Both the position numbers and the translations under genes were made by a program. From Ruditapes philippinarum (taxonomy: Eukaryota), in assembly GCF_026571515.1 (NCBI RefSeq), contig NW_026864322.1:1-64000 (forward strand): 64,000 nucleotides of DNA. The letters are read 5' to 3'. How positions within the stretch are numbered: position 1 is the stretch's first letter; each line of letters opens with the position of its first letter. This document shows positions 1 through 64,000 of the stretch, piece by piece. The notes below the pieces were generated by a model. The model saw nothing but the letters and a program-made list of their open reading frames with translations, was not told the origin of the DNA and did no database searches.

Positions 1-102
1 TTTTTATACTTTACTAGCTTATTTTACATGTTTACGGTTCATATACACCTGGTTCAATTTTAATCAATAACTCTACTGGTAAGATAAATGTAAAAGTTGC
101 CC

Positions 103-243
103 NNNNNNNNNNNNNNNNNNNNNNNNNNNNNNNNNNNNNNNNNNNNNNNNNNNNNNNNNNNNNNNNNNNNNNNNNNNNNNNNNNNNNNNNNNNNNNNNNN
201 NNNNNNNNNNNNNNNNNNNNNNNNNNNNNNNNNNNNNNNNNNN
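103..243. other. Assembly gap
   Basis: Run of N. Confidence 0.99.
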
Positions 244-328
244 GAATTTACTGTACAAAAGTATCAATGATATCGAGGGCATTAAATTAAATATATTTTA
301 AGCTGGCATGGAAATATGTTGAAAATAA

Positions 329-2735
329 CTTGTACAATGAACATGACTCACAGAGCACTACTTGTACAATGAACATGACTCACAGGGCACTACTTGTACA
401 ATGAACATGACTCACAGAGCACTACTCGTACAATGAACATGACTCACAGAGCACAACTTGTACAATGAACATGTCTCACAGAGCACTACTTGTACAATGA
501 ACATGACTCACAGAGCACTACTTTTACAATGAACATGACTCACAGGGTATAACTTGTACAATGAACATGACTCACAGAGCACAACTTGTACAATGAACAT
601 GTCTCACAGGGCACTACTTGTACAATGAACATGACTCACAGGGCACTACTTGTACAATGAACATGACTCACAGGGCACTACTTGTACAATGAACATCACT
701 CACAGAGCACTACTTGTACAATGAACATCATTCACAGGGCACTACTTGTACAATGAACATGTCTCACAGGGCACAACTTGTACAATGAACATGTCTCACA
801 GGGCACTACTTGTACAATAAACATGACTCACAGAGCACAACTTGTACAATGAACATGACTCACAGAGCACTACTTGTACAATGAACATGTCTCACAGGGC
901 ACTACTTGTACAATGAACATGACTCACAGAGCACTATTCGTACAATGAACATGACTCACAGAGCACTACTTGTACAATGAACATGACTCACAGAGCACTA
1001 CTTGTACAATGAACATGACTCACAGGGCACTACTTGTACAATGAACATGACTCACAGAGCACTATTCGTACAATGAACATGACTCACAGAGCACTACTTG
1101 TACAATGAACATGACTCACAGAGCACTACTTGTACAATGAACATGACTCACAGAGCACTACTTGTACAATGAACATGACTCACAGAGCACTATTCGTACA
1201 ATGAACATGACTCACAGAGCACTACTTGTACAATGAACATGACTCACAGAGCACTACTTGTAAAATGAACTTGACTCACAGGGCACTACTTGTACAATGA
1301 ACATGACTCACAGAGCACTACTTGTACAATGAACATGACTCACAGGGTATAACTTGTACAATGAACATGACTCACAGAGCACAACTTGTACAATGAACAT
1401 GTCTCACAGGGCACTACTTGTACAATAAATGAACATGACTCACATGTAAAATGAACATGACTCACAGGGCACTACTCGTACAATGAACATGTCTCACAGA
1501 GCACTACTTGTACAATGAACATGACTCACAGAGCACAACTTGTACAATGAACATGACTCACAAAGCACTACTTGTACAATGAACATGTCTCACAGAGCAC
1601 TACTTGTACAATGAACATCACTCACATGGTATAACTTGTACAATGAACATGACTCACAGAGTATAACTTGTACAATGAACATCACTCACAGAGCACTACT
1701 TGTACAATGAACATGACTCACAGGGCACTACTTGTACAATGAACATGACTCACAGGTTACTACTTGTACATGAACATGTCTCACAGGGCACTACTTGTAC
1801 AATGAACATGACTCACAGAGCACTATTTGTACAATGAACATGACTCACAGGGTACTACTTGTACAATAAACATGACTCACAGAGCACTATTCGTACAATG
1901 AACATGACTCACAGAGCACTACTTGTACAATGAACATGACTCACAGAGCACTACTTGTACAATGAACATGACTCACAGAGCACTATTTGTACAATGAACA
2001 TGACTCACAGGTTACTACTTGTACAATAAACATCACTCACAGGGCACTACTCGTACAATGAACATGACTCACAGGTTACTACTTGTACAATAAACATCAC
2101 TCACAGGGCACTACTCGTACAATGAACATGACTCACAGGGCACTACTTGTACAATGAACATGTCTCACAGAGTACTACTTGTACAATGAACATCACTCAC
2201 AGGGCACTACTTGTACAATGAACATGACTCACAGGGCACTACTTGTACAATAAACATGACTCACAGAGCACTATTTGTACAATGAACATGACTCACAGGT
2301 TACTACTTGTACACTGAACATGTCTCACATGGCACTACTTGTACAATGAACATCACTCACAGGGCACTATTTGTACAATGAACATGACTCACAGGGTACT
2401 ACTTGTACAATGAACATGTCTCACAGGGAACTACTTGTACAATGAACATGACTCACAGGGCACTATTTGTACAATGAACATGACTCACAGGGTATAACTT
2501 GTACAATGAACATCACTCACAGAGCACTACTAGTACAATGAACATGACACACAGAGCACTACTTGTACAATGAACATGACTCACAGAGCACTACTTGTAC
2601 AATGAACATGACTCACAGAGCACTACTTGTACAATGAATATGACTCACAGAGCACTAATTCTACAATGAACATCACTCACAGAGCACTCCTTAAACATTG
2701 AAATGACTAACATATCACTACTCGTACAATGAACA
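329..2735. repeat. 32-bp minisatellite, about 75 copies (consensus CTTGTACAATGAACATGACTCACAGRGCACTA)
   Basis: Period of 32 seen directly (e.g. units start at 361 and 393). The array degenerates around 2690-2735. Confidence 0.97.
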
Positions 2736-3803
2736 GAGCGCTTCTCACACAGTCAATAGCCGTAAGGTTACCTAAATCTCTATACAAATCACTCCTCATA
2801 CATAACCTATTTACATGCTGCCCTTATCCCATTAACCCATTCCTGCATGATCACTTTGTGAAAAATGGCTATTTTCATTGAAACGCCTCATGCTACAAGT
2901 TCAAATTTCTATGAAACTGTAAAAGATGCTTCAATATTCATCAAGCGTGGCACAAATGTTGACTGGACCATAGCCTTTGTCATGCTTAATTTCAAATTTC
3001 ATGTTACCATGGCAACGAGAGGACATTGCAAAAGTGTTAAAAGTCACTAATCTGCGTTGATTTGTTCCACCAAAACTAATTTCATTGTGCTACAACTTCT
3101 CAATTGATTGAGTTTGAGTTAAAGGCTTTTCAGCGTTGGTTACACGTTACCTTCTGACCGACCTGAGGCCAATTCCAAGTCCAAAATCTTCGTGACGATG
3201 AGGGGAGCCGCTGTCCCCATTCAAACCCCTAAGCAGAAGGGGACACATTTATTTGAAACCTTTGTTTCACGAAACATTATACTTATTTTCATGTTCAATA
3301 GTTACATTTATTCCGTTCATATAAATCTGCATTGAATAGACAACAAATAACAACAAAGGAAAGTGTGATTGCTCAGCGAATAACATCTGTAAAATACAAC
3401 GTAGGTCATAGTTGCCACATTTGTCTGAAAAATTGGTTTTCTGTTTTTCACACGTGGTCCACTGAAAGTGTAAATATCCATCGGAATAATCTGTTACTTT
3501 CAATTAATAAAAATAGCGGGGCAAATATTTATATAACATATTTAAGCTAAATTATGTTTCATCCTTAACATTTTACAATGTCAACAGTTGGTCAATAACC
3601 ATTATAACAGTGGTGATTCTTTTGAAATATATTATCGATTCAGTTCAACTTGACAACGAAAAATCAGAATAATTTCACTTTAAGATACAATGTCTTTATA
3701 TATACACACATCATGGCAATGAGTTAAAGATAAGAAAACCTGTGTATATTCCACTGATATTAATACGTGTTTAACCACGACTGTAGACCTTAAAACTGTT
3801 GAC

Positions 3804-6800
3804 ATGAAAGTTATTGGGATTATTTTGCTTTTTGGAGGAGTATGTAAGTAAATTTCAATGACTGAAGTTTTGTTTTAAGGTCCACTATGTCTCAGATATG
3901 TTATCATTTTAAGTCTCAAAAATATTCTATTTTTGGTATCTTGGTACAGTTTCTAAAACTTCAACTTCAAAACTTTATTGCATTAAACAAATACATGTTT
4001 ATAGCAAGTACAAAATATATAAACACAAACAACACAAGTACATGGATTTTTTCAGAAGAGCCTTACAATCCTATGAATAAAATACAGATCACATTTGATA
4101 GGATTAATTTCTTAAAGTGTTAGCATGATATATAAATTTGCTTAAACCATTAATCACAGTTAACGATGATTCAGACATTAAATTGATAAACTTTTGCTTA
4201 GTCGGCCATGTGTAGTAATACCGTTTAAGATACTTTTTTCTCAAATCGGAGAACTTCATTAAATTGGCAATTTTCACAAAAACGTTCATTTCTTGGAATA
4301 TTACGATATCTTCCATATTCTATAGCTAAATTATGAGACGATGTTCTGAATCTAGATAAGGCTATTCTATACTTTGGTTCTTTAATTACACTTAAGTATT
4401 TTTCTAAATCAAAAGTATGTTTAAATAAACTGTATGTATCAAGACGAGGTGAATTATTTATCAAGGTATACCATTACGTCATTTGCCATATAGATGAACT
4501 ATGTTTTGCTTCTTTATCTCTTTTGGTTTGGTATAAATATAGTGAATTTGTATTTTGCATGAAAGTCAAAATATTACTTTGGTTACACTTTGCTACCTTT
4601 GTAACACACTACAGCAATTTTAAGTGATATTCTCTTCTTTTACAAACATCTATCATGATTTAAATCCATTATTTAATCATTTTAAACACAGGTTTGACAT
4701 TTCTAAAGAATTTTATTAAAATATGCATTTCTGAAGCATAATGTGCCTTTTAAAACGAAATATTAAATATGTCAAGGCCTATGATTGTGGGCAAATAGGA
4801 ATTTCTTTTTTTAAGTTTTAACACATATTAATTCAAATATTAACGTGTCTCTTGTGTTTGTTAACCATAATCATGATGCCTACAAAATATTTTCAAACAA
4901 ACCAAAATAAATGAAGAAACAAACAGATAGATAAAAAATTAAACAAACAAAAGAATAGAAAGCATTGTTTTATTTCTACATTCATGTTAAACGTTTGTCG
5001 ATCATTTTTGAAAATTTCTAAAAAGTTATTTTACTTTGCTTTACAAAAACTTTTTAGCTATAACTATTTTACTTTTAGGGAGCTGTCCAAATGGGTGGAT
5101 AAGACACGAATCGTCATGTTACCATTTCAGCCATGACATGGAACCCTGGACAGGGGCCGATGTAAGAAGCTCGCATATCACTTTTATTAGTTCAGATTGT
5201 TAAACCATTGGCCATCTTGTTTATATACCGTTTCCACATAACGTCTTTTGTTACTCGTCGATATCTTAGATAATTGGTATATGGCACATGTATACATACA
5301 TATAAGGCACATTTTTCGTTGGTAGCGCTTTGAAAGTCGCTATCGTCAGCATTAATGATTTAAAATTGATTTGTTTTGTAATTACCCCATATGTTGCCAA
5401 TGTCGTTTTTTAGATTGACATAAGAAATATAAATTTGATGTTACCGTAGTTCTTTATTTATTCAAAGATTTGCTTCCATTTTATGCCTTGAAATGTTTGA
5501 TTTACTTTGTTGTCATTTTAAAACACATTTTACGACAATAATTATAGTTACCATATTTTGAAATTTCTTTTGTAGAATTTGTATAATTTCGTTATTGCGT
5601 TCATGCATTTATATTAATTTTGCAATTTCATTGTGTCAGTCTTGGGCTGGAAAGAGCATGATTTAGATATTTTGGACTCTAAAAATGAAATGTACTGAGT
5701 CTACAAAAAGCACGATGACGGATGTGTATTTGATATAGATATTTTGGATCCTGAAATGTAAACGAGGCTAAATGTGATATGATTCGAAAATAATGATTTT
5801 CTATTGGAACATCACGTGATTCAAACGCTGAAAGTTCATCGATTATATTTTGCAACACATCAAATGGACGTTTGTTATCAGCATAATACTTTCATGTTTG
5901 TCTCTGTTTTGTTTTCTTTGTATTTTGTTTGTTTGTTTGTTGTTTTTTTTTTCTTTTTTTCGGGTGGGGAGGGGGTTGTTAGTTTTTAGTTTGAGAAGTC
6001 TAAAATGATTTCTACTTTCACATTTGGAGTAAAAATTTCAGTATATGTGTAACAAGATGGGTGGAAAACTGGTTGAAATTGAGACTGCCGCAGAAAATGC
6101 TGTGTTGAGGCCTATTGTTGATTCGATGAATCGTATGTCATTTTATCGTGTTAATTTGTGTATTTTTTATATTCGTGATTTATATTGCTTTAATTTAACT
6201 AAATACCTTTCAAATTTGTAAGCAAAGGAAATCGTATAAGTAAAAATAATTCTACTGATTCACCTCTAGTTATAAAAAAAAAAACAAAAAAAAACTGAAT
6301 ATTGAATAAATTTACTTTGAAATGAGGACAAATGACTTTAGCATTGGCAGCATTTAATAAATTTACTTTGAAATAATGACAAATGACTTTAGCTTTGGGA
6401 GTATTTAATAAATTTACTTTGTAATAACGACAAATTGCTTAAGCTTTTGGATTACTGAATACATTACTTTGATATAATGACAAATTGCTTTAGCTTTGGC
6501 AGAAATAAATAAATTTACTTTGAAATTATGAGAAATTGCTTTAGCTTTGGCAGTATTGAAAAAAATTGCTTTAAAATAATGACAAATTGCTTTTGCTTCG
6601 GGAGAACTGAATAAATTACTATGTGAGTAATAAAACCAAAAAGTATCTTTGTTAATAAAGTATCAAACTTTTGCGGAATAGATTGTTCGTTGAATAGAAA
6701 ATATAACATGTATTTATGCCAGGAACTTATTGGATTGGTCTTAGCGATGTTCAGGAAGAAGGTGTTTGGATGTGGATGTCCAGTCGAACTAAATTGAGTA

Positions 6801-7731
6801 CAACTGGATTCGTTAGCTGGAACAAAGGAGAACCAAACAATGGCCTTGGAAATGAGAATTGTGTGACAATAATCCATGGTACAGGCGGAAAGTGGAACGA
6901 TTGGCATTGTATCGGAGAAACCTTCTATATTTGTGAACAAGAAGGGTATGGACTAATTAATATCTATTTCTCATTGTTAAGTTTGCATAGGGGTCATGGA
7001 AAAATATTTTGTTAATGAGTTTGAATTTCCACTTCTAAATTTTCAGAAATCATGAAAACCTTTACGACATTGTTTTATAAAACTATTTTGTCTTTCTTCA
7101 GTTTCTGTTACTTTGTTACTTCTGACATTTTTTAAAGTTTTTTTCTGATATGTAAATACAAGTAGCTATTTGTTTTACCGACAGTCACTTTTAATGTAAT
7201 TCAACAGCTATTATACGAGAGGTGCGTTTCTTGGCAACATAAGTCTTATGACTTCCAGAACCTCACCCCCCCCCCAAAAAAAAGTCAATGCTCATCTAAA
7301 CAGCGCGCATTGGAATTGCATGAGATATATAATTATATAGAAAAATAATGAATCAAATCTTGTGCTGCATATAATTAAATGTTAGCTCTGAACATTTAGT
7401 TTGTAAATTTTATCAGATGAATAAGGATTCTGGTCTTTGTGTACAACTATCTTAATTTCCTTGTTCGTTGAAAGACGTAAGCATGAAATACATATATATC
7501 GCTTAGCTATTTGAGACACAATTAACTGCGAAACAATTGGAATGAGGGGAGACAGTGTTTTATACGTCATGCATTCATAGATGAAATGTTAAGGACGGCT
7601 TGGACGATTGGCCTTTACACTGCGTCGCTCTTTTTAAATATTACTGCTTTATTTCTGGATCACCTTTTGTATACTGTTTACTGATATCAGTTTAATATAT
7701 TTGCAGGGAAACGGATGGTATTGTTGGATAA
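3804..7731 (+). CDS. Secreted single-CRD C-type lectin (perlucin-like), lectin 1
   Basis: Exons 3804-3843 (MKVIGIILLFGGV), 5079-5161 (WSCPNGWIRHESSCYHFSHDMEPWTGAD), 6042-6132 (YMCNKMGGKLVEIETAAEN...), 6723-6945 (YWIGLSD...EPNN...ENC...WND...C...YICE) and 7707-7731 (ETDGIVG*). All introns are GT-AG, the frame is continuous, and phases are 1/0/1/2. Confidence 0.9.
3878..4748. mobile_element. Non-autonomous TIR element (Kolobok-like, AGG termini at a TTAA-like site), interrupted by a LINE fragment
   Basis: Termini AGGTCCACTATGTCTCAG...CTGAAGCATAATGTGCCT. The body at 4480-4748 aligns by eye with the uninterrupted copy at 31917-32224. Confidence 0.7.
3956..4475 (-). mobile_element. 5'-truncated non-LTR retrotransposon 3' end (CR1 group, Zenon-like)
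   Basis: Frameshifted ORFs 4225-4464 and 4104-4316 carry RFRTSSHNLAIEYGRY...RNERFCENC and LRKKYLKRYYYTWP, the typical C-terminal zinc-knuckle region. AATAAA and a short repeat tail lie near 3960-3980 on the - strand. Confidence 0.85.
6297..6625. repeat. 51-bp minisatellite, about 6 copies, in intron 3 of lectin 1
   Basis: TTTACTTT recurs at 6311, 6362, 6413 and onward. Unit is roughly GAATAAATTTACTTTGAAATAATGACAAATTGCTTTAGCTTTGGCAGTATT. Confidence 0.9.
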
Positions 7732-9492
7732 TACGTATGTCGTGTGTAAAGTCTGATTTTACTTTATTTCCTAACAAAGAAATACAAAGTTATGAGAATT
7801 TTTTTTTGTAGCATTTATTTATATTCTCCATAACCGTTTCGTCTCTTTAATTTTTTGGTCCTGTGATAAATTTACTTAACAGAAACACCTATCGTGTACC
7901 TGTTTTCTGTTGTTTTTTGTTGTTGTTGCTTTTTTTTTTTAATTTACCAAGTGATATGAAGATTGTGCGATAACTTGTATTTCGTATCATGTTGATGAAA
8001 GGACAACAAAATAATTCAAGCCAATTCATTAAGAATTCTGGTCTTAAAAGTTTTTATTTTTTCATTTTAATATGTACATGTATTCAAATATAAGAAGTTC
8101 ATCATTTTTTATATTGCAAAATTCCAGTTTTTAAATCTTTGGCTGCTATCCTCGGCCGAATTCTGTAAACAGTATAATTGCTTTTTCTGTGAAAGGACCA
8201 ATATAATTCTAGTTCCTTTGGGACAAGGCATTACAAGCTTTTAAAGCAGCAGACCTCCGGATTTGTGTTAATTTTCATGTAAACTTTAGAAATATATTTG
8301 ATAGTGAAATATTGTGAGGTGAATAAAAATAGTTATTTACGTATTGAAATCGGCACTTACAATCAAAGAAAATTACCAAAAAAGGGGTCAACATATGCAA
8401 AAACGGCCCTTACTGTGTTAGTAACGCAGTAGAAATAATTCTTAAACCACACATAACATGTAAAATATAACTTGGATCTTGAATGTTTTAACCTTTCTAA
8501 AAATGTCAGAACATTTTTCTCGAAATTGATTTTTTAAAAATATTTTGGCTTATCTGGAGGCTTGAAGCTTTAAAAATCTTCTACTATTATTCTGAAAGTG
8601 ACCCTATGTTCATGAAAGTGTAAAGCCAAGTGTAAATGATGGATGTCCAGGTCAGAGTCAGCTTGGATAGTCTAGTTTATGTGTATAATTAATATACCAC
8701 AAGACTGAAAGGAAATTTTATAAATATCCTTTGGGAAGAATATTTAGCGTTCAATTGATAAAGGGGTACTCTTCTTACATTTAATTTTAGTTGTTATATT
8801 TAACTCTTAACATTTTTCATTACCAGTTATTAGTCAAAAACCATTACAATAGTCCATTTATTTTAAACATACAGCTCATTCCGCTCACAGAAATGTACTC
8901 AATATCTCTTTAAGATTCGTGTCAAATGTGCTGGTAAAAATAACATGTTAAAATGAAAAGTCCTGTTTAACTACATTACATGCATCAACGAAAAGCAAGA
9001 TTACTCTTTGAAACTGTGATGAAAAATACAATCAACTCTTCTCCTTGTAACTAAATATCATTTTTGCTAGACTAAGTTTTATCTTTTGCTTGGGGAATAC
9101 AATTAAAACGAAGATTCCTCTTTTTAAATACAAAAGAAAATTTTAAGGGCCGATCACGTTTCACTTTAATGATGGAAACCAATAGTAGTATACTACTACC
9201 AATGACTGAACAAACATATAAAAGAAAAAGATATATATCGAAACAAAGCGTGTACATTTTCTTAAAAAGCATCCATTCAGTATATTGATCATTGACGCGT
9301 TGTTGTTCCTCGTTCATGACAAATTACTTCAAAAGAAACACAGATATCTTAAATATTTTGTGTGTTTAGACTGACATTGCCACAATCTCAATTTTATCAT
9401 TACTTATTATAACTGGCATTTGTGAACATCTGAAAACGAAGAACAGAGATATCTTGCATAATATACCCGCAGGAAAATAACTATAGTAATAA

Positions 9493-11584
9493 CCCAGCAG
9501 GCACATCAACGTTGTTTCAACGTTGAATTATGGTCAGATTTCAACGTTGAAATAAGGTTGGATTTATATTCGGATTTGAAAGTTGAAACAACGTTGAAAT
9601 TTCAACGTTGATACAACGTTGCAGCTTCAACGTTGGTACAACGTTGACGTTTCAATGTCATTTCAACGTTGAAAACCCACCATACTTTAATTTTTGGATA
9701 TAAAGCAAAGTTACCGAGTTTAACATAATATCAAGACAATATTAAATACTTCAGATATTTTATTTAAAAAATACAGTTCAAGTGCAGCTTAAATTCACTT
9801 TAATAGTTTTACAATTAAGCTACAATCTGTGCCCATCTTTTCTTCTAGATCTTTCTGGGTATGTCAGGTGTTTGAGTACTTCTTTGGCTGTCTATTACTG
9901 CTTCTGCAAATAAAAATAAGAAGTTGTTGACTTGGTCAATCTCAAACTATACATATAAATACTCAACTTATTGATTTGTTTTTTCTCTTAAAATGCTTTT
10001 CTCTAAGATTTACATCATAAAACAGCATAGAAATTGAAACATAGCCAAGTTTCATATTGACAGCAAATACTGTATATAAGACAACAAAATCTTTTTAAAA
10101 AGAAGCTATTTAAAAGTCTCACCTATGATTGGTAAGAAAAACTGCTCCCCGTCAGTAGCTTGCAGCATATTCCCAAAAAATTAACATTCTAGGCTCTAGC
10201 TAAGACCATTCTATGCAGCATCCTGAAATCAACAAACATGTAAATTTTATATTAATAATGTTACAGGAATATTCAGAAAATAATATATTTTAAGACAAGA
10301 TAAATATCCAGTAGTTGAAAAATTTATACTTTGTATTGTAAATAAATTCAAATATATAAATTAATAAGAATTAATTTCAATTTAACAAACCTGACAGTCC
10401 TTTTCATGTTGAGTGTATGGTATACAGACTACAGCTGCAATACTCTAAATTTCAGCCAGGACCAGGATCTAGAATATAAAATAATATATTATAAAATAGA
10501 AATAGATTTATCATTCCCTATAAATTCAACTTTAAAGTTTAACACTCAACTTTGTTATTTAACTTAATAATAATGTATTTTTTTCAAACTAATTAACACT
10601 GTATTATACTATCACTAAAACATAGACATAGTTATATATATTGTCTTGGGATGTAAATTATATGGGCCGAACTACTTAATAGGTTTCAGTTTTATAATTG
10701 ATTAAATTCTAATTAGGATATAGTACAGACAAATGTTTAATAATATGAAAAATAAATTAAAGAAAGACAAGATTTGTAAAATCATAAATTGCCAAGGACA
10801 TCAATAACTTCGTGTTTACAATCAAGGCCTACTGTACCGAACACAAATCATTCAATTAGGTCGCGAAAACGTGTCAAATCAACTCAATCACGTGTTTTCA
10901 TCTCTCTTTTATTTCATAAATTAAATTAAAGTAGAATTTTAAGAATAAATAATAATATTTTAGAAAATAATCAGTAAACAAAAGTAAAACATTACGGTAA
11001 TACCTTCGAAATCCAAATAAATTGCCAATCGTGTTGTTTTCAAATTTTCCAAACAGCGCCACCATTTGCACGAACGATAATCATAGACCAACAAACAAGA
11101 TCATAGACCGCAATAATTACTTCCCCTGACCAGCGTTATTTTATAAACGGGGTTTTGACTAATATCAATTTATTAATTAATATTATTCATAAAGAACTAA
11201 AAAATAAAACAACAAACAACAAAACATATTAACTAACATTTAAAGCGTTAATATAAAGTGAAAAATTATTTCCAACTTTATTTGTTTAAGCGCTAATTTT
11301 GAATATACGGAAAAAGATTGTAATTAACGCAAATTTTCCTGACAAAATCACTTACAGACTTATTCAATAAAGGAATATTAAATAACACAAAATTAGTGGT
11401 ATAAAGGTTTATATAATGATTAAACTAAATGTAAAACTTCGACCATAAACAACGTTGAATCAACGTCGTATATACATTGGCAATATATCCGTATGTCCGT
11501 CCATAGTTGAATATTGGTTGAACAACGTCACGACCATTTTTCAACGTTGTTTCAACGTTGAAACAACGTCGAGTGCCTGCTGGG
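9493..11584. mobile_element. Non-autonomous DNA transposon, EnSpm/CMC-like
   Basis: Perfect terminal IR CCCAGCAGGCAC / GTGCCTGCTGGG, AA on both flanks (2-bp TSD), and many subterminal CAACGTTG palindromes at both ends. Confidence 0.85.
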
Positions 11585-12963
11585 AAAACATATTCAATCC
11601 AGATTAGTAAAAATAAAGAACGAGCCAACCGCTCAAACACTGTTTGATTCCGTTTAAGGTTCGTTTCATGTATTACTTTGGAAGGTCTTCTCTACATAAA
11701 CGTAAGACAGAAAGCCCTAGGCCAAGCATAACGTCTCGGGATATTCGCGTGGCATGGTCGTTGTTTGGACCGGCGACTTTTCTGAAACATTCGAAAGCAA
11801 CATCATGGTGACAAAATCCTTCTGAAACTGAGATCTTTATAATTTAGAATGATCAAAACAACGTTATGACAATGAGATTTGGTAGAAGTTAGAAGGTTTT
11901 TACAGAAATACAAGACCTAAAGCCCTAACCAAAGAAAAATGTCCGAGAGGTTCGCGTGGTATGGCCATTTTGGAACGGCGATTCGCGTTTTTTTTCCTGT
12001 ATATAAAGTATATAAATTTACGTAAAAAGCACCATTTTCACGAGCCAATCGTTAAAACACCATTTGTTTGAATCCGTTGCTGATTCGATTTATATTATCA
12101 TATATCACTCGTATTAAAACAATATAGTTAATTTCTACAGGATTGTGTTGCTACAAACATTTTCAGCTGGATCTCACGTATAATATGCATGCATTTAATT
12201 TAACAAATTGATTAGGAATCTACATAGTTACGAAAGGAAAAGGCAGTAACTAATCAAGACAGAGCATTACACCATAAGGCTTCTTTATTTCTAATAACAT
12301 GAGTTCCATTAGTCTTTTCAAGTTTCAAATTTAACTTTTTTTCAGTCCCAAACTGATACAATATTGTCATATTTACAGATAATTATTTGTTCTGTGACGC
12401 ACAAAACATCACCAAGATAATATTCTCTTTTGATCAAACCTCGACTGTACTACAATAAAATTCAGCTTCAACACTGTCAGAAGCACATACATGACCAAAA
12501 AAACGACTAGTCTTATGTTATTCATAACTAAAATAATCACTCAATTTTGAACCACCAACACTTCTATCTATTATGTAGTTGGTGTAAGTAAATGTGTGTC
12601 AGTCCATGTGATATTTTGGGACAGGTTATGTGTATTTTTCGAATCAGTTTGTTTTGTTTCGTATAGCTATATGTAATGAAAAGTGTTGCCTTATAACAAA
12701 CACTACTGGCTATAATTCAATCAGATTTGAGTTTGCAAAAAGGTTTTTGACTTTCTTCTTAACTTTAGTTGACTCTCAATATAGATAACATTATGATTCA
12801 AAATGAGTCATGTTAATTAGTTCGTCAGTCTTTAGTGTCTAGTGTCTTATCAGTAGAATTAAAGATAACAGATGAGAAAGGCTTAATTTCATACTAAACA
12901 AAACTATTGTTATTCATTGTGGTGTTTTCTTTTGTTTACAATTGTTTTTATGTGAAGTGGACA

Positions 12964-15900
12964 ATGGCGGTATTTCTATTGCTCGCGTTCCTAAGTGGAG
13001 TTTGTAAGTCTTTTGAATAATCATGATAATAATAATAAATGATTTTTAAAAGAAGAACACACAACACACTGTAGTACATAATTGAATAAATTGAATGTTT
13101 TGTAATATGTGCTCGTATAAGAACCTTTTACTTCACACTTTGAAATGTATATCGGTGTTTTAAAGCACTAGTAAGACGGACAAGAGGATGATACTGCAAA
13201 AAAGCCCCTAGACTCGTTTGAACAAATTAATATTTAAAAAGTAACCCTTAGATGATTAGAGGGCATTCTTTTAAATTTTGTCATGACCTAATACCTTAAT
13301 AAGAAACAACAGAATTAACTTTTTCAAAACGACACATAATTGGATCATCGCCCTGTATTTATACATGCATTATATAAATACTTATATCATTTGACATCAT
13401 TTAATGCTATGCAAATAAGCTGTGTGTAAAAACGAAATTTCTTGCATTGCAAGTAATAATACATTATTCAATTAACCAGATCATGATTTTCTGAAAAAAA
13501 ATATAATGCTATTTCAGGGAGTTGCCAAAATGGTTGGTTACAACACGACTCGAATTGCTATCACTTTAGCCATGACCTGGAAGACTGGACCGGTGCCGCT
13601 GTAACAACATTCTACTCGTTTATTTAAGCATTTGATTTATATTGCACCTTCACAATGATGACAGTGTCGTTATTTGTATGCAGTGTGTTTCGAAATGGCC
13701 GTGTGTAGTTTTGATCCTACCCTTTTTTGTTATGGTTAAGCACATAAGTACCTTTGCAACTATTAGAGCAATCTTCAACATGCGTTCTAAAGCGTGTTAC
13801 TTTGTTCACTTATATGCTTGTGGTCGCTTATTTATATTCTATCCTCTTTGAAATATTTCTAATGCATTTGCATCTTTCTGTTTTAAACTGAAAGTGTTCT
13901 TTAAATCTGTTTGTGTATATACCTGACTCTTTATATTCCAAAATAATTTTATCAGCTAGTGAAATGTTTTCTGTGTAAGCGGTAAAACGCTGCGTATTTT
14001 GTCTCTAAGTAATATACTGTGTAGTCAATTTCAATTATTTTGTCCAGGGCATATTTTTTTGCGTTTGTATATATTCACTTTATTTCAAGTGTGTAATTGA
14101 CTTAATAATTATTTTCTCAAAGCTTTGAATATTTAACATAATGTACGAGCCATTTGCAACGTAATTAAATGACGTATGCCAGTTAATAACCATGTGACTG
14201 ACGTACATGATAAATATTTACATTAAATCTCTATCTTAACTCTGATACTGTTTTCTTTCTCCTAATGCAGTTTTTAGAGGTCAAAATGCGGCAAGCACGG
14301 GTACTCAATTCGTGGTTTTAGATCGACGGCATTTTATAGATTTCTGGGCAATATTGGCATCTTGGCATAAGTCACGGAGTCATGCATTATATTTTAATGA
14401 ATATCTTGATTAATGGATTTGCTATGAATAAAATGTGCACCAGGTGATTACAAAAGCTGTTGAATAGTACTTGAAAAACTAAAGGGGTTCGAGTTTTAAG
14501 AGAATGTTGGTGTGATGGGAGAGGGGCAGCGAGATATTATAAGCACGCATGATGAGGAATAACATATTTGTCATTTTTAAACCGTAAATTACGCTTCATT
14601 TGATCAATGAACAAAAATACATTGTTTTCTGTCGTCTGTTACTAATTACTTTGTTTACCTCAATACTCAATATAAACATTCCTAATATCAAGATGGTGCG
14701 ACCTCATGAATTTATATTTGTTTAAGCACTTCAAAGGTTTGTAACATGTAAAAGAGTAACACTGTATCAATGTCATCAAGCTTAGTGACGTGATGGTGAA
14801 CATATAGCATCTGTCTAGAAATGTTGTTTTGAAGAAAAAAAACGCGTGTAATTTATGACTTTAAATGGATTCATAGTCAACATCTGCTTAAAGGGTATTT
14901 CTTTAAAACCAACGTTGTTGTTTTTTCAAGAAAAGTTCTATTCTTTTATTTCTAAAATCCAACTAATGATACTGGTTTATAAAAATGCATTTTCTTCCGT
15001 AGCACTTATTCTATATATTTACAGTACATGTGCAAAACAATGGGTGGTAAACTTGTCGAAATTGAAACAGCAGCAGAGAATTCTTTCTTGAAAGGAGTCG
15101 TCGACAATCGTAAACGTATGTAATAAAATATTTATACGTCCATTAAATGATATAGCCTTTCTTGTTAATAATATGTGTAAGGTGTGAGCAATTTGTGTTT
15201 GTTTATTGTTTATTTATGCCTTTTTATAATATATGAAATAGAGAAATACAAAATCTCTTAAGAACACCCAAAACAACAAAATTGAACATGTTGCTGGCTC
15301 GGTTTGATTGAGTCTGTTCATGGACAGTAGTTATAATTACATGCTGCCATTCACGATCTCTTGCAGCGGCTTAAGCATTATTCAACATTCTAACACGTAA
15401 TGGTAAAACTTGTAAGAAGTATAACGGAAAAAAGCTAGAAAAAAAAATCACCCACAGTGTTGCTTTACCCTATAAAATGGGCACATGCTCCAGGTATTTA
15501 ATATAAATAATGATATTTTATTCTAGAACAATTAATTTTATACTTCATAAATATATGTAATATCAGATCATGTATTTTACACTGACAAACATACATCAAA
15601 ATTGTTTCCACGGTATGTTACCGCGTATGATAATAAATTCTACTCAAATAGTTATTCATACAGACATTCCGACCTATGGACTAATGCACTCAGATACAAT
15701 GAAAATGCACCTTGAAGAATACCGTATTTTTATCATGTTTTTTCTTTTTTGCTATTGTTTTCCATGTGATAGCTTTTGTTGTTGTTACATTTATTTCATT
15801 TTACTAAATAAAAAGCAATGCTGCGTAATAACAATTGGACAAGAAAAAACAACAACAAATACCACCACCCCACCCCTCGGCAAAAAACGTCAACATGAAC

Positions 15901-16777
15901 AAAATAAGAAAATAGCATTGATAAATATGATAATAATTCAATTTCATAATCAATAATGTAATCACAATTAATATAGAAAAGTTATTTAAGATAATTAAAT
16001 GAATGCTATTAACTCTGCAACGTTGCATGGCAAATTTTATGCTTTATTTTGTTTAATTTTTACATATCTGGTTATAAATAATGCCTTACTCTAACATTTT
16101 AGACTCCTATTGGATTGGTCTAAGTGACGTCCAAGAAGAAGGTATTTGGATGTGGATGGACAGCAAGGCAAAGCTAAGTGATACTGGTTTTAGTAGTTGG
16201 GTATCCGGAAACCCAAACAATGATGGTGGAAATGAAAACTGTGCGACCATAAACCAAAATACGGGAGGGAGATGGAACGATTGGCAGTGTAGGCAAAGCA
16301 TTTTCTATATATGCGAAAGTGATATGTAAGTACTATACAATAACAAGTTTCATGTTTAGTTGTTCTAGCGAGTCTCCTAGCTAGAGTGTTCGTTTGCTTA
16401 ACCTAAAACGTCTCAAACTAATAAGGGACTTGGTAAAAGTATTTAATCGTTAGCCAAAAATAAAAGCAACTCACCATATTACTCGTTTCTAGAAGTCAAT
16501 GCAAATAATGACTAGACATAAATATATTACGTGACATAATGAATTGTTATTAAGCCCGTTTATATATACAAAATATTCATTTGTTTTCCAAATTTTACCG
16601 TACTGTCATAGAGCATGGAAAACATCGAAACCAAATGCGATAATGTCTTTAATGTATTAGTAAATTGAATTGTATTAAAATTTTTGACATAGCTTTACTG
16701 TAAGATAAGATCACCACCCCTATTCTTTCAAAAACATTATATTGATTTTTTTCAGAGAAACACAGGTCGTGGGATGA
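12964..16777 (+). CDS. Secreted single-CRD C-type lectin (perlucin-like), lectin 2
   Basis: Exons 12964-13003 (MAVFLLLAFLSGV), 13518-13600 (WSCQNGWLQHDSNCYHFSHDLEDWTGAA), 15025-15115, 16103-16325 (YWIGLSD...NPNN...ENC...WND) and 16756-16777 (ETQVVG*). Exon lengths 40/83/91/223 are identical to lectin 1. AATAAA at 16841. Confidence 0.92.
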
Positions 16778-17544
16778 CTGTCAATATAAACAGGATGAAA
16801 TATATTTTAAGAAAAAAAATTGTGTTTTTTTTTCTCTCTAAATAAAGTGCTCTTTTTGATATGTAATCGTTGCATTTTAATTTTTTTATGCATTTTTTGT
16901 ATGTTTTTAGTGGCGCCTACTACAGACATTAAAGCAATTAATTGATGCTTATTTTAAATACATCTTCCCTGGTAAATATGCATTTATGATTTCCCATTAT
17001 TTAATTATTTTGATGATTTCATTACTTACTTGCAATTGAAAAAACAATTCTTTGTGCAAAATCAAAACTCAGTGGAGTAAGTCTTCAGTCTATCTTTTAT
17101 ATGTTTCCTTTTAAAATTAATGATAGAAAATTAAAAAACTGATTTTAAACGAATCCAACCTTGTTAATTTTAAACTTAGATTATTCTCTCTCAAGTTCGT
17201 ATTAATAGATTCGATTGGTCCCTTTTAACATTCTTGTCACTGAACTGGATCTCTAAGCAACTTACAACATAATATATAAAACACCCTTAAATTGCCGTTT
17301 ATCATGCGTATACGTAGCAACTTGATGGTTTATTGGCTATATCTATTGGCCATAGTAACTATTTTATTTGTTCTGTGACACACAAATTTGAAAGCTTTTA
17401 TCCCTACCGTCTGAGATAACTTTTAAGATGATTTTTTTATACGAAGGCAGCATATTGAGTCACAACAACGTCAAATTTGACATCATAAAATGTTATAAAA
17501 TGTTATGTTTATGAAATATATGAAATATATAAAATAATAATTCA

Positions 17545-17700
17545 GAAAGTTGACCAAATGTCCGGTTTCAACACGACTAGATACTTATTGCAACTTTAGC
17601 CATGATCTCATGAGTGGACCGATTCCGCGCTGTAACACCATTTTTACTTGATTTTATAAGAGTTTAGTTTATATGCCACTGCCACAATATTGATGGTGTC
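17545..17700 (+). pseudogene. Degenerate copy of lectin 2 exon 2 and the start of its intron
   Basis: CAACACGACTAG...CAACTTTAGCCATGATCT...TGGACC...GCTGTAACACCATTTTTACT matches 13541-13670, with stop codons and indels. Confidence 0.75.
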
Positions 17701-19473
17701 GCTCTTTAGATATTATACGTTTTGTTATATCCATGTATTCTTGGTCTTTCTCGTTGTTTGAGTCTATGATTTGTACTCATGTCTACTTTATAGCCGGTTT
17801 AACAGTTTTATTCTGTATATATGTAGGCGGTGACAAACTGCTTGATTTGACACTCAGTAATGTACGTGTGTTGTCCCCTTTTTGTGTTGTCGTGCTGTCC
17901 CATTTTTGTGTGTGTTGTCGTGTTGTCCCCTTTACGTTTGGTCGCCTTTTTGTGATGTCGTTTTGTTCCATTTTTGTGTTGTTCCCTTTTGTTTTGTCTT
18001 TGTGTGATTAGTTGCATTTATTTGCCAGTCTATCGTTTATTGAAATTATATTCAGATATGGATATCTCAATTCCTAGATTTAGTGGATGTAATGGTAGTA
18101 TTTAATGAATAATAATGAGTATAATATACTACATATACTTCGGTTCACACATAATATATGAAAATAATAATTACTAACAAGTATAATTAATCTGTCATCC
18201 ATATTTTGTTTTTGTTTGTTTGTTTTATACCTCAGTCGTATATATTCAGTTTATTCCAATCTCGTTTTTAAGGCACACCATTCCTCAGAAGCACAGGTTG
18301 TCAAGCATTTAAATGATATATAAATAACATATACTAAGATTTTGAGCAGCAGTAAAAATATAATCCCTAAAACATTTGTTGCTGTTACTCATTAATCTAC
18401 GTGTTATTTATTTCATTTCCGACACTGTCTCTATAGTTTTTTTTTAATTTTTCGAATTTTGACTGCGAAATGTTTAGTCACATGGTATACTTATATCAAG
18501 AGTAAGAATAACTCACATTGGCCTGTGGGAACTTAACATTACAAAATTAGTGAGGGGTAGTATTCACTAAAAAGTCTTGCAAAATGAACTGATAACTTCT
18601 GTACATTCCAGAGCAGAGGTGCGTACAGTGCGAAATTTCATGATCAATCACAACAAAAAGAGAAATCAACTCACAAAGGCTTACTATAAGATACCTTTCT
18701 ATAACTTTAATTTTGATAGTTGAAAAAAAGTGTATCGATGGTTTCGTTTTTGGTATCTCATAGTAAGCCTTTGAGTGTTGAATTATTTTCTTCAGGTTTG
18801 TAGCAGGGTTCCGGCGGCAGGGTGGGATTGGGTGTCCAAACACTTGTACTGCCACACTGCAATCTAAATGTACGAACATAAACATACATGTATGTAATTT
18901 TAGCGCTCTACGTTCATCAGAAGGGAAATAACTCTTACACGTCCAGTTGTTCATTAAAACTTATTACTTCCCCTACATATTATACATATTCAACATTAAT
19001 ACCTCTTTGATTATCAATTTTAAACAACTTTTCATTTAAATGACATTTCACCTTTCAGTTCAACACTATTGTAGTTTTACTTTCGTTTTATTATATATAA
19101 TATCATGTATAAAGAAAAAACACAAAACACGTGTCCTTGAAATTCAACAAAACATACATAAAAAATACAATAAAACATAAATGTATTACCTGTATTTAGT
19201 ATAAATTAATTACAAATATAATCATATAATTTGTATTAAACATGTAATATAAAAAGTGCATAAAAATATAAAAGTTTCATTATTGGGTACACACAGTGCA
19301 TCATATACATTGTATTTAAAAAACAAAACAATTGTAAGTAAAAATTAAATAACCACCAACTGTTTTGGAGCTTTTGTACGGTTAAGATAACGATATTATA
19401 AGTTCACCATTATAAAAATATCATTATATATGTCATAGCATTTTCCATTTTCACATTCTCTTCAATATGATTT

Positions 19474-21012
19474 TCAAGGAGTTGAAAGTTTTGCTGTTTT
19501 CTTTCTAACTAATCGAGCGATTTGTTCATAACTTACGGCCGAATCAACCGTAGAATATGATTCTCCAGCACCGGCTCCACTCGAGGAGGAACCGGAAACA
19601 CCAGAACTCATAGGTACACTTTCTGCGTATCCACCGAATCCACTTGCATCTAATGCCGGAGGTCCAGCCGCCCTCGATGGATACATTGGTGAATCCAACA
19701 TGTCTAAACTTCCGGAACTACCTTTAGACATTATTCGTGGATAGGATGCTACTCTCCTTGGCGCAGAATCGCGCTCACTTTTGTAGGCCTTTCTGACACC
19801 ATCCATCGATGGAAAAGCAGCAAACTTTTTAGCAAGTCCCGAAGCACCTTCCAGAGGTTTATCGTTTCTTAAAAGTTGTTTTGATGTAGCGCCATGCTGT
19901 TGTAATTGTTCGTACACTGACTGAGCAATACTGGCTTCATCGACAACACCACCTGCTGCCGTTACCCTGTTGATTTCTTGTTCGACATCGTTTGAGAACT
20001 TTTGTAACGAGAGCTCTTCTTGTGCCCCTCCTATGATAGCTTGTATAAGACGCCTGGGATCTGACAACGGGATATATTGACCACCGGTGATGTATGCCAA
20101 AGCCATAAAGAAATCCTTATATGGATCTATAGATGGTTCGCATCCAACTGCGTAAATGATGATTTCACGCTTCGCTAAGTCTTGCGCTATTTTCATCGGA
20201 TCATGACCATTTGGTGACCCTTCTTTAAAAGTGCTATCTTTCCAAGGAGCAAGTCCGTGCGGTGGTGCGTCTGATATAAGAACGGTTATTCTGGCTGCCT
20301 CAGGTCTCCAAGATAACTTTGTTACGTCATACAGTCCTTCTGCAACGGCTTCAGGACCGTCACCGCCTCCTGATGCTTGAGCTTTATTAAGCCATTTTTT
20401 CATCAATTCGACATCCTTCGTGAAATCATTTGTCCTTGTAACAAACGTTGTTTCCTGTGGCGGATGGTCTCTGTATTCAATGAGAGCTATTCGTAGATCA
20501 ATATCAGAATTTACTGCAATTTCATCAACAAGACTTCTTATATTATTTCGTGCGCTGTGAATATACGAACCCATACTTCCGGTTGTGTCCATAATGAACG
20601 CTAAATCCAGAATATTACTTCCGGCAATTGTTGATATTGTTTTATTTATAGTGATTCCACCTGTCCCGTTTATGGATAATGTTATGTTTCCACTCTTTGT
20701 TCCATTTATTAATTCAGTGGTATTTTCGTAAGTAACAGTCGTTCCGTTAATTGGCATTGTGGAATTTTCGCCAAAAGCTGTCGTTCCGTTCTTTAACAAC
20801 GGACTTGTTTCACTCACAGTTGGTAACTCCCCACCCATCGATAAAATTGAACTATCACCTTTTACTGTTTCTGTGGTAGTTTTCATTGTCGGCGTCGTCG
20901 TGAATTTTACGATTCCAGTTGTTCTTTTGATAACCCTTGCATCTCTAACTTCAAACAGAGATAAACAAAACAACGCTAATATCTCTACAACAATATTCAT
21001 CCAAACAGCCAT
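19474..21012 (-). CDS. Intronless secreted VWA-domain protein (VwkA/VWA7-type VWA), 512 aa
   Basis: Single ORF: hydrophobic N-terminus, Thr/Asn-rich stalk, then LDLAFIMDTTGSM...IALIEYRDHPPQ...GGGDGPEAV...WRPEAARITVLISDAPPHG...GGQYIPL, then a Ser/Gly-rich linker and terminal helix. Confidence 0.93.
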   Translation of the reverse strand: MAVWMNIVVEILALFCLSLFEVRDARVIKRTTGIVKFTTTPTMKTTTETVKGDSSILSMGGELPTVSETSPLLKNGTTAFGENSTMPINGTTVTYENTTELINGTKSGNITLSINGTGGITINKTISTIAGSNILDLAFIMDTTGSMGSYIHSARNNIRSLVDEIAVNSDIDLRIALIEYRDHPPQETTFVTRTNDFTKDVELMKKWLNKAQASGGGDGPEAVAEGLYDVTKLSWRPEAARITVLISDAPPHGLAPWKDSTFKEGSPNGHDPMKIAQDLAKREIIIYAVGCEPSIDPYKDFFMALAYITGGQYIPLSDPRRLIQAIIGGAQEELSLQKFSNDVEQEINRVTAAGGVVDEASIAQSVYEQLQQHGATSKQLLRNDKPLEGASGLAKKFAAFPSMDGVRKAYKSERDSAPRRVASYPRIMSKGSSGSLDMLDSPMYPSRAAGPPALDASGFGGYAESVPMSSGVSGSSSSGAGAGESYSTVDSAVSYEQIARLVRKKTAKLSTP

Positions 21013-21054
21013 GATCTCTGTCTTGTAATTTTATGATTTCTTCCAAACGCTGGC

Positions 21055-21131
21055 TTGTATTTAAAAGAAAACAGAATATGACGTCACATGAAATTCTGCG
21101 AATGAATTTCTAGCACTACTTTTCCGGATGT
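21055..21131 (-). promoter_or_regulatory. Putative proximal promoter of VWA gene 1 (TATA-like, CRE, ETS)
   Basis: TGACGTCA at 21079-21086 and CCGGATGT at 21124-21131. The same motifs occur in the same order upstream of VWA gene 2. Confidence 0.5.
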
Positions 21132-23133
21132 AAGGTAACGAGAATATAATTTGTTTACATCCGTAACGTGTACGAGCTTGATACTAATTGGTACAGGTTA
21201 CTCAGAAAATAGGTTAGGCGGAGCGAAGATAATGTTGAGGTTTATCACCTCGTGAAACTTTTTTTATTATCTACTTTATATCATTTTCTGTGAAGTAACA
21301 AAATTGTTTTCAGCTGTTCTATTTTAATGCGTACATTTTGTAAAAAGAAAACTGAAAAGCGCAATAAAGAAAGAACGAAAATTAATGAAAAAAAATCAGG
21401 CAGGTAGTAAAACATAAATTTATTACGTTTTTTATGTTTGTGTATAAGTTTAACTGTATGAAAAGTCTAATGAGTTAATTGTTACGCTATTCTAAGTTTG
21501 TGGCAGTTGTATGAATGTGGTGTTAATTTGTTTTGAAGGTGATTGTTGCATTTTTACATTTTTGTCAGTTAAAAAGCTATTCTTACAATGATAAAAAAAT
21601 TCACCGTCCTCGTTTCGTCATATAAATAATCGCATTCATCGAGGATTTTTAATAGTTATTATCGTTAAATATTTTATTCTTTATATTCAGTTATGATATT
21701 CCTTGCTGAAGAATGATATAAGTTGAAAAAGAAGACTAAACATGTATCATTATCGAAGGAAAAAGTAACATTAGATGAAACGGAAAACTTGATATTTTTA
21801 TCATTTCAAGAAAATGTGAATAAGGCAGTATCTTGAAATACAATACCAAATACTCAATCATTTAAACTGAACTATAGATGGAGAATAATTGGCCTTTAAG
21901 ATTTTCGTTTGATGATACTCATGCATGAAGATCTTTATATTTTCATCAATTTAATTAGTATACCAAGATAAGTTTATCTTGTCAAAAATTAGTAAAATAT
22001 GTACTTATGATTCCAGTGTGACTGTGAAAATGAGAACTATTTATGTTTATAATATACTTATACATAAAATATTGAGAAATACAGGCGTATATTTACACTA
22101 TAAAAACTATAAAAAAATTTCACTGCAGTGTAACATATGCTCCGTATTTTCACTGGTGTCTTGTCGGTCTATTTTCTTTTAGTTCAGCCAATATGCAATA
22201 TCATACAAGAATTCTTAATAATTGAAAGGTAAATAAAAAGTATATTATCAACAGAAAATTCAATATATTTTTCTATAAATACAGGATTTATAGAAAATCT
22301 CGCATATCATCTATATTATGTAAAATCACGATGCACACATCTTAACTAAACGTTTGCTTTGTTCTGTTCAGATTATACTTATGTATATATAAAAACAACA
22401 CAACTATTAAAGTCAACAATGTTTAAAGAGAACAAGGGGTTTATAAACATCAGAAATTTCAACAATAATTTCAAGGGAAAGCTTACAAGAATCTTAAAGT
22501 ACAATTTGACCAATCCATGAACTGATGATAGAAATCCATTTAAAAGTAGCAGGGGTCAGTATCTCGAAGCTACCATTGGCATAACGACTGTCGTAGGCCT
22601 CTCGTTAAGGTTTTCACTGGTATCAATAAACGAATAATCGTTAAAATGCCCAATTATTAACGGATGCGTAGAAGGTGTCGTATAGCTCTCGTTAATATCA
22701 CTTTGGCACAAAAGATAGAATACTTCGAATTTAAAATACACAAAAAATGAGAATTATATCAACTTATTGATAAAAATGATGAACCTACCTAGATATGATA
22801 TTGTATTTCTTCTTCTCACATATCAAACATATGTAAGAGCTCTTTTAGTTGACATAAAAATGTATATTTAAATGCAGATGCATAACTGAAGCATCGAAAG
22901 GAATAAACTCTGTAATGTGTAATTTTGCACAAGACAATATAAATAAATATTTGCATGTACATAATGTTAAAAATGTAACAAAATTCGGTATTTTTTACAG
23001 AATTATATTTCGAAAAGTTATCTGTGATGTAATTTAATGACTAGAAGAAAAATGCATTACGTTACACTGCAATAATCAGTAATCAGTTCTATTTTTACTT
23101 GCTATATTTTAATTTTTAATACATAATCCTTTC

Positions 23134-23190
23134 TTGGTTGTTTGTAAATATAACCCGAGCCGTCAAGCGAGGTTTATATTGCAAACAACC
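23134..23190. repeat. Short hairpin of the CGAGCCG...GCGAG loop family (Crypton-like relic)
   Basis: GGTTGTTTGTAAATATAACC-CGAGCCGTCAAGCGA-GGTTTATATTGCAAACAACC; the loop resembles those at about 58515 and 63625. Confidence 0.55.
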
Positions 23191-25459
23191 GTTTATATAC
23201 GGCCATATAACCTGTCAGGAATATTTATAACGAATTTATAAAGCTTCGAACTTTCTTTTTAAATAGTAAAAGTAAGATTTCCAGCTCGTGAAAATATATG
23301 GAAATTTATCATGTTTCGTGAAAAGATTCTATTCACTTAAACGACAAACATCTTAATATTTCTTTAAAACTAAACCCATCATCATTATCATAGTAATAAT
23401 CATTGTCACTGGTATATCACGATCAGTTTTTTTTAACTTACATAAGAAAAAAAAACATTTCGGTGAGACCATTTGCATATACGAGTACATAATCCATTTA
23501 TTAAGCGTTTACATTGTATACTCGTAAATTGTCCTTATATGTGTTTAAATAAACAGATTACTAGTATTCAAAATAGATACAATGACGACTGAATGTTCGC
23601 TATTTACACATTCATTTAGATATTTGCAATTTCAATATTTCATCTATGAAAGCAACAGTTTCGCGTTTGAATCTTGAGAAAATACCTACACCCTGAAACA
23701 ACACGTTGCTGTAGCCTGAAAAAATGAGGGAGGGTATTGAGAAGAAGCTCGGCCAGAATATTTACTTTGACTTAGTAAAGTGTTTAAAATATCTGATTTC
23801 AACTTGCAAACCTTTGCTGCACAATCGTCTGTCTCTGCTGTTCTATATACAGCCGTTTTCCCTCAGTTACTAGTCTTGCAGTTTCTATTTTAAGTTTTTA
23901 CCTTTCAATAATTATCACGTCAGTTTCATAGGAACTTTCTGCATTTGCAATTCTTCTTGGTTTACGTTTTGTTACGACCATTTCTTCCTGCTTTAAACAC
24001 ATTGTTCGCGGTATTCAAACGATTACATAATTCAACGAGTTAGGAACGAACGATTGCATAAATATCGCTTTCGAGACCCCCGGTTTTGTCTTCGTTCACA
24101 ACTTCCCGTAATCGTCCCCACTTCGTAAACGCAAATATAAATAGTTCGAGATACCCCCCAGAAAAAGGGGTGTTTTAAATTTGGGTATGGTTTGAAAAAC
24201 GGGGGGGGGGGGGGGGGGGGGTGATCTGTTTTAATTAACTTTGTATATTTGAAAAATGAAGAGCAATTTTACTCAAAATAAATATGCATTGATATATATA
24301 TTTACCTTTATGGGTATTTCATTTTAGACATAAATGATATGGAAAATGTTATATTTATTGAATACATTTGAATATATTTATCATTATCATAATTTTAATG
24401 TTAGATTCAAGCTTCATGTATTTATTGAAAGGTCTTCACAGTGAATTTTAATGTCAGATTTGTCAATTTATTCCGCGACTTAAAAAAAATGATTTCAAGA
24501 TTCGGTAGTCAATTCAGCATAAACATACAGTATGTTCATTGCTATACATATGATATAATGTGCCTGCAATATGACAAGAAAACAAACAAACAAAAACGGA
24601 CACAAATTTTGAACTCTATTTGGAAAATTGAGAATTGCGGGAAAAATAACTATTTCATACCCCAGATGAAAAAACAAAGAAAATTTAATTATTATTGAGA
24701 AATTTTTAAAGAATGTATATGTATTAAAATAGTCAAATCTTAAAATTCGTATCTCGTTAAATGTTCTAAGTTAAATTTTTTGCCAGTTTATACTGTAAAT
24801 TTAGTATTTTTTGGTTAGATTTTTAAATTTAGTTCAAAATTTTTCGGGACTATAGGCCACGAATACTAACAATTAGGTATAGGTAACGAAATATTATTTT
24901 TCTATAAAAAGGATATACTAGTAGATTCCAACTACAAGATGTAACAATATTTACATGACTTAAAGAAAAGACAGTAGACATGAAGATAATTCGATTTCTA
25001 AACTGTATTTTGAAACGAAAATTCTTTGGACGACATTTTGAAATATCGAAATATCTTCGACCGATTAGTCGAAATTTGAAGAATTAATAAAAAAGTAAAT
25101 TATTAACGAAATCTCTAATTAAGAAAACCCTTATATATATGAATTATTTTCAACATAGAAATGATGAGCTCAATTGTTACTCTCATAATATTATGAAAAC
25201 CTTAGGTATATGTTACATGCAAGATACTGTATCAATACTAGCATTGTTTCAATTAAAAAACTTGTAAAAAAAGTAAAAAAAAAAAAAAAGGATTCACATT
25301 AATAAAATATGAACATCTGTGTCAATTATAGGATAAGTTTCTTTTAAAAAGTAAATCCTAAGATGACAAAGAATCCTACAAGAGATTCAAAACATGAATT
25401 TCTTTATTTGTAAAGGTGAGCTTATTTCTATAACTTGTAATTTCCATAAACACTAAGTC

Positions 25460-25660
25460 ATGGCTGCCATCGTTTATCCCTGCGTGATCGTAAGAGGTAA
25501 CTAAGTGGGTTCGAATCCGGAGTCTCTTTTCTCCAGCAGATGAGGTGGTTTTGACCCCTGATATTGCTTCAAGTTTGTAACATCCGAAGTTAGCCAAAAT
25601 CATCTTGACGCCATATGACCTAAATTTTGTTGATGCGCCGAAAACCAAAACAAAAACAAA
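25460..25660 (+). mobile_element. SINE fragment with Meta-domain-like core
   Basis: CCCTGCGTGATCGTAAGAGGTAACTAA resembles the MetaSINE core. It ends in GCCATATGACCTAAA...GTTGATGCG and an (AAAAC)n tail. Confidence 0.55.
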
Positions 25661-28600
25661 CTCCGGTTACCTATGTACTCCAACGATAACGCCCACGATC
25701 TGTTGAGAAACAAGTAAACAAAAGCCTGAATATACGGTTAGTAGGTTACTACAGACATCTGTAAATAGTTGCTAATGTTTGAACCTTGACCCACATTTCC
25801 GAGCCAATAGAATTCGAGGTTCACAAAGTCAAAATAACGTAGATCTAAAAATAGAAACATAACGCAGACTCAGCAGAATAACAAGCACATGTTACGATTG
25901 GAAAAAAACAGATGCTTTCCCCACTCAACTAACCAATCGAACACAAGAATAAGCAAACTGCGCGTTCATTGGACTGAACGGAAAACATATTACATTGTAA
26001 ATAAGTGTTTCTAGCTCTTATTGGATGGTATATGAACAGTCAAAACAAAGCGGTTTTCTGCGTGGGAAATGAAATGTTTTGACGGTATTTTGTCGGATTC
26101 ATTTCTTGAACTTTTATTATTGAGACTTTAGGTAGTTTTTTTTCTAGTTGTAATAAGCTTATATATCTATTCAAATTTGAACTTTAGAGAAAATAAATCC
26201 ATGTAAATGAACAAATGCTTTAATACATTATGATTTAAGCTTATTAAAACATTATTTGATAGTTTATATAAACAATGCCCATATAAAACAATTAAATATA
26301 AATATTAAAAAATAAAAAAATTATATACAAGATATTTCACAGCTGACATTATTGATTAAACGGGAAGATACACGTACGATGCATAAATAAAATAATTTTA
26401 TTTTATGTTGTTTATAGTGATTTATTTCACCTCTTACAGGTTTAATGCTAATTTAGAAACGATTAAATGGTAACTAGCTTGTGTAATGGTTGAACGCTCG
26501 TACAATTATAGTAAATAAATACTGTACGTTTGTAAAGACGTTATTTTGTAATTTGTAGTTCTTTTCACTGCTGAAAATGCCGTGCGCCATATACTAAGAG
26601 TGCGACTTAAAAAAGGGTCGGAGCACCACATTTAATACCGTTTTTCGATATGTACCGGACAGGAATCTCGCCTTTCACACCGATTTATATACGGTAATGA
26701 ATGAAGAATGTAAGAATCGGCGAAAATGGCGATATTTTTTTTCTACTTTGTGATCATGATTTCTGCAAGCGTCTACAGGTACTGCTCCAACAATGAAGTG
26801 AGCTAAATCCTTCGACTGAATTATCATTATATATACTTAATTATCATTATATATACTAAATTATCATTTGGATTTCGGATGAGTTATAAGACTTAATTTC
26901 AAGGGCAATGTTACAGAAGTGAAAAGATATTAATAATAAGCCATATATTTTTTTAAAGTATGTTCATATAAACACAGTAGCAAGGTGCATTTATTGTTCC
27001 CAGCTTTGTACATGAAATTTATCATTCATTTTAGGTGTTTAGAAATAAAGGACTACAAATGATTGGTTATATACCCTATGTTTTAATATCAATGCGTGTC
27101 ATGAGCTTAGTTTAAATGGCATAACGTGATAGTGGACGTACAGCCAGATTTTATTGTTTGAATGAAAACAAAAACCTGCTTTGAAAAAAGGACATTTGTA
27201 ATTTGTCGAGAAGCTATAAATAAATCTACTTAAACTAATAATAAAACACTGTGTCAATTAACGTTTTTATGTTTTTTATTATGTTGCATTTAATAATTTA
27301 TTATTCGTGTAAGGCATATTTCTTTTTGCAAGCTGACCATAAACAATGAACATTGTTAAGTGTAAAACGAGCAAATAAGATTTAGAATATGATTCTGCTG
27401 TGGTTCTTTACGATATTTGGTTTATCCCTTTAAACCGCAACCTTACCCTCTAGAATTATTAAAAATTACCGCATATATGAGAAAGCAATATGGTGTATCT
27501 GGGGCACGCTTTCGATTTGGAAATCACGAGTATAACAATTAATACGTTTTTAATTTGTATGTAATTAATATGCTCTTTTCGCTTAATATTCTCTTCTGTT
27601 TTGCAATGTACATTATCCTCGTATTTGATAAATTTTACAGTATCGTATAGCAATGTACAATTTAAAACTTATCTTAAAAAACAAATCATTACAATTTGCT
27701 TTATATGTCCAGCTAAGCCCATAACAGTCGATTAGATTTTGTTTGCGAGACCTCATATTTACATTATAGATGTAATCCTTGCTAATCTCCTTTTGAATTA
27801 ACAAATCGTTTGCAAACAAAAGAAGAAATGCAAAAAAATGATTGTGATTGTGTGCAATCAGTTCAATACCTTTGCAATTTTATTTTACAGCTGCATTAAG
27901 CAAAAACTTACATGCTACGTACAATTAATGACTGATTTTGCATTATTTATCACCATATTACTACTGCGTTACTAATGCAGTAAGGATTATTTTTTGCATG
28001 TTTAACCTATTTTTAGTAATTGCTTTGGTTTTAAATTCCGTTTGCATGATATAAAGTATTATCTTTGTTCACTTCACAATTATTTTCAAATTTTTCATGA
28101 AAATTAGAAGGAATCTTTAGGCGTGCTGCTTTAAGAAATATTTACGTTCTTACTGGCATACACATTGATCAAAGGGGAATAACAACAAGATGTATTGACA
28201 AATATGGCAACGTTTTGAATTTTATTACAAGTGAAAAACAACACAACAACAATAAAAGAACAATGGATCTATAAAAATAATGAAAAGACATATACTTTTT
28301 ATATTTGCATTTTTAAAAAAAATGATATCTCAATTATTACATGTTTGTGATCGTAAAATAATGCCAGTTTCTAAGATACACAATTATAGGAAGCTGTAGA
28401 TACAAGTCAACTAAGTTGAGTAAAAAATAAATGAATGCACATGGTCTAAAATGGGTATATTTTTAACAGTATTAATAATGGCAAAACAAAATGACATCCG
28501 GCATTTAATAATTAAAGCAAACAACTACATTCAGTTTACCAATAAACCAATTGATAGTACCCATTATTAAAGTGTAAAAGCTATATTTCTGTTGCAAAAA

Positions 28601-28699
28601 TATTTTTTTCTTCATAATTTGTATTTTGAAAAAAAAAATCAAATGATTGTATAAAAGAAATATATTGTATTATTTCTTTACAGAGAAAATCGTCAGTTC

Positions 28700-30067
28700 T
28701 CATCGTGATAATTTAGCGGACTCGAGCCGTACTAAACGTTTTACCTGATCTAAACTAATGGATTTCTCAACAGCTGCGAACGATTCGTCTGCGGCAGACA
28801 TTCCTGACCCGGAAGATATTCTAGATGTAGTGTCTGGGCCAGCTGCAGATCCTGATCTCATAATACCAGATATTCTGTCACTTAATGAAACTGAGCCTCC
28901 ACCACCACTTCCTCCAATTCTTCTTCTAACGCCGAAACTAGGGCGGCGAGGAATAACACTCAATATACCAGAACCTCTACTTGTGCTCCCTGCACCTTTC
29001 GTAAAATGTTTCCTAGCTTCCTGTAACGAGGACGTCGTTGCCATAGCCTTAGCTTGAGCAGACGCGCCCTCTAACGGTTTACTGTTTTTAAGAAGTTGTT
29101 GAGTTTTAGCGCCTTGCCCTTTTAACCTATTGAATACCGTCTGCGCAATCTGCTGCTCATCTACGGCCGCGCCCCGTGATGCAACTTTCTTTATTTCCGA
29201 TTGAACATCCGCTGAAAATTTCTTTAGGGAAAGTTCTTCCTTTGCGCCTCCTATCACAGCGTCAGTTAGAAAATGAGGTCTTGACAAAGGAATGTACTGT
29301 CCACCTGTCAGAAAAGCTAAAGCCATAAAGAAATCTTTGTAGGGAATGATAGATGGTTCACATCCAACCGTATAAATTGGTATACCTTTTCTAGCCAACT
29401 CATGGGCGACTTCGATTGGATCAATAGCTGTTCCGTTTGGAAAAGAATTGTCTTCTGATGGAACCAGACCATGTGGTGGCGCATCAGTTATCAAGATACT
29501 GATTTTAGCAGCATTAGGCCTCCATCTCAGATTTTTTGCTTGCGCCAAACCGTCTGCAACCGCTTCCGGTCCATCGCCTCCTCCGTTTGCGCGTGCAGCG
29601 TTGAGCCAAGTCTTCATTTCTGACACAGAACTTGTAAATTGATGTGTACGTGTGACAAATGTTCTATCCTCCGGTTTATGGTCCCTGTATTCTATAAATG
29701 CTATGCGGAGATCAGTATTTGAGCTTGCAACAATTTCGTTGACGAGATCCTTAATGTGTTGCTTCACATTGTTTATATAAGGTGACATACTTCCGGTGGC
29801 GTCCATAATGAACGCTAGATCCATTTCGCTTCTCCCTGACAACGGTGGGTCGACCGGTATTACGATAGGCTTCTTAGTTGATCTAATAGGTTCAGGAAAT
29901 ATCCATGGTAATTCTCTAATTGGCCCACTTGGCAATTCTCGAGGAATAAAACGGTCCGGAAGTCGACGTGATAAATCCAAACGCAAATCTCTAAGGTTTA
30001 GCTGAGCTGAAGTAACGCCGATATAATTTAGAAATAGAAGAAAAATACCACGTTGTATAATAGCCAT
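28700..30067 (-). CDS. Intronless secreted VWA-domain protein, paralogue of 19474-21012, 455 aa
   Basis: Signal-like MAIIQRGIFLLFLNYIGVTSA, a Pro/Arg-rich leader, then MDLAFIMDATGSM...EYRDHKPE...GGGDGPEAV...ITDAPPHG...YKDFFMALAFLTGGQYIPL. The C-terminal helix is conserved with the paralogue. Confidence 0.93.
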   Translation of the reverse strand: MAIIQRGIFLLFLNYIGVTSAQLNLRDLRLDLSRRLPDRFIPRELPSGPIRELPWIFPEPIRSTKKPIVIPVDPPLSGRSEMDLAFIMDATGSMSPYINNVKQHIKDLVNEIVASSNTDLRIAFIEYRDHKPEDRTFVTRTHQFTSSVSEMKTWLNAARANGGGDGPEAVADGLAQAKNLRWRPNAAKISILITDAPPHGLVPSEDNSFPNGTAIDPIEVAHELARKGIPIYTVGCEPSIIPYKDFFMALAFLTGGQYIPLSRPHFLTDAVIGGAKEELSLKKFSADVQSEIKKVASRGAAVDEQQIAQTVFNRLKGQGAKTQQLLKNSKPLEGASAQAKAMATTSSLQEARKHFTKGAGSTSRGSGILSVIPRRPSFGVRRRIGGSGGGGSVSLSDRISGIMRSGSAAGPDTTSRISSGSGMSAADESFAAVEKSISLDQVKRLVRLESAKLSR

Positions 30068-30109
30068 TATGCTTAAAGGTATATTGCTATTGAAACATAC
30101 TTTATCAGA

Positions 30110-30161
30110 AATATATTTATATGCACTTGAAACGCTGACGTCAATAACGTGTCCCGGATGT
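30110..30161 (-). promoter_or_regulatory. Putative proximal promoter of VWA gene 2 (TATAAA, CRE, ETS)
   Basis: TATAAA on the - strand near 30116-30122, TGACGTCA at 30136-30143 and CCGGATGT at 30154-30161. Confidence 0.5.
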
Positions 30162-30559
30162 GAACTGTACGTCGAAGCGTAAACAAAAATGCGTATTTCT
30201 TATTACAAAATGCTTTGTGTTGTTGTTAATTACCTATTTCTTTCAAAAAACATAAATTCTGTGTCTAGTGTGGTAAAACATGTGCGCATTAATGTATCAA
30301 AACAGCCTTCAAAATTAATGACAGTATAAAATACATAAATACATTTAGGTTTAAATGCAAACACTTTTTTGATAAGAATACTTAATTAGTTTGAAAAATA
30401 CTAAATGTCCTGTTCAAATAACAAGGGGACGCAACCATTTAACTTTTGTTTTGACATTTAATATTTGATATTGAAAATATTTGTATAAATCTATAGTATT
30501 GAAAGTAATGTAATTTAGTTATTTACATCACATTACAAAGTGATTAAAATCAGCTCCTA

Positions 30560-30939
30560 CGAAAGATCGGTGGGGACATTTCAGATTCTTGAATTCACGA
30601 TTTCAATTTCAGGAATTCAAAATTTCATCTTCACGAAGTTAAAGTCGTGAATGCACGATTTTGAAATCGTGAAGTTCAAAACGTGAGTTTATGAAGTAAA
30701 ATTCGTGAAGCTGGAATCGTGAATTCGTGAAGTTGAAATCGTGAATTCATAAAATTGAAATCTTGAATCCATAAAGTTTAAATCGTGAATTCATCAAGTT
30801 GAAATCTTAAATTAATGAAGTTAAAATCGTAAATTTTGTATGCTCAAATCGTTAATTCATGAAGTTGAAATTATTGTGAATTCGTGAACCAAGATGAACC
30901 AAAAATTCAAGAAGTTGAAATGTCACCACCGGTCTTTCG
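30560..30939. mobile_element. MITE with internal 22-bp tandem repeats
   Basis: TIRs CGAAAGATCGGTGGGGACATTTCA / TGAAATGTCACCACCGGTCTTTCG, left flank TA. The internal unit GAAGTTGAAATCGTGAATTCAT occurs in both orientations. Confidence 0.8.
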
Positions 30940-31688
30940 TTTTTGCTTAATAAAGCTACGCTACATATCAAATTGTATGTAAATATAATTTTCAAAATCA
31001 TTTATTTGAATTATTCTCGGACGTTTACCATACTAACTAAGGGGCTACCTTTTATTTATTATTCCCGGGCCTTTGATTTATAATTAAAGGGCTTCAGTTA
31101 CAAACATCGTGCAAAATGGATATATTAAAAAAGGTACATATCAACATTTTTTTAATTCTTTAGAAATGGTAAACATGACGAGTTTAATAATGCTTTAATA
31201 ATGGATTTAGAACATGTTTAAACAAATAGAAAATATCATTGTACATGTTGTACGTGCAGTAATTTGTCGAACGTTTTGTAAATAATAAAATTTTAACGCT
31301 ACAAATGTCAGTTAAAATGGAAAGGTTTAAAAAGGCAACACTTCATACAAAGACATGAAACTAACAATTATTTTTATAGTATAATACAGTAGTGATAAAG
31401 TAGTGTAAACATCTTCATCAATCATAATTAACCTTGCCGTTATGACGTTAACGTTAAAACAGGATTTTCCGTTACGTTAAACCGCAACAATATTTTGCAA
31501 TTATGTTATTTAATTTCTTCTTGGAAGGCCTGAACTTTGTATGTATTAAGAAGGTTATAATACAATTTTAAGTTTTCTTAAGAATATCAAAGTGTCATAA
31601 TCATATTAAGAATGACGTGTTTCGTTGCACCTTTCATGACTTTATAATAAGAGATTGAAACATACAAAATTTGCATTTTAAATACGGT

Positions 31689-31896
31689 NNNNNNNNNNNN
31701 NNNNNNNNNNNNNNNNNNNNNNNNNNNNNNNNNNNNNNNNNNNNNNNNNNNNNNNNNNNNNNNNNNNNNNNNNNNNNNNNNNNNNNNNNNNNNNNNNNNN
31801 NNNNNNNNNNNNNNNNNNNNNNNNNNNNNNNNNNNNNNNNNNNNNNNNNNNNNNNNNNNNNNNNNNNNNNNNNNNNNNNNNNNNNNNNNNNNNNNN
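31689..31896. other. Assembly gap
   Basis: Run of N. Confidence 0.99.
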
Positions 31897-31916
31897 TTCT
31901 ATATACTTTTGTTTAA

Positions 31917-32224
31917 AGGCCCACTATGCCTCAGATCATTTTTGTTTAAAAAAATTAATTTGCCATATAGATGAATTTCCTTTGCTTCTTTTGCTCTATT
32001 TGCAGTTGGTATAATTATAATGAATTAGTATTCTGTATGGAAGTCAAAATACTACTTTGTTTACATTTTGCTACCTTTACGACACATATTCCACATTCAC
32101 CGCTACTTTCATCAGCTGTTAAACATCTAACATTCTCTAAATCCATTATTCAAACATTATCTAACACATGTTTGACATTTGTAAAGAATTAGATAAATAT
32201 GGATTTTTGAGGCATAATGTGCCT
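31917..32224. mobile_element. Kolobok-like MITE (uninterrupted copy)
   Basis: TTAA|AGGCCCACTATGCCTCA...TGAGGCATAATGTGCCT|TCAA; homologous to 3878-4748. Confidence 0.75.
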
Positions 32225-33068
32225 TCAAGTTAAATAAGGATCATCTAACAGTTCCTCATTTTATATTAAAAGATCGAATATATATTTTTTTTTCAATAAA
32301 AAATCGTGAGAAAAAACTTTAACGTAACAAACACTGTAATACGTAAATTAAACTCTCTTAAATAAATCTATAGAAATAAAACACAATAAATGTATTTATC
32401 GGGATTTAAATTATTTCATTTACTGTGTGATGTATTTTTTTTTTCATTTTTTGGGGGGTATGTTTGTTGTTTTTGTTGTTGTTTTTTTTTTGTTTGTTTG
32501 TTTATTAATTGTTGACGATTTCAACATATTAATTTATATCTTTAGACTTTTGTCAAAAAAAGGAACAATGTTCACACTATTTGTACCGAGTTTTCTCGGT
32601 AATGTCTATATCTGATATTTGAGTTTTTTTTATACCTCTTAAGCAATTTCCTACACAGTGATCTCCCTTTATCAGTACAGAGAAAACATTTTTATCAATA
32701 TTTTGATATTTATTATTTTTTAGCTTTTGAATTTATTTTTCATTATTTTGTACACTTTTGATAATTTTTTGATAAACTATAACGAACTTAGGTACGAAAA
32801 GTTAAAATTAAACAGAAACAGAAAATGACGTAAGATTTTCTATGTAACGGTAGATATTTATATTCGACGTTACGTCATGTGACTTTCATCATCATGTGAC
32901 GTTGATTACAATCTGCAAAATCACTTTGAGAGGTAAGCCCCTAAAGCTGAAAAGTCTACAAACAAGTTAAGATCTGGGAAGGTTGCTTATGTAGTACAAC
33001 TTGTTATCAATAAAATTAAAGAAGATAAGATTTCACATCGCTTAGGTTAAGTTCATACAAAGTGTAAA

Positions 33069-36000
33069 ATGTCTCCGCTGACGACAGTACTTCTATCATT
33101 GCTACTGCTAGGATTTGCAGCTTGTATGTATATAAAAATAATACTTTTATATTATATCAAAACTCTTTATAATACGTGTTCATACACATAGAGTACATTT
33201 GCGCACTGTTATTCTTAAAGTGACTGATTAAGAATGTAATTTTGAAATAGTTGGTAAAATACATATGATACATGCACAATATTATCAAAGTTTATTTACA
33301 AAACTTGGACTTTGTCGTAAAAATGATATTAATTTAAGGTATTTTGAATTATTTTATATGAATCTGGAAAAAATGCTATCTGCATCTACAAAGATAGTAG
33401 CGAGTTGACACAACTTTATGTATATCTGTCTCTTAAAAGGCGCTTAATTGTAATCTCGACACTGTCGGTTCGATTCCCGTGCTAGCCAACTAAAATTAAG
33501 TAACATATAAATGATATTTTCCGTTTTTTCTTTGTACCGATTTGTTCACTTCGATGTTAATTTTTCGTTTAAGTAAAGTCGTATTTTGAAACGGAGCGTG
33601 CGAAAACAATTTTTGTAGACTGCTCCTAATGATTTTACGTTTTTCACTACAATCAGATACCAAAAAATGGATGCCGCCAGCAATCAGTCTGAACACTATG
33701 GAGAGGTCTGATGACCTCTCCAATCAGTCATTCAAATGAGATTTAAACTCAAGGTCCGTTATAACACTGGTCACCTTAAAGAATAAGGAGAAACTTCTGG
33801 AATTGGGGCATCTTTCTGTACCTGTATCTTGCACTATCCTCCAAATTCTAAATAGACTCTCCTGGACGACTAGCCCATATGGGCTATCGGTTGCGTGTAT
33901 AAAAAAACAACAAATACACACACAAGAGATGTGCCATATTGTTCAGAACTTTTGATGGTCTGTTTAGAAACCATCCGTTTGTCTATATTAAGAAAGATGA
34001 AAAATCCATAAGGCGTATATAAGCTTGATCATTAAAATTATAATACACTGTAATGTGTTCCTTAAAACATATAAAAAGTGGCGATAAAGTCGGAATTTTC
34101 GATAATTTATGATGACTCTACTAGAAACCTTTCGTATTAAATATCGATTTAGAAAATGTTTATATGACACATTTTTCAGTAAGTCTGTGTAAAATAACCG
34201 CTTGCAAGTTGTTTTGTCCTAACAAAATCATAAAATTCAACAACAACAACAATAGTAAAAAACAACAAAAATGTAAAGAATAGAAAATAAAAGGTATAAA
34301 CAAAACATACACAAAAATACGAGATGGGCCGATTAAGTGATATATAATGTATCAGCACACTTGAAATGAAATCAAAGCGCTGGAAGCACTGGTAGCTTCG
34401 CGATTAGCTACAATGAACATAGAAGGGATGGGATTAGCACAGACGCAAAAAGTGCATACATAACAGTGTAAAAATACATATATGTTAACAATCAATCGAG
34501 TCAAAGAAAATAATCAAGTAGCATGATTGACAAATTTAAAAACTGAACCAACTTACTACAAATAATGCATCATGTTACAATGTATTGCATGTTTGTATTT
34601 TGAAATAGCAAGCAATTGCCCGGATGGGTGGGTACATTTTGGAACATCGTGCTATCATTTCAGCCATGATACAGAATCTATGCCTGTAGCAGATGTAAGT
34701 TTTCATTACACAATGAATTATCATATAACATGTTTTCCACAATCTCTCAACAAATTTCTTATCAAACAAAGGAAACATGTAAATATCATATATGTTTGGT
34801 CTAATCATCGATTTAAATGGAATTTTGACGCGATGACATGTCGAATGACGTCAATGACGTTAATAAACTACATGACGTCAATTTTGTTATTTCTCCATTC
34901 CACGCAGTTAAACTGTTTTCAACAAGTCTTTGTCTTTGACCATACTAGTAGTTGGATTATGGATTGTTTATTGGTTTTTCTGCGTTACCATGTACTAATT
35001 CTTGCACTTTTTTATTCATTTGCAAGTTATATTATTATGTCTGAAATCAAAATCTAATTCCTCAATAAAGTCACGTGTTTGTCATTTCAGTAAGATCACT
35101 TTATATGCCAGTGTCATATGATTGGCCAAAATTCACTTGTAAATGTCGTCATTTTTCTACATGTATAACAAATAATGGGCTCGATATTATTAGATTGACA
35201 GAATGATAGTAAGCCTTTTATGATTGTACTTTATTTCAGTTGGTATGTCAACATTTGGATGGACATCTGGTGGAGATAGAATCAAGTGAAGAAAACACAT
35301 ATCTCGCATCAAAAGCCGCGGCACTAAAAGGTAATTCAATTAAAGGGAAAATGTTAAAGATAAACTATGCTCAACATTGAGTAAAATATTTTTGTTGCAG
35401 AAATTCATTGAAATCTATCAAATTCCTGCTGAATATGTCTTATTTATTATTTGAATAAAATAATGTACATACTTTGTATGGGAAGCTGCGTTTCTTATTA
35501 AAGGTAAAGTAAATTAAAGTAAATTTGGTCCTTTCTGTAAAAAGCTATTTAAAGTTAAAATTATCTACTTTGTGTGAAGTCAAACATGTTAATTTGATAT
35601 TTACAAAACATTTTAATTTAATATTTAAAAAAAAAAACAAAAAAAAAAACAAAAAACAAAAAAAGAAAAGAAAAGAAAAAAAAACTGTGTAACAATTATT
35701 TATATTTTCAAATATCAAATTTGAGTAGAATCTATCTTTAAGAAACGACATAAATATGCCTTATATTTACTTTCTACCGGGACAAAAGATGACACTTTGA
35801 GTCCCAGCTTTCTATAAACATTGAGCATTGTAAATTATCACTCCACATTTTAGGCTATATAAGAGTTTATTACATTATTACAATAATATTGATGTAATAA
35901 AAATATTTATTTTACTAGTTTGAAACAATAAATACTATTGGAACATCCTTAAACGCCAATATCTTCCAAGTGATGTCAATACAAACTCATAATGTTGTCT

Positions 36001-38049
36001 ATTTCATGCCTAAAGTATGATGTTGAAATTTTCGCCGTATAATTTGTGAATTTTCCACTTATTTTTTTAAACATTTTGATCACAATTTTGCAGCTAATAA
36101 TGAAAATATTTTACATAATATTTCTTCTTGCTGTTGCCAATATTGGCAAAGAATAGTGCAACTATTTGCTATAAGACGTATTAAATTCCTAGGTGTTCTA
36201 ATATCATAAATACATTTTATTTATGTTGTTAAAAGTTATTTACTTTTCATGAATTCACCGAATACTGTTGTTTCTTTAATATCAGTTTGAAATAATTTGT
36301 TTCGAAGGCTGTTTTTATTTACCCCTAAAGCATCATTTTGGACTGGTTTAAGCGATATGCAACAAGAATCAGTCTGGTTATGGTACGACAGTGGACGTCA
36401 TCTAACGTCAACGAGTTTTCAACACTGGTTTCCAAACGAACCTAACAATGCAGGAATGGACGAAAACTGTGCATATATATCCTCTGGTAGTTGGAATGAT
36501 GCACCATGTCACTTGGCACTCCATTATATTTGTGAAAAGGATGACGGGTGTGTGTTGTTGTTGTTTTCTTCTTCTAAGTCTACCTTTTTACGAGGGTCTA
36601 ATGTTTCGTTTACCAAAACATCAACAAGCTAAGGGGAGGAGATGGTTCACACGTTATTTTAATTATTAATTAATTTAATTACTTGAATAAAACATTGTAA
36701 CAACATAATCAGATGTAATGTAACTAAATGTTATCATTTTTTCTTTTTATCTTAGCTATCTATCCTACCAAATTAACTTTTTTCATTATATTCATCTTAT
36801 CCATCAATCGTATCCAACTTATACAATATATCCGACTTATCCGTTGGACTGAAAGCATAGTATTTGATTAATCATGACAAAATTTCGTTAATACAATGAG
36901 ATGATATGCTTTGTGTCTAAACTGCTAAATACTTCTATTTGGGCCTTTATTTCTTGTCAAAAATCTACAATGAAACCATTTCAATTGCACTCTTCTAAAT
37001 GGCGGACTTACTAACAAGGGAAATAACTAATAAATCATGATGATGTGGATAATAACGTTGGTGGTTATTGCTATAAGTGGGGATGACGACGACGATAATT
37101 ATGTTGAATGTTGATTATAACGACAACGACGATGATGATGACGACGACAACGACTATATAGCTAATGACGACAAAGATAATGATAATGGTGACGAAGATA
37201 ATGATGATGACAACAATAATGATGACGACATCGATAATAATAATAATGATGATAACGACGATTGTAATGCTGATAATAATTATGACGACAATATTGATGA
37301 CGACGACGATAATGATTATGGCGACGAAGCTAATAATGATGACGGCGACGATAATAATGACGAGTCCGACGAATGAGATGTTGATGACGAAGACATTGGT
37401 GATGTTTATGATGACGACAACTATAATAATAGTGATGATAACCGCAACTATAATGCTGTTGATGATAAAAGGAGAATAATGGTGACGATTCAGACATCGA
37501 CGATGATGATTATGATGATAACAACGTTAATGAAGGACATCTTTTGTTTAACGATAACTTTCAAATATTTCCTAGCACATTAATAACATTTTGATATATA
37601 TACAATAAAGTAATTATAAATGAATTTAAATGTGGAAATTGACTTAAAACATTTGACTAGGGCAGAATATTCCCGAGCCTTTCCCGTGCAATATATCAAT
37701 TTCTCTTGTAATGATCCTCAAGCCATATACCTGAACTGCCACGTAATGCCATTACGGTTAAAAGGCATTCGTATACGATAGGTGTTTTCGTTTGGGTAAA
37801 TATTATACGAGCAGTATACAAGTATACGTTTATAGCTTTATATGAACATGTTTATATAATAACAGAAACTATTTCGAAAATAAGCATGGTGCACTGTTAC
37901 TTGAATCATATCAATATATCAATTACAAATTAGTTCTTTTAGTGGTAATGACTGAATGTTTTTAATTAATTAATTGTAACTACAGCAAATTAACAAAAAA
38001 ACTAAATATTATTGTCTTTTTTTCCAGCTCATCGGAAATAGTCGGGTGA
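33069..38049 (+). CDS. Secreted single-CRD C-type lectin (perlucin-like), lectin 3
   Basis: Exons 33069-33123 (MSPLTTVLLSLLLLGFAA), 34609-34694 (SNCPDGWVHFGTSCYHFSHDTES...), 35240-35330 (LVCQHLDGHLVEIESSEEN...), 36331-36547 (FWTGLSD...EPNN...ENC...WND) and 38028-38049 (SSEIVG*). AATAAA near 38080. Confidence 0.92.
33425..33925 (+). mobile_element. tRNA-derived SINE (Nin/Deu-domain-like), split by an insertion of about 220 bp
   Basis: The head TTGTAATCTCGACACTGTCGGTTCGATTCCC and the body at 33722-33925 match the SINE at 39054-39375. Confidence 0.65.
37080..37530. repeat. Degenerate (GAT/GAC/AAT)n trinucleotide microsatellite in intron 4 of lectin 3
   Basis: Seen directly; it produces the low-complexity D/N-rich and M/T/I-rich ORFs. 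Confidence 0.9.
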
Positions 38050-38842
38050 ATGTAATATTTGAATATATGTAATATATGAAATAAAAAGTAGAATGAATGC
38101 TTTGTTGTTCAGTTGTATGAAGTACATGTATACATTTTAGAATAGCACAACAAATAATATTGACCGTGCAATATGTGAATTAAACACACTGTTTATCAAA
38201 GCATTCGCTGCAGTAAGTCTTTGTACTATTTTTTATTGTTCAATGAGAAGGCGAACATTTGGAAATTTGAGATTATCTATCTTCCATAGGTGTCGGCCCA
38301 CTCATTTCTCGCTCTCGAATTCTGTAGTAAATCAATCATATTTGAAGGCCATCTAGTCTGCTGGCGTGTAGTTCATATTTAGTCCTTTTGTCGAGAAATG
38401 AGATCCTGAAAAGTCCCGGTAAGCTCAATGGTAAGTTGTTTTTTGTTTTTGTTTGTTTTTTTAATTTACTAGTATATATTTTTATAAAGTACAAAATTGC
38501 ATGGAAACAATATTAAATGAAGTTACAGTATAGCATTGAAAGATTTTTTTTTCAATTCTTTAAGAATCACCTTTAGGCTGGCCGTGTGTCTGAAACCGGA
38601 CAATGGACAGCCGAGATGACAAATAAAATCAGCGAAGGATTTCTGCAAATAATAACCGCTTAGTATTTCCGACATTTTCCACCTCATGTTTGTTTTCGAC
38701 ATTAAGTATTGAAAAAAAGTATAATTTTAAGTTTATACCGTTTAGGTCATTCTGTATCTGATTAAAAATATTATTATTTTTTCTTAAACTTTATCAAAAT
38801 ACAATAAATTTTTTAATACGACTTTGTTATTCTGTACAATTG

Positions 38843-39050
38843 ATGACTTTAAACCACTTGCCCTATCAGCTCTGTGGGTTCGAATCCTGCCCCTGGGACT
38901 TAAGATTTTTTCTTGAGAGAAAGCTATCCGCTTACATATTACAAAATATCGTAGGTTCTACGCAGGTATCCGTTCCTCCATCAGATAAAACTCGCCATAT
39001 AACATTTACACAGTAGTGCGTGAGGACATCTAACTCGACTAAACCATTAA
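38843..39050 (+). mobile_element. Degraded tRNA-derived SINE (same family as 50867-51135)
   Basis: AAACCACTTGCCC...TGTGGGTTCGAATCC...GGGACTT...AAGCTATCC. Confidence 0.7.
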
Positions 39051-39053
39051 GAT

Positions 39054-39375
39054 GGTGTCAGTCCGACTAGCTAACAATCTGTTAGAGCGCGAAGAACTTG
39101 TAATCTCGACATTGTGGGATTCGATTCTCGGGCTTACCAACTAAAATTACAAAGCAGTCTGTTGGATGAGACTTTTAAATCGAGGTCCCGTGTATGAGTG
39201 TTTAAACATTTGGCACGTTAAAGGACCAGGAGGAATGTTCCTGGAAATTTGGGGCATATGTCTGTAATTTGTAATCTTGGCACTATCCTCCAAAATATAA
39301 ATATCTTACATCTTCTGGAGGACTCGCCAATATGGTGACCGGTGGCGAGTATAAATAAACTCAAATACACACACA
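39054..39375 (+). mobile_element. tRNA-derived SINE with Nin/Deu-domain-like core
   Basis: tRNA-like head (TAGCT...TAGAGCG...CTTGTAAT...GATTCGATTC), core GGATGAGACTTTTAAATCGAGGTCCCGT and a (CA)n tail. A near-identical copy lies at 54651-54960. Confidence 0.75.
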
Positions 39376-39627
39376 TTAAAAAATGATTTGCAGTGGTCGT
39401 GTGTGAAAGTGACGATAAACGCGTTTTCAAAGAGAATCAACAATTGTTTCTGACATGAAGACATCGGAAAAGTGATTTGTATCAGTTTGATGTCAGTCTG
39501 AACCAATAACGTGTGTGCAAATTTTCAGATCATTCGCCTTCGTAGTTTTTTTCCATGTAATGATTTACATGAATTAAAGTGAACCAAAACTGAAAAGCGT
39601 TTTAACGCCTTTAACTCAATCCGTTAA

Positions 39628-42600
39628 AGGTACTCCACTGAGGTACGGCCGATGTCACAAAAAAAGTAAAATTTCACAAAACCGATAATTTTTTGTTTAC
39701 CTGCGTGTTAGGGACATTGAAACAGAATCAGTGATACATTGATATGTGTTCTTTGGATTGGCAAATCGTTTTGAAATACACATTTTCTCCAATTTTTGTG
39801 GGAAAAGCGTTTAAACACCTTTCAGTTTGCAAATCTGAATAAAAACAAACGGTCACGTGATGATTCTCGGGATGACTAAAAAAGCGAAGCGGAGAATTTT
39901 TTGTGTATCGACAGCAACGAAAGTGCCGGAAAGTGGAATATACCAAACAATCCATAAATTTAAAAGCAAATTATGGGTTTGTTTGTTAAATTTCTTGTTG
40001 TTCACATATGTTCTTGTGAGAAAAAAATTCTTTCAAAAGCAATTTCAATATATTTAAAAGCATTGCATTGTTGTAATCATGTTTTTTTCTCCATTACAAT
40101 GATGAATTAGATAAAGTACGGAGTTGGAAACTGACATACACAAATTTTACAAAATATTCTATGTTAATTTGAGAGCTTTTCGTGTAATTCTTAGATATTG
40201 TGTATTAACTTTGTAATGGTTAAAATATCATAATATCTAGGCTAAGAAATTTATTTGTAATAGTGAAAAGGGCCCTATTTAAAGGTATTTTTTTTATTGT
40301 ATTTTAAAAAAAAAAATTGTAATATTTTAAAAAAAGAAATGAATTGAGTTTTGTAAGATAAAAAAAAGAATAGAATGTTTTCTAGAGATTTTTTGTTTAA
40401 TCTGATAAAGATGAAAGATGGTAAATAGGAATGAAAGGTTTATAGGAATTTAGGTTAATTTTAAAAGTTTATATTTTAATGTATGTCTATTGATATAATT
40501 AAAATTTATAAAAAAAAATGATTTTTGAAGAAAAAGATCTGAATTTAAATTATAATTTTAATAATATTGCATATTTATGGATTGGATGTAAATTTGTTGA
40601 TAGAAGTTTATCGTTTTTGATTAGAATTAAAATAAGGTAATTGATACCCTGTTTATCCCAAATGGTAAACATTATCAAGAAGGTGGAAAAGAGTTAAATT
40701 GGTTTTTAATATTTTTATTATTTATTATTGATTTAGCAGATCCCCTGAAGATTTTTTTTTATTGGAAGGTTTGTTTATGATGGGTAAATTGAGTGTGTAA
40801 AATTTTTTAAATATTGAAGCCCCCGGGGGAAAAGAAATGTAGAGGTTTTAATAGAAAAAAAGGGAAAAAGGGAATAAAGAAAACAAGGGAGGAAGTTAAG
40901 AAGGGCCCCGAAAAGTAAGTTTAAGCGGGTTATTGGTGATAGTAAAATTAAATTAAAATGATTATATAGTTGTTGTTTTTAAAAAATAAATTTTTAAAAT
41001 TAAAAAAAAAAAAAATAATGATATTGAAGAAAATGTGAAGGGAGGTAAGTAAAGGTAATTTAAGAATTCATAAAATATTATTAATAATAAAAAAATTATT
41101 AAAAATATTTTTTTAAAATACTTAAAAAACCCCTAGAGGATAAAACCCGGGGGAAAGGGAATAAAATTATTTAACATTGTTTTACCCCTTTAGTGTTTTA
41201 TAGGGAATATTTGTTAATATTTTTGAAAAATTTTTGATAAAAAAAGGTGGGTTATTTGATTTTTGGAAAAAAGAGTGATGGTTTAAAAAATGAAGGTTTT
41301 AAATATTGATTGGTGATTTTTTGATAAATAAGTTGGGAAAAGGAAACTGTTTTTTCCTTTATAGATAAAATTATTTTTTATTTTGTTCTTTTTTTTTGTT
41401 TTCATTTTTTGTTTAGTTTTTATTTCCCATTGAAAGCCTAAAATTTAATTTTTTATTGATAATTTAGTGGGGTTTTTTGTGATGTTGGTGTGTAGTTTTT
41501 GATTTTTGAATGTTATATTCCTTTTTGTATTTTGATGAAGAAGGAAATAAAAAGTAAAGTAATTTGAAAAGCGGTTTAAATTTAAAACAAGAAATGTTTA
41601 AAAAAGTGAAAATAGCGTTTTTAAAAGAAAAAATATTTATTTTGTTATAAGAACCCAAAAATTAAAGTTTAAATTTTAAAAAGTAGTTTGGGTTTATAAA
41701 ATTGTCAATGAATGATATTCAAAATTAAGGGGATGAATATCATTTTAATAATGAAAATGTATTTTAAGGAGTAAAAGAGGTATTTCACAAAAAAATTGAT
41801 GTGAGTAGTGGAAATAATAAGTCGGTTTTTGGGAGAAATTTTTGTTAAAAATTACTTAATAATGTTAAAAAAGGTTTTTTGAAAAAAAAATAAAAATTAA
41901 AAAGGGATTAAAAGAAATGAATGAAAAATCAAAATTTTAGTATTATTGTTTTTTATTGGGAAAATTGTATATATTTCTGTGGTGGGGGGTAAGCGTTGTT
42001 TAGTGTGTTGGGGTTTTAAAAAAAATTAAGGAAATTTTTTTTTTATAAAGTTTTTTTTTAAGGAAATAAGAGATATGAAAAGGGTAAAAGTTGGTTAAAA
42101 AAAATAAAATAAATTTTTTTTGATGCAACTCTAGTCATGCAAAATTCCATATGTATCAAACTCTGGTACCAAGCAAGAAGAATTATAGTACATAAATATA
42201 AACTTATACAGGAAAATAATACAGTTATACAGTGCGATTTAGATTGCAAAGATCAGAAAATACCACAGAGCTTACAGCCTTTTGATTTATCTTGTTTTTC
42301 GTATGTATGTTCTGGAGATTAGGTGGGTTGTTCTCGTAATACTTTAAGATTTATAAGATTGTGTATTAAAAGCTTTTGTTAATTGTTTCGGAAATACTGG
42401 ATATCGTTTTGAAAATTTATAGAGCTACTAAAGTATTTTAAACCCATGAACGAAACATTTCACAGTAAGTATTTCGGTTATAGTGATTATACCGTAATCA
42501 AACGTTAAAGGTCTCCTAAGAAATGTACTTTGGAATTAAATACTAAGTGTAAGCACTAGAACATAAACCACAAGATTGCTTGCAAAATCTTTATCGTCAG

Positions 42601-44219
42601 GAAAAAATGGTTCACAAAACATGATTTTTCACAGTCATGATCAAATGAACAGACTGTCATTTTCTTCCTGTTACCGAAAGATACGAACAGACTGTCATTT
42701 TTAACATGTTACCGAAAAATACACACAAGGAAGATTTCAAATAGAAGACACGTCACTGACAGAATGTTCTTAATATTTGAATAGAAAACAATTTGCTAAA
42801 GCCAATTTATGAAAGAAAAATCTGGGATGCCACTTATAAAATTATTTGCCCATAAAAGAGGGTTTATTTTACTCGTTTAGATTATTTTCAAGAACAAAGT
42901 CTCAAAAAGCAAAGATTAGCTGATATCAAAATGTAAACCGCGACATATAAAACTTATTTACCTGTGAAACTAGAGTGAAAATGTGTTAGTTTATCAGGTT
43001 TTGTCTTCAGTGCCTTCAGCACTTTGATCTTATATGTAGTACAAGAAAACTATATCGTTTTCACCGAAAAATTATCAAATTCTAAACAAGTTTCTAATAG
43101 AATCATAAACATTTATTGTATCATAGTTTGAAGACATTTCTGTTGAAAACGTGTCAGAGTTAAATCGCATTCATATACATGCACAGTGCGTAACTGGAGT
43201 GCAGGTAAAAGTCCCCAACACTCCAGAGCATGTCCATTGATGTACTCATTCCTTTTTTTTTTGGGGGGGGGGGGGTGCTTTTTGTGGAATAACGATAGAA
43301 ATGCCACATTCAGAAGCTGGTTCATAGGTTTTTCTGGGGTTTCATATTGTTACAACAGGGAACGTGCATTCAATTTGGCCTATGGTATGAATAAGATGTA
43401 ATTGTGTGTGGAACGTGTATGTACGATCCTATCAAGATAGCCTACGAAACGTCACTCATTACATACACAGATGCCCGTTTGCGCCAGAAACAATTTTGCA
43501 AGGGCGCACATGAGTTCTTACTCCACCAGTAAAACTGAAGAGTCGCCAAAATGACCTACACAGTTTTGTATTACGTAACCCCCACTTCATTCCAAAAACA
43601 ATCAAATCAAATGAGACATGTCATTAACTGTATTTGATTTAAATAGATAGCGTTAAATACATTTATTAGTGTGATTACACTGTGCTCGTTATAGTATAAA
43701 TATTACCGATGCATTATGTTTGCCTTAGAATATTGAAATTGAAACTGAAATGTCAATGAAAATAATTGTACATGTATATTATATCTTTCCGTTTTGTCTA
43801 GAAAATGTCCGCTTCGCTGGCGTTTGATTTTTCAAGACAACGAAATTGCTACCTTGATTATCTTTTATACAGTTTTTCTTCGTTATACTCAAGTTATATA
43901 AACATGATAGGTTACAGTGTTGAGAAAAAAATCAATAGAATTTTTTACCCCCGTTTACTCTGTTGTTCCAAAAATGTCCGTTGCGTATTTTAGTCATACT
44001 CGATGAATTGTGGGTAACTTCTGTACATGCCTGGGAAAACCAACTTTCATTTTTGCATCAAAAGCTAATGTGAAAATGCATTTTCTAGCATACTTGTTGT
44101 TAGAGGGTTGGTTTAAGTGTAAGTTATTGTTATTTTAGTTATAATATTGTGATTTGTGAGGAAATTTGTTTACATTTTTTTGGACACCAAATTACCTGTC
44201 AGACCTCAGTGTAGCCCCT
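39628..44219. mobile_element. 4.6-kb Kolobok-like DNA transposon
   Basis: TTAA TSDs at 39624-39627 and 44220-44223; TIR AGGTACTCCACTGAGGT vs AGGGGCTACACTGAGGT (reverse complement). The empty site is present in the duplicated segment at about 55200-55230. Confidence 0.8.
43410..43600 (+). mobile_element. Degraded SINE 3' part (family of 50867-51135) nested in the Kolobok-like element
   Basis: TGCCCGTTTGCGCCAGAAACAAT...CTCCACCAGTAAAACTGAAG matches 51015-51090. Confidence 0.6.
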
Positions 44220-44452
44220 TTAAACATTAGCTCGAAATATCGATTTTTAAATTTAGTTTTAATTTTCAATTTTTTTTATTATGTTTCATATTTTCCAATT
44301 TCAAGTTACACAGATGATATTTATGTTAGAATTTCAAATTGATATCTTGAGGCTTTTGGACCTTAGTTGGGAAGATTATATAAGTGCAGTCTATCTCATA
44401 CATATAGCCCACTTATGGACCTTAGTACACACAATCTATTTAATACATATAC

Positions 44453-44513
44453 ATGTTGTTCAGATGTACAACAATAAATTACACTTACATATATGTCATG
44501 TAACGTCAATTCG
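44453..44513 (+). pseudogene. Putative exon 1 of lectin 4, with an in-frame TAA
   Basis: ATG at 44453, 61 nt to a GTGAG donor at 44514 (phase 1, as exon 2 requires), and TATATAA about 75 nt upstream. It reads MLFRCTTINYTYIYVM*RQF. Confidence 0.4.
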
Positions 44514-44989
44514 GTGAGAGATAATGAAAATAGATAATGATTTATGTCAAAGCAGATAAAACTTCCAAATAACACACTTTACAAGATACTTAAGAATTTA
44601 CTTAAAAAATGAAGTTTGAATCCATATTAATTTCGTTCATTTTCATAGGGACTGGCAAGTATAAACTTTCTTCACTAGATTACATATTTCACATAAAATT
44701 GTTAAAAGAAAACGACTAAAATAAGTGGTATGCTATGATAAAAAATTGTATTTATGGAATATATGTGAGACACTTTTTTTGTTTTCTTCTCTGTCTTTTA
44801 TGAGAGTCTCAGATTTTAACAGTTTCATCCTGTTTTCAAGTTTTGAATTGTCGGACAATCTAAATAAATTGTACATGTTAGTGATGATTGATATCAAGTT
44901 TGTCAAAAAATGTATATATGTTAGACAATAAACAACCAAGCTTTGGTCTTTAGTGTCTGAAGGAAAGCCATAACAGAGTGTTGCTTTAG

Positions 44990-46980
44990 TTATATTTATC
45001 ACTCCATTTTTAGTACAAATTTTTAACAAAATATATAGTGAAGGTGTTTATCCTTTAAGTTGGACAAAGGGCATCATCGTTCCTATTCATAAAAAGGGGG
45101 ATAAGAGTGATCCCAATAATTATCGAGGAATTGCACTTATCAGTACCATGGCTAAACTATTTTCTTTATGTTTAAGAAATCGATTAGACAAGTGGTGTGA
45201 AAATACATCAGTTTTTAATGATATGCAATTCGGATTTCGTTGCAACAGAAGCACGGTAGATTGCGTTTATATTCTGCATAGCTTAATTCAAAAATTGCTG
45301 TCAGAAAATAAATCTCTTTATTGTGCTTTTATTGATTACGAAAAAGCATTCGATACGGTTGTTCGAGATGCACTGTGGTACAAGTTATTTGAAATTGGTG
45401 TTAGCAGCAAAATGGTGAATATGTTAAAGGCTATATATTACAGAGTCTCAGCTTGTGTTAAGACACATACAAACTTATCTGATTTTTTTGATGTTTCGCT
45501 TGGATTAAAGCAAGGGGAACCACTCTCGCCCATACTTTTTATATTGTTCGTGAATGATGTTACCGTAAACCTTGATTTTAATGCGCTGTCAGAAGCGGAT
45601 TTAAATTATCTGAATATTTATATGTTACTATTTGCAGACGATATGGTGGTATTTACTACAAATGCACAAAGTCTCCAAGCGCAGCTAGATAGTTTATACG
45701 TATATTCTGTTAAATGGAGTCTGAAAATAAATGTTAAGAAAACAAATATTTGTGTATTTAGAAAAAGAAAAACAAAAATTGATAATAATTGGTTTATTAA
45801 TGGTGAGAAAATAGAAGTTGTAGAAACATTTTGTTACCTTGGAGTTAACTTTAAGTATAATGGGTCTATGAATGATGCAATGAAATCTTTATCAGAGCAC
45901 GCATTAAAAGCTGTAAACAGCCTGTATTCAATCTTCTCAAGAATAAAGTTTGATGTTAAGACTAAACTGTTGCTGTTTGACAGGATGGTAGAACCAATAC
46001 TACTATATTGTGCTGAAGTTTTTGGTATTTACAATACAGATGTTCTAGATAGAATTCAAAAGAAGTTATGTAAAAAGATTCTAGGTGTTAAAATGTCTAC
46101 ACCAAATATGGCTGTACTTGGAGAATTGGGAAGATATCCGATATCTATCTTATGTAAAGAGAGAGTTTTGAACTATTGGGTGAAATTAAACAGAAATAAA
46201 AGTTCGCTTATTTATAACATTTTTCAACTGCAATATCAAGAAATATACAATCAAAATTGCATATTATGGGCAAAACATGTTAAATCTCTTCTAGATTCTC
46301 TCGGGTACGGCTATATTTGGTACAATTTCAACGATGATATTTCTATGAGTATCTTAAAGTGCAGATTAAGAGATCAGTTTAAACAAGAATGGAGTGGTTC
46401 TATTCGTAGTATGTCTAAACTTGATTATTATGTGAAATTTAAGGAAGAATTTGGTTATGAAAAATATCTTGATTTTATTGAAAATGACTATTTGAGAAAA
46501 CTATTTACATGTTTCAGATTATCAGCGCACTCGCTAGCTATCGAAACTGGGAGATTAGAGGAACTGATAGAATAAATAGAATTTGTAGATATTGCAATTG
46601 TAATGTCATTGAGTCAGAGTACCACTTTCTTATGACCTGTCAAAAATATTCAAATATTCGTACCAAATACATGCCACATATTTCGTGGCCAAATCTTAAT
46701 TTGTTCAACCGTATGATGGGTTCAAATAAAAAGAAAACTGTATTGAATATGTGTAAATATCTTAAAGAAGCATATACTGTTAGAAACGATGTCTTATAAA
46801 TGTACACTTTTTCTGATCACTATGAATATATATGTATATGTGTTGATAAATATTGTTTCATATAAAATTGATTTATATGTTTGTATATATGATCAATATT
46901 TGAAGTATTTTTTCTGTTCATTAGCCAAAGGCAAGTTTTTGTCGATATTTGCTAATAAAAGTTGTTGTTGTTGTTGTTTA
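44990..46980 (+). mobile_element. 5'-truncated non-LTR retrotransposon (CR1 group, Zenon-like) with reverse transcriptase
   Basis: ORF 45148-46575 has QFGFR, FIDYEKAFD, GLKQGEPLSP, LLFADD and YLG. Upstream is IVPIHKKGDKSDPNNYRGI; a frameshift leads into CRYCNC...EYHFLMTC. AATAAA and a (GTT)n tail lie at 46954-46978. Confidence 0.95.
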
Positions 46981-46984
46981 TATT

Positions 46985-49900
46985 AGACAGTGTAATTTGG
47001 TATAAAATATTGTCATTATAGCTAATGTTTTTATACTCAATTTCATTACAATAAGATATTAGTATTATTATAGTATTATGGTAATGCAAAGTGACATTTT
47101 ATTTATAGGATTTTTTTATTGATGATATTAGATAGCGTTATCATAGTTAAAAGATATTTGATAATGTTACTGCTGTTATAAGATATTGGATAGTCTTCTT
47201 ATCGTTGTAAGACAGTAGATAGTTATTAATTTTAAATACTAGCTAGTGTAATTATAGTAAGAGGATACTAGAAAGTGTAATCATAAGTAAAAGATAATGT
47301 ATGATTCAATACTATTTCTGAGACAGTGTTTTCGTTTCGTCTCTGTTTAAAAGTTCATCTTCTATCTTATTTTGAGAGAGCTTAAATTGTTTTCTTCAAT
47401 GGAAAATTGGAAAATAAATATTTCGAATCAAATCTGGATCACTTTGTACAGTACGCCGAGCTATGGTACAATTTCACTTAAACGGCACCTGTTTATCCGG
47501 GCTATATTTAGCTCCCGCCAAATACGTTATTATGTGATCAGCGAAATGTAAACAATGGTTATTGGAAACAATATCATCGGTCTTGAAAATGAACATATAT
47601 CATTAAAGTAAGTTGACGCCAATTATATTTTTAATCTACAATAATGAACATGTTGCAAATAGGATTAGCATGATAATTTAAAATTCTAAATGGACACGCC
47701 ACAATAAAAAGCCTTAGTAAAAGCAGGATAAATAGGTGCGGTTTAGGTCATTTAAAAAAGAAATTATGTGCATTGTTGTAAAATGTTATCTTGTAAGAAA
47801 TAAATGTGTTTTAAAACAAATTAAATCACAAATTCATATTTCTAGTGACTAGTGCTGAAGTACAAAAGAACAGTGTATACTATGTTAGTATGTACTGTAG
47901 AGGGAGGGGGTCAGTGTAAATCGATACTGTATGTGAAATGCTAATTTTGAATTTTTATAAAAAAATACATGGATATACAATGAAATTTGATTTATTTTCC
48001 CTATTCATAAAAAGAAACTTTCAATTTTACCTGTTTAATGGCATATTTTGTTTGTTGACAAAGACAACTTGAGAACGGTACGGATTTTAGCTATTAACGT
48101 GGTCACGTGACTTCGACGGAAGTAAACTGCACCAGAATAATGTAAATAAACGAACCTGTGACCTAAATTGGATATTCTAGTAAACATTTTCAGATTTTCA
48201 AATAGAAATACTATTTTACGCCGAGCATTGGTATACGCCGAGCATTGGTCCACCCTCTCTAGTTATAGAATAATATAGTTTTATTTTAGTTATACGAGAT
48301 TGTTATTATAGTTATAGAATATTATAATAGTTTTCTTTTAGTTGTAACAGATTGTTATTAAAATTTATAGAACATTGCAGTTTTCTAGCATTTATAAGAG
48401 AATTTTATTATAGTTAAATGATATTATAGTTTTCTTTTAGTTATAAACAGAACAGAACATAGGTTTATTAATAAATCGTATGCGAACAGCATATTGATTA
48501 AACAATAATATTTTACATGCATGCATAAAAGTATGTAATGAGAGCATATACAATAATGAATCAATGTATCAAAGATAAATACAAAGTCTACATATTTTCG
48601 ATAGATTTGAGATATTCGGCTTTGCTATTTCTGACCATTCATATACAATTATGATAACGAAAATGTCAAAACTTGGTAATTGTTATTTCATATGACACAG
48701 TATTTAAGTTAAGTATTTTAATTAACTATTTGTATTTAAGAGAGTCTTTCTTTCTTCAAATGCTTTGATTAGATATTTTGCCAGTCTGTATAAAATTTGC
48801 ACATCACTGGATGATAATAAATCAATGAATTTAATCATATTTGGCCTTGTTCTGTACCAATGTGGTATGTACTGTCTTCTAATGTTATTATACACCGGAC
48901 ATTCTAATATGAAGTGGAATTCATCTTCTATTGTTCGTTGAAGACATAATTTACACATACGCTCGTTCCTAGGAATGTTCCTATGCCTACCTTGTTCAAT
49001 TTCAAGGCAATGAGAGGACAAACGTATTTTTGTTATTACATTTCTATATTTCTTATTTTCCATCAATGTTAAATAATCTGCCATTCCAAAGTTTTGTTTA
49101 ATACTATTAAATAACATGATACTTGGGCTACTTCGCGTACACACTCTCCATTCACTAACATATATGTCATAACATCTTCGTTTGAATATTGGTATAAACG
49201 CGTTAATATCTACCGAACGTGGATATAGCCATACTTCCCAAAGCCACATACATCAAGTAGTTTCTTCACTTTTGAGGCCCAGTTTTGCAGTCCATTTTCA
49301 GCTGTTTGTAACATAGATTCGTACACATTCCATATTTATACAGTTCCGTTGTCCGTTGTGTAAAAGTTTCAACCAAAATTTTACAATTCGAACTTTTCTG
49401 TTAAGAACTAGTGGATGTCTACCCGTTTCACCGTATATGCCATGGCTACTTGTCGATAGTTTCACATTTAGGACTCGCTTAATGAATTTTCGGTGTACAC
49501 GTTCTATTACTTCTGCGGATGAAAAACCCCATATTTCAGCACTATAACAAAGAATAGAAGTAACATATGCGTCGAATAGGTTGAATTTTATCTTAACTGG
49601 CATTTCTATGTCTTTTGTTACCGATAGTAAATTGTTCATGGATTTTATAGCCTTTGATGCAAGGGCATCAATGCCCCGTTTCGCCGAACCATTACTGCTT
49701 AGTACGTAGCCCAGATAGTTGAAAGATTCGACGATAAGATAGTATTATTATAGTTATAGAATATAAGACAGTGTTTTATTATAGTTATAGGATATAAGAT
49801 AGTGTAATGATGTACATGTATTTAAGGGATATGAGATAGTAGTATCATAGTTATAAGACGTTAGAAAGTATGGAATTATAGTTATAAGATATACGATTGT

Positions 49901-50370
49901 GTAATTATAGGTATAATAGAGAGTGTTAGTATGGCTATAAAATATTAGTTGTTGTTATTACAGTTTTGGGATATTGGAAAATGTAATTATACGTGTAGTT
50001 AAAAGACATGAGATAGTGTAATACGAATATAAGATGGTGTTCTTATAGTTATAAGGGATAGAGTTATAATGTTTATAAGGTATTAAGAAATGTTATTATA
50101 AATATAATATATAAAAAAGTGTTATCATGGTTATAAGATATAAGTTAGTGTTTTTATAGCTGTAGGATATTAGATAGTTTTATAATACTGGTCTAAAGAT
50201 ATTATGAAACATAAGATAGATTGATTATAGCTTGAATATATAATATAGTGTGATATTATAGTTATAAGATAATATATAGTGTTATTATTGTTATAGCATA
50301 TAAAGTAGTGTTATTATAGTTGTAAGATATCAGATAATGTCATTATAGCTATAAGATATTAGATAGTCTT
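46985..50370. repeat. Degenerate ~29-30-bp minisatellite (TATTATAGTTATAAGATATTAGATAGTGT-like) in three blocks split by insertions
   Basis: Blocks at about 46985-47300, 48260-48445 and 49735-50370. Confidence 0.7.
48445..49735 (-). mobile_element. 5'-truncated non-LTR retrotransposon (CR1 group), frameshifted
   Basis: VESFNYLG at the 5' end; ORFs 49298-49639 (ILCYSAEIWG, YGETGRHPL) and 48722-49249 (RLSSHCLEIEQGRH, EDEFHFILECP). AATAAA and a (GTTCT)n tail on the - strand near 48445-48470. Confidence 0.92.
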
Positions 50371-50554
50371 GTACAGAATAGAAAACTGTTAAATACTCAT
50401 GCACTTCTAATTGATAAACAAGTTAACCATGTGAATTGATTTAACTTTGATAATAATGCCAAACTTTGATAGTACTAGAGTATACAGACAGAAAATATTG
50501 TGAAAATGTAGAAAGCGTTGGATGCTATTCAACAAAGATGTAACAATATTTTAG

Positions 50555-53500
50555 TTGCTGGGTGTATGTCAGGGTGGCTTCGTCATGGCAATAAGTGTTA
50601 TCATTTCAGTCATGATAAGGAATCATGGATCAATGCTCTTGTAAGTAACCAAGTTTATCATAACACTTACTGTAAGTTTGATCATTAATGGAAAGTTTAT
50701 CAGACCTCTCCACAGTGCTGAGAATGATTGCATTGTGAAGTGAGCAAATCGTTAAATGGAAAAATTGGAAGATACTAAAAAATTACCTAACATTTAACAC
50801 TACGAACAGTGGTTATTTATCACTTGATTAGGTTTGCAATCATGTATGTCAAAGTTAAGATATCTAGGGGCATCGTGACCTAGTGGTAAAGGTCATTGAC
50901 TTCAAACCACTTGCCCCTGACCGCTGTGGGTGCGAATCCCGACAGGGACTTTGGATTCCGTCATGTGAAGAAGCTATCTAGTTGGCTTAAGGAACGTCGG
51001 TAGTTCTATTCAGGTGCCCGTTCGTGTCTGAAATAATGCATGAAAGGGCACCACAAGACTGAGGTCTTCCTCCACCAGTAAAAGTGGAAAACCGCCCATA
51101 CTGTGTTGGTGCAACTTAAAATCAAAAACAAAAAATAAGATTTGCTAATTAAGAAATAATATGTCAGCCACGTTTTAGTTTAAGTCAAAATTCCTCTATC
51201 TTTAAAGTCAAAATAGTGTTATCTAAACTATCATGACATCCAACATGTATCATAGATATATTGACAAGGCCGATAGAGTTCCATGTGTAGATTTTATCAT
51301 ACTGCTAACTGCTTCTAAATGTACTGATAAAATAAATTACACATTGTAAAATGCAAAAACGAAATTCCAAAAATAGTTTTTTTAAATTAACAAAAAAAAA
51401 GCCTTACCGGGAAAACATATGTTTGGCAAAGAAAATCCCAAATTGAATACGGAACCTAAAGTTTTTATGAAAAAACAAAAAAACTAAAACTTTTTGAAAA
51501 TTTTAAAAGTCTGTATGAAAAAATGGGAATCATAAAAGTGAAAAAAATGTAAAAAAGGGAAGATATGAAAGAAGGGGAAATTAAAAGCGAAAAAACAGTG
51601 TTAAGACCAAGTTCTGTCAGATTCCTGGGACAAATTATTGGTTAGCTTTCCCTATGAAAAATTGAATTATCGACCCTCCTGCCATAAGTATTAAAAATTT
51701 AAATATGGGGAATTTTTTGAATTTTGGGGTAACGCTTTTCCCTTTTAAAATTTTAAATTTCCAAAATTGGGGCCCGATCTGAACAAAATTTTGGGAAGGG
51801 AGGAAATTTTAATTAAAATCTTCTCAAAGAATGCAGTGTATAGCTGTCAATTCCTTCGGAGCCATTTTACGCATGCGTAAAACCTCGCTTGTCTACAATG
51901 TATTCAATTCCAATTTAACATAAAGTGCATTGACATTACACTGTCAAAGCAACCAAGTCATGAAAACAATTCAATGTCCCGAACGGGAAAAGGGCAAGTG
52001 ATTTGAAGACCATTCGTCCATGGACGCCCCTGTTGTTCTTCTTGTTGTTGTTTTTCTTGATAATACCAACAACAGATGTTTGTTATAAACCTCTGTTTTT
52101 CAGAATATGTGTAAATTGTTTGGCGGAAACCTGGTCGAAGTAGAAACAGCGACTGAAAATAGCTACATAGCAGCTATTGTCAAACTCCGTGGACGTTAGT
52201 AATTTCTCTTTTAATGATAATGTTCCTAAAGAAATTGGCAAAAAACGCTTTTAAAAAACGCTTGTAAATACGTGCATGGATAAACCATATGATCAAAATA
52301 CATATATGTATATTTAGTTTTGTTTTCTTGAATGTATTATAATTTTAGTTAGATATATGTCACTATCTTCTTTAATTTCTTGAAAAATCATACAATCGTT
52401 TGATGTAACAATTGAAAAATCATTTGCCCCTCACCTCCTTGGGTTCGAATCCCGCCAGGGACTTTGGTTTCCTTCATGTTAGAAAGCTCTGCAGCTATAG
52501 CTACGGAACGGTGTGGCAACAATTGCAAAGCTGGAAGGTCGCAATATGATATATACTGTGTTAACCTTCGCTCCCCAACTCCAAACCCAGGCACAAACCT
52601 ACTAAAAATACACCCCCCGCAAAAATGACAAATAGAAGAATTTCGATTGTTAATCTATCTAATGATGATATATTTACCTTATCAGTAGAATACTGGATTG
52701 GACTTACTGATGTCTTCGAAGAAGGTATATGGCTTTGGATATCAAATAAAAACCAACTTTCTGACAGCGGTTATGTTAACTGGAGACATGGCGAGCCAAA
52801 TAACGAAAGATCTAACGAAAACTGCGCTGAAATGGAAACTTCTGGATTGTGGAACGACGACTCTTGCGATAAGTCTCAACACTTCATTTGCGAGACTGTA
52901 AACAGGTAAGGTTTTTGAGAAAAGAAATTATTTCAGTAAACCGTCGTAAACTAATGTTTAGTTTTTGGTTTGTTTTTTTTCGCGAAAAATAAAAAATAAA
53001 ATGCCATTTTGATTAAAAGTGACATAAAGCCCATCCTAGAGTACATACAATGTAGTTAGTGATCATTTGAAAATCAAAATAAGTTTACTTTTGTCCATAT
53101 TTCCTTTTAATTTTATAATTTACTTCGCAAGAATGATTAATAGCTCACGTGTACCAAAAAAATCTCTGAAATTATACTGAATTACTGATAATAATAATGA
53201 CGAGAATAATGGTGACGATTCAATCATCAACACTGGCGATTATAATAAAAACATAATAAAAACAATGTTAATGAAGCACATCCTTTGTTTTACCATAAGT
53301 TTCAAATATTTCATAGCACATTAATAATATTTTCATATATGACAATATGGCAATTATAAATGTATCTAAATATGGAAATTGACTTAAAATATTTTACTAG
53401 AAAAGAATATACTCGAACCTTTCCCGTGGATAGATCAATTTCTCATGAAATGACCCTGAACCGTCACGTAATGCCATTAAATTAAAAGACATTCATTTCG

Positions 53501-53751
53501 TCTGTGTGAATAGTATACAAGCAGTATACTAGTATATGGTTATAAAAACTTCATATATAAAAAATGAAAATATTTCGAAAAATCAACAACAAAAACAATT
53601 ATCAAAATTTAAAGATTTTTTTCTCTCTTTGGGAAAAAGGGGGCCCGAAAAAGTTTTTTAAAAAATTTTAAAAAAAAAGTAAACTACAGGGAAAATTTAA
53701 AAAAAAATAATTTTAATTTTTTCCCCCCCCCCATCGGAAATAGTTGGGTTT
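50555..53751 (+). CDS. C-type lectin (perlucin-like), lectin 4; exons 2-4 intact, exons 1 and 5 uncertain
   Basis: Exons 50555-50640 (AGCMSGWLRHGNKCYHFSHDKESWINAL), 52104-52194 (NMCKLFGGNLVEVETATEN...) and 52686-52905 (YWIGLTD...EPNN...ENC...WNDDSC). A terminal exon remnant TCGGAAATAGTTGGG (SEIVG) lies at about 53731-53751 in low-quality sequence. Confidence 0.82.
50867..51135 (+). mobile_element. Near full-length tRNA-derived SINE
   Basis: A-box TGACCTAGTGG, B-box-like GGTGCGAATCCC, body GGGACTTTGGATTC...AAGCTATCTAG...CTTCCTCCACCAGT and an A-rich tail. Four other partial copies occur in the window. Confidence 0.8.
52420..52570 (+). mobile_element. Partial SINE (family of 50867-51135)
   Basis: CATTTGCCCCTCACC...GGGTTCGAATCCCGCCAGGGACTTTGG. 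Confidence 0.7.
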
Positions 53752-54650
53752 AAAAAATTTAAAACTTGAAAATATTTTAAAATAAAAATAAAAAAAAAGA
53801 AATAAATCTTTGTTTTTAAAAAAAAAAAGGTTGTTTTGGTAATGTATAAAACCTTTTAAGAATAGTACAAAAAATAAAAATTGAAACCGGGGCAAAAATT
53901 GTTGGGGGGAAAAAAAACTGTTTATCCAAAACAAATTGCTGCATTATTTAGTGATAAAAATTTTGTCCCAAATTTTTTTTGTAAAAAAGAGAAAGGGGTT
54001 TAAAAAAAAGGAAAATTGAAGATTGGGGTATCTTCAAAAAGAATTTGGCCAAATTCAAATTTTTTGCTCTCTAAAAATTTCCCTATAAATAAAATAAATT
54101 TTTTTTAAAAAGTACAAATTGCAAAGGAAAAAAAAATATTTAGTGAATTTAAAAGTATAAGCATTTAAAAGAAAGGCCTTTTCATTTTTAAAAAGGCCCC
54201 CTTTTAAACCCGGCCGGGGGTTTGAAACCAGACAAGGATAGCCGAAATACAAATAAAATCAGTGGACGTTTTCAGCAATAAAAACCCCTTTAGTTTTTTC
54301 CGAATTTTCCACCTCAGTTTTTTCGGCTTAAATATTTAGACAGTTAAAAATTAAATTTTAAAATAAATTTTTAATTTCTACCGTTTGGGTATTCTGTATC
54401 TTTTTAAAAATTTAATTTTTCATTTTAAAAAAAAGTTTTTAAATCGATTTTGTATTTTAAATTTGAACTTAAAAACCATTTCCCCCTAATTTGGGGGTTC
54501 GAACCCCTCCTGGACTAAATTTTTTGAGAGAAACCTACCCAGCTTACATAGAAAATACTAGGTTTCACGCGGGTATCCTTTCCCACGAAAAAATCCCAAT
54601 ATAACATTTAACATAGGGGTGAACATTTAATCGACAACCATTAAAAGATG

Positions 54651-54960
54651 GTGTCAGTCCGACTAGCTCAATCTGTTAGAGCGCGAGACTTGTAATCTCG
54701 ACATTGTGGATTCGATTCTCGGGCTTACCAACTAAAATTACAAAGCAGTCTGTTGGATGAGACTTTAAATCGAGGTCCCGTGTATGAGTGTTAAACATTT
54801 GGCACGTTAAAGGACCAGGAGGATGTTCTGGAATTTGGGGCATATGTCTGTATTTGTATCTTGCACTATCCTCCAAAATATAAATATCTTACATCTTCTG
54901 GAGGACTCGCCAATATTGGTGACCGGTGGCGAGTATAAATAAACTCAAATACACACACAT
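54651..54960 (+). mobile_element. tRNA-derived SINE, duplicate of 39054-39375
   Basis: Near-identical sequence and flanks; part of the segmental duplication. Confidence 0.75.
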
Positions 54961-55801
54961 TAAAAAATGATTTGCAGTGGTCGTGTGTGAAAGTGACGAT
55001 CGACGCGTTTCTCAAAGGGAATCAACAATTGTTTCTGACATGAAGAAATTGGAAAAGTGATTTGTATCAGTTTGATGTCAGTCTGTACCAATAACGTGTG
55101 TGCAAATTTTCAGATCATTCGCCTTCGTAGTTTTTTTCCCATGTAATGATTTTCATGAATTAAAGTGAAATTAAAACTGAGAAGCGTTTTAACGCCTTTA
55201 AGTCAAGCCGGCTAACATTACTCATAGCTCGAAATATCGATTTTCTAATTTAGTTCTAATTTTCAATTTTTTTATAATGTTTCATATTTTATGATATAAT
55301 CTTAAATTTAATGTTTAAGGCTTTTGGACCTTAGTTGGGGAGCTTATATAAGTGCAGTCTATCTAATATATATAGCCCACTTATGGACCTTAGTTTGGGA
55401 ACTTTATTATACCAAAACTTTTTTAATTTTAAAATTTATATCATTATTCAAAAATTACAACAATAAATTACACTTAAAATCATGTCATTAAAAATAAATT
55501 CGGGAAAAAAGAAAATAGATAAGGATTTTTCAAAAAACAAATAAAAAAAAATTCCCCAAAAAATTACACACATTTTCAAAGACAAAATTTCAAATTTGTT
55601 CAAAAAATGAAGTTTAAAAATTAACTTCATTTTCAAAAGGGAAATGGCAAAATATAAGTTTTTTTTTTGATTGATAAAAATTCTTAAAAAATGTGAAAAT
55701 TTATTTTTACTCTAAAATTTAAAAAAATTTTAATAACAATTTTAAAATTTACATTTTGAAATATTTGAAAAAAGAATGTTGTAAAATAATATCCAAAAAA
55801 A

Positions 55802-58800
55802 GAAAACAATTTTTGTTATGGATGTCTATTCCCCATTTTAAAAAAGTTTATATTTGTCATGATACAGAATCATGGATCGGTGCTGTTGTAAGTTATCAAC
55901 TTTATTTCATAAATAATAATAATTATAATTTAAAATAACAATAATAATAATGATAAAATAATTGANNNNNNNNNNNNNNNNNNNNNNNNNNNNNNNNNNN
56001 NNNNNNNNNNNNNNNNNNNNNNNNNNNNNNNNNNNNNNNNNNNNNNNNNNNNNNNNNNNNNNNNNNNNNNNNNNNNNNNNNNNNNNNNNNNNNNNNNNNN
56101 NNNNNNNNNNNNNNNNNNNNNNNNNNNNNNNNNNNNNNNTTATGATTATTGTTGTCAATTAAATTATCTACAATAAAATTGATACTGTTTTTAATTATGT
56201 CAGGAGGCGTGGCCTATTTACTTTAAGAAAAAATTCTTGCCTTAAAAGCGGATATGCATACCCAACGTGTACAATTTACGTAATTTGTATAAGTTGTGAA
56301 CTATCTATAATTTAGCTAACCATTATCTGTATACGACTTCAGCTCACGCGGAAGCTGTATACGTCGTAAGCTTTAAACGCCGTAAGCTATTTACATCGAT
56401 AGCTTTATACGTCGTAAGCTATATACGTCGTAAGCTGTATACCTAGTAAGATATTTACATCGCGTAAGTTGAATACGTCGTATTCTGTATACGTCATTAG
56501 CTGTATACGCTGTAAGCTGTATACGTCGTAAGCTGAATAAGATATGTCATAAGCTATAAATCGTAAGCTATATATGTCGTATATATGTCGTAAGTTATAT
56601 ACGTCGCAAGTTGAACGTCATAAGCTTTATACGTCGTATGCTATATAAATCATAAACTATAATCGGCGTAAGCTATACACATCGTAAGCTATGTACGCCG
56701 AAAGCTTTATATGTCCTAAAGGCCTCAACAGACGGTAGGATTTAGCTGTACAACACTAATTAGAGATAACATGTACAATTTTCAAAGCAATACAAACATT
56801 GCATTCAGACGGTAATTCTGTAGGAATCATCTGAGGTTTCCCTAAAAAGGATCCCTCCCAATTGATGCTTTACATACTGTACTCACTAAATACTTTTTTT
56901 CGCCATGAGTAATGATTGAAAGACCTCCATTAAAAAAAAAATATATATATTTTTTTTAATGTGAAGCCTGACCGAGACTCAAACCTGGAACCCTCGGAAT
57001 ATCGTACTGCAGCTCTACTGACTAAGCTATTCGGCCGCCTACAAACTACATCCCCTTCCCTAATTCATGTAATTAGAGAACAGTTCAATACCGTGACATA
57101 ATCATTTTCGGAATAATTTGGGATTCGAACATAACACAACTTTGCGTCTCCTGAAGAGATTTTTTCAACATCATTTTTACCCCATCTTTCTACTATATTT
57201 TCCTTTTAGCCCTAATTGTTCTGGAATTTCATTCATTACACCCATTATCAGGAGATAATTTGGTAATCTGTTACTTGTCATTGTGGGAGGTCTGCAGAAA
57301 TCTGTATGACAAGATTTTTGAAATAGAACATGTCCTATCCCTTACATCTAAACTTGAGGTTTCCGAATTCAAGAAATAGTAGCCTACACACATTAAGATT
57401 TGTCTGTACATCTTAGTTTTAATTGGTGTTGTACTTCAAAATCCTACCGTCTGTTGAGGCCTTAAGCTGTTTCCCTAATAAGATATATACGTCATTAGCT
57501 GTATATGCCGTAAGCTATAAGCGTCCTACGCTGCATCCGTATGTACACAACGTAAACTATACACGTCGCAAGACGTATGCGTTGAAACCTGTATACGTTG
57601 TTAGCTTAATGCGTCATAAGGTATATATGCCGTAACCTATATACGTCGTAAGCTTCATGCGCTGTAAGGTATTAATGTCGTTAGCTACATACGTTGTAAG
57701 CATTAAACGTCGTAAGCTGTACGAGGGCTGTTCAATAAAAACGCGGAAAAGTGCTGCCATATTTTTAATATTCATTGGAAATTGGCGTTCTCTTTACATT
57801 TTGTAAATAAACATATAATAAACATGTACACAAAATTTCAATAAAATCGGATAAAAATTAATACCCGGTAGTACAATTTCAAGTATTTCTAAGGTAATCG
57901 CAGTGAAACCGGCCCAACGTCGTAACGACGTCACGCTCAACGCATGTATGAGAGTCACCCAAAACACGCACCTAGTCCTTCTCGAAATACTCTCCGTGAA
58001 AGGAAACACACTTTTTACAACGGTTGATCCATGACATGAAACTATTAAAGTAGGAGCCATTATTTATCTCTGAAACTGCACCTTGCACCGCGTAAGACAA
58101 CTCGTCCACATCATCAAAGTGTTCTCCCCGCAGGACGTTCTTCAGTGTCGGGAATAGAAAGAAATCGCATGGTGCGAGGTCAGGGCTGTAGGCCGGGTGC
58201 TCGAGGACTTCGAAGCCGAGTTTCCTGATTGTGAACTGTGTTTCGGCCGCACGATGAGACGGTGCGTTGTCGTGATGAAATATCGTGTCGGCGATTTTCG
58301 TGGCCCGCTTCTTTCTCATCGCCCTCATAAAGTCGTGTCTCAGAATCTTAGAGCATAAAGAAATACAATCATAAGTAAATTGTCGTTATAATTTATTTTC
58401 ATAATTACTTACACAAACATAAATAATTATTAGGTAATGTATTGACATAATATATGTTATTTTGGTTTTGGAGTGATATATGTGGATATATTACCTGCTA
58501 AGATTTTATATCACCCGAGCCGTTAGGCGAGGGTGATATTTTATCTTGGCAGGTAATATATCCACATTTATCACTCCAAAACCAAAATAATAATTTTATT
58601 ACCCTTCCCCTGCCGAGTTTAGACGATTTTTTAAAAAATCATTGCTGTTTCAAATGAAATGTCGAAATAAGATTCCCTTTAGGGTACCTCTTCATCACAA
58701 CATGACGTCACATAAATATATGACGTATTTTTCCCGTACCTAACGAATGTAAACAAGAGAAAAGGAGTAGTCTATTGTACGCACTTTTTTGTAATTAATA

Positions 58801-61800
58801 TCAAGCTTTCACAAGGTCATATTTGTTTTCAATACTGATGGGAATATGTATCATTACTCTACTTTGGTAAATATTTATAATTTTACAGTTAAAAAGTGTT
58901 TGTAAATCGGAATTTACACCGCGTAAAATCGAACCGTACGCGCATCACCTAAGCGCATGTTGTTTACAACGTTGGGTACCCAACGGGGAAATTTAGTGTG
59001 TATATTACCCGTCTGGCTCGGTTATATCAATTTCTTTCGGGTGATCAATATCCAATCAAAAAGGCGGAAAAAATCTGGAAGGGTAATAATAATGAATATC
59101 TTATTATAGATTAAACAAATTTATTTACCTTAGAATAATACTTCGCCGTCACAGCCTGACCCAAGGGTACCGCGTGGCTCAGTATCACACCGTCGACGTC
59201 AAAGAAGACGATGAACATCTGTTTCCTTGCAGATCCGATCTTTCGTGTATTTCGCGAATTGTTATCCGACGATCGTTGTCAAGCAGCTCCTTTATCACAG
59301 CGACGTGATTTGACGTTACGTTGGGACGTCCACTGCGTTTGTCGTCATGGATGCTTTGTTGGCCGCCTAGAAATCGGGCATACCACTTGTACATTGCTGT
59401 TTTCTTCATCGCCTGATCACCATATACTTTTTGTAATCTTAACATTGTTTCTTTCTTTGAAACCCGTTCAAAACACAAAATTTTATTGAAGATCGTTGTT
59501 ACGATGCCATTTTAACGCATTAACATGACGTCATGTGCGTAACGCCAACATGTTGCGCGTAAATTATGCAAAGTTTGGTGAAAATCGCACGGTAAACGGT
59601 AAAATGCGACGTCATTATTAACCAGTGACTATTTGTAAAAATGAACAAAAGTGGGCCGGTAATCGCTACATGTGGTTACCATAACGACCGTTTGTTAACA
59701 TATGATTCATGCCAGAACGGCAATATTTGCTGTTTATTTTCAAAATATGTTTGTCTCTATTACTGTATAAGTTTTATTCAGCTAACTTTGAAAATAAGGA
59801 AATAGCGACACTTTTCCGCGTATTTATTGAACAGCCCTCGTATATACGTCATAAGCTTCATGCGTCGTAAACTGTATGCGGTGCAACATTGCCCTATCCA
59901 TGTTCTGTTCAATACACGAGTGTGTACCTGATAAGCATGTAAGCAAGATTGCTACCTCGTAAAAATTGAAGAGCACAATTCAGTTTATATTAAATCAATT
60001 TTCCCCATGTGGTACCTCAATTTTACTTTTGCTTACAATTCCGACAATGTTAGGGCTGTTTAGGGTAAACTGAAGCTGAAATGTATAAATAAAATAAAAT
60101 TCACATATAAAAAAAAGGAAAATAAACTTACATCAATTCATTCAGTTTACCAATCACCGATCATCGTCTTTATTTTTTATAACATTTTAACAGTCTAAAA
60201 AATACTCTTTCTTCCACACGCAAAACTGCACTTGATGACTTAAATTTTGGGCATATGTATTTTTTTACTAGCAATAACTGTTAACAGGGTCTTTCAAATT
60301 CTATTTGAAAGACCCTGCTGTTAAGTAATGTGTAAACAAAACTTGTTTTCCAAGTTCCTAGTGACTTTTAGAATGTTTACTCATCTGTCAACATCTATTT
60401 ATTGTCTGTTACAATCCAACAAGAATGTATGTAAAATTAATGTATCAAAATAAAAACCCTCTGAATAAAACACATTTTATATTTTCCTCCCGTGAAAAAC
60501 ACAACTTTAAATATAGCGGTCGCTTACATTACAATGAACAGTCTAATGCAAACTTCCGCGAAAAAAAGGGAACGGCATGGTGTAACCTTTTCTTCTTCTA
60601 TAATTGTTTTTTGTTTCATTTATTAATTAAAACAAGCGAATATTCATTTTTTTGTATAAAATAGATCATCACCTTTTAATATTGATTTTGGACTTATTTT
60701 CTTGCCCAAGACTTTGTATATTTATTAGAAATACTTCTGAGATTGAGGGCTACCAGTGGGGAAAACAGATTTGATATTCAAGTTGATGTAATTGAGGAAA
60801 ATTAATTTAAACTTGAAATTAAGCATAAAATTAAAAAAGATTTTTTTAGTGAAATATATTGTTATTTCATTTTATCTTACACATAAACAAACTATTATCA
60901 TTATTATTTGTTATGATTTTTTGTGTGTTTTAGAATATGTGTAAATTGTTTGGCGGAAACCTGGTCAATATAGAAACTGCGACTGAAAATAGTTACTTAG
61001 CAGCTACTGCAAAACTTCGTGGACGTTAGTAATTTCTATTCCAATTTATCTTAGTATTTATTCAAAAGGGACAAACTTTTGTGAATGCCTGTATAGATAA
61101 AGTATTAAATGGACCATGAAATGAGCATTCTGTTTGATTTTCTTGTAATATATTATGAACTAGGTACATTATTGTATATGGCATGTGTAAATTTGTTGAA
61201 CAGTCCTCCTAATTGAAAAACACTTTTATGAGTCCGCTTTTGAATCTTCTAATGACAAATTCCTCTTTGTACTTATAATAGACTACTATTGGATTGGACT
61301 AACTGATGCGCAAGAGGAAAGTATATGGCGTTGGATTTCAAATACAGGCAAACTGGTATACAGAGGATATTTCAACTGGGCTTCCGGAGAACCAAATAAC
61401 CGTGGGTCTGACGAAAACTGTGCTACAATAAGCACTTCTGGATTTTGGAACGATATCCCATGTTATAAGAATGCTCATTACATTTGCGAGGCTGACAACA
61501 GGTGAGATTTCTAGAAAACAACTCGACCAAATGATGTCTAAGTGTCAGCCGCAACTTTAAGCCCTTTCCGTCTGTCTTGGGATAAGTACCTCGAACACAA
61601 TAGTAAGAATTTACAGAAGAGATAAGGTATTTACAGAAGAGATATGGTATGGTAACCTACGCTAAGAAACTAAACATGTAAACAAATAGTAATTTGATGC
61701 TGGGAGTTGTTGACTGGATTCATAATGCAAAAGTCCACCTTAATTAAGTAAATTCATAGCTATAAAAATAAACAGTACACTTTTTCGAAGTAGTCATATA

Positions 61801-62856
61801 CTTTTGATTTAAACTTCCGTTGGTATGGACGCGTTGTTTGCCAACTTTGTTATAATGTGACCAGTCAGAATCTGCAAATTATTGGCTAGCGTTTCGGTAC
61901 CGAAATAAGCAGTGTGCTGCCCAAACAAAAAATGTGTTTATTTTTTTATATAATAGTTATCTATAATAAATCCTGTTGCAAAATAAAAAGCAAAAATAAA
62001 GAAAAGAAAAAACAACAACAACAAAACAATAAAACAAACAGAATATCTTGCGTAATTATGGGTCTCCCTATCAATTGACAAGAACCGTCAAATACCGATG
62101 AGAACCTATATATTGCAAATAAACACATATACATGTTATTTATTATATGTAATACAGGCAGAGCATATTTAATTTTATATTTGATTTTGTTTTTGTCTTT
62201 TTTATGTAGAAAATTAAAAATATGAGTACCGACACATTACCAACAAGAAAATAAAATTGGGTGCAACGCGTATACTGAACGTTGATACCGACAAGAAACG
62301 ATTTGTAGTTTACATGATCAGTAACAAGATTTGTGCTGAAAACATCTTATGAACATGTTTCCACTTTATTTCAAGTTAATTTCACTTTTCATATTCAAGT
62401 TTTGACACATAACACTTTAAAGCGAGAGTAGCTTATTTTTATTTTGAAACTAAAAAAAAATACCTATACTCCTTTTAACTCTAGATAAAGGATTTGATAC
62501 AAATACTTTTTTTCCATTACACTATAGATCTTGAAACCCAAATAAATCTGACATCTGACATCATCAAGCTTACAACGCATTTTGCACATTTCGTGTCTGA
62601 ACGGACATTTGTCTGTTTTTTTGTTTTTTTTGTTGTTGTTTTTTTCTTTTGTGCTTATGTTGAAAGGTCGTCGGGAATTCTTTAAAGTATCAGGATGAAC
62701 TTATATGATTTCATACAATAACACAATCTAAAGTTTTCAAAAATTAAAGGTTATTCATGAATTTAAACGTATTTATGTTATTAACATATTCACCGTTCCT
62801 TGTCAAAGATTACTTTTATTCCGTTTGTTTTCAGTGAGGAAACCATTGTTGGCTAA
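55802..62856 (+). CDS. C-type lectin (perlucin-like), lectin 5; 5' end corrupted by poor sequence quality
   Basis: Exon 2 3' half HDTESWIGAV ends at 55887 (GTAAGT donor). Exons 60934-61024 (NMCKLFGGNLVNIETATEN...), 61282-61501 (YYWIGLTDAQEE...EPNN...ENC...WNDIPC...YICE) and 62835-62856 (EETIVG*). Exons 3-5 are absent from the ORF track. Confidence 0.85.
55966..56139. other. Assembly gap
   Basis: Run of N. Confidence 0.99.
56720..57462. mobile_element. PIF/Harbinger-like MITE
   Basis: 24-bp perfect TIR AGGCCTCAACAGACGGTAGGATTT, extending imperfectly to about 45 bp, with TAA duplicated on both sides. Confidence 0.85.
57722..59840 (-). mobile_element. Defective mariner (DD34D) transposon
   Basis: TA|CGAGGGCTGTTCAATAAA...TTTATTGAACAGCCCTCG|TA. 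HTH region in ORF 59185-59478 (RSGRP, DRRITIREI); catalytic C-terminus in 57972-58328 (HHDNAPSH...YSPDLAPCD, 34 residues between the two D's). It has an early stop, a frameshift and an internal deletion. Confidence 0.95.
58433..59089. mobile_element. Long-hairpin non-autonomous element (Crypton-like) inside the mariner intron
   Basis: Palindrome with arms of about 60 bp at 58457-58590, followed by the IR pair TTATTACCCTTCC (58596) / GGAAGGGTAATAA (59077). GGTAAT occurs at both ends. Confidence 0.6.
60285..60317. mobile_element. 33-bp minimal TIR element with a 7-bp flanking direct repeat
   Basis: CTGTTAA|CAGGGTCTTTCAAAT-TCT-ATTTGAAAGACCCTG|CTGTTAA. Confidence 0.65.
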
Positions 62857-63359
62857 CTCGACGGAACACGGGACCAGATTTATTGGATTCGGATTACCTT
62901 TCGTTTGATACAAGCTTAAAGTGTACGATTCTGTTTCTATGTTTAATTCGTTCGTCACACTGTTAAAACTTGGAATAATATTTTATTTTTCATACCAGAG
63001 GAAACTTATCCATTGGATATGAACTATTCTTTTGTTCTACTCCTCATTATATCGGAACCTCGTTATATAAAGGCAAACAATTTAAACAGACGTTTTGTTA
63101 AAAAACCTTTAGGGTTTTATTGTATTGATTTAACCTAACCTTCCCAAAATAAAATATGAAAAAGTAAAGTTATATTCCTTATATCAAACATTGTTGCCAA
63201 GGCATCTGTGACATTTTGAAGAATGCAAATTAAAGATGCACCATAATACATGTACATCATTAATACAAATAACAATGTGAATGTGTAAGATAATGTACTA
63301 TATATTCTTATTATCCAGAAACTACATTCCTGGCATTGTGCTTTCATATCATTTGCGAA

Positions 63360-63952
63360 AAAATCTAGGTAACCGCATAGGATTTTAAAAAATCTAGTTA
63401 ACCACGCAATAATTATACAATTTGGTTAATATGAATCACGTAGCATTTGAAAATCTAGTTAGCCGCGTAGTATTTAAACAAAATCTAGTTAAGCACGTAG
63501 TATTTATAAAATCTAGTTAACCCCGTAGTATCTAAGTAATAGATATACCATTGGTGCGTTGACGATTTCTGGGTTTGCGTAAATTATACCATAATCACGT
63601 GACCTTTCTTATGCCTTAACCTCACGAGACGAAGTCGAGTGAGGTTGCATAAGAAAGGTCACGTGATTATGGTATAATTTACGCAAACCCAGAAATCGTC
63701 AACGCACCAATGGTGTATCTGTTTTAACCTATAGCTCCGCCCAGAAACACTTACTCCTTCGATCTTAATTTGCATAAAATTATACCATAGTCTGGGTATG
63801 GTATAATTTACGGTTATTGGAAATTATACTTGGAAGAATTTTACATAAGAAGCGCTGAAGAGCTATAGGTTAAAAAAAAAGTTAACCACGTAGTCTTAAA
63901 AATAAATCTAGTTAACCACGTAGTATTAAAAAATATATCTAGTTAACCACGT
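63360..63952. repeat. Degenerate ~30-bp minisatellite (AAATCTAGTTAACCACGTAGTATT) interrupted by a hairpin element
   Basis: Units at 63360-63535 and 63880-63952. Confidence 0.8.
63538..63875. mobile_element. Long-hairpin non-autonomous element (Crypton-like)
   Basis: Near-perfect palindrome 63538-63723 with arms of about 85 bp and loop CGAGACGAAGTCGAG, followed by the IR pair TTAACCTATAGCTC / GAGCTATAGGTTAA. Confidence 0.65.
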
Positions 63953-64000
63953 TTGTCGCTTAGTACAATTTGTGTTCCTAATTATTTCAGCTCAAAAGAA

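What the first reader, a model, noticed from the sequence alone, without database searches (positions are those of the whole stretch)
7707..62856. Every lectin in the array ends in a dedicated micro-exon encoding an acidic-[IV]VG-stop C-terminal tag
Seen: after the complete CRD, each gene has a phase-2 intron of 0.4-1.5 kb and then a 22-25 nt coding exon. These read ETDGIVG* (7707-7731), ETQVVG* (16756-16777), SSEIVG* (38028-38049), SEIVG (about 53731-53751, damaged) and EETIVG* (62835-62856). The codons differ (ATT/GTC/ATA, GTT/GTG/GTC, GGA/GGG/GGC, TAA/TGA) while the peptide and the Gly-stop position are kept, which points to selection on the protein. Known: the CTLD fold is complete at the last Cys, so the tail is not needed for folding, and a C-terminal Gly is the substrate for peptidylglycine alpha-amidating monooxygenase. 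Inference: this is a portable tag for sorting, amidation, beta-strand docking, oligomerisation or covalent coupling. I know of no described function for it.
Basis: partly seen in the sequence, partly recalled or inferred. Interest (0 to 1): 0.8.

Follow-up and report, generated by a model that had tools for sequence, protein, structure and literature searches.

The report
Conserved glycine-ended tail on clam lectins
Each C-type lectin gene in this Manila-clam array really does end in a tiny last coding piece that adds an acidic stretch finishing in Ile/Val-Ile/Val-Gly; most small lectins of clams and oysters share this tail, and its untested purpose best fits a signal for C-terminal amidation.

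Summary
Four of the five lectin genes have an intact 22-25 nt terminal coding piece behind a phase-2 intron of 430-1480 nt. The fifth is damaged in this assembly.

- **Gene models:** Public Ruditapes philippinarum RefSeq proteins match the window exon by exon. They include the tail for genes 1, 2, 3 and 5. Logan contig-derived proteins show the same junction for genes 2 and 3.
- **Same genome:** 18 of 30 lectin-domain exons carry such a piece within 1.5 kb downstream. Controls gave 0 of 30 upstream and 0 of 30 antisense.
- **Other bivalves:** 48 of 59 single-domain bivalve lectins, from clams to oysters, end in hydrophobic-hydrophobic-Gly. None of 210 other lectin hits does.
- **Selection:** All Gly, Ile and stop codons are used, so selection acts on the peptide.
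- **"Portable tag":** Not supported. In a genome-wide pattern scan, 20-21 of 31 hits lie behind lectin exons and none lies behind another recognised terminal domain.

The function is untested. I favour PAM amidation of the invariant terminal Gly, at about 0.4. The genes are already annotated. I found no paper describing the tail.

The parts
3804..6132 (+). Gene 1 (XP_060566251.1, perlucin-like) exons 1-3: 3804-3843, 5079-5161, 6042-6132
   Evidence: Exact residue blocks of P0159 on the window with GT/AG at the ends
6723..6945 (+). Gene 1 exon 4, the C-terminal half of the C-type lectin domain; phase-2 donor GT at 6946
   Evidence: Pfam Lectin_C E 5.9e-12; donor; P0159 residues 73-146
7707..7731 (+). 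Gene 1 terminal coding piece, g|ETDGIVG-stop, 25 nt, behind a 761-nt intron
   Evidence: P0159 residues 147-153 at 7708-7728
12964..15115 (+). Gene 2 (XP_060566256.1) exons 1-3: 12964-13003, 13518-13600, 15025-15115
   Evidence: P0272 blocks
16103..16325 (+). Gene 2 exon 4 (lectin domain); phase-2 donor GT at 16326
   Evidence: Pfam E 3.3e-13
16756..16777 (+). Gene 2 terminal coding piece, a|ETQVVG-stop, 22 nt, behind a 430-nt intron
   Evidence: RefSeq P0272 and Logan P0274 both end ...SDIETQVVG
33069..35330 (+). Gene 3 (XP_060566252.1) exons 1-3: 33069-33123, 34609-34694, 35240-35330
   Evidence: P0271 blocks; joints 34694>35240 and about 35327>36329 in contigs of runs X1 and X4
36331..36547 (+). 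Gene 3 exon 4 (lectin domain); phase-2 donor GT at 36548
   Evidence: Pfam E 1.5e-14
36548..38027 (+). Gene 3 intron 4 (1480 nt), partly retained in run X1; holds a GAT/AAT-type simple repeat at about 37077-37497
   Evidence: X1 contig runs 36329-36783 past the donor. Further X1 contigs cover 36836-37143 and 37264-37945, while bins inside introns 2 and 3 have zero depth
38028..38049 (+). Gene 3 terminal coding piece, c|SSEIVG-stop, 22 nt; AATAAA at 38080
   Evidence: Logan P0001 and RefSeq P0271 end ...KDDGSSEIVG; the X4 contig leaves the donor with 30 letters that account for the depth in the bin holding this piece
50566..52905 (+). Gene 4 (XP_060566253.1, partial model) exons at 50566-50640, 52104-52194 and 52686-52905; phase-2 donor GT at 52906
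   Evidence: P0171 blocks. The RefSeq model ends ...ETVNR by reading through the donor
53731..53751 (+). Gene 4 remnant of the terminal piece (..SEIVG). It has no AG acceptor and no stop, and sits in a homopolymer-rich stretch
   Evidence: homologous to the gene 3 tail region (73% mean column identity)
60937..61501 (+). Gene 5 (XP_060566254.1, partial model) exons 60937-61024 and 61282-61501; phase-2 donor GT at 61502
   Evidence: P0190 blocks; own-genome match 61281-61499
62835..62856 (+). Gene 5 terminal coding piece, t|EETIVG-stop, 22 nt, behind a 1333-nt intron
   Evidence: P0190 ends ...ADNSEETIVG

Best explanation
**Shown**
- The window holds five tandem members of a large, bivalve-wide subfamily of small single-domain C-type lectins. 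RefSeq names them 'perlucin-like', among other names. A sixth member lies just beyond the window.
- The genes share one plan: four coding exons, then a phase-2 intron, then a terminal exon whose coding part is only 22-25 nt.
- That piece adds about six residues. Together with the last residues of exon 4 it forms a tail of about 11 residues after the last Cys.
- The tail is a variable polar or acidic linker, usually Glu/Asp at -4, Ile/Val at -3 and -2, and an invariant Gly as the very last residue. In one gene the ending is Gly-Lys.

**Inferred (about 0.4)**
- The flexible linker presents the hydrophobic-Gly end to peptidylglycine alpha-amidating monooxygenase (PAM) in the secretory pathway.
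- PAM removes the Gly and leaves a C-terminal Ile/Val-amide. This abolishes the terminal charge and protects the lectin from carboxypeptidases.
- Where intron 4 is retained or read through, a tail-less lectin results.
For: **Structure and use**
- Exact match of RefSeq proteins to the exons, terminal pieces included, for genes 1, 2, 3 and 5.
- Logan contig-derived proteins P0001 and P0274 carry the junction.
- The X4 contig leaves gene 3 exon 4 at the donor.

**Family-wide**
- 18 of 30 own-genome loci carry the piece, against 0 of 30 and 0 of 30 in the controls.
- 19 of 30 are found with a looser rule. Three more pieces lie 1.8-4.2 kb away.

**Conservation**
- 48 of 59 bivalve proteins end in hydrophobic-hydrophobic-Gly. 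They come from Ruditapes, Mercenaria, Meretrix, Mya, Mactra, Dreissena, Saccostrea and Crassostrea.
- 0 of 62 other hits and 0 of 148 multi-domain representatives do so.
- Gly is last in 48 of 48 tailed proteins.

**Selection on the protein**
- 27 distinct micro-exons use 4 Gly codons, 3 Ile codons and 3 stop codons.

**For amidation in particular**
- An absolute terminal Gly is PAM's one hard requirement, and hydrophobic penultimate residues are good substrates (recalled knowledge).
- The only extension ever seen is a single Lys, the classical Gly-basic signal (P0153; genome L011).
- The full-length public models start with short hydrophobic N-termini.
- Copper monooxygenase family exons are present in the genome.
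- A mussel study reads a Gly before basic residues as a PAM signal in secreted immune peptides (passages of PMC12294457). Big defensins are stated to be C-terminally amidated (passage of PMC7203481).
Against: - No mass-spectrometric or structural evidence was available.
- PAM needs neither the conserved acid at -4 nor Ile/Val at -3.
- 39 of 48 tails have exactly 11 residues after the last Cys. That hints at a fixed docking register rather than a mere enzyme handle, although many of these proteins are close paralogues.
- Amidation of folded ~15 kDa proteins is uncommon (recalled).
- The PF01082 matches may be dopamine-beta-hydroxylase-like genes. PAM orthology was not established.
- The solved clam lectin codakine has a chain of 129 residues, with its last conserved Cys numbered 124 in the review. 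That relative therefore lacks or loses such a tail.
- Run X1 shows intron-4-containing gene 3 transcripts, so the tail is dispensable for at least some product.
Confidence: 0.4

Rival explanations
1. The tail is a non-covalent docking strand. The Ile/Val pair packs against the lectin domain of the same or a neighbouring chain. It stabilises the N/C-terminal base of the fold or builds dimers or oligomers that raise avidity.
For: - Beta-branched hydrophobic pair behind a linker of nearly fixed length: 11 residues after the last Cys in 39 of 48.
- The proteins have six Cys, all assignable to the three usual disulfides (invariant or near-invariant columns). Any oligomer would therefore be non-covalent.
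- Other bivalve lectins are dimers (review passages).
Against: - This does not explain why the last residue must be Gly with the stop directly behind it: 48 of 48 tailed proteins and 26 of 27 micro-exons, the 27th adding one Lys.
- Tail length varies from 10 to 13 across orders.
Confidence: 0.25
2. The tail is a sorting or receptor-recognition signal read with its free carboxylate. It could act as a granule or lysosome targeting motif, or as a handle for a haemocyte receptor that takes up lectin-coated particles.
For: - A short, terminal, conserved motif on a flexible acidic linker.
- It sits on a separate exon. Intron retention or read-through yields a tail-less lectin, so the tail could be switched on and off.
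Against: - No partner is known.
- Known C-terminal carboxylate readers prefer a hydrophobic last residue, not Gly (recalled).
- The motif was not found behind other secreted families in the pattern scan.
Confidence: 0.15
3. The conservation is at the RNA/DNA level only. The piece exists to supply a stop codon, splice enhancers and the polyadenylation region, and the peptide has no function of its own.
For: - Terminal exons must be recognised by the splicing and 3'-end machinery.
- The piece has a constant 22 nt in 25 of 27 copies.
Against: - Synonymous positions vary freely while the residues stay fixed.
- The peptide end is kept between clams and oysters even though the preceding residues differ.
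Confidence: 0.05
4. One reading: the same terminal piece is shared with unrelated secreted protein families.
For: Ten of 31 strict pattern hits have no lectin exon detected upstream. They include two sequences present in three copies each, ending ..LEIIG and ..D[TI]DIVG.
Against: - None of these 10 has any recognised terminal domain upstream within the 1.5-4.1 kb examined.
- One has an in-frame stop. One lies in a gene with a hormone receptor domain, where it is most likely intronic chance. One locus is cut by a contig end and one was not examined.
- The scan was shaped on the lectin exon plan, so it cannot see tags coded otherwise.
Confidence: 0.07

Closest known systems
Ruditapes philippinarum RefSeq 'perlucin-like protein' / 'CD209 antigen-like protein D' / 'hepatic lectin-like' (XP_060566251.1, XP_060566256.1, XP_060566252.1, XP_060566253.1, XP_060566254.1)
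   Same: They are the products of these very genes. Exact residue blocks lie on all mapped exons, and four of the five models include the terminal piece.
   Different: Automatic names only; nothing is said about the tail. The gene 4 model ends by reading through the donor (...ETVNR). Genes 4 and 5 are partial models.
Manila clam 'lectin precursor 4' (AZS54111.1 / A0A451ET89) and Meretrix meretrix C-type lectin (ANG56319.1)
   Same: Single-domain secreted lectins of about 153-156 aa ending ...ETDAIVG and ...QTEIIG. The first is 75% identical to the gene 1 product.
   Different: They are separate database entries, not RefSeq genome models. I take them to be cDNA-derived from their names only. 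I saw no paper on them that mentions the tail.
Gly(-basic) amidation signals of secreted peptides (PAM substrates), e.g. mussel myticalins
   Same: A terminal Gly, or a Gly followed by basic residues, on a secretory-pathway product of a bivalve immune gene family (passages of PMC12294457).
   Different: Those are peptides of 17-47 residues cut from precursors. Here the carrier is a whole folded lectin domain, the Gly is genomically terminal, and amidation is not shown.
Codakine (PDB 2VUV/2VUZ), C-type lectin of the clam Codakia orbicularis
   Same: A long-form single lectin domain of a bivalve. It aligns to residues 16-146 of the gene 1 product.
   Different: The chain is 129 residues, with the last conserved Cys numbered 124 in the review, so there is no 11-residue tail. 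It is a disulfide-linked dimer through an extra Cys that is absent here.

Membership tests
C-type lectin-like domain (Pfam PF00059) | Profile match above the curated cut-off | tested here: met
   46.7-60.4 bits against a cut-off of 22.6 for the exon 4 ORFs of genes 1-4. Gene 5 exon 4 matches P0001 at E 2.5e-19.
C-type lectin-like domain (Pfam PF00059) | Long-form cysteine set (C0, C0', C1-C4) | tested here: met
   Cys at positions 16, 27, 44, 118, 134 and 142 of P0159 are invariant or at least 90% conserved in 58 sequences.
C-type lectin-like domain (Pfam PF00059) | Ca2+-dependent sugar binding (EPN/QPD and WND motifs, activity) | tested here: inconclusive
   EPN and WND are present in genes 1, 3, 4 and 5. 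Gene 2 has NPN. Binding was not assayed.
Bivalve tail-bearing single-domain lectin subfamily (defined here) | Phase-2 donor after the last Cys-Glu, and a 22-25 nt terminal coding piece ending in hydrophobic-hydrophobic-Gly-stop | tested here: met
   Genes 1, 2, 3 and 5 are intact and gene 4 is damaged. The same plan is seen in 19 of 30 own-genome loci.
PAM (amidation) substrate | C-terminal Gly, alone or followed only by basic residues | tested here: met
   48 of 48 tailed proteins. 26 of 27 micro-exons end Gly-stop and one ends Gly-Lys-stop.
PAM (amidation) substrate | Entry into the secretory pathway | tested here: inconclusive
   Hydrophobic N-termini of 13-20 residues precede the first Cys in P0159, P0271 and P0272. 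No signal-peptide predictor was run.
PAM (amidation) substrate | The enzyme is present in the organism and co-expressed | tested here: inconclusive
   34 exon matches to PF01082 in the genome. The family also holds DBH-like enzymes. Orthology and co-expression were not tested.
PAM (amidation) substrate | Amide found on the mature protein | not testable with these tools
   Needs mass spectrometry of the native lectin.
GPI-anchor signal | Small omega residue followed by a spacer and a hydrophobic C-terminal stretch | tested here: not met
   The stop codon follows the Gly directly, or after one Lys.
Micro-exon in the strict sense (internal exon of at most about 30 nt) | The whole exon is short and flanked by two introns | tested here: not met
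   It is the terminal exon. Only its coding part is 22-25 nt, and 3'UTR with poly(A) signals follows.

The most novel reading that the evidence does not exclude
- A whole family of folded ~15 kDa secreted lectins is C-terminally alpha-amidated.
- The family has been conserved from clams to oysters since their early Palaeozoic split (date recalled).
- The amidation goes through a genomically terminal Gly that sits on its own tiny coding piece.
- Splicing versus intron-4 retention then decides between an amidated form and a tail-less form of each lectin.
Probability: 0.25. Interest if true: 0.7.

Novelty: new variant of a known kind. Interest (0 to 1): 0.5.

Why it matters
Bivalves have hugely expanded C-type lectin repertoires. 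Papers on them treat the proteins as bare carbohydrate-recognition domains.

- **An overlooked feature.** Most single-domain members in clams and oysters carry a short tail with an invariant terminal Gly, coded on its own piece. Two recent family-wide papers do not mention it by the terms I searched.
- **A cheap test.** Native lectins, or existing clam and oyster proteomics data, can be searched for a C-terminal peptide 58 Da lighter than predicted and ending in an amide.
- **If amidated.** It would add folded lectins to the short list of amidated proteins. It would also explain why tail-less recombinant lectins may misbehave.
- **If not amidated.** The tail is a candidate oligomerisation or sorting handle that expression constructs should not drop.
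- **Annotation.** Models that end by reading through the exon 4 donor are probably truncated. Examples are ...ETVNR...QPLE and ...EKI.

Tried and rejected
**Readings rejected**
- **Chance.** The bare 12-nt motif is not enriched in the window (5 against 3.4). A fixed-spacing pattern caught only 2 of 4 intact pieces. I therefore dropped motif counting and tested placement instead.
- **Gap artefact.** Rejected, because no unit spans an N run.
- **GPI signal, ER-retention signal.** Rejected, because nothing follows the Gly and the ending is not KDEL-like.
- **Portable tag.** No support.

**Searches that gave little**
- **Representatives search.** Multi-domain lectins swamped the best 150, and only P0143 was useful.
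- **First word search.** It returned a single Logan protein.
- **PDB search.** No solved relative carrying the tail appeared among the 60 listed.
- **Atlas search.** It added only 'mollusc lectin clusters'.
- **GYL paper (PMC9965136, passages).** A different C-terminus and no help.
- **Codakine structure paper (PMC2662075).** Not held.
- **Raw RNA runs X21 and X23.** They did not cover gene 3 exons.
- **The search of earlier findings by words.** Blank.

**Limits on the literature check**
- I did not ask for supplements. The sequence lists of PMC10140915 could show the tail without comment.

**Exon joining**
All full-length sequences used are public proteins returned by the tools.

Full report
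**What is in the window**

The window is 64 kb, 31.5% G+C, with three N runs. On the + strand it carries five C-type lectin genes. Their large last domain exons score 46.7-60.4 bits on Pfam Lectin_C or match a relative at E 2.5e-19 (gene 5).

Each of these exons ends at a GT donor with two codon letters before it.
- 7707-7731 (ETDGIVG)
- 16756-16777 (ETQVVG)
- 38028-38049 (SSEIVG)
- 62835-62856 (EETIVG)
- a damaged copy at about 53731-53751

All four intact pieces follow a pyrimidine tract and AG, and they read in the frame set by the donor.

Neither assembly gap inside the finding touches these units. 31689-31896 is intergenic. 55966-56139 lies upstream of gene 5 exon 3.

**Whose genes they are, and whether the pieces are used**

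A word search with the gene 3 exon 4 ORF found one Logan protein, P0001. It ends ...KDDGSSEIVG, which is exactly the predicted spliced end.

Cluster look-up then gave RefSeq proteins of Ruditapes philippinarum from one 110,099-nt contig:

| Gene | RefSeq protein |
|---|---|
| 1 | XP_060566251.1 |
| 2 | XP_060566256.1 |
| 3 | XP_060566252.1 |
| 4 | XP_060566253.1 |
| 5 | XP_060566254.1 |

All five lie on the window as exact residue blocks, exon by exon. For genes 1, 2, 3 and 5 this includes the terminal piece. The window is therefore Manila clam, or something extremely close to it, and the exon 4-5 junctions are already in public gene models.

A second Logan protein, P0274, shows the gene 2 junction.

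**Reads (gene 3 only)**

- **Run X4, contig of 1159 nt.** It joins exons 2, 3 and 4 and stops matching at the donor (36546), with 30 of its letters left. At its depth of 48, 30 letters give 48 x 30/131 = 11. That is exactly the depth reported for the bin that holds the terminal piece. The joint itself is not in the printed table, so this is an inference.
- **Run X1, contig of 764 nt.** It joins exons 2-3-4 but then runs on past the donor to 36783. Further X1 contigs cover most of intron 4 at depths 2-12.9, against 49.8 for the spliced contig. Bins inside introns 2 and 3 have zero depth. Intron-4-retaining gene 3 RNA therefore exists, and it would code a product without the tail.
- **X1, another contig.** It matches from 38025 onward. 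Before that it carries 255 other letters whose end translates, by my reading, to an exon 4 end of the gene 4 type (...HFICETE..). A gene-4-like transcript in that animal is thus joined to an SSEIVG-type piece.
- **Raw RNA runs X21 and X23.** They did not cover the gene.

**Gene 4**

Its terminal piece lacks the AG and the stop, and it sits in a stretch with 10-17 homopolymer runs per kb. RefSeq ends this gene by read-through (...ETVNR). Whether the lesion is real or an assembly fault I cannot tell. The X1 contig suggests that intact alleles exist.

**The same plan across the genome**

The genome, G000, has 1.41 Gb in 15,874 contigs. It holds at least 150 matches to the lectin domain exon. A sixth array member lies at C12809:69460-69696, with a DESIVG piece.

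In the 30 best loci:
- 19 have a phase-2 donor and a phase-2 terminal piece within 1.5 kb. One of them ends DSEIVGK.
- 3 more (L013, L020, L026) have their piece 1.9-4.2 kb away, by the coordinates.
- 1 locus (L002) is cut short, but its RefSeq protein ends SSEIVG.
- 1 is window gene 4.
- 2 are unresolved.
- 4 are multi-domain genes without such a donor.

With a fixed rule the detector hit 18 of 30 downstream in sense, 0 of 30 upstream, 0 of 30 antisense and 5 of 600 resampled sequences.

Twenty-seven distinct lectin-linked pieces were collected:
- 22 nt long in 25 cases and 25 nt in 2.
- Gly codons: GGA 12, GGC 7, GGT 5, GGG 3.
- All three Ile codons are used.
- Stops: TGA 13, TAA 10, TAG 4.

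So the residues are held while the synonymous letters drift.

**Across bivalves**

A profile search listed 120 of 163 hits. I examined 59 bivalve single-domain proteins, including three Logan proteins of unnamed source. Of these, 48 end in hydrophobic-hydrophobic-Gly, one with an added Lys:

| Taxon | With the ending |
|---|---|
| Ruditapes | 15 of 17 |
| Mercenaria | 17 of 18 |
| Meretrix | 1 of 1 |
| Mya | 2 of 3 |
| Mactra | 2 of 3 |
| Dreissena | 2 of 2 |
| Saccostrea | 3 of 3 |
| Crassostrea | 4 of 5 |
| Sinanodonta | 0 of 3 (two still end in Gly) |
| Logan | 2 of 4 |

None of 62 other hits, mostly vertebrate, ends this way. Nor does any of 148 multi-domain representatives.

In the 48 tailed proteins the last positions are:
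- -1: Gly, 48.
- -2: Val 29, Ile 18, Phe 1.
- -3: Ile 35, Val 9, Leu 3, Phe 1.
- -4: Glu 26, Asp 8.

The end lies 11 residues after the last Cys in 39 of them, with a range of 10-13.

Several of the 11 exceptions look like models truncated by read-through of the donor (...ETVNR, ...QPLE, ...EKI).

**Is it portable?**

A strict pattern for the exon was searched genome-wide: acceptor, 7 letters, acidic codon, two Ile/Val codons, Gly, TAA or TGA. It gave 31 hits against 2 for the reversed control.

- 20 lie behind lectin exons. 15 are, one is window gene 3, one has exons 2-3 upstream, and three are placed by the coordinates.
- 1 more is probable (C4712:136532).
- Of the remaining 10:
  - six are copies of two sequences;
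  - one has an in-frame stop;
  - one has only a hormone-receptor-domain ORF upstream;
  - one is a singleton on C157 with nothing upstream;
  - one is cut by a contig end.
- Of the six repeat copies, one was not examined, and only one copy of each repeated sequence was extended to 4.1 kb.

I see no second family using the tag. The scan could only see tags built like the lectin one.

**Mechanism**

Shown: a conserved terminal peptide with a variable acidic linker and an invariant hydrophobic-Gly end, on public full-length models that start with hydrophobic N-termini.

Inferred: the Gly is the donor for PAM amidation.
- The strongest argument is that the one absolutely fixed feature is a Gly in last place. 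That is PAM's requirement (recalled).
- The only extension seen is one Lys.
- Mussel myticalin authors read Gly-basic ends the same way (passages).
- Big defensins are stated to be amidated (passage).

Against:
- The acid at -4, the Ile/Val at -3 and the near-constant length are not needed by PAM and suit a docking strand.
- There is no MS evidence.
- PAM itself was not pinned down.
- Codakine lacks such a tail.

**Novelty**

The genes and junctions are already annotated.

I found no description of the tail in:
- six full-text searches;
- term searches inside a 2025 review of bivalve C-type lectins (PMC12842671, passages: no 'tail', 'amidat', 'exon' or 'propeptide');
- a 2023 family-wide genomic study (PMC10140915: no 'C-terminal', 'exon', 'motif' or 'amidat' in its text).

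Subscription journals and supplements were not searched.

I rate it a new variant of a known kind, of moderate interest.

Noticed in passing
It skips gene 2's terminal piece and gene 3's exon 1. This is a conjoined read-through transcript across 18 kb, or an assembly chimera.
   Followed up: partly
window 36548-38027: Intron 4 of gene 3 is covered by RNA-run X1 contigs at depths 2-12.9, while bins inside introns 2 and 3 have zero depth. This is selective retention or an alternative 3' end that yields a tail-less product.
   Followed up: partly
window 19474-21012 (-) and 28700-30067 (-): Two intronless ORFs of 512 and 455 aa with VWA domains (VWA_4 E 6e-12 and 2.5e-13) lie antisense between lectin genes 2 and 3.
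   Followed up: partly
window 45148-46799 (+) and 48722-49639 (-): Retrotransposon remnants lie between genes 3 and 4. One is a 475-aa ORF with a reverse transcriptase domain (RVT_1 E 9.7e-31). On the other strand is a related C-terminal part without a Pfam match.
   Followed up: partly
window 57972-58328 (-) and 59185-59478 (-): Mariner/Tc1-like transposase fragments (DDE_3 E 2.9e-6; HTH_32 E 3.3e-8; Mos1-type HTH) sit inside the 5' part of gene 5. This may explain why its public model is partial.
   Followed up: partly
window about 40000-42000 and 53000-56000: These stretches have 10-22 homopolymer runs of 6 or more per kb, against 0-6 in most of the window. They look like poorly polished assembly. 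The damaged gene 4 tail lies in one of them, next to a gap.
   Followed up: partly
window 39147-39506 (-) and 54676-55015 (-): Near-identical ORF translations follow gene 3 and gene 4. The duplicated unit therefore extends well past the lectin genes.
   Followed up: no
G000: C3158:87222, C12363:67945, C13389:279482; C6896:664815, C15107:177993, C15107:245480: Two sequences that look like lectin terminal pieces (ending ..LEIIG and ..D[TI]DIVG) occur in three copies each. No lectin exon lies within the 1.5-4.1 kb examined upstream. They may be captured 3' ends in a repeat.
   Followed up: partly
G000, e.g. C67:330368-361745, C1982:46962-77206, C8154:82849-106159: 34 exon matches to the copper type II monooxygenase family (PF01082) fall in several clusters. 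That is many loci for a family that includes PAM and dopamine beta-hydroxylase.
   Followed up: no
G000:C12809:69460-69696 (locus L010): A sixth lectin gene of the array lies just beyond the window. Its terminal piece reads DESIVG-stop and sits 1445 nt downstream.
   Followed up: yes
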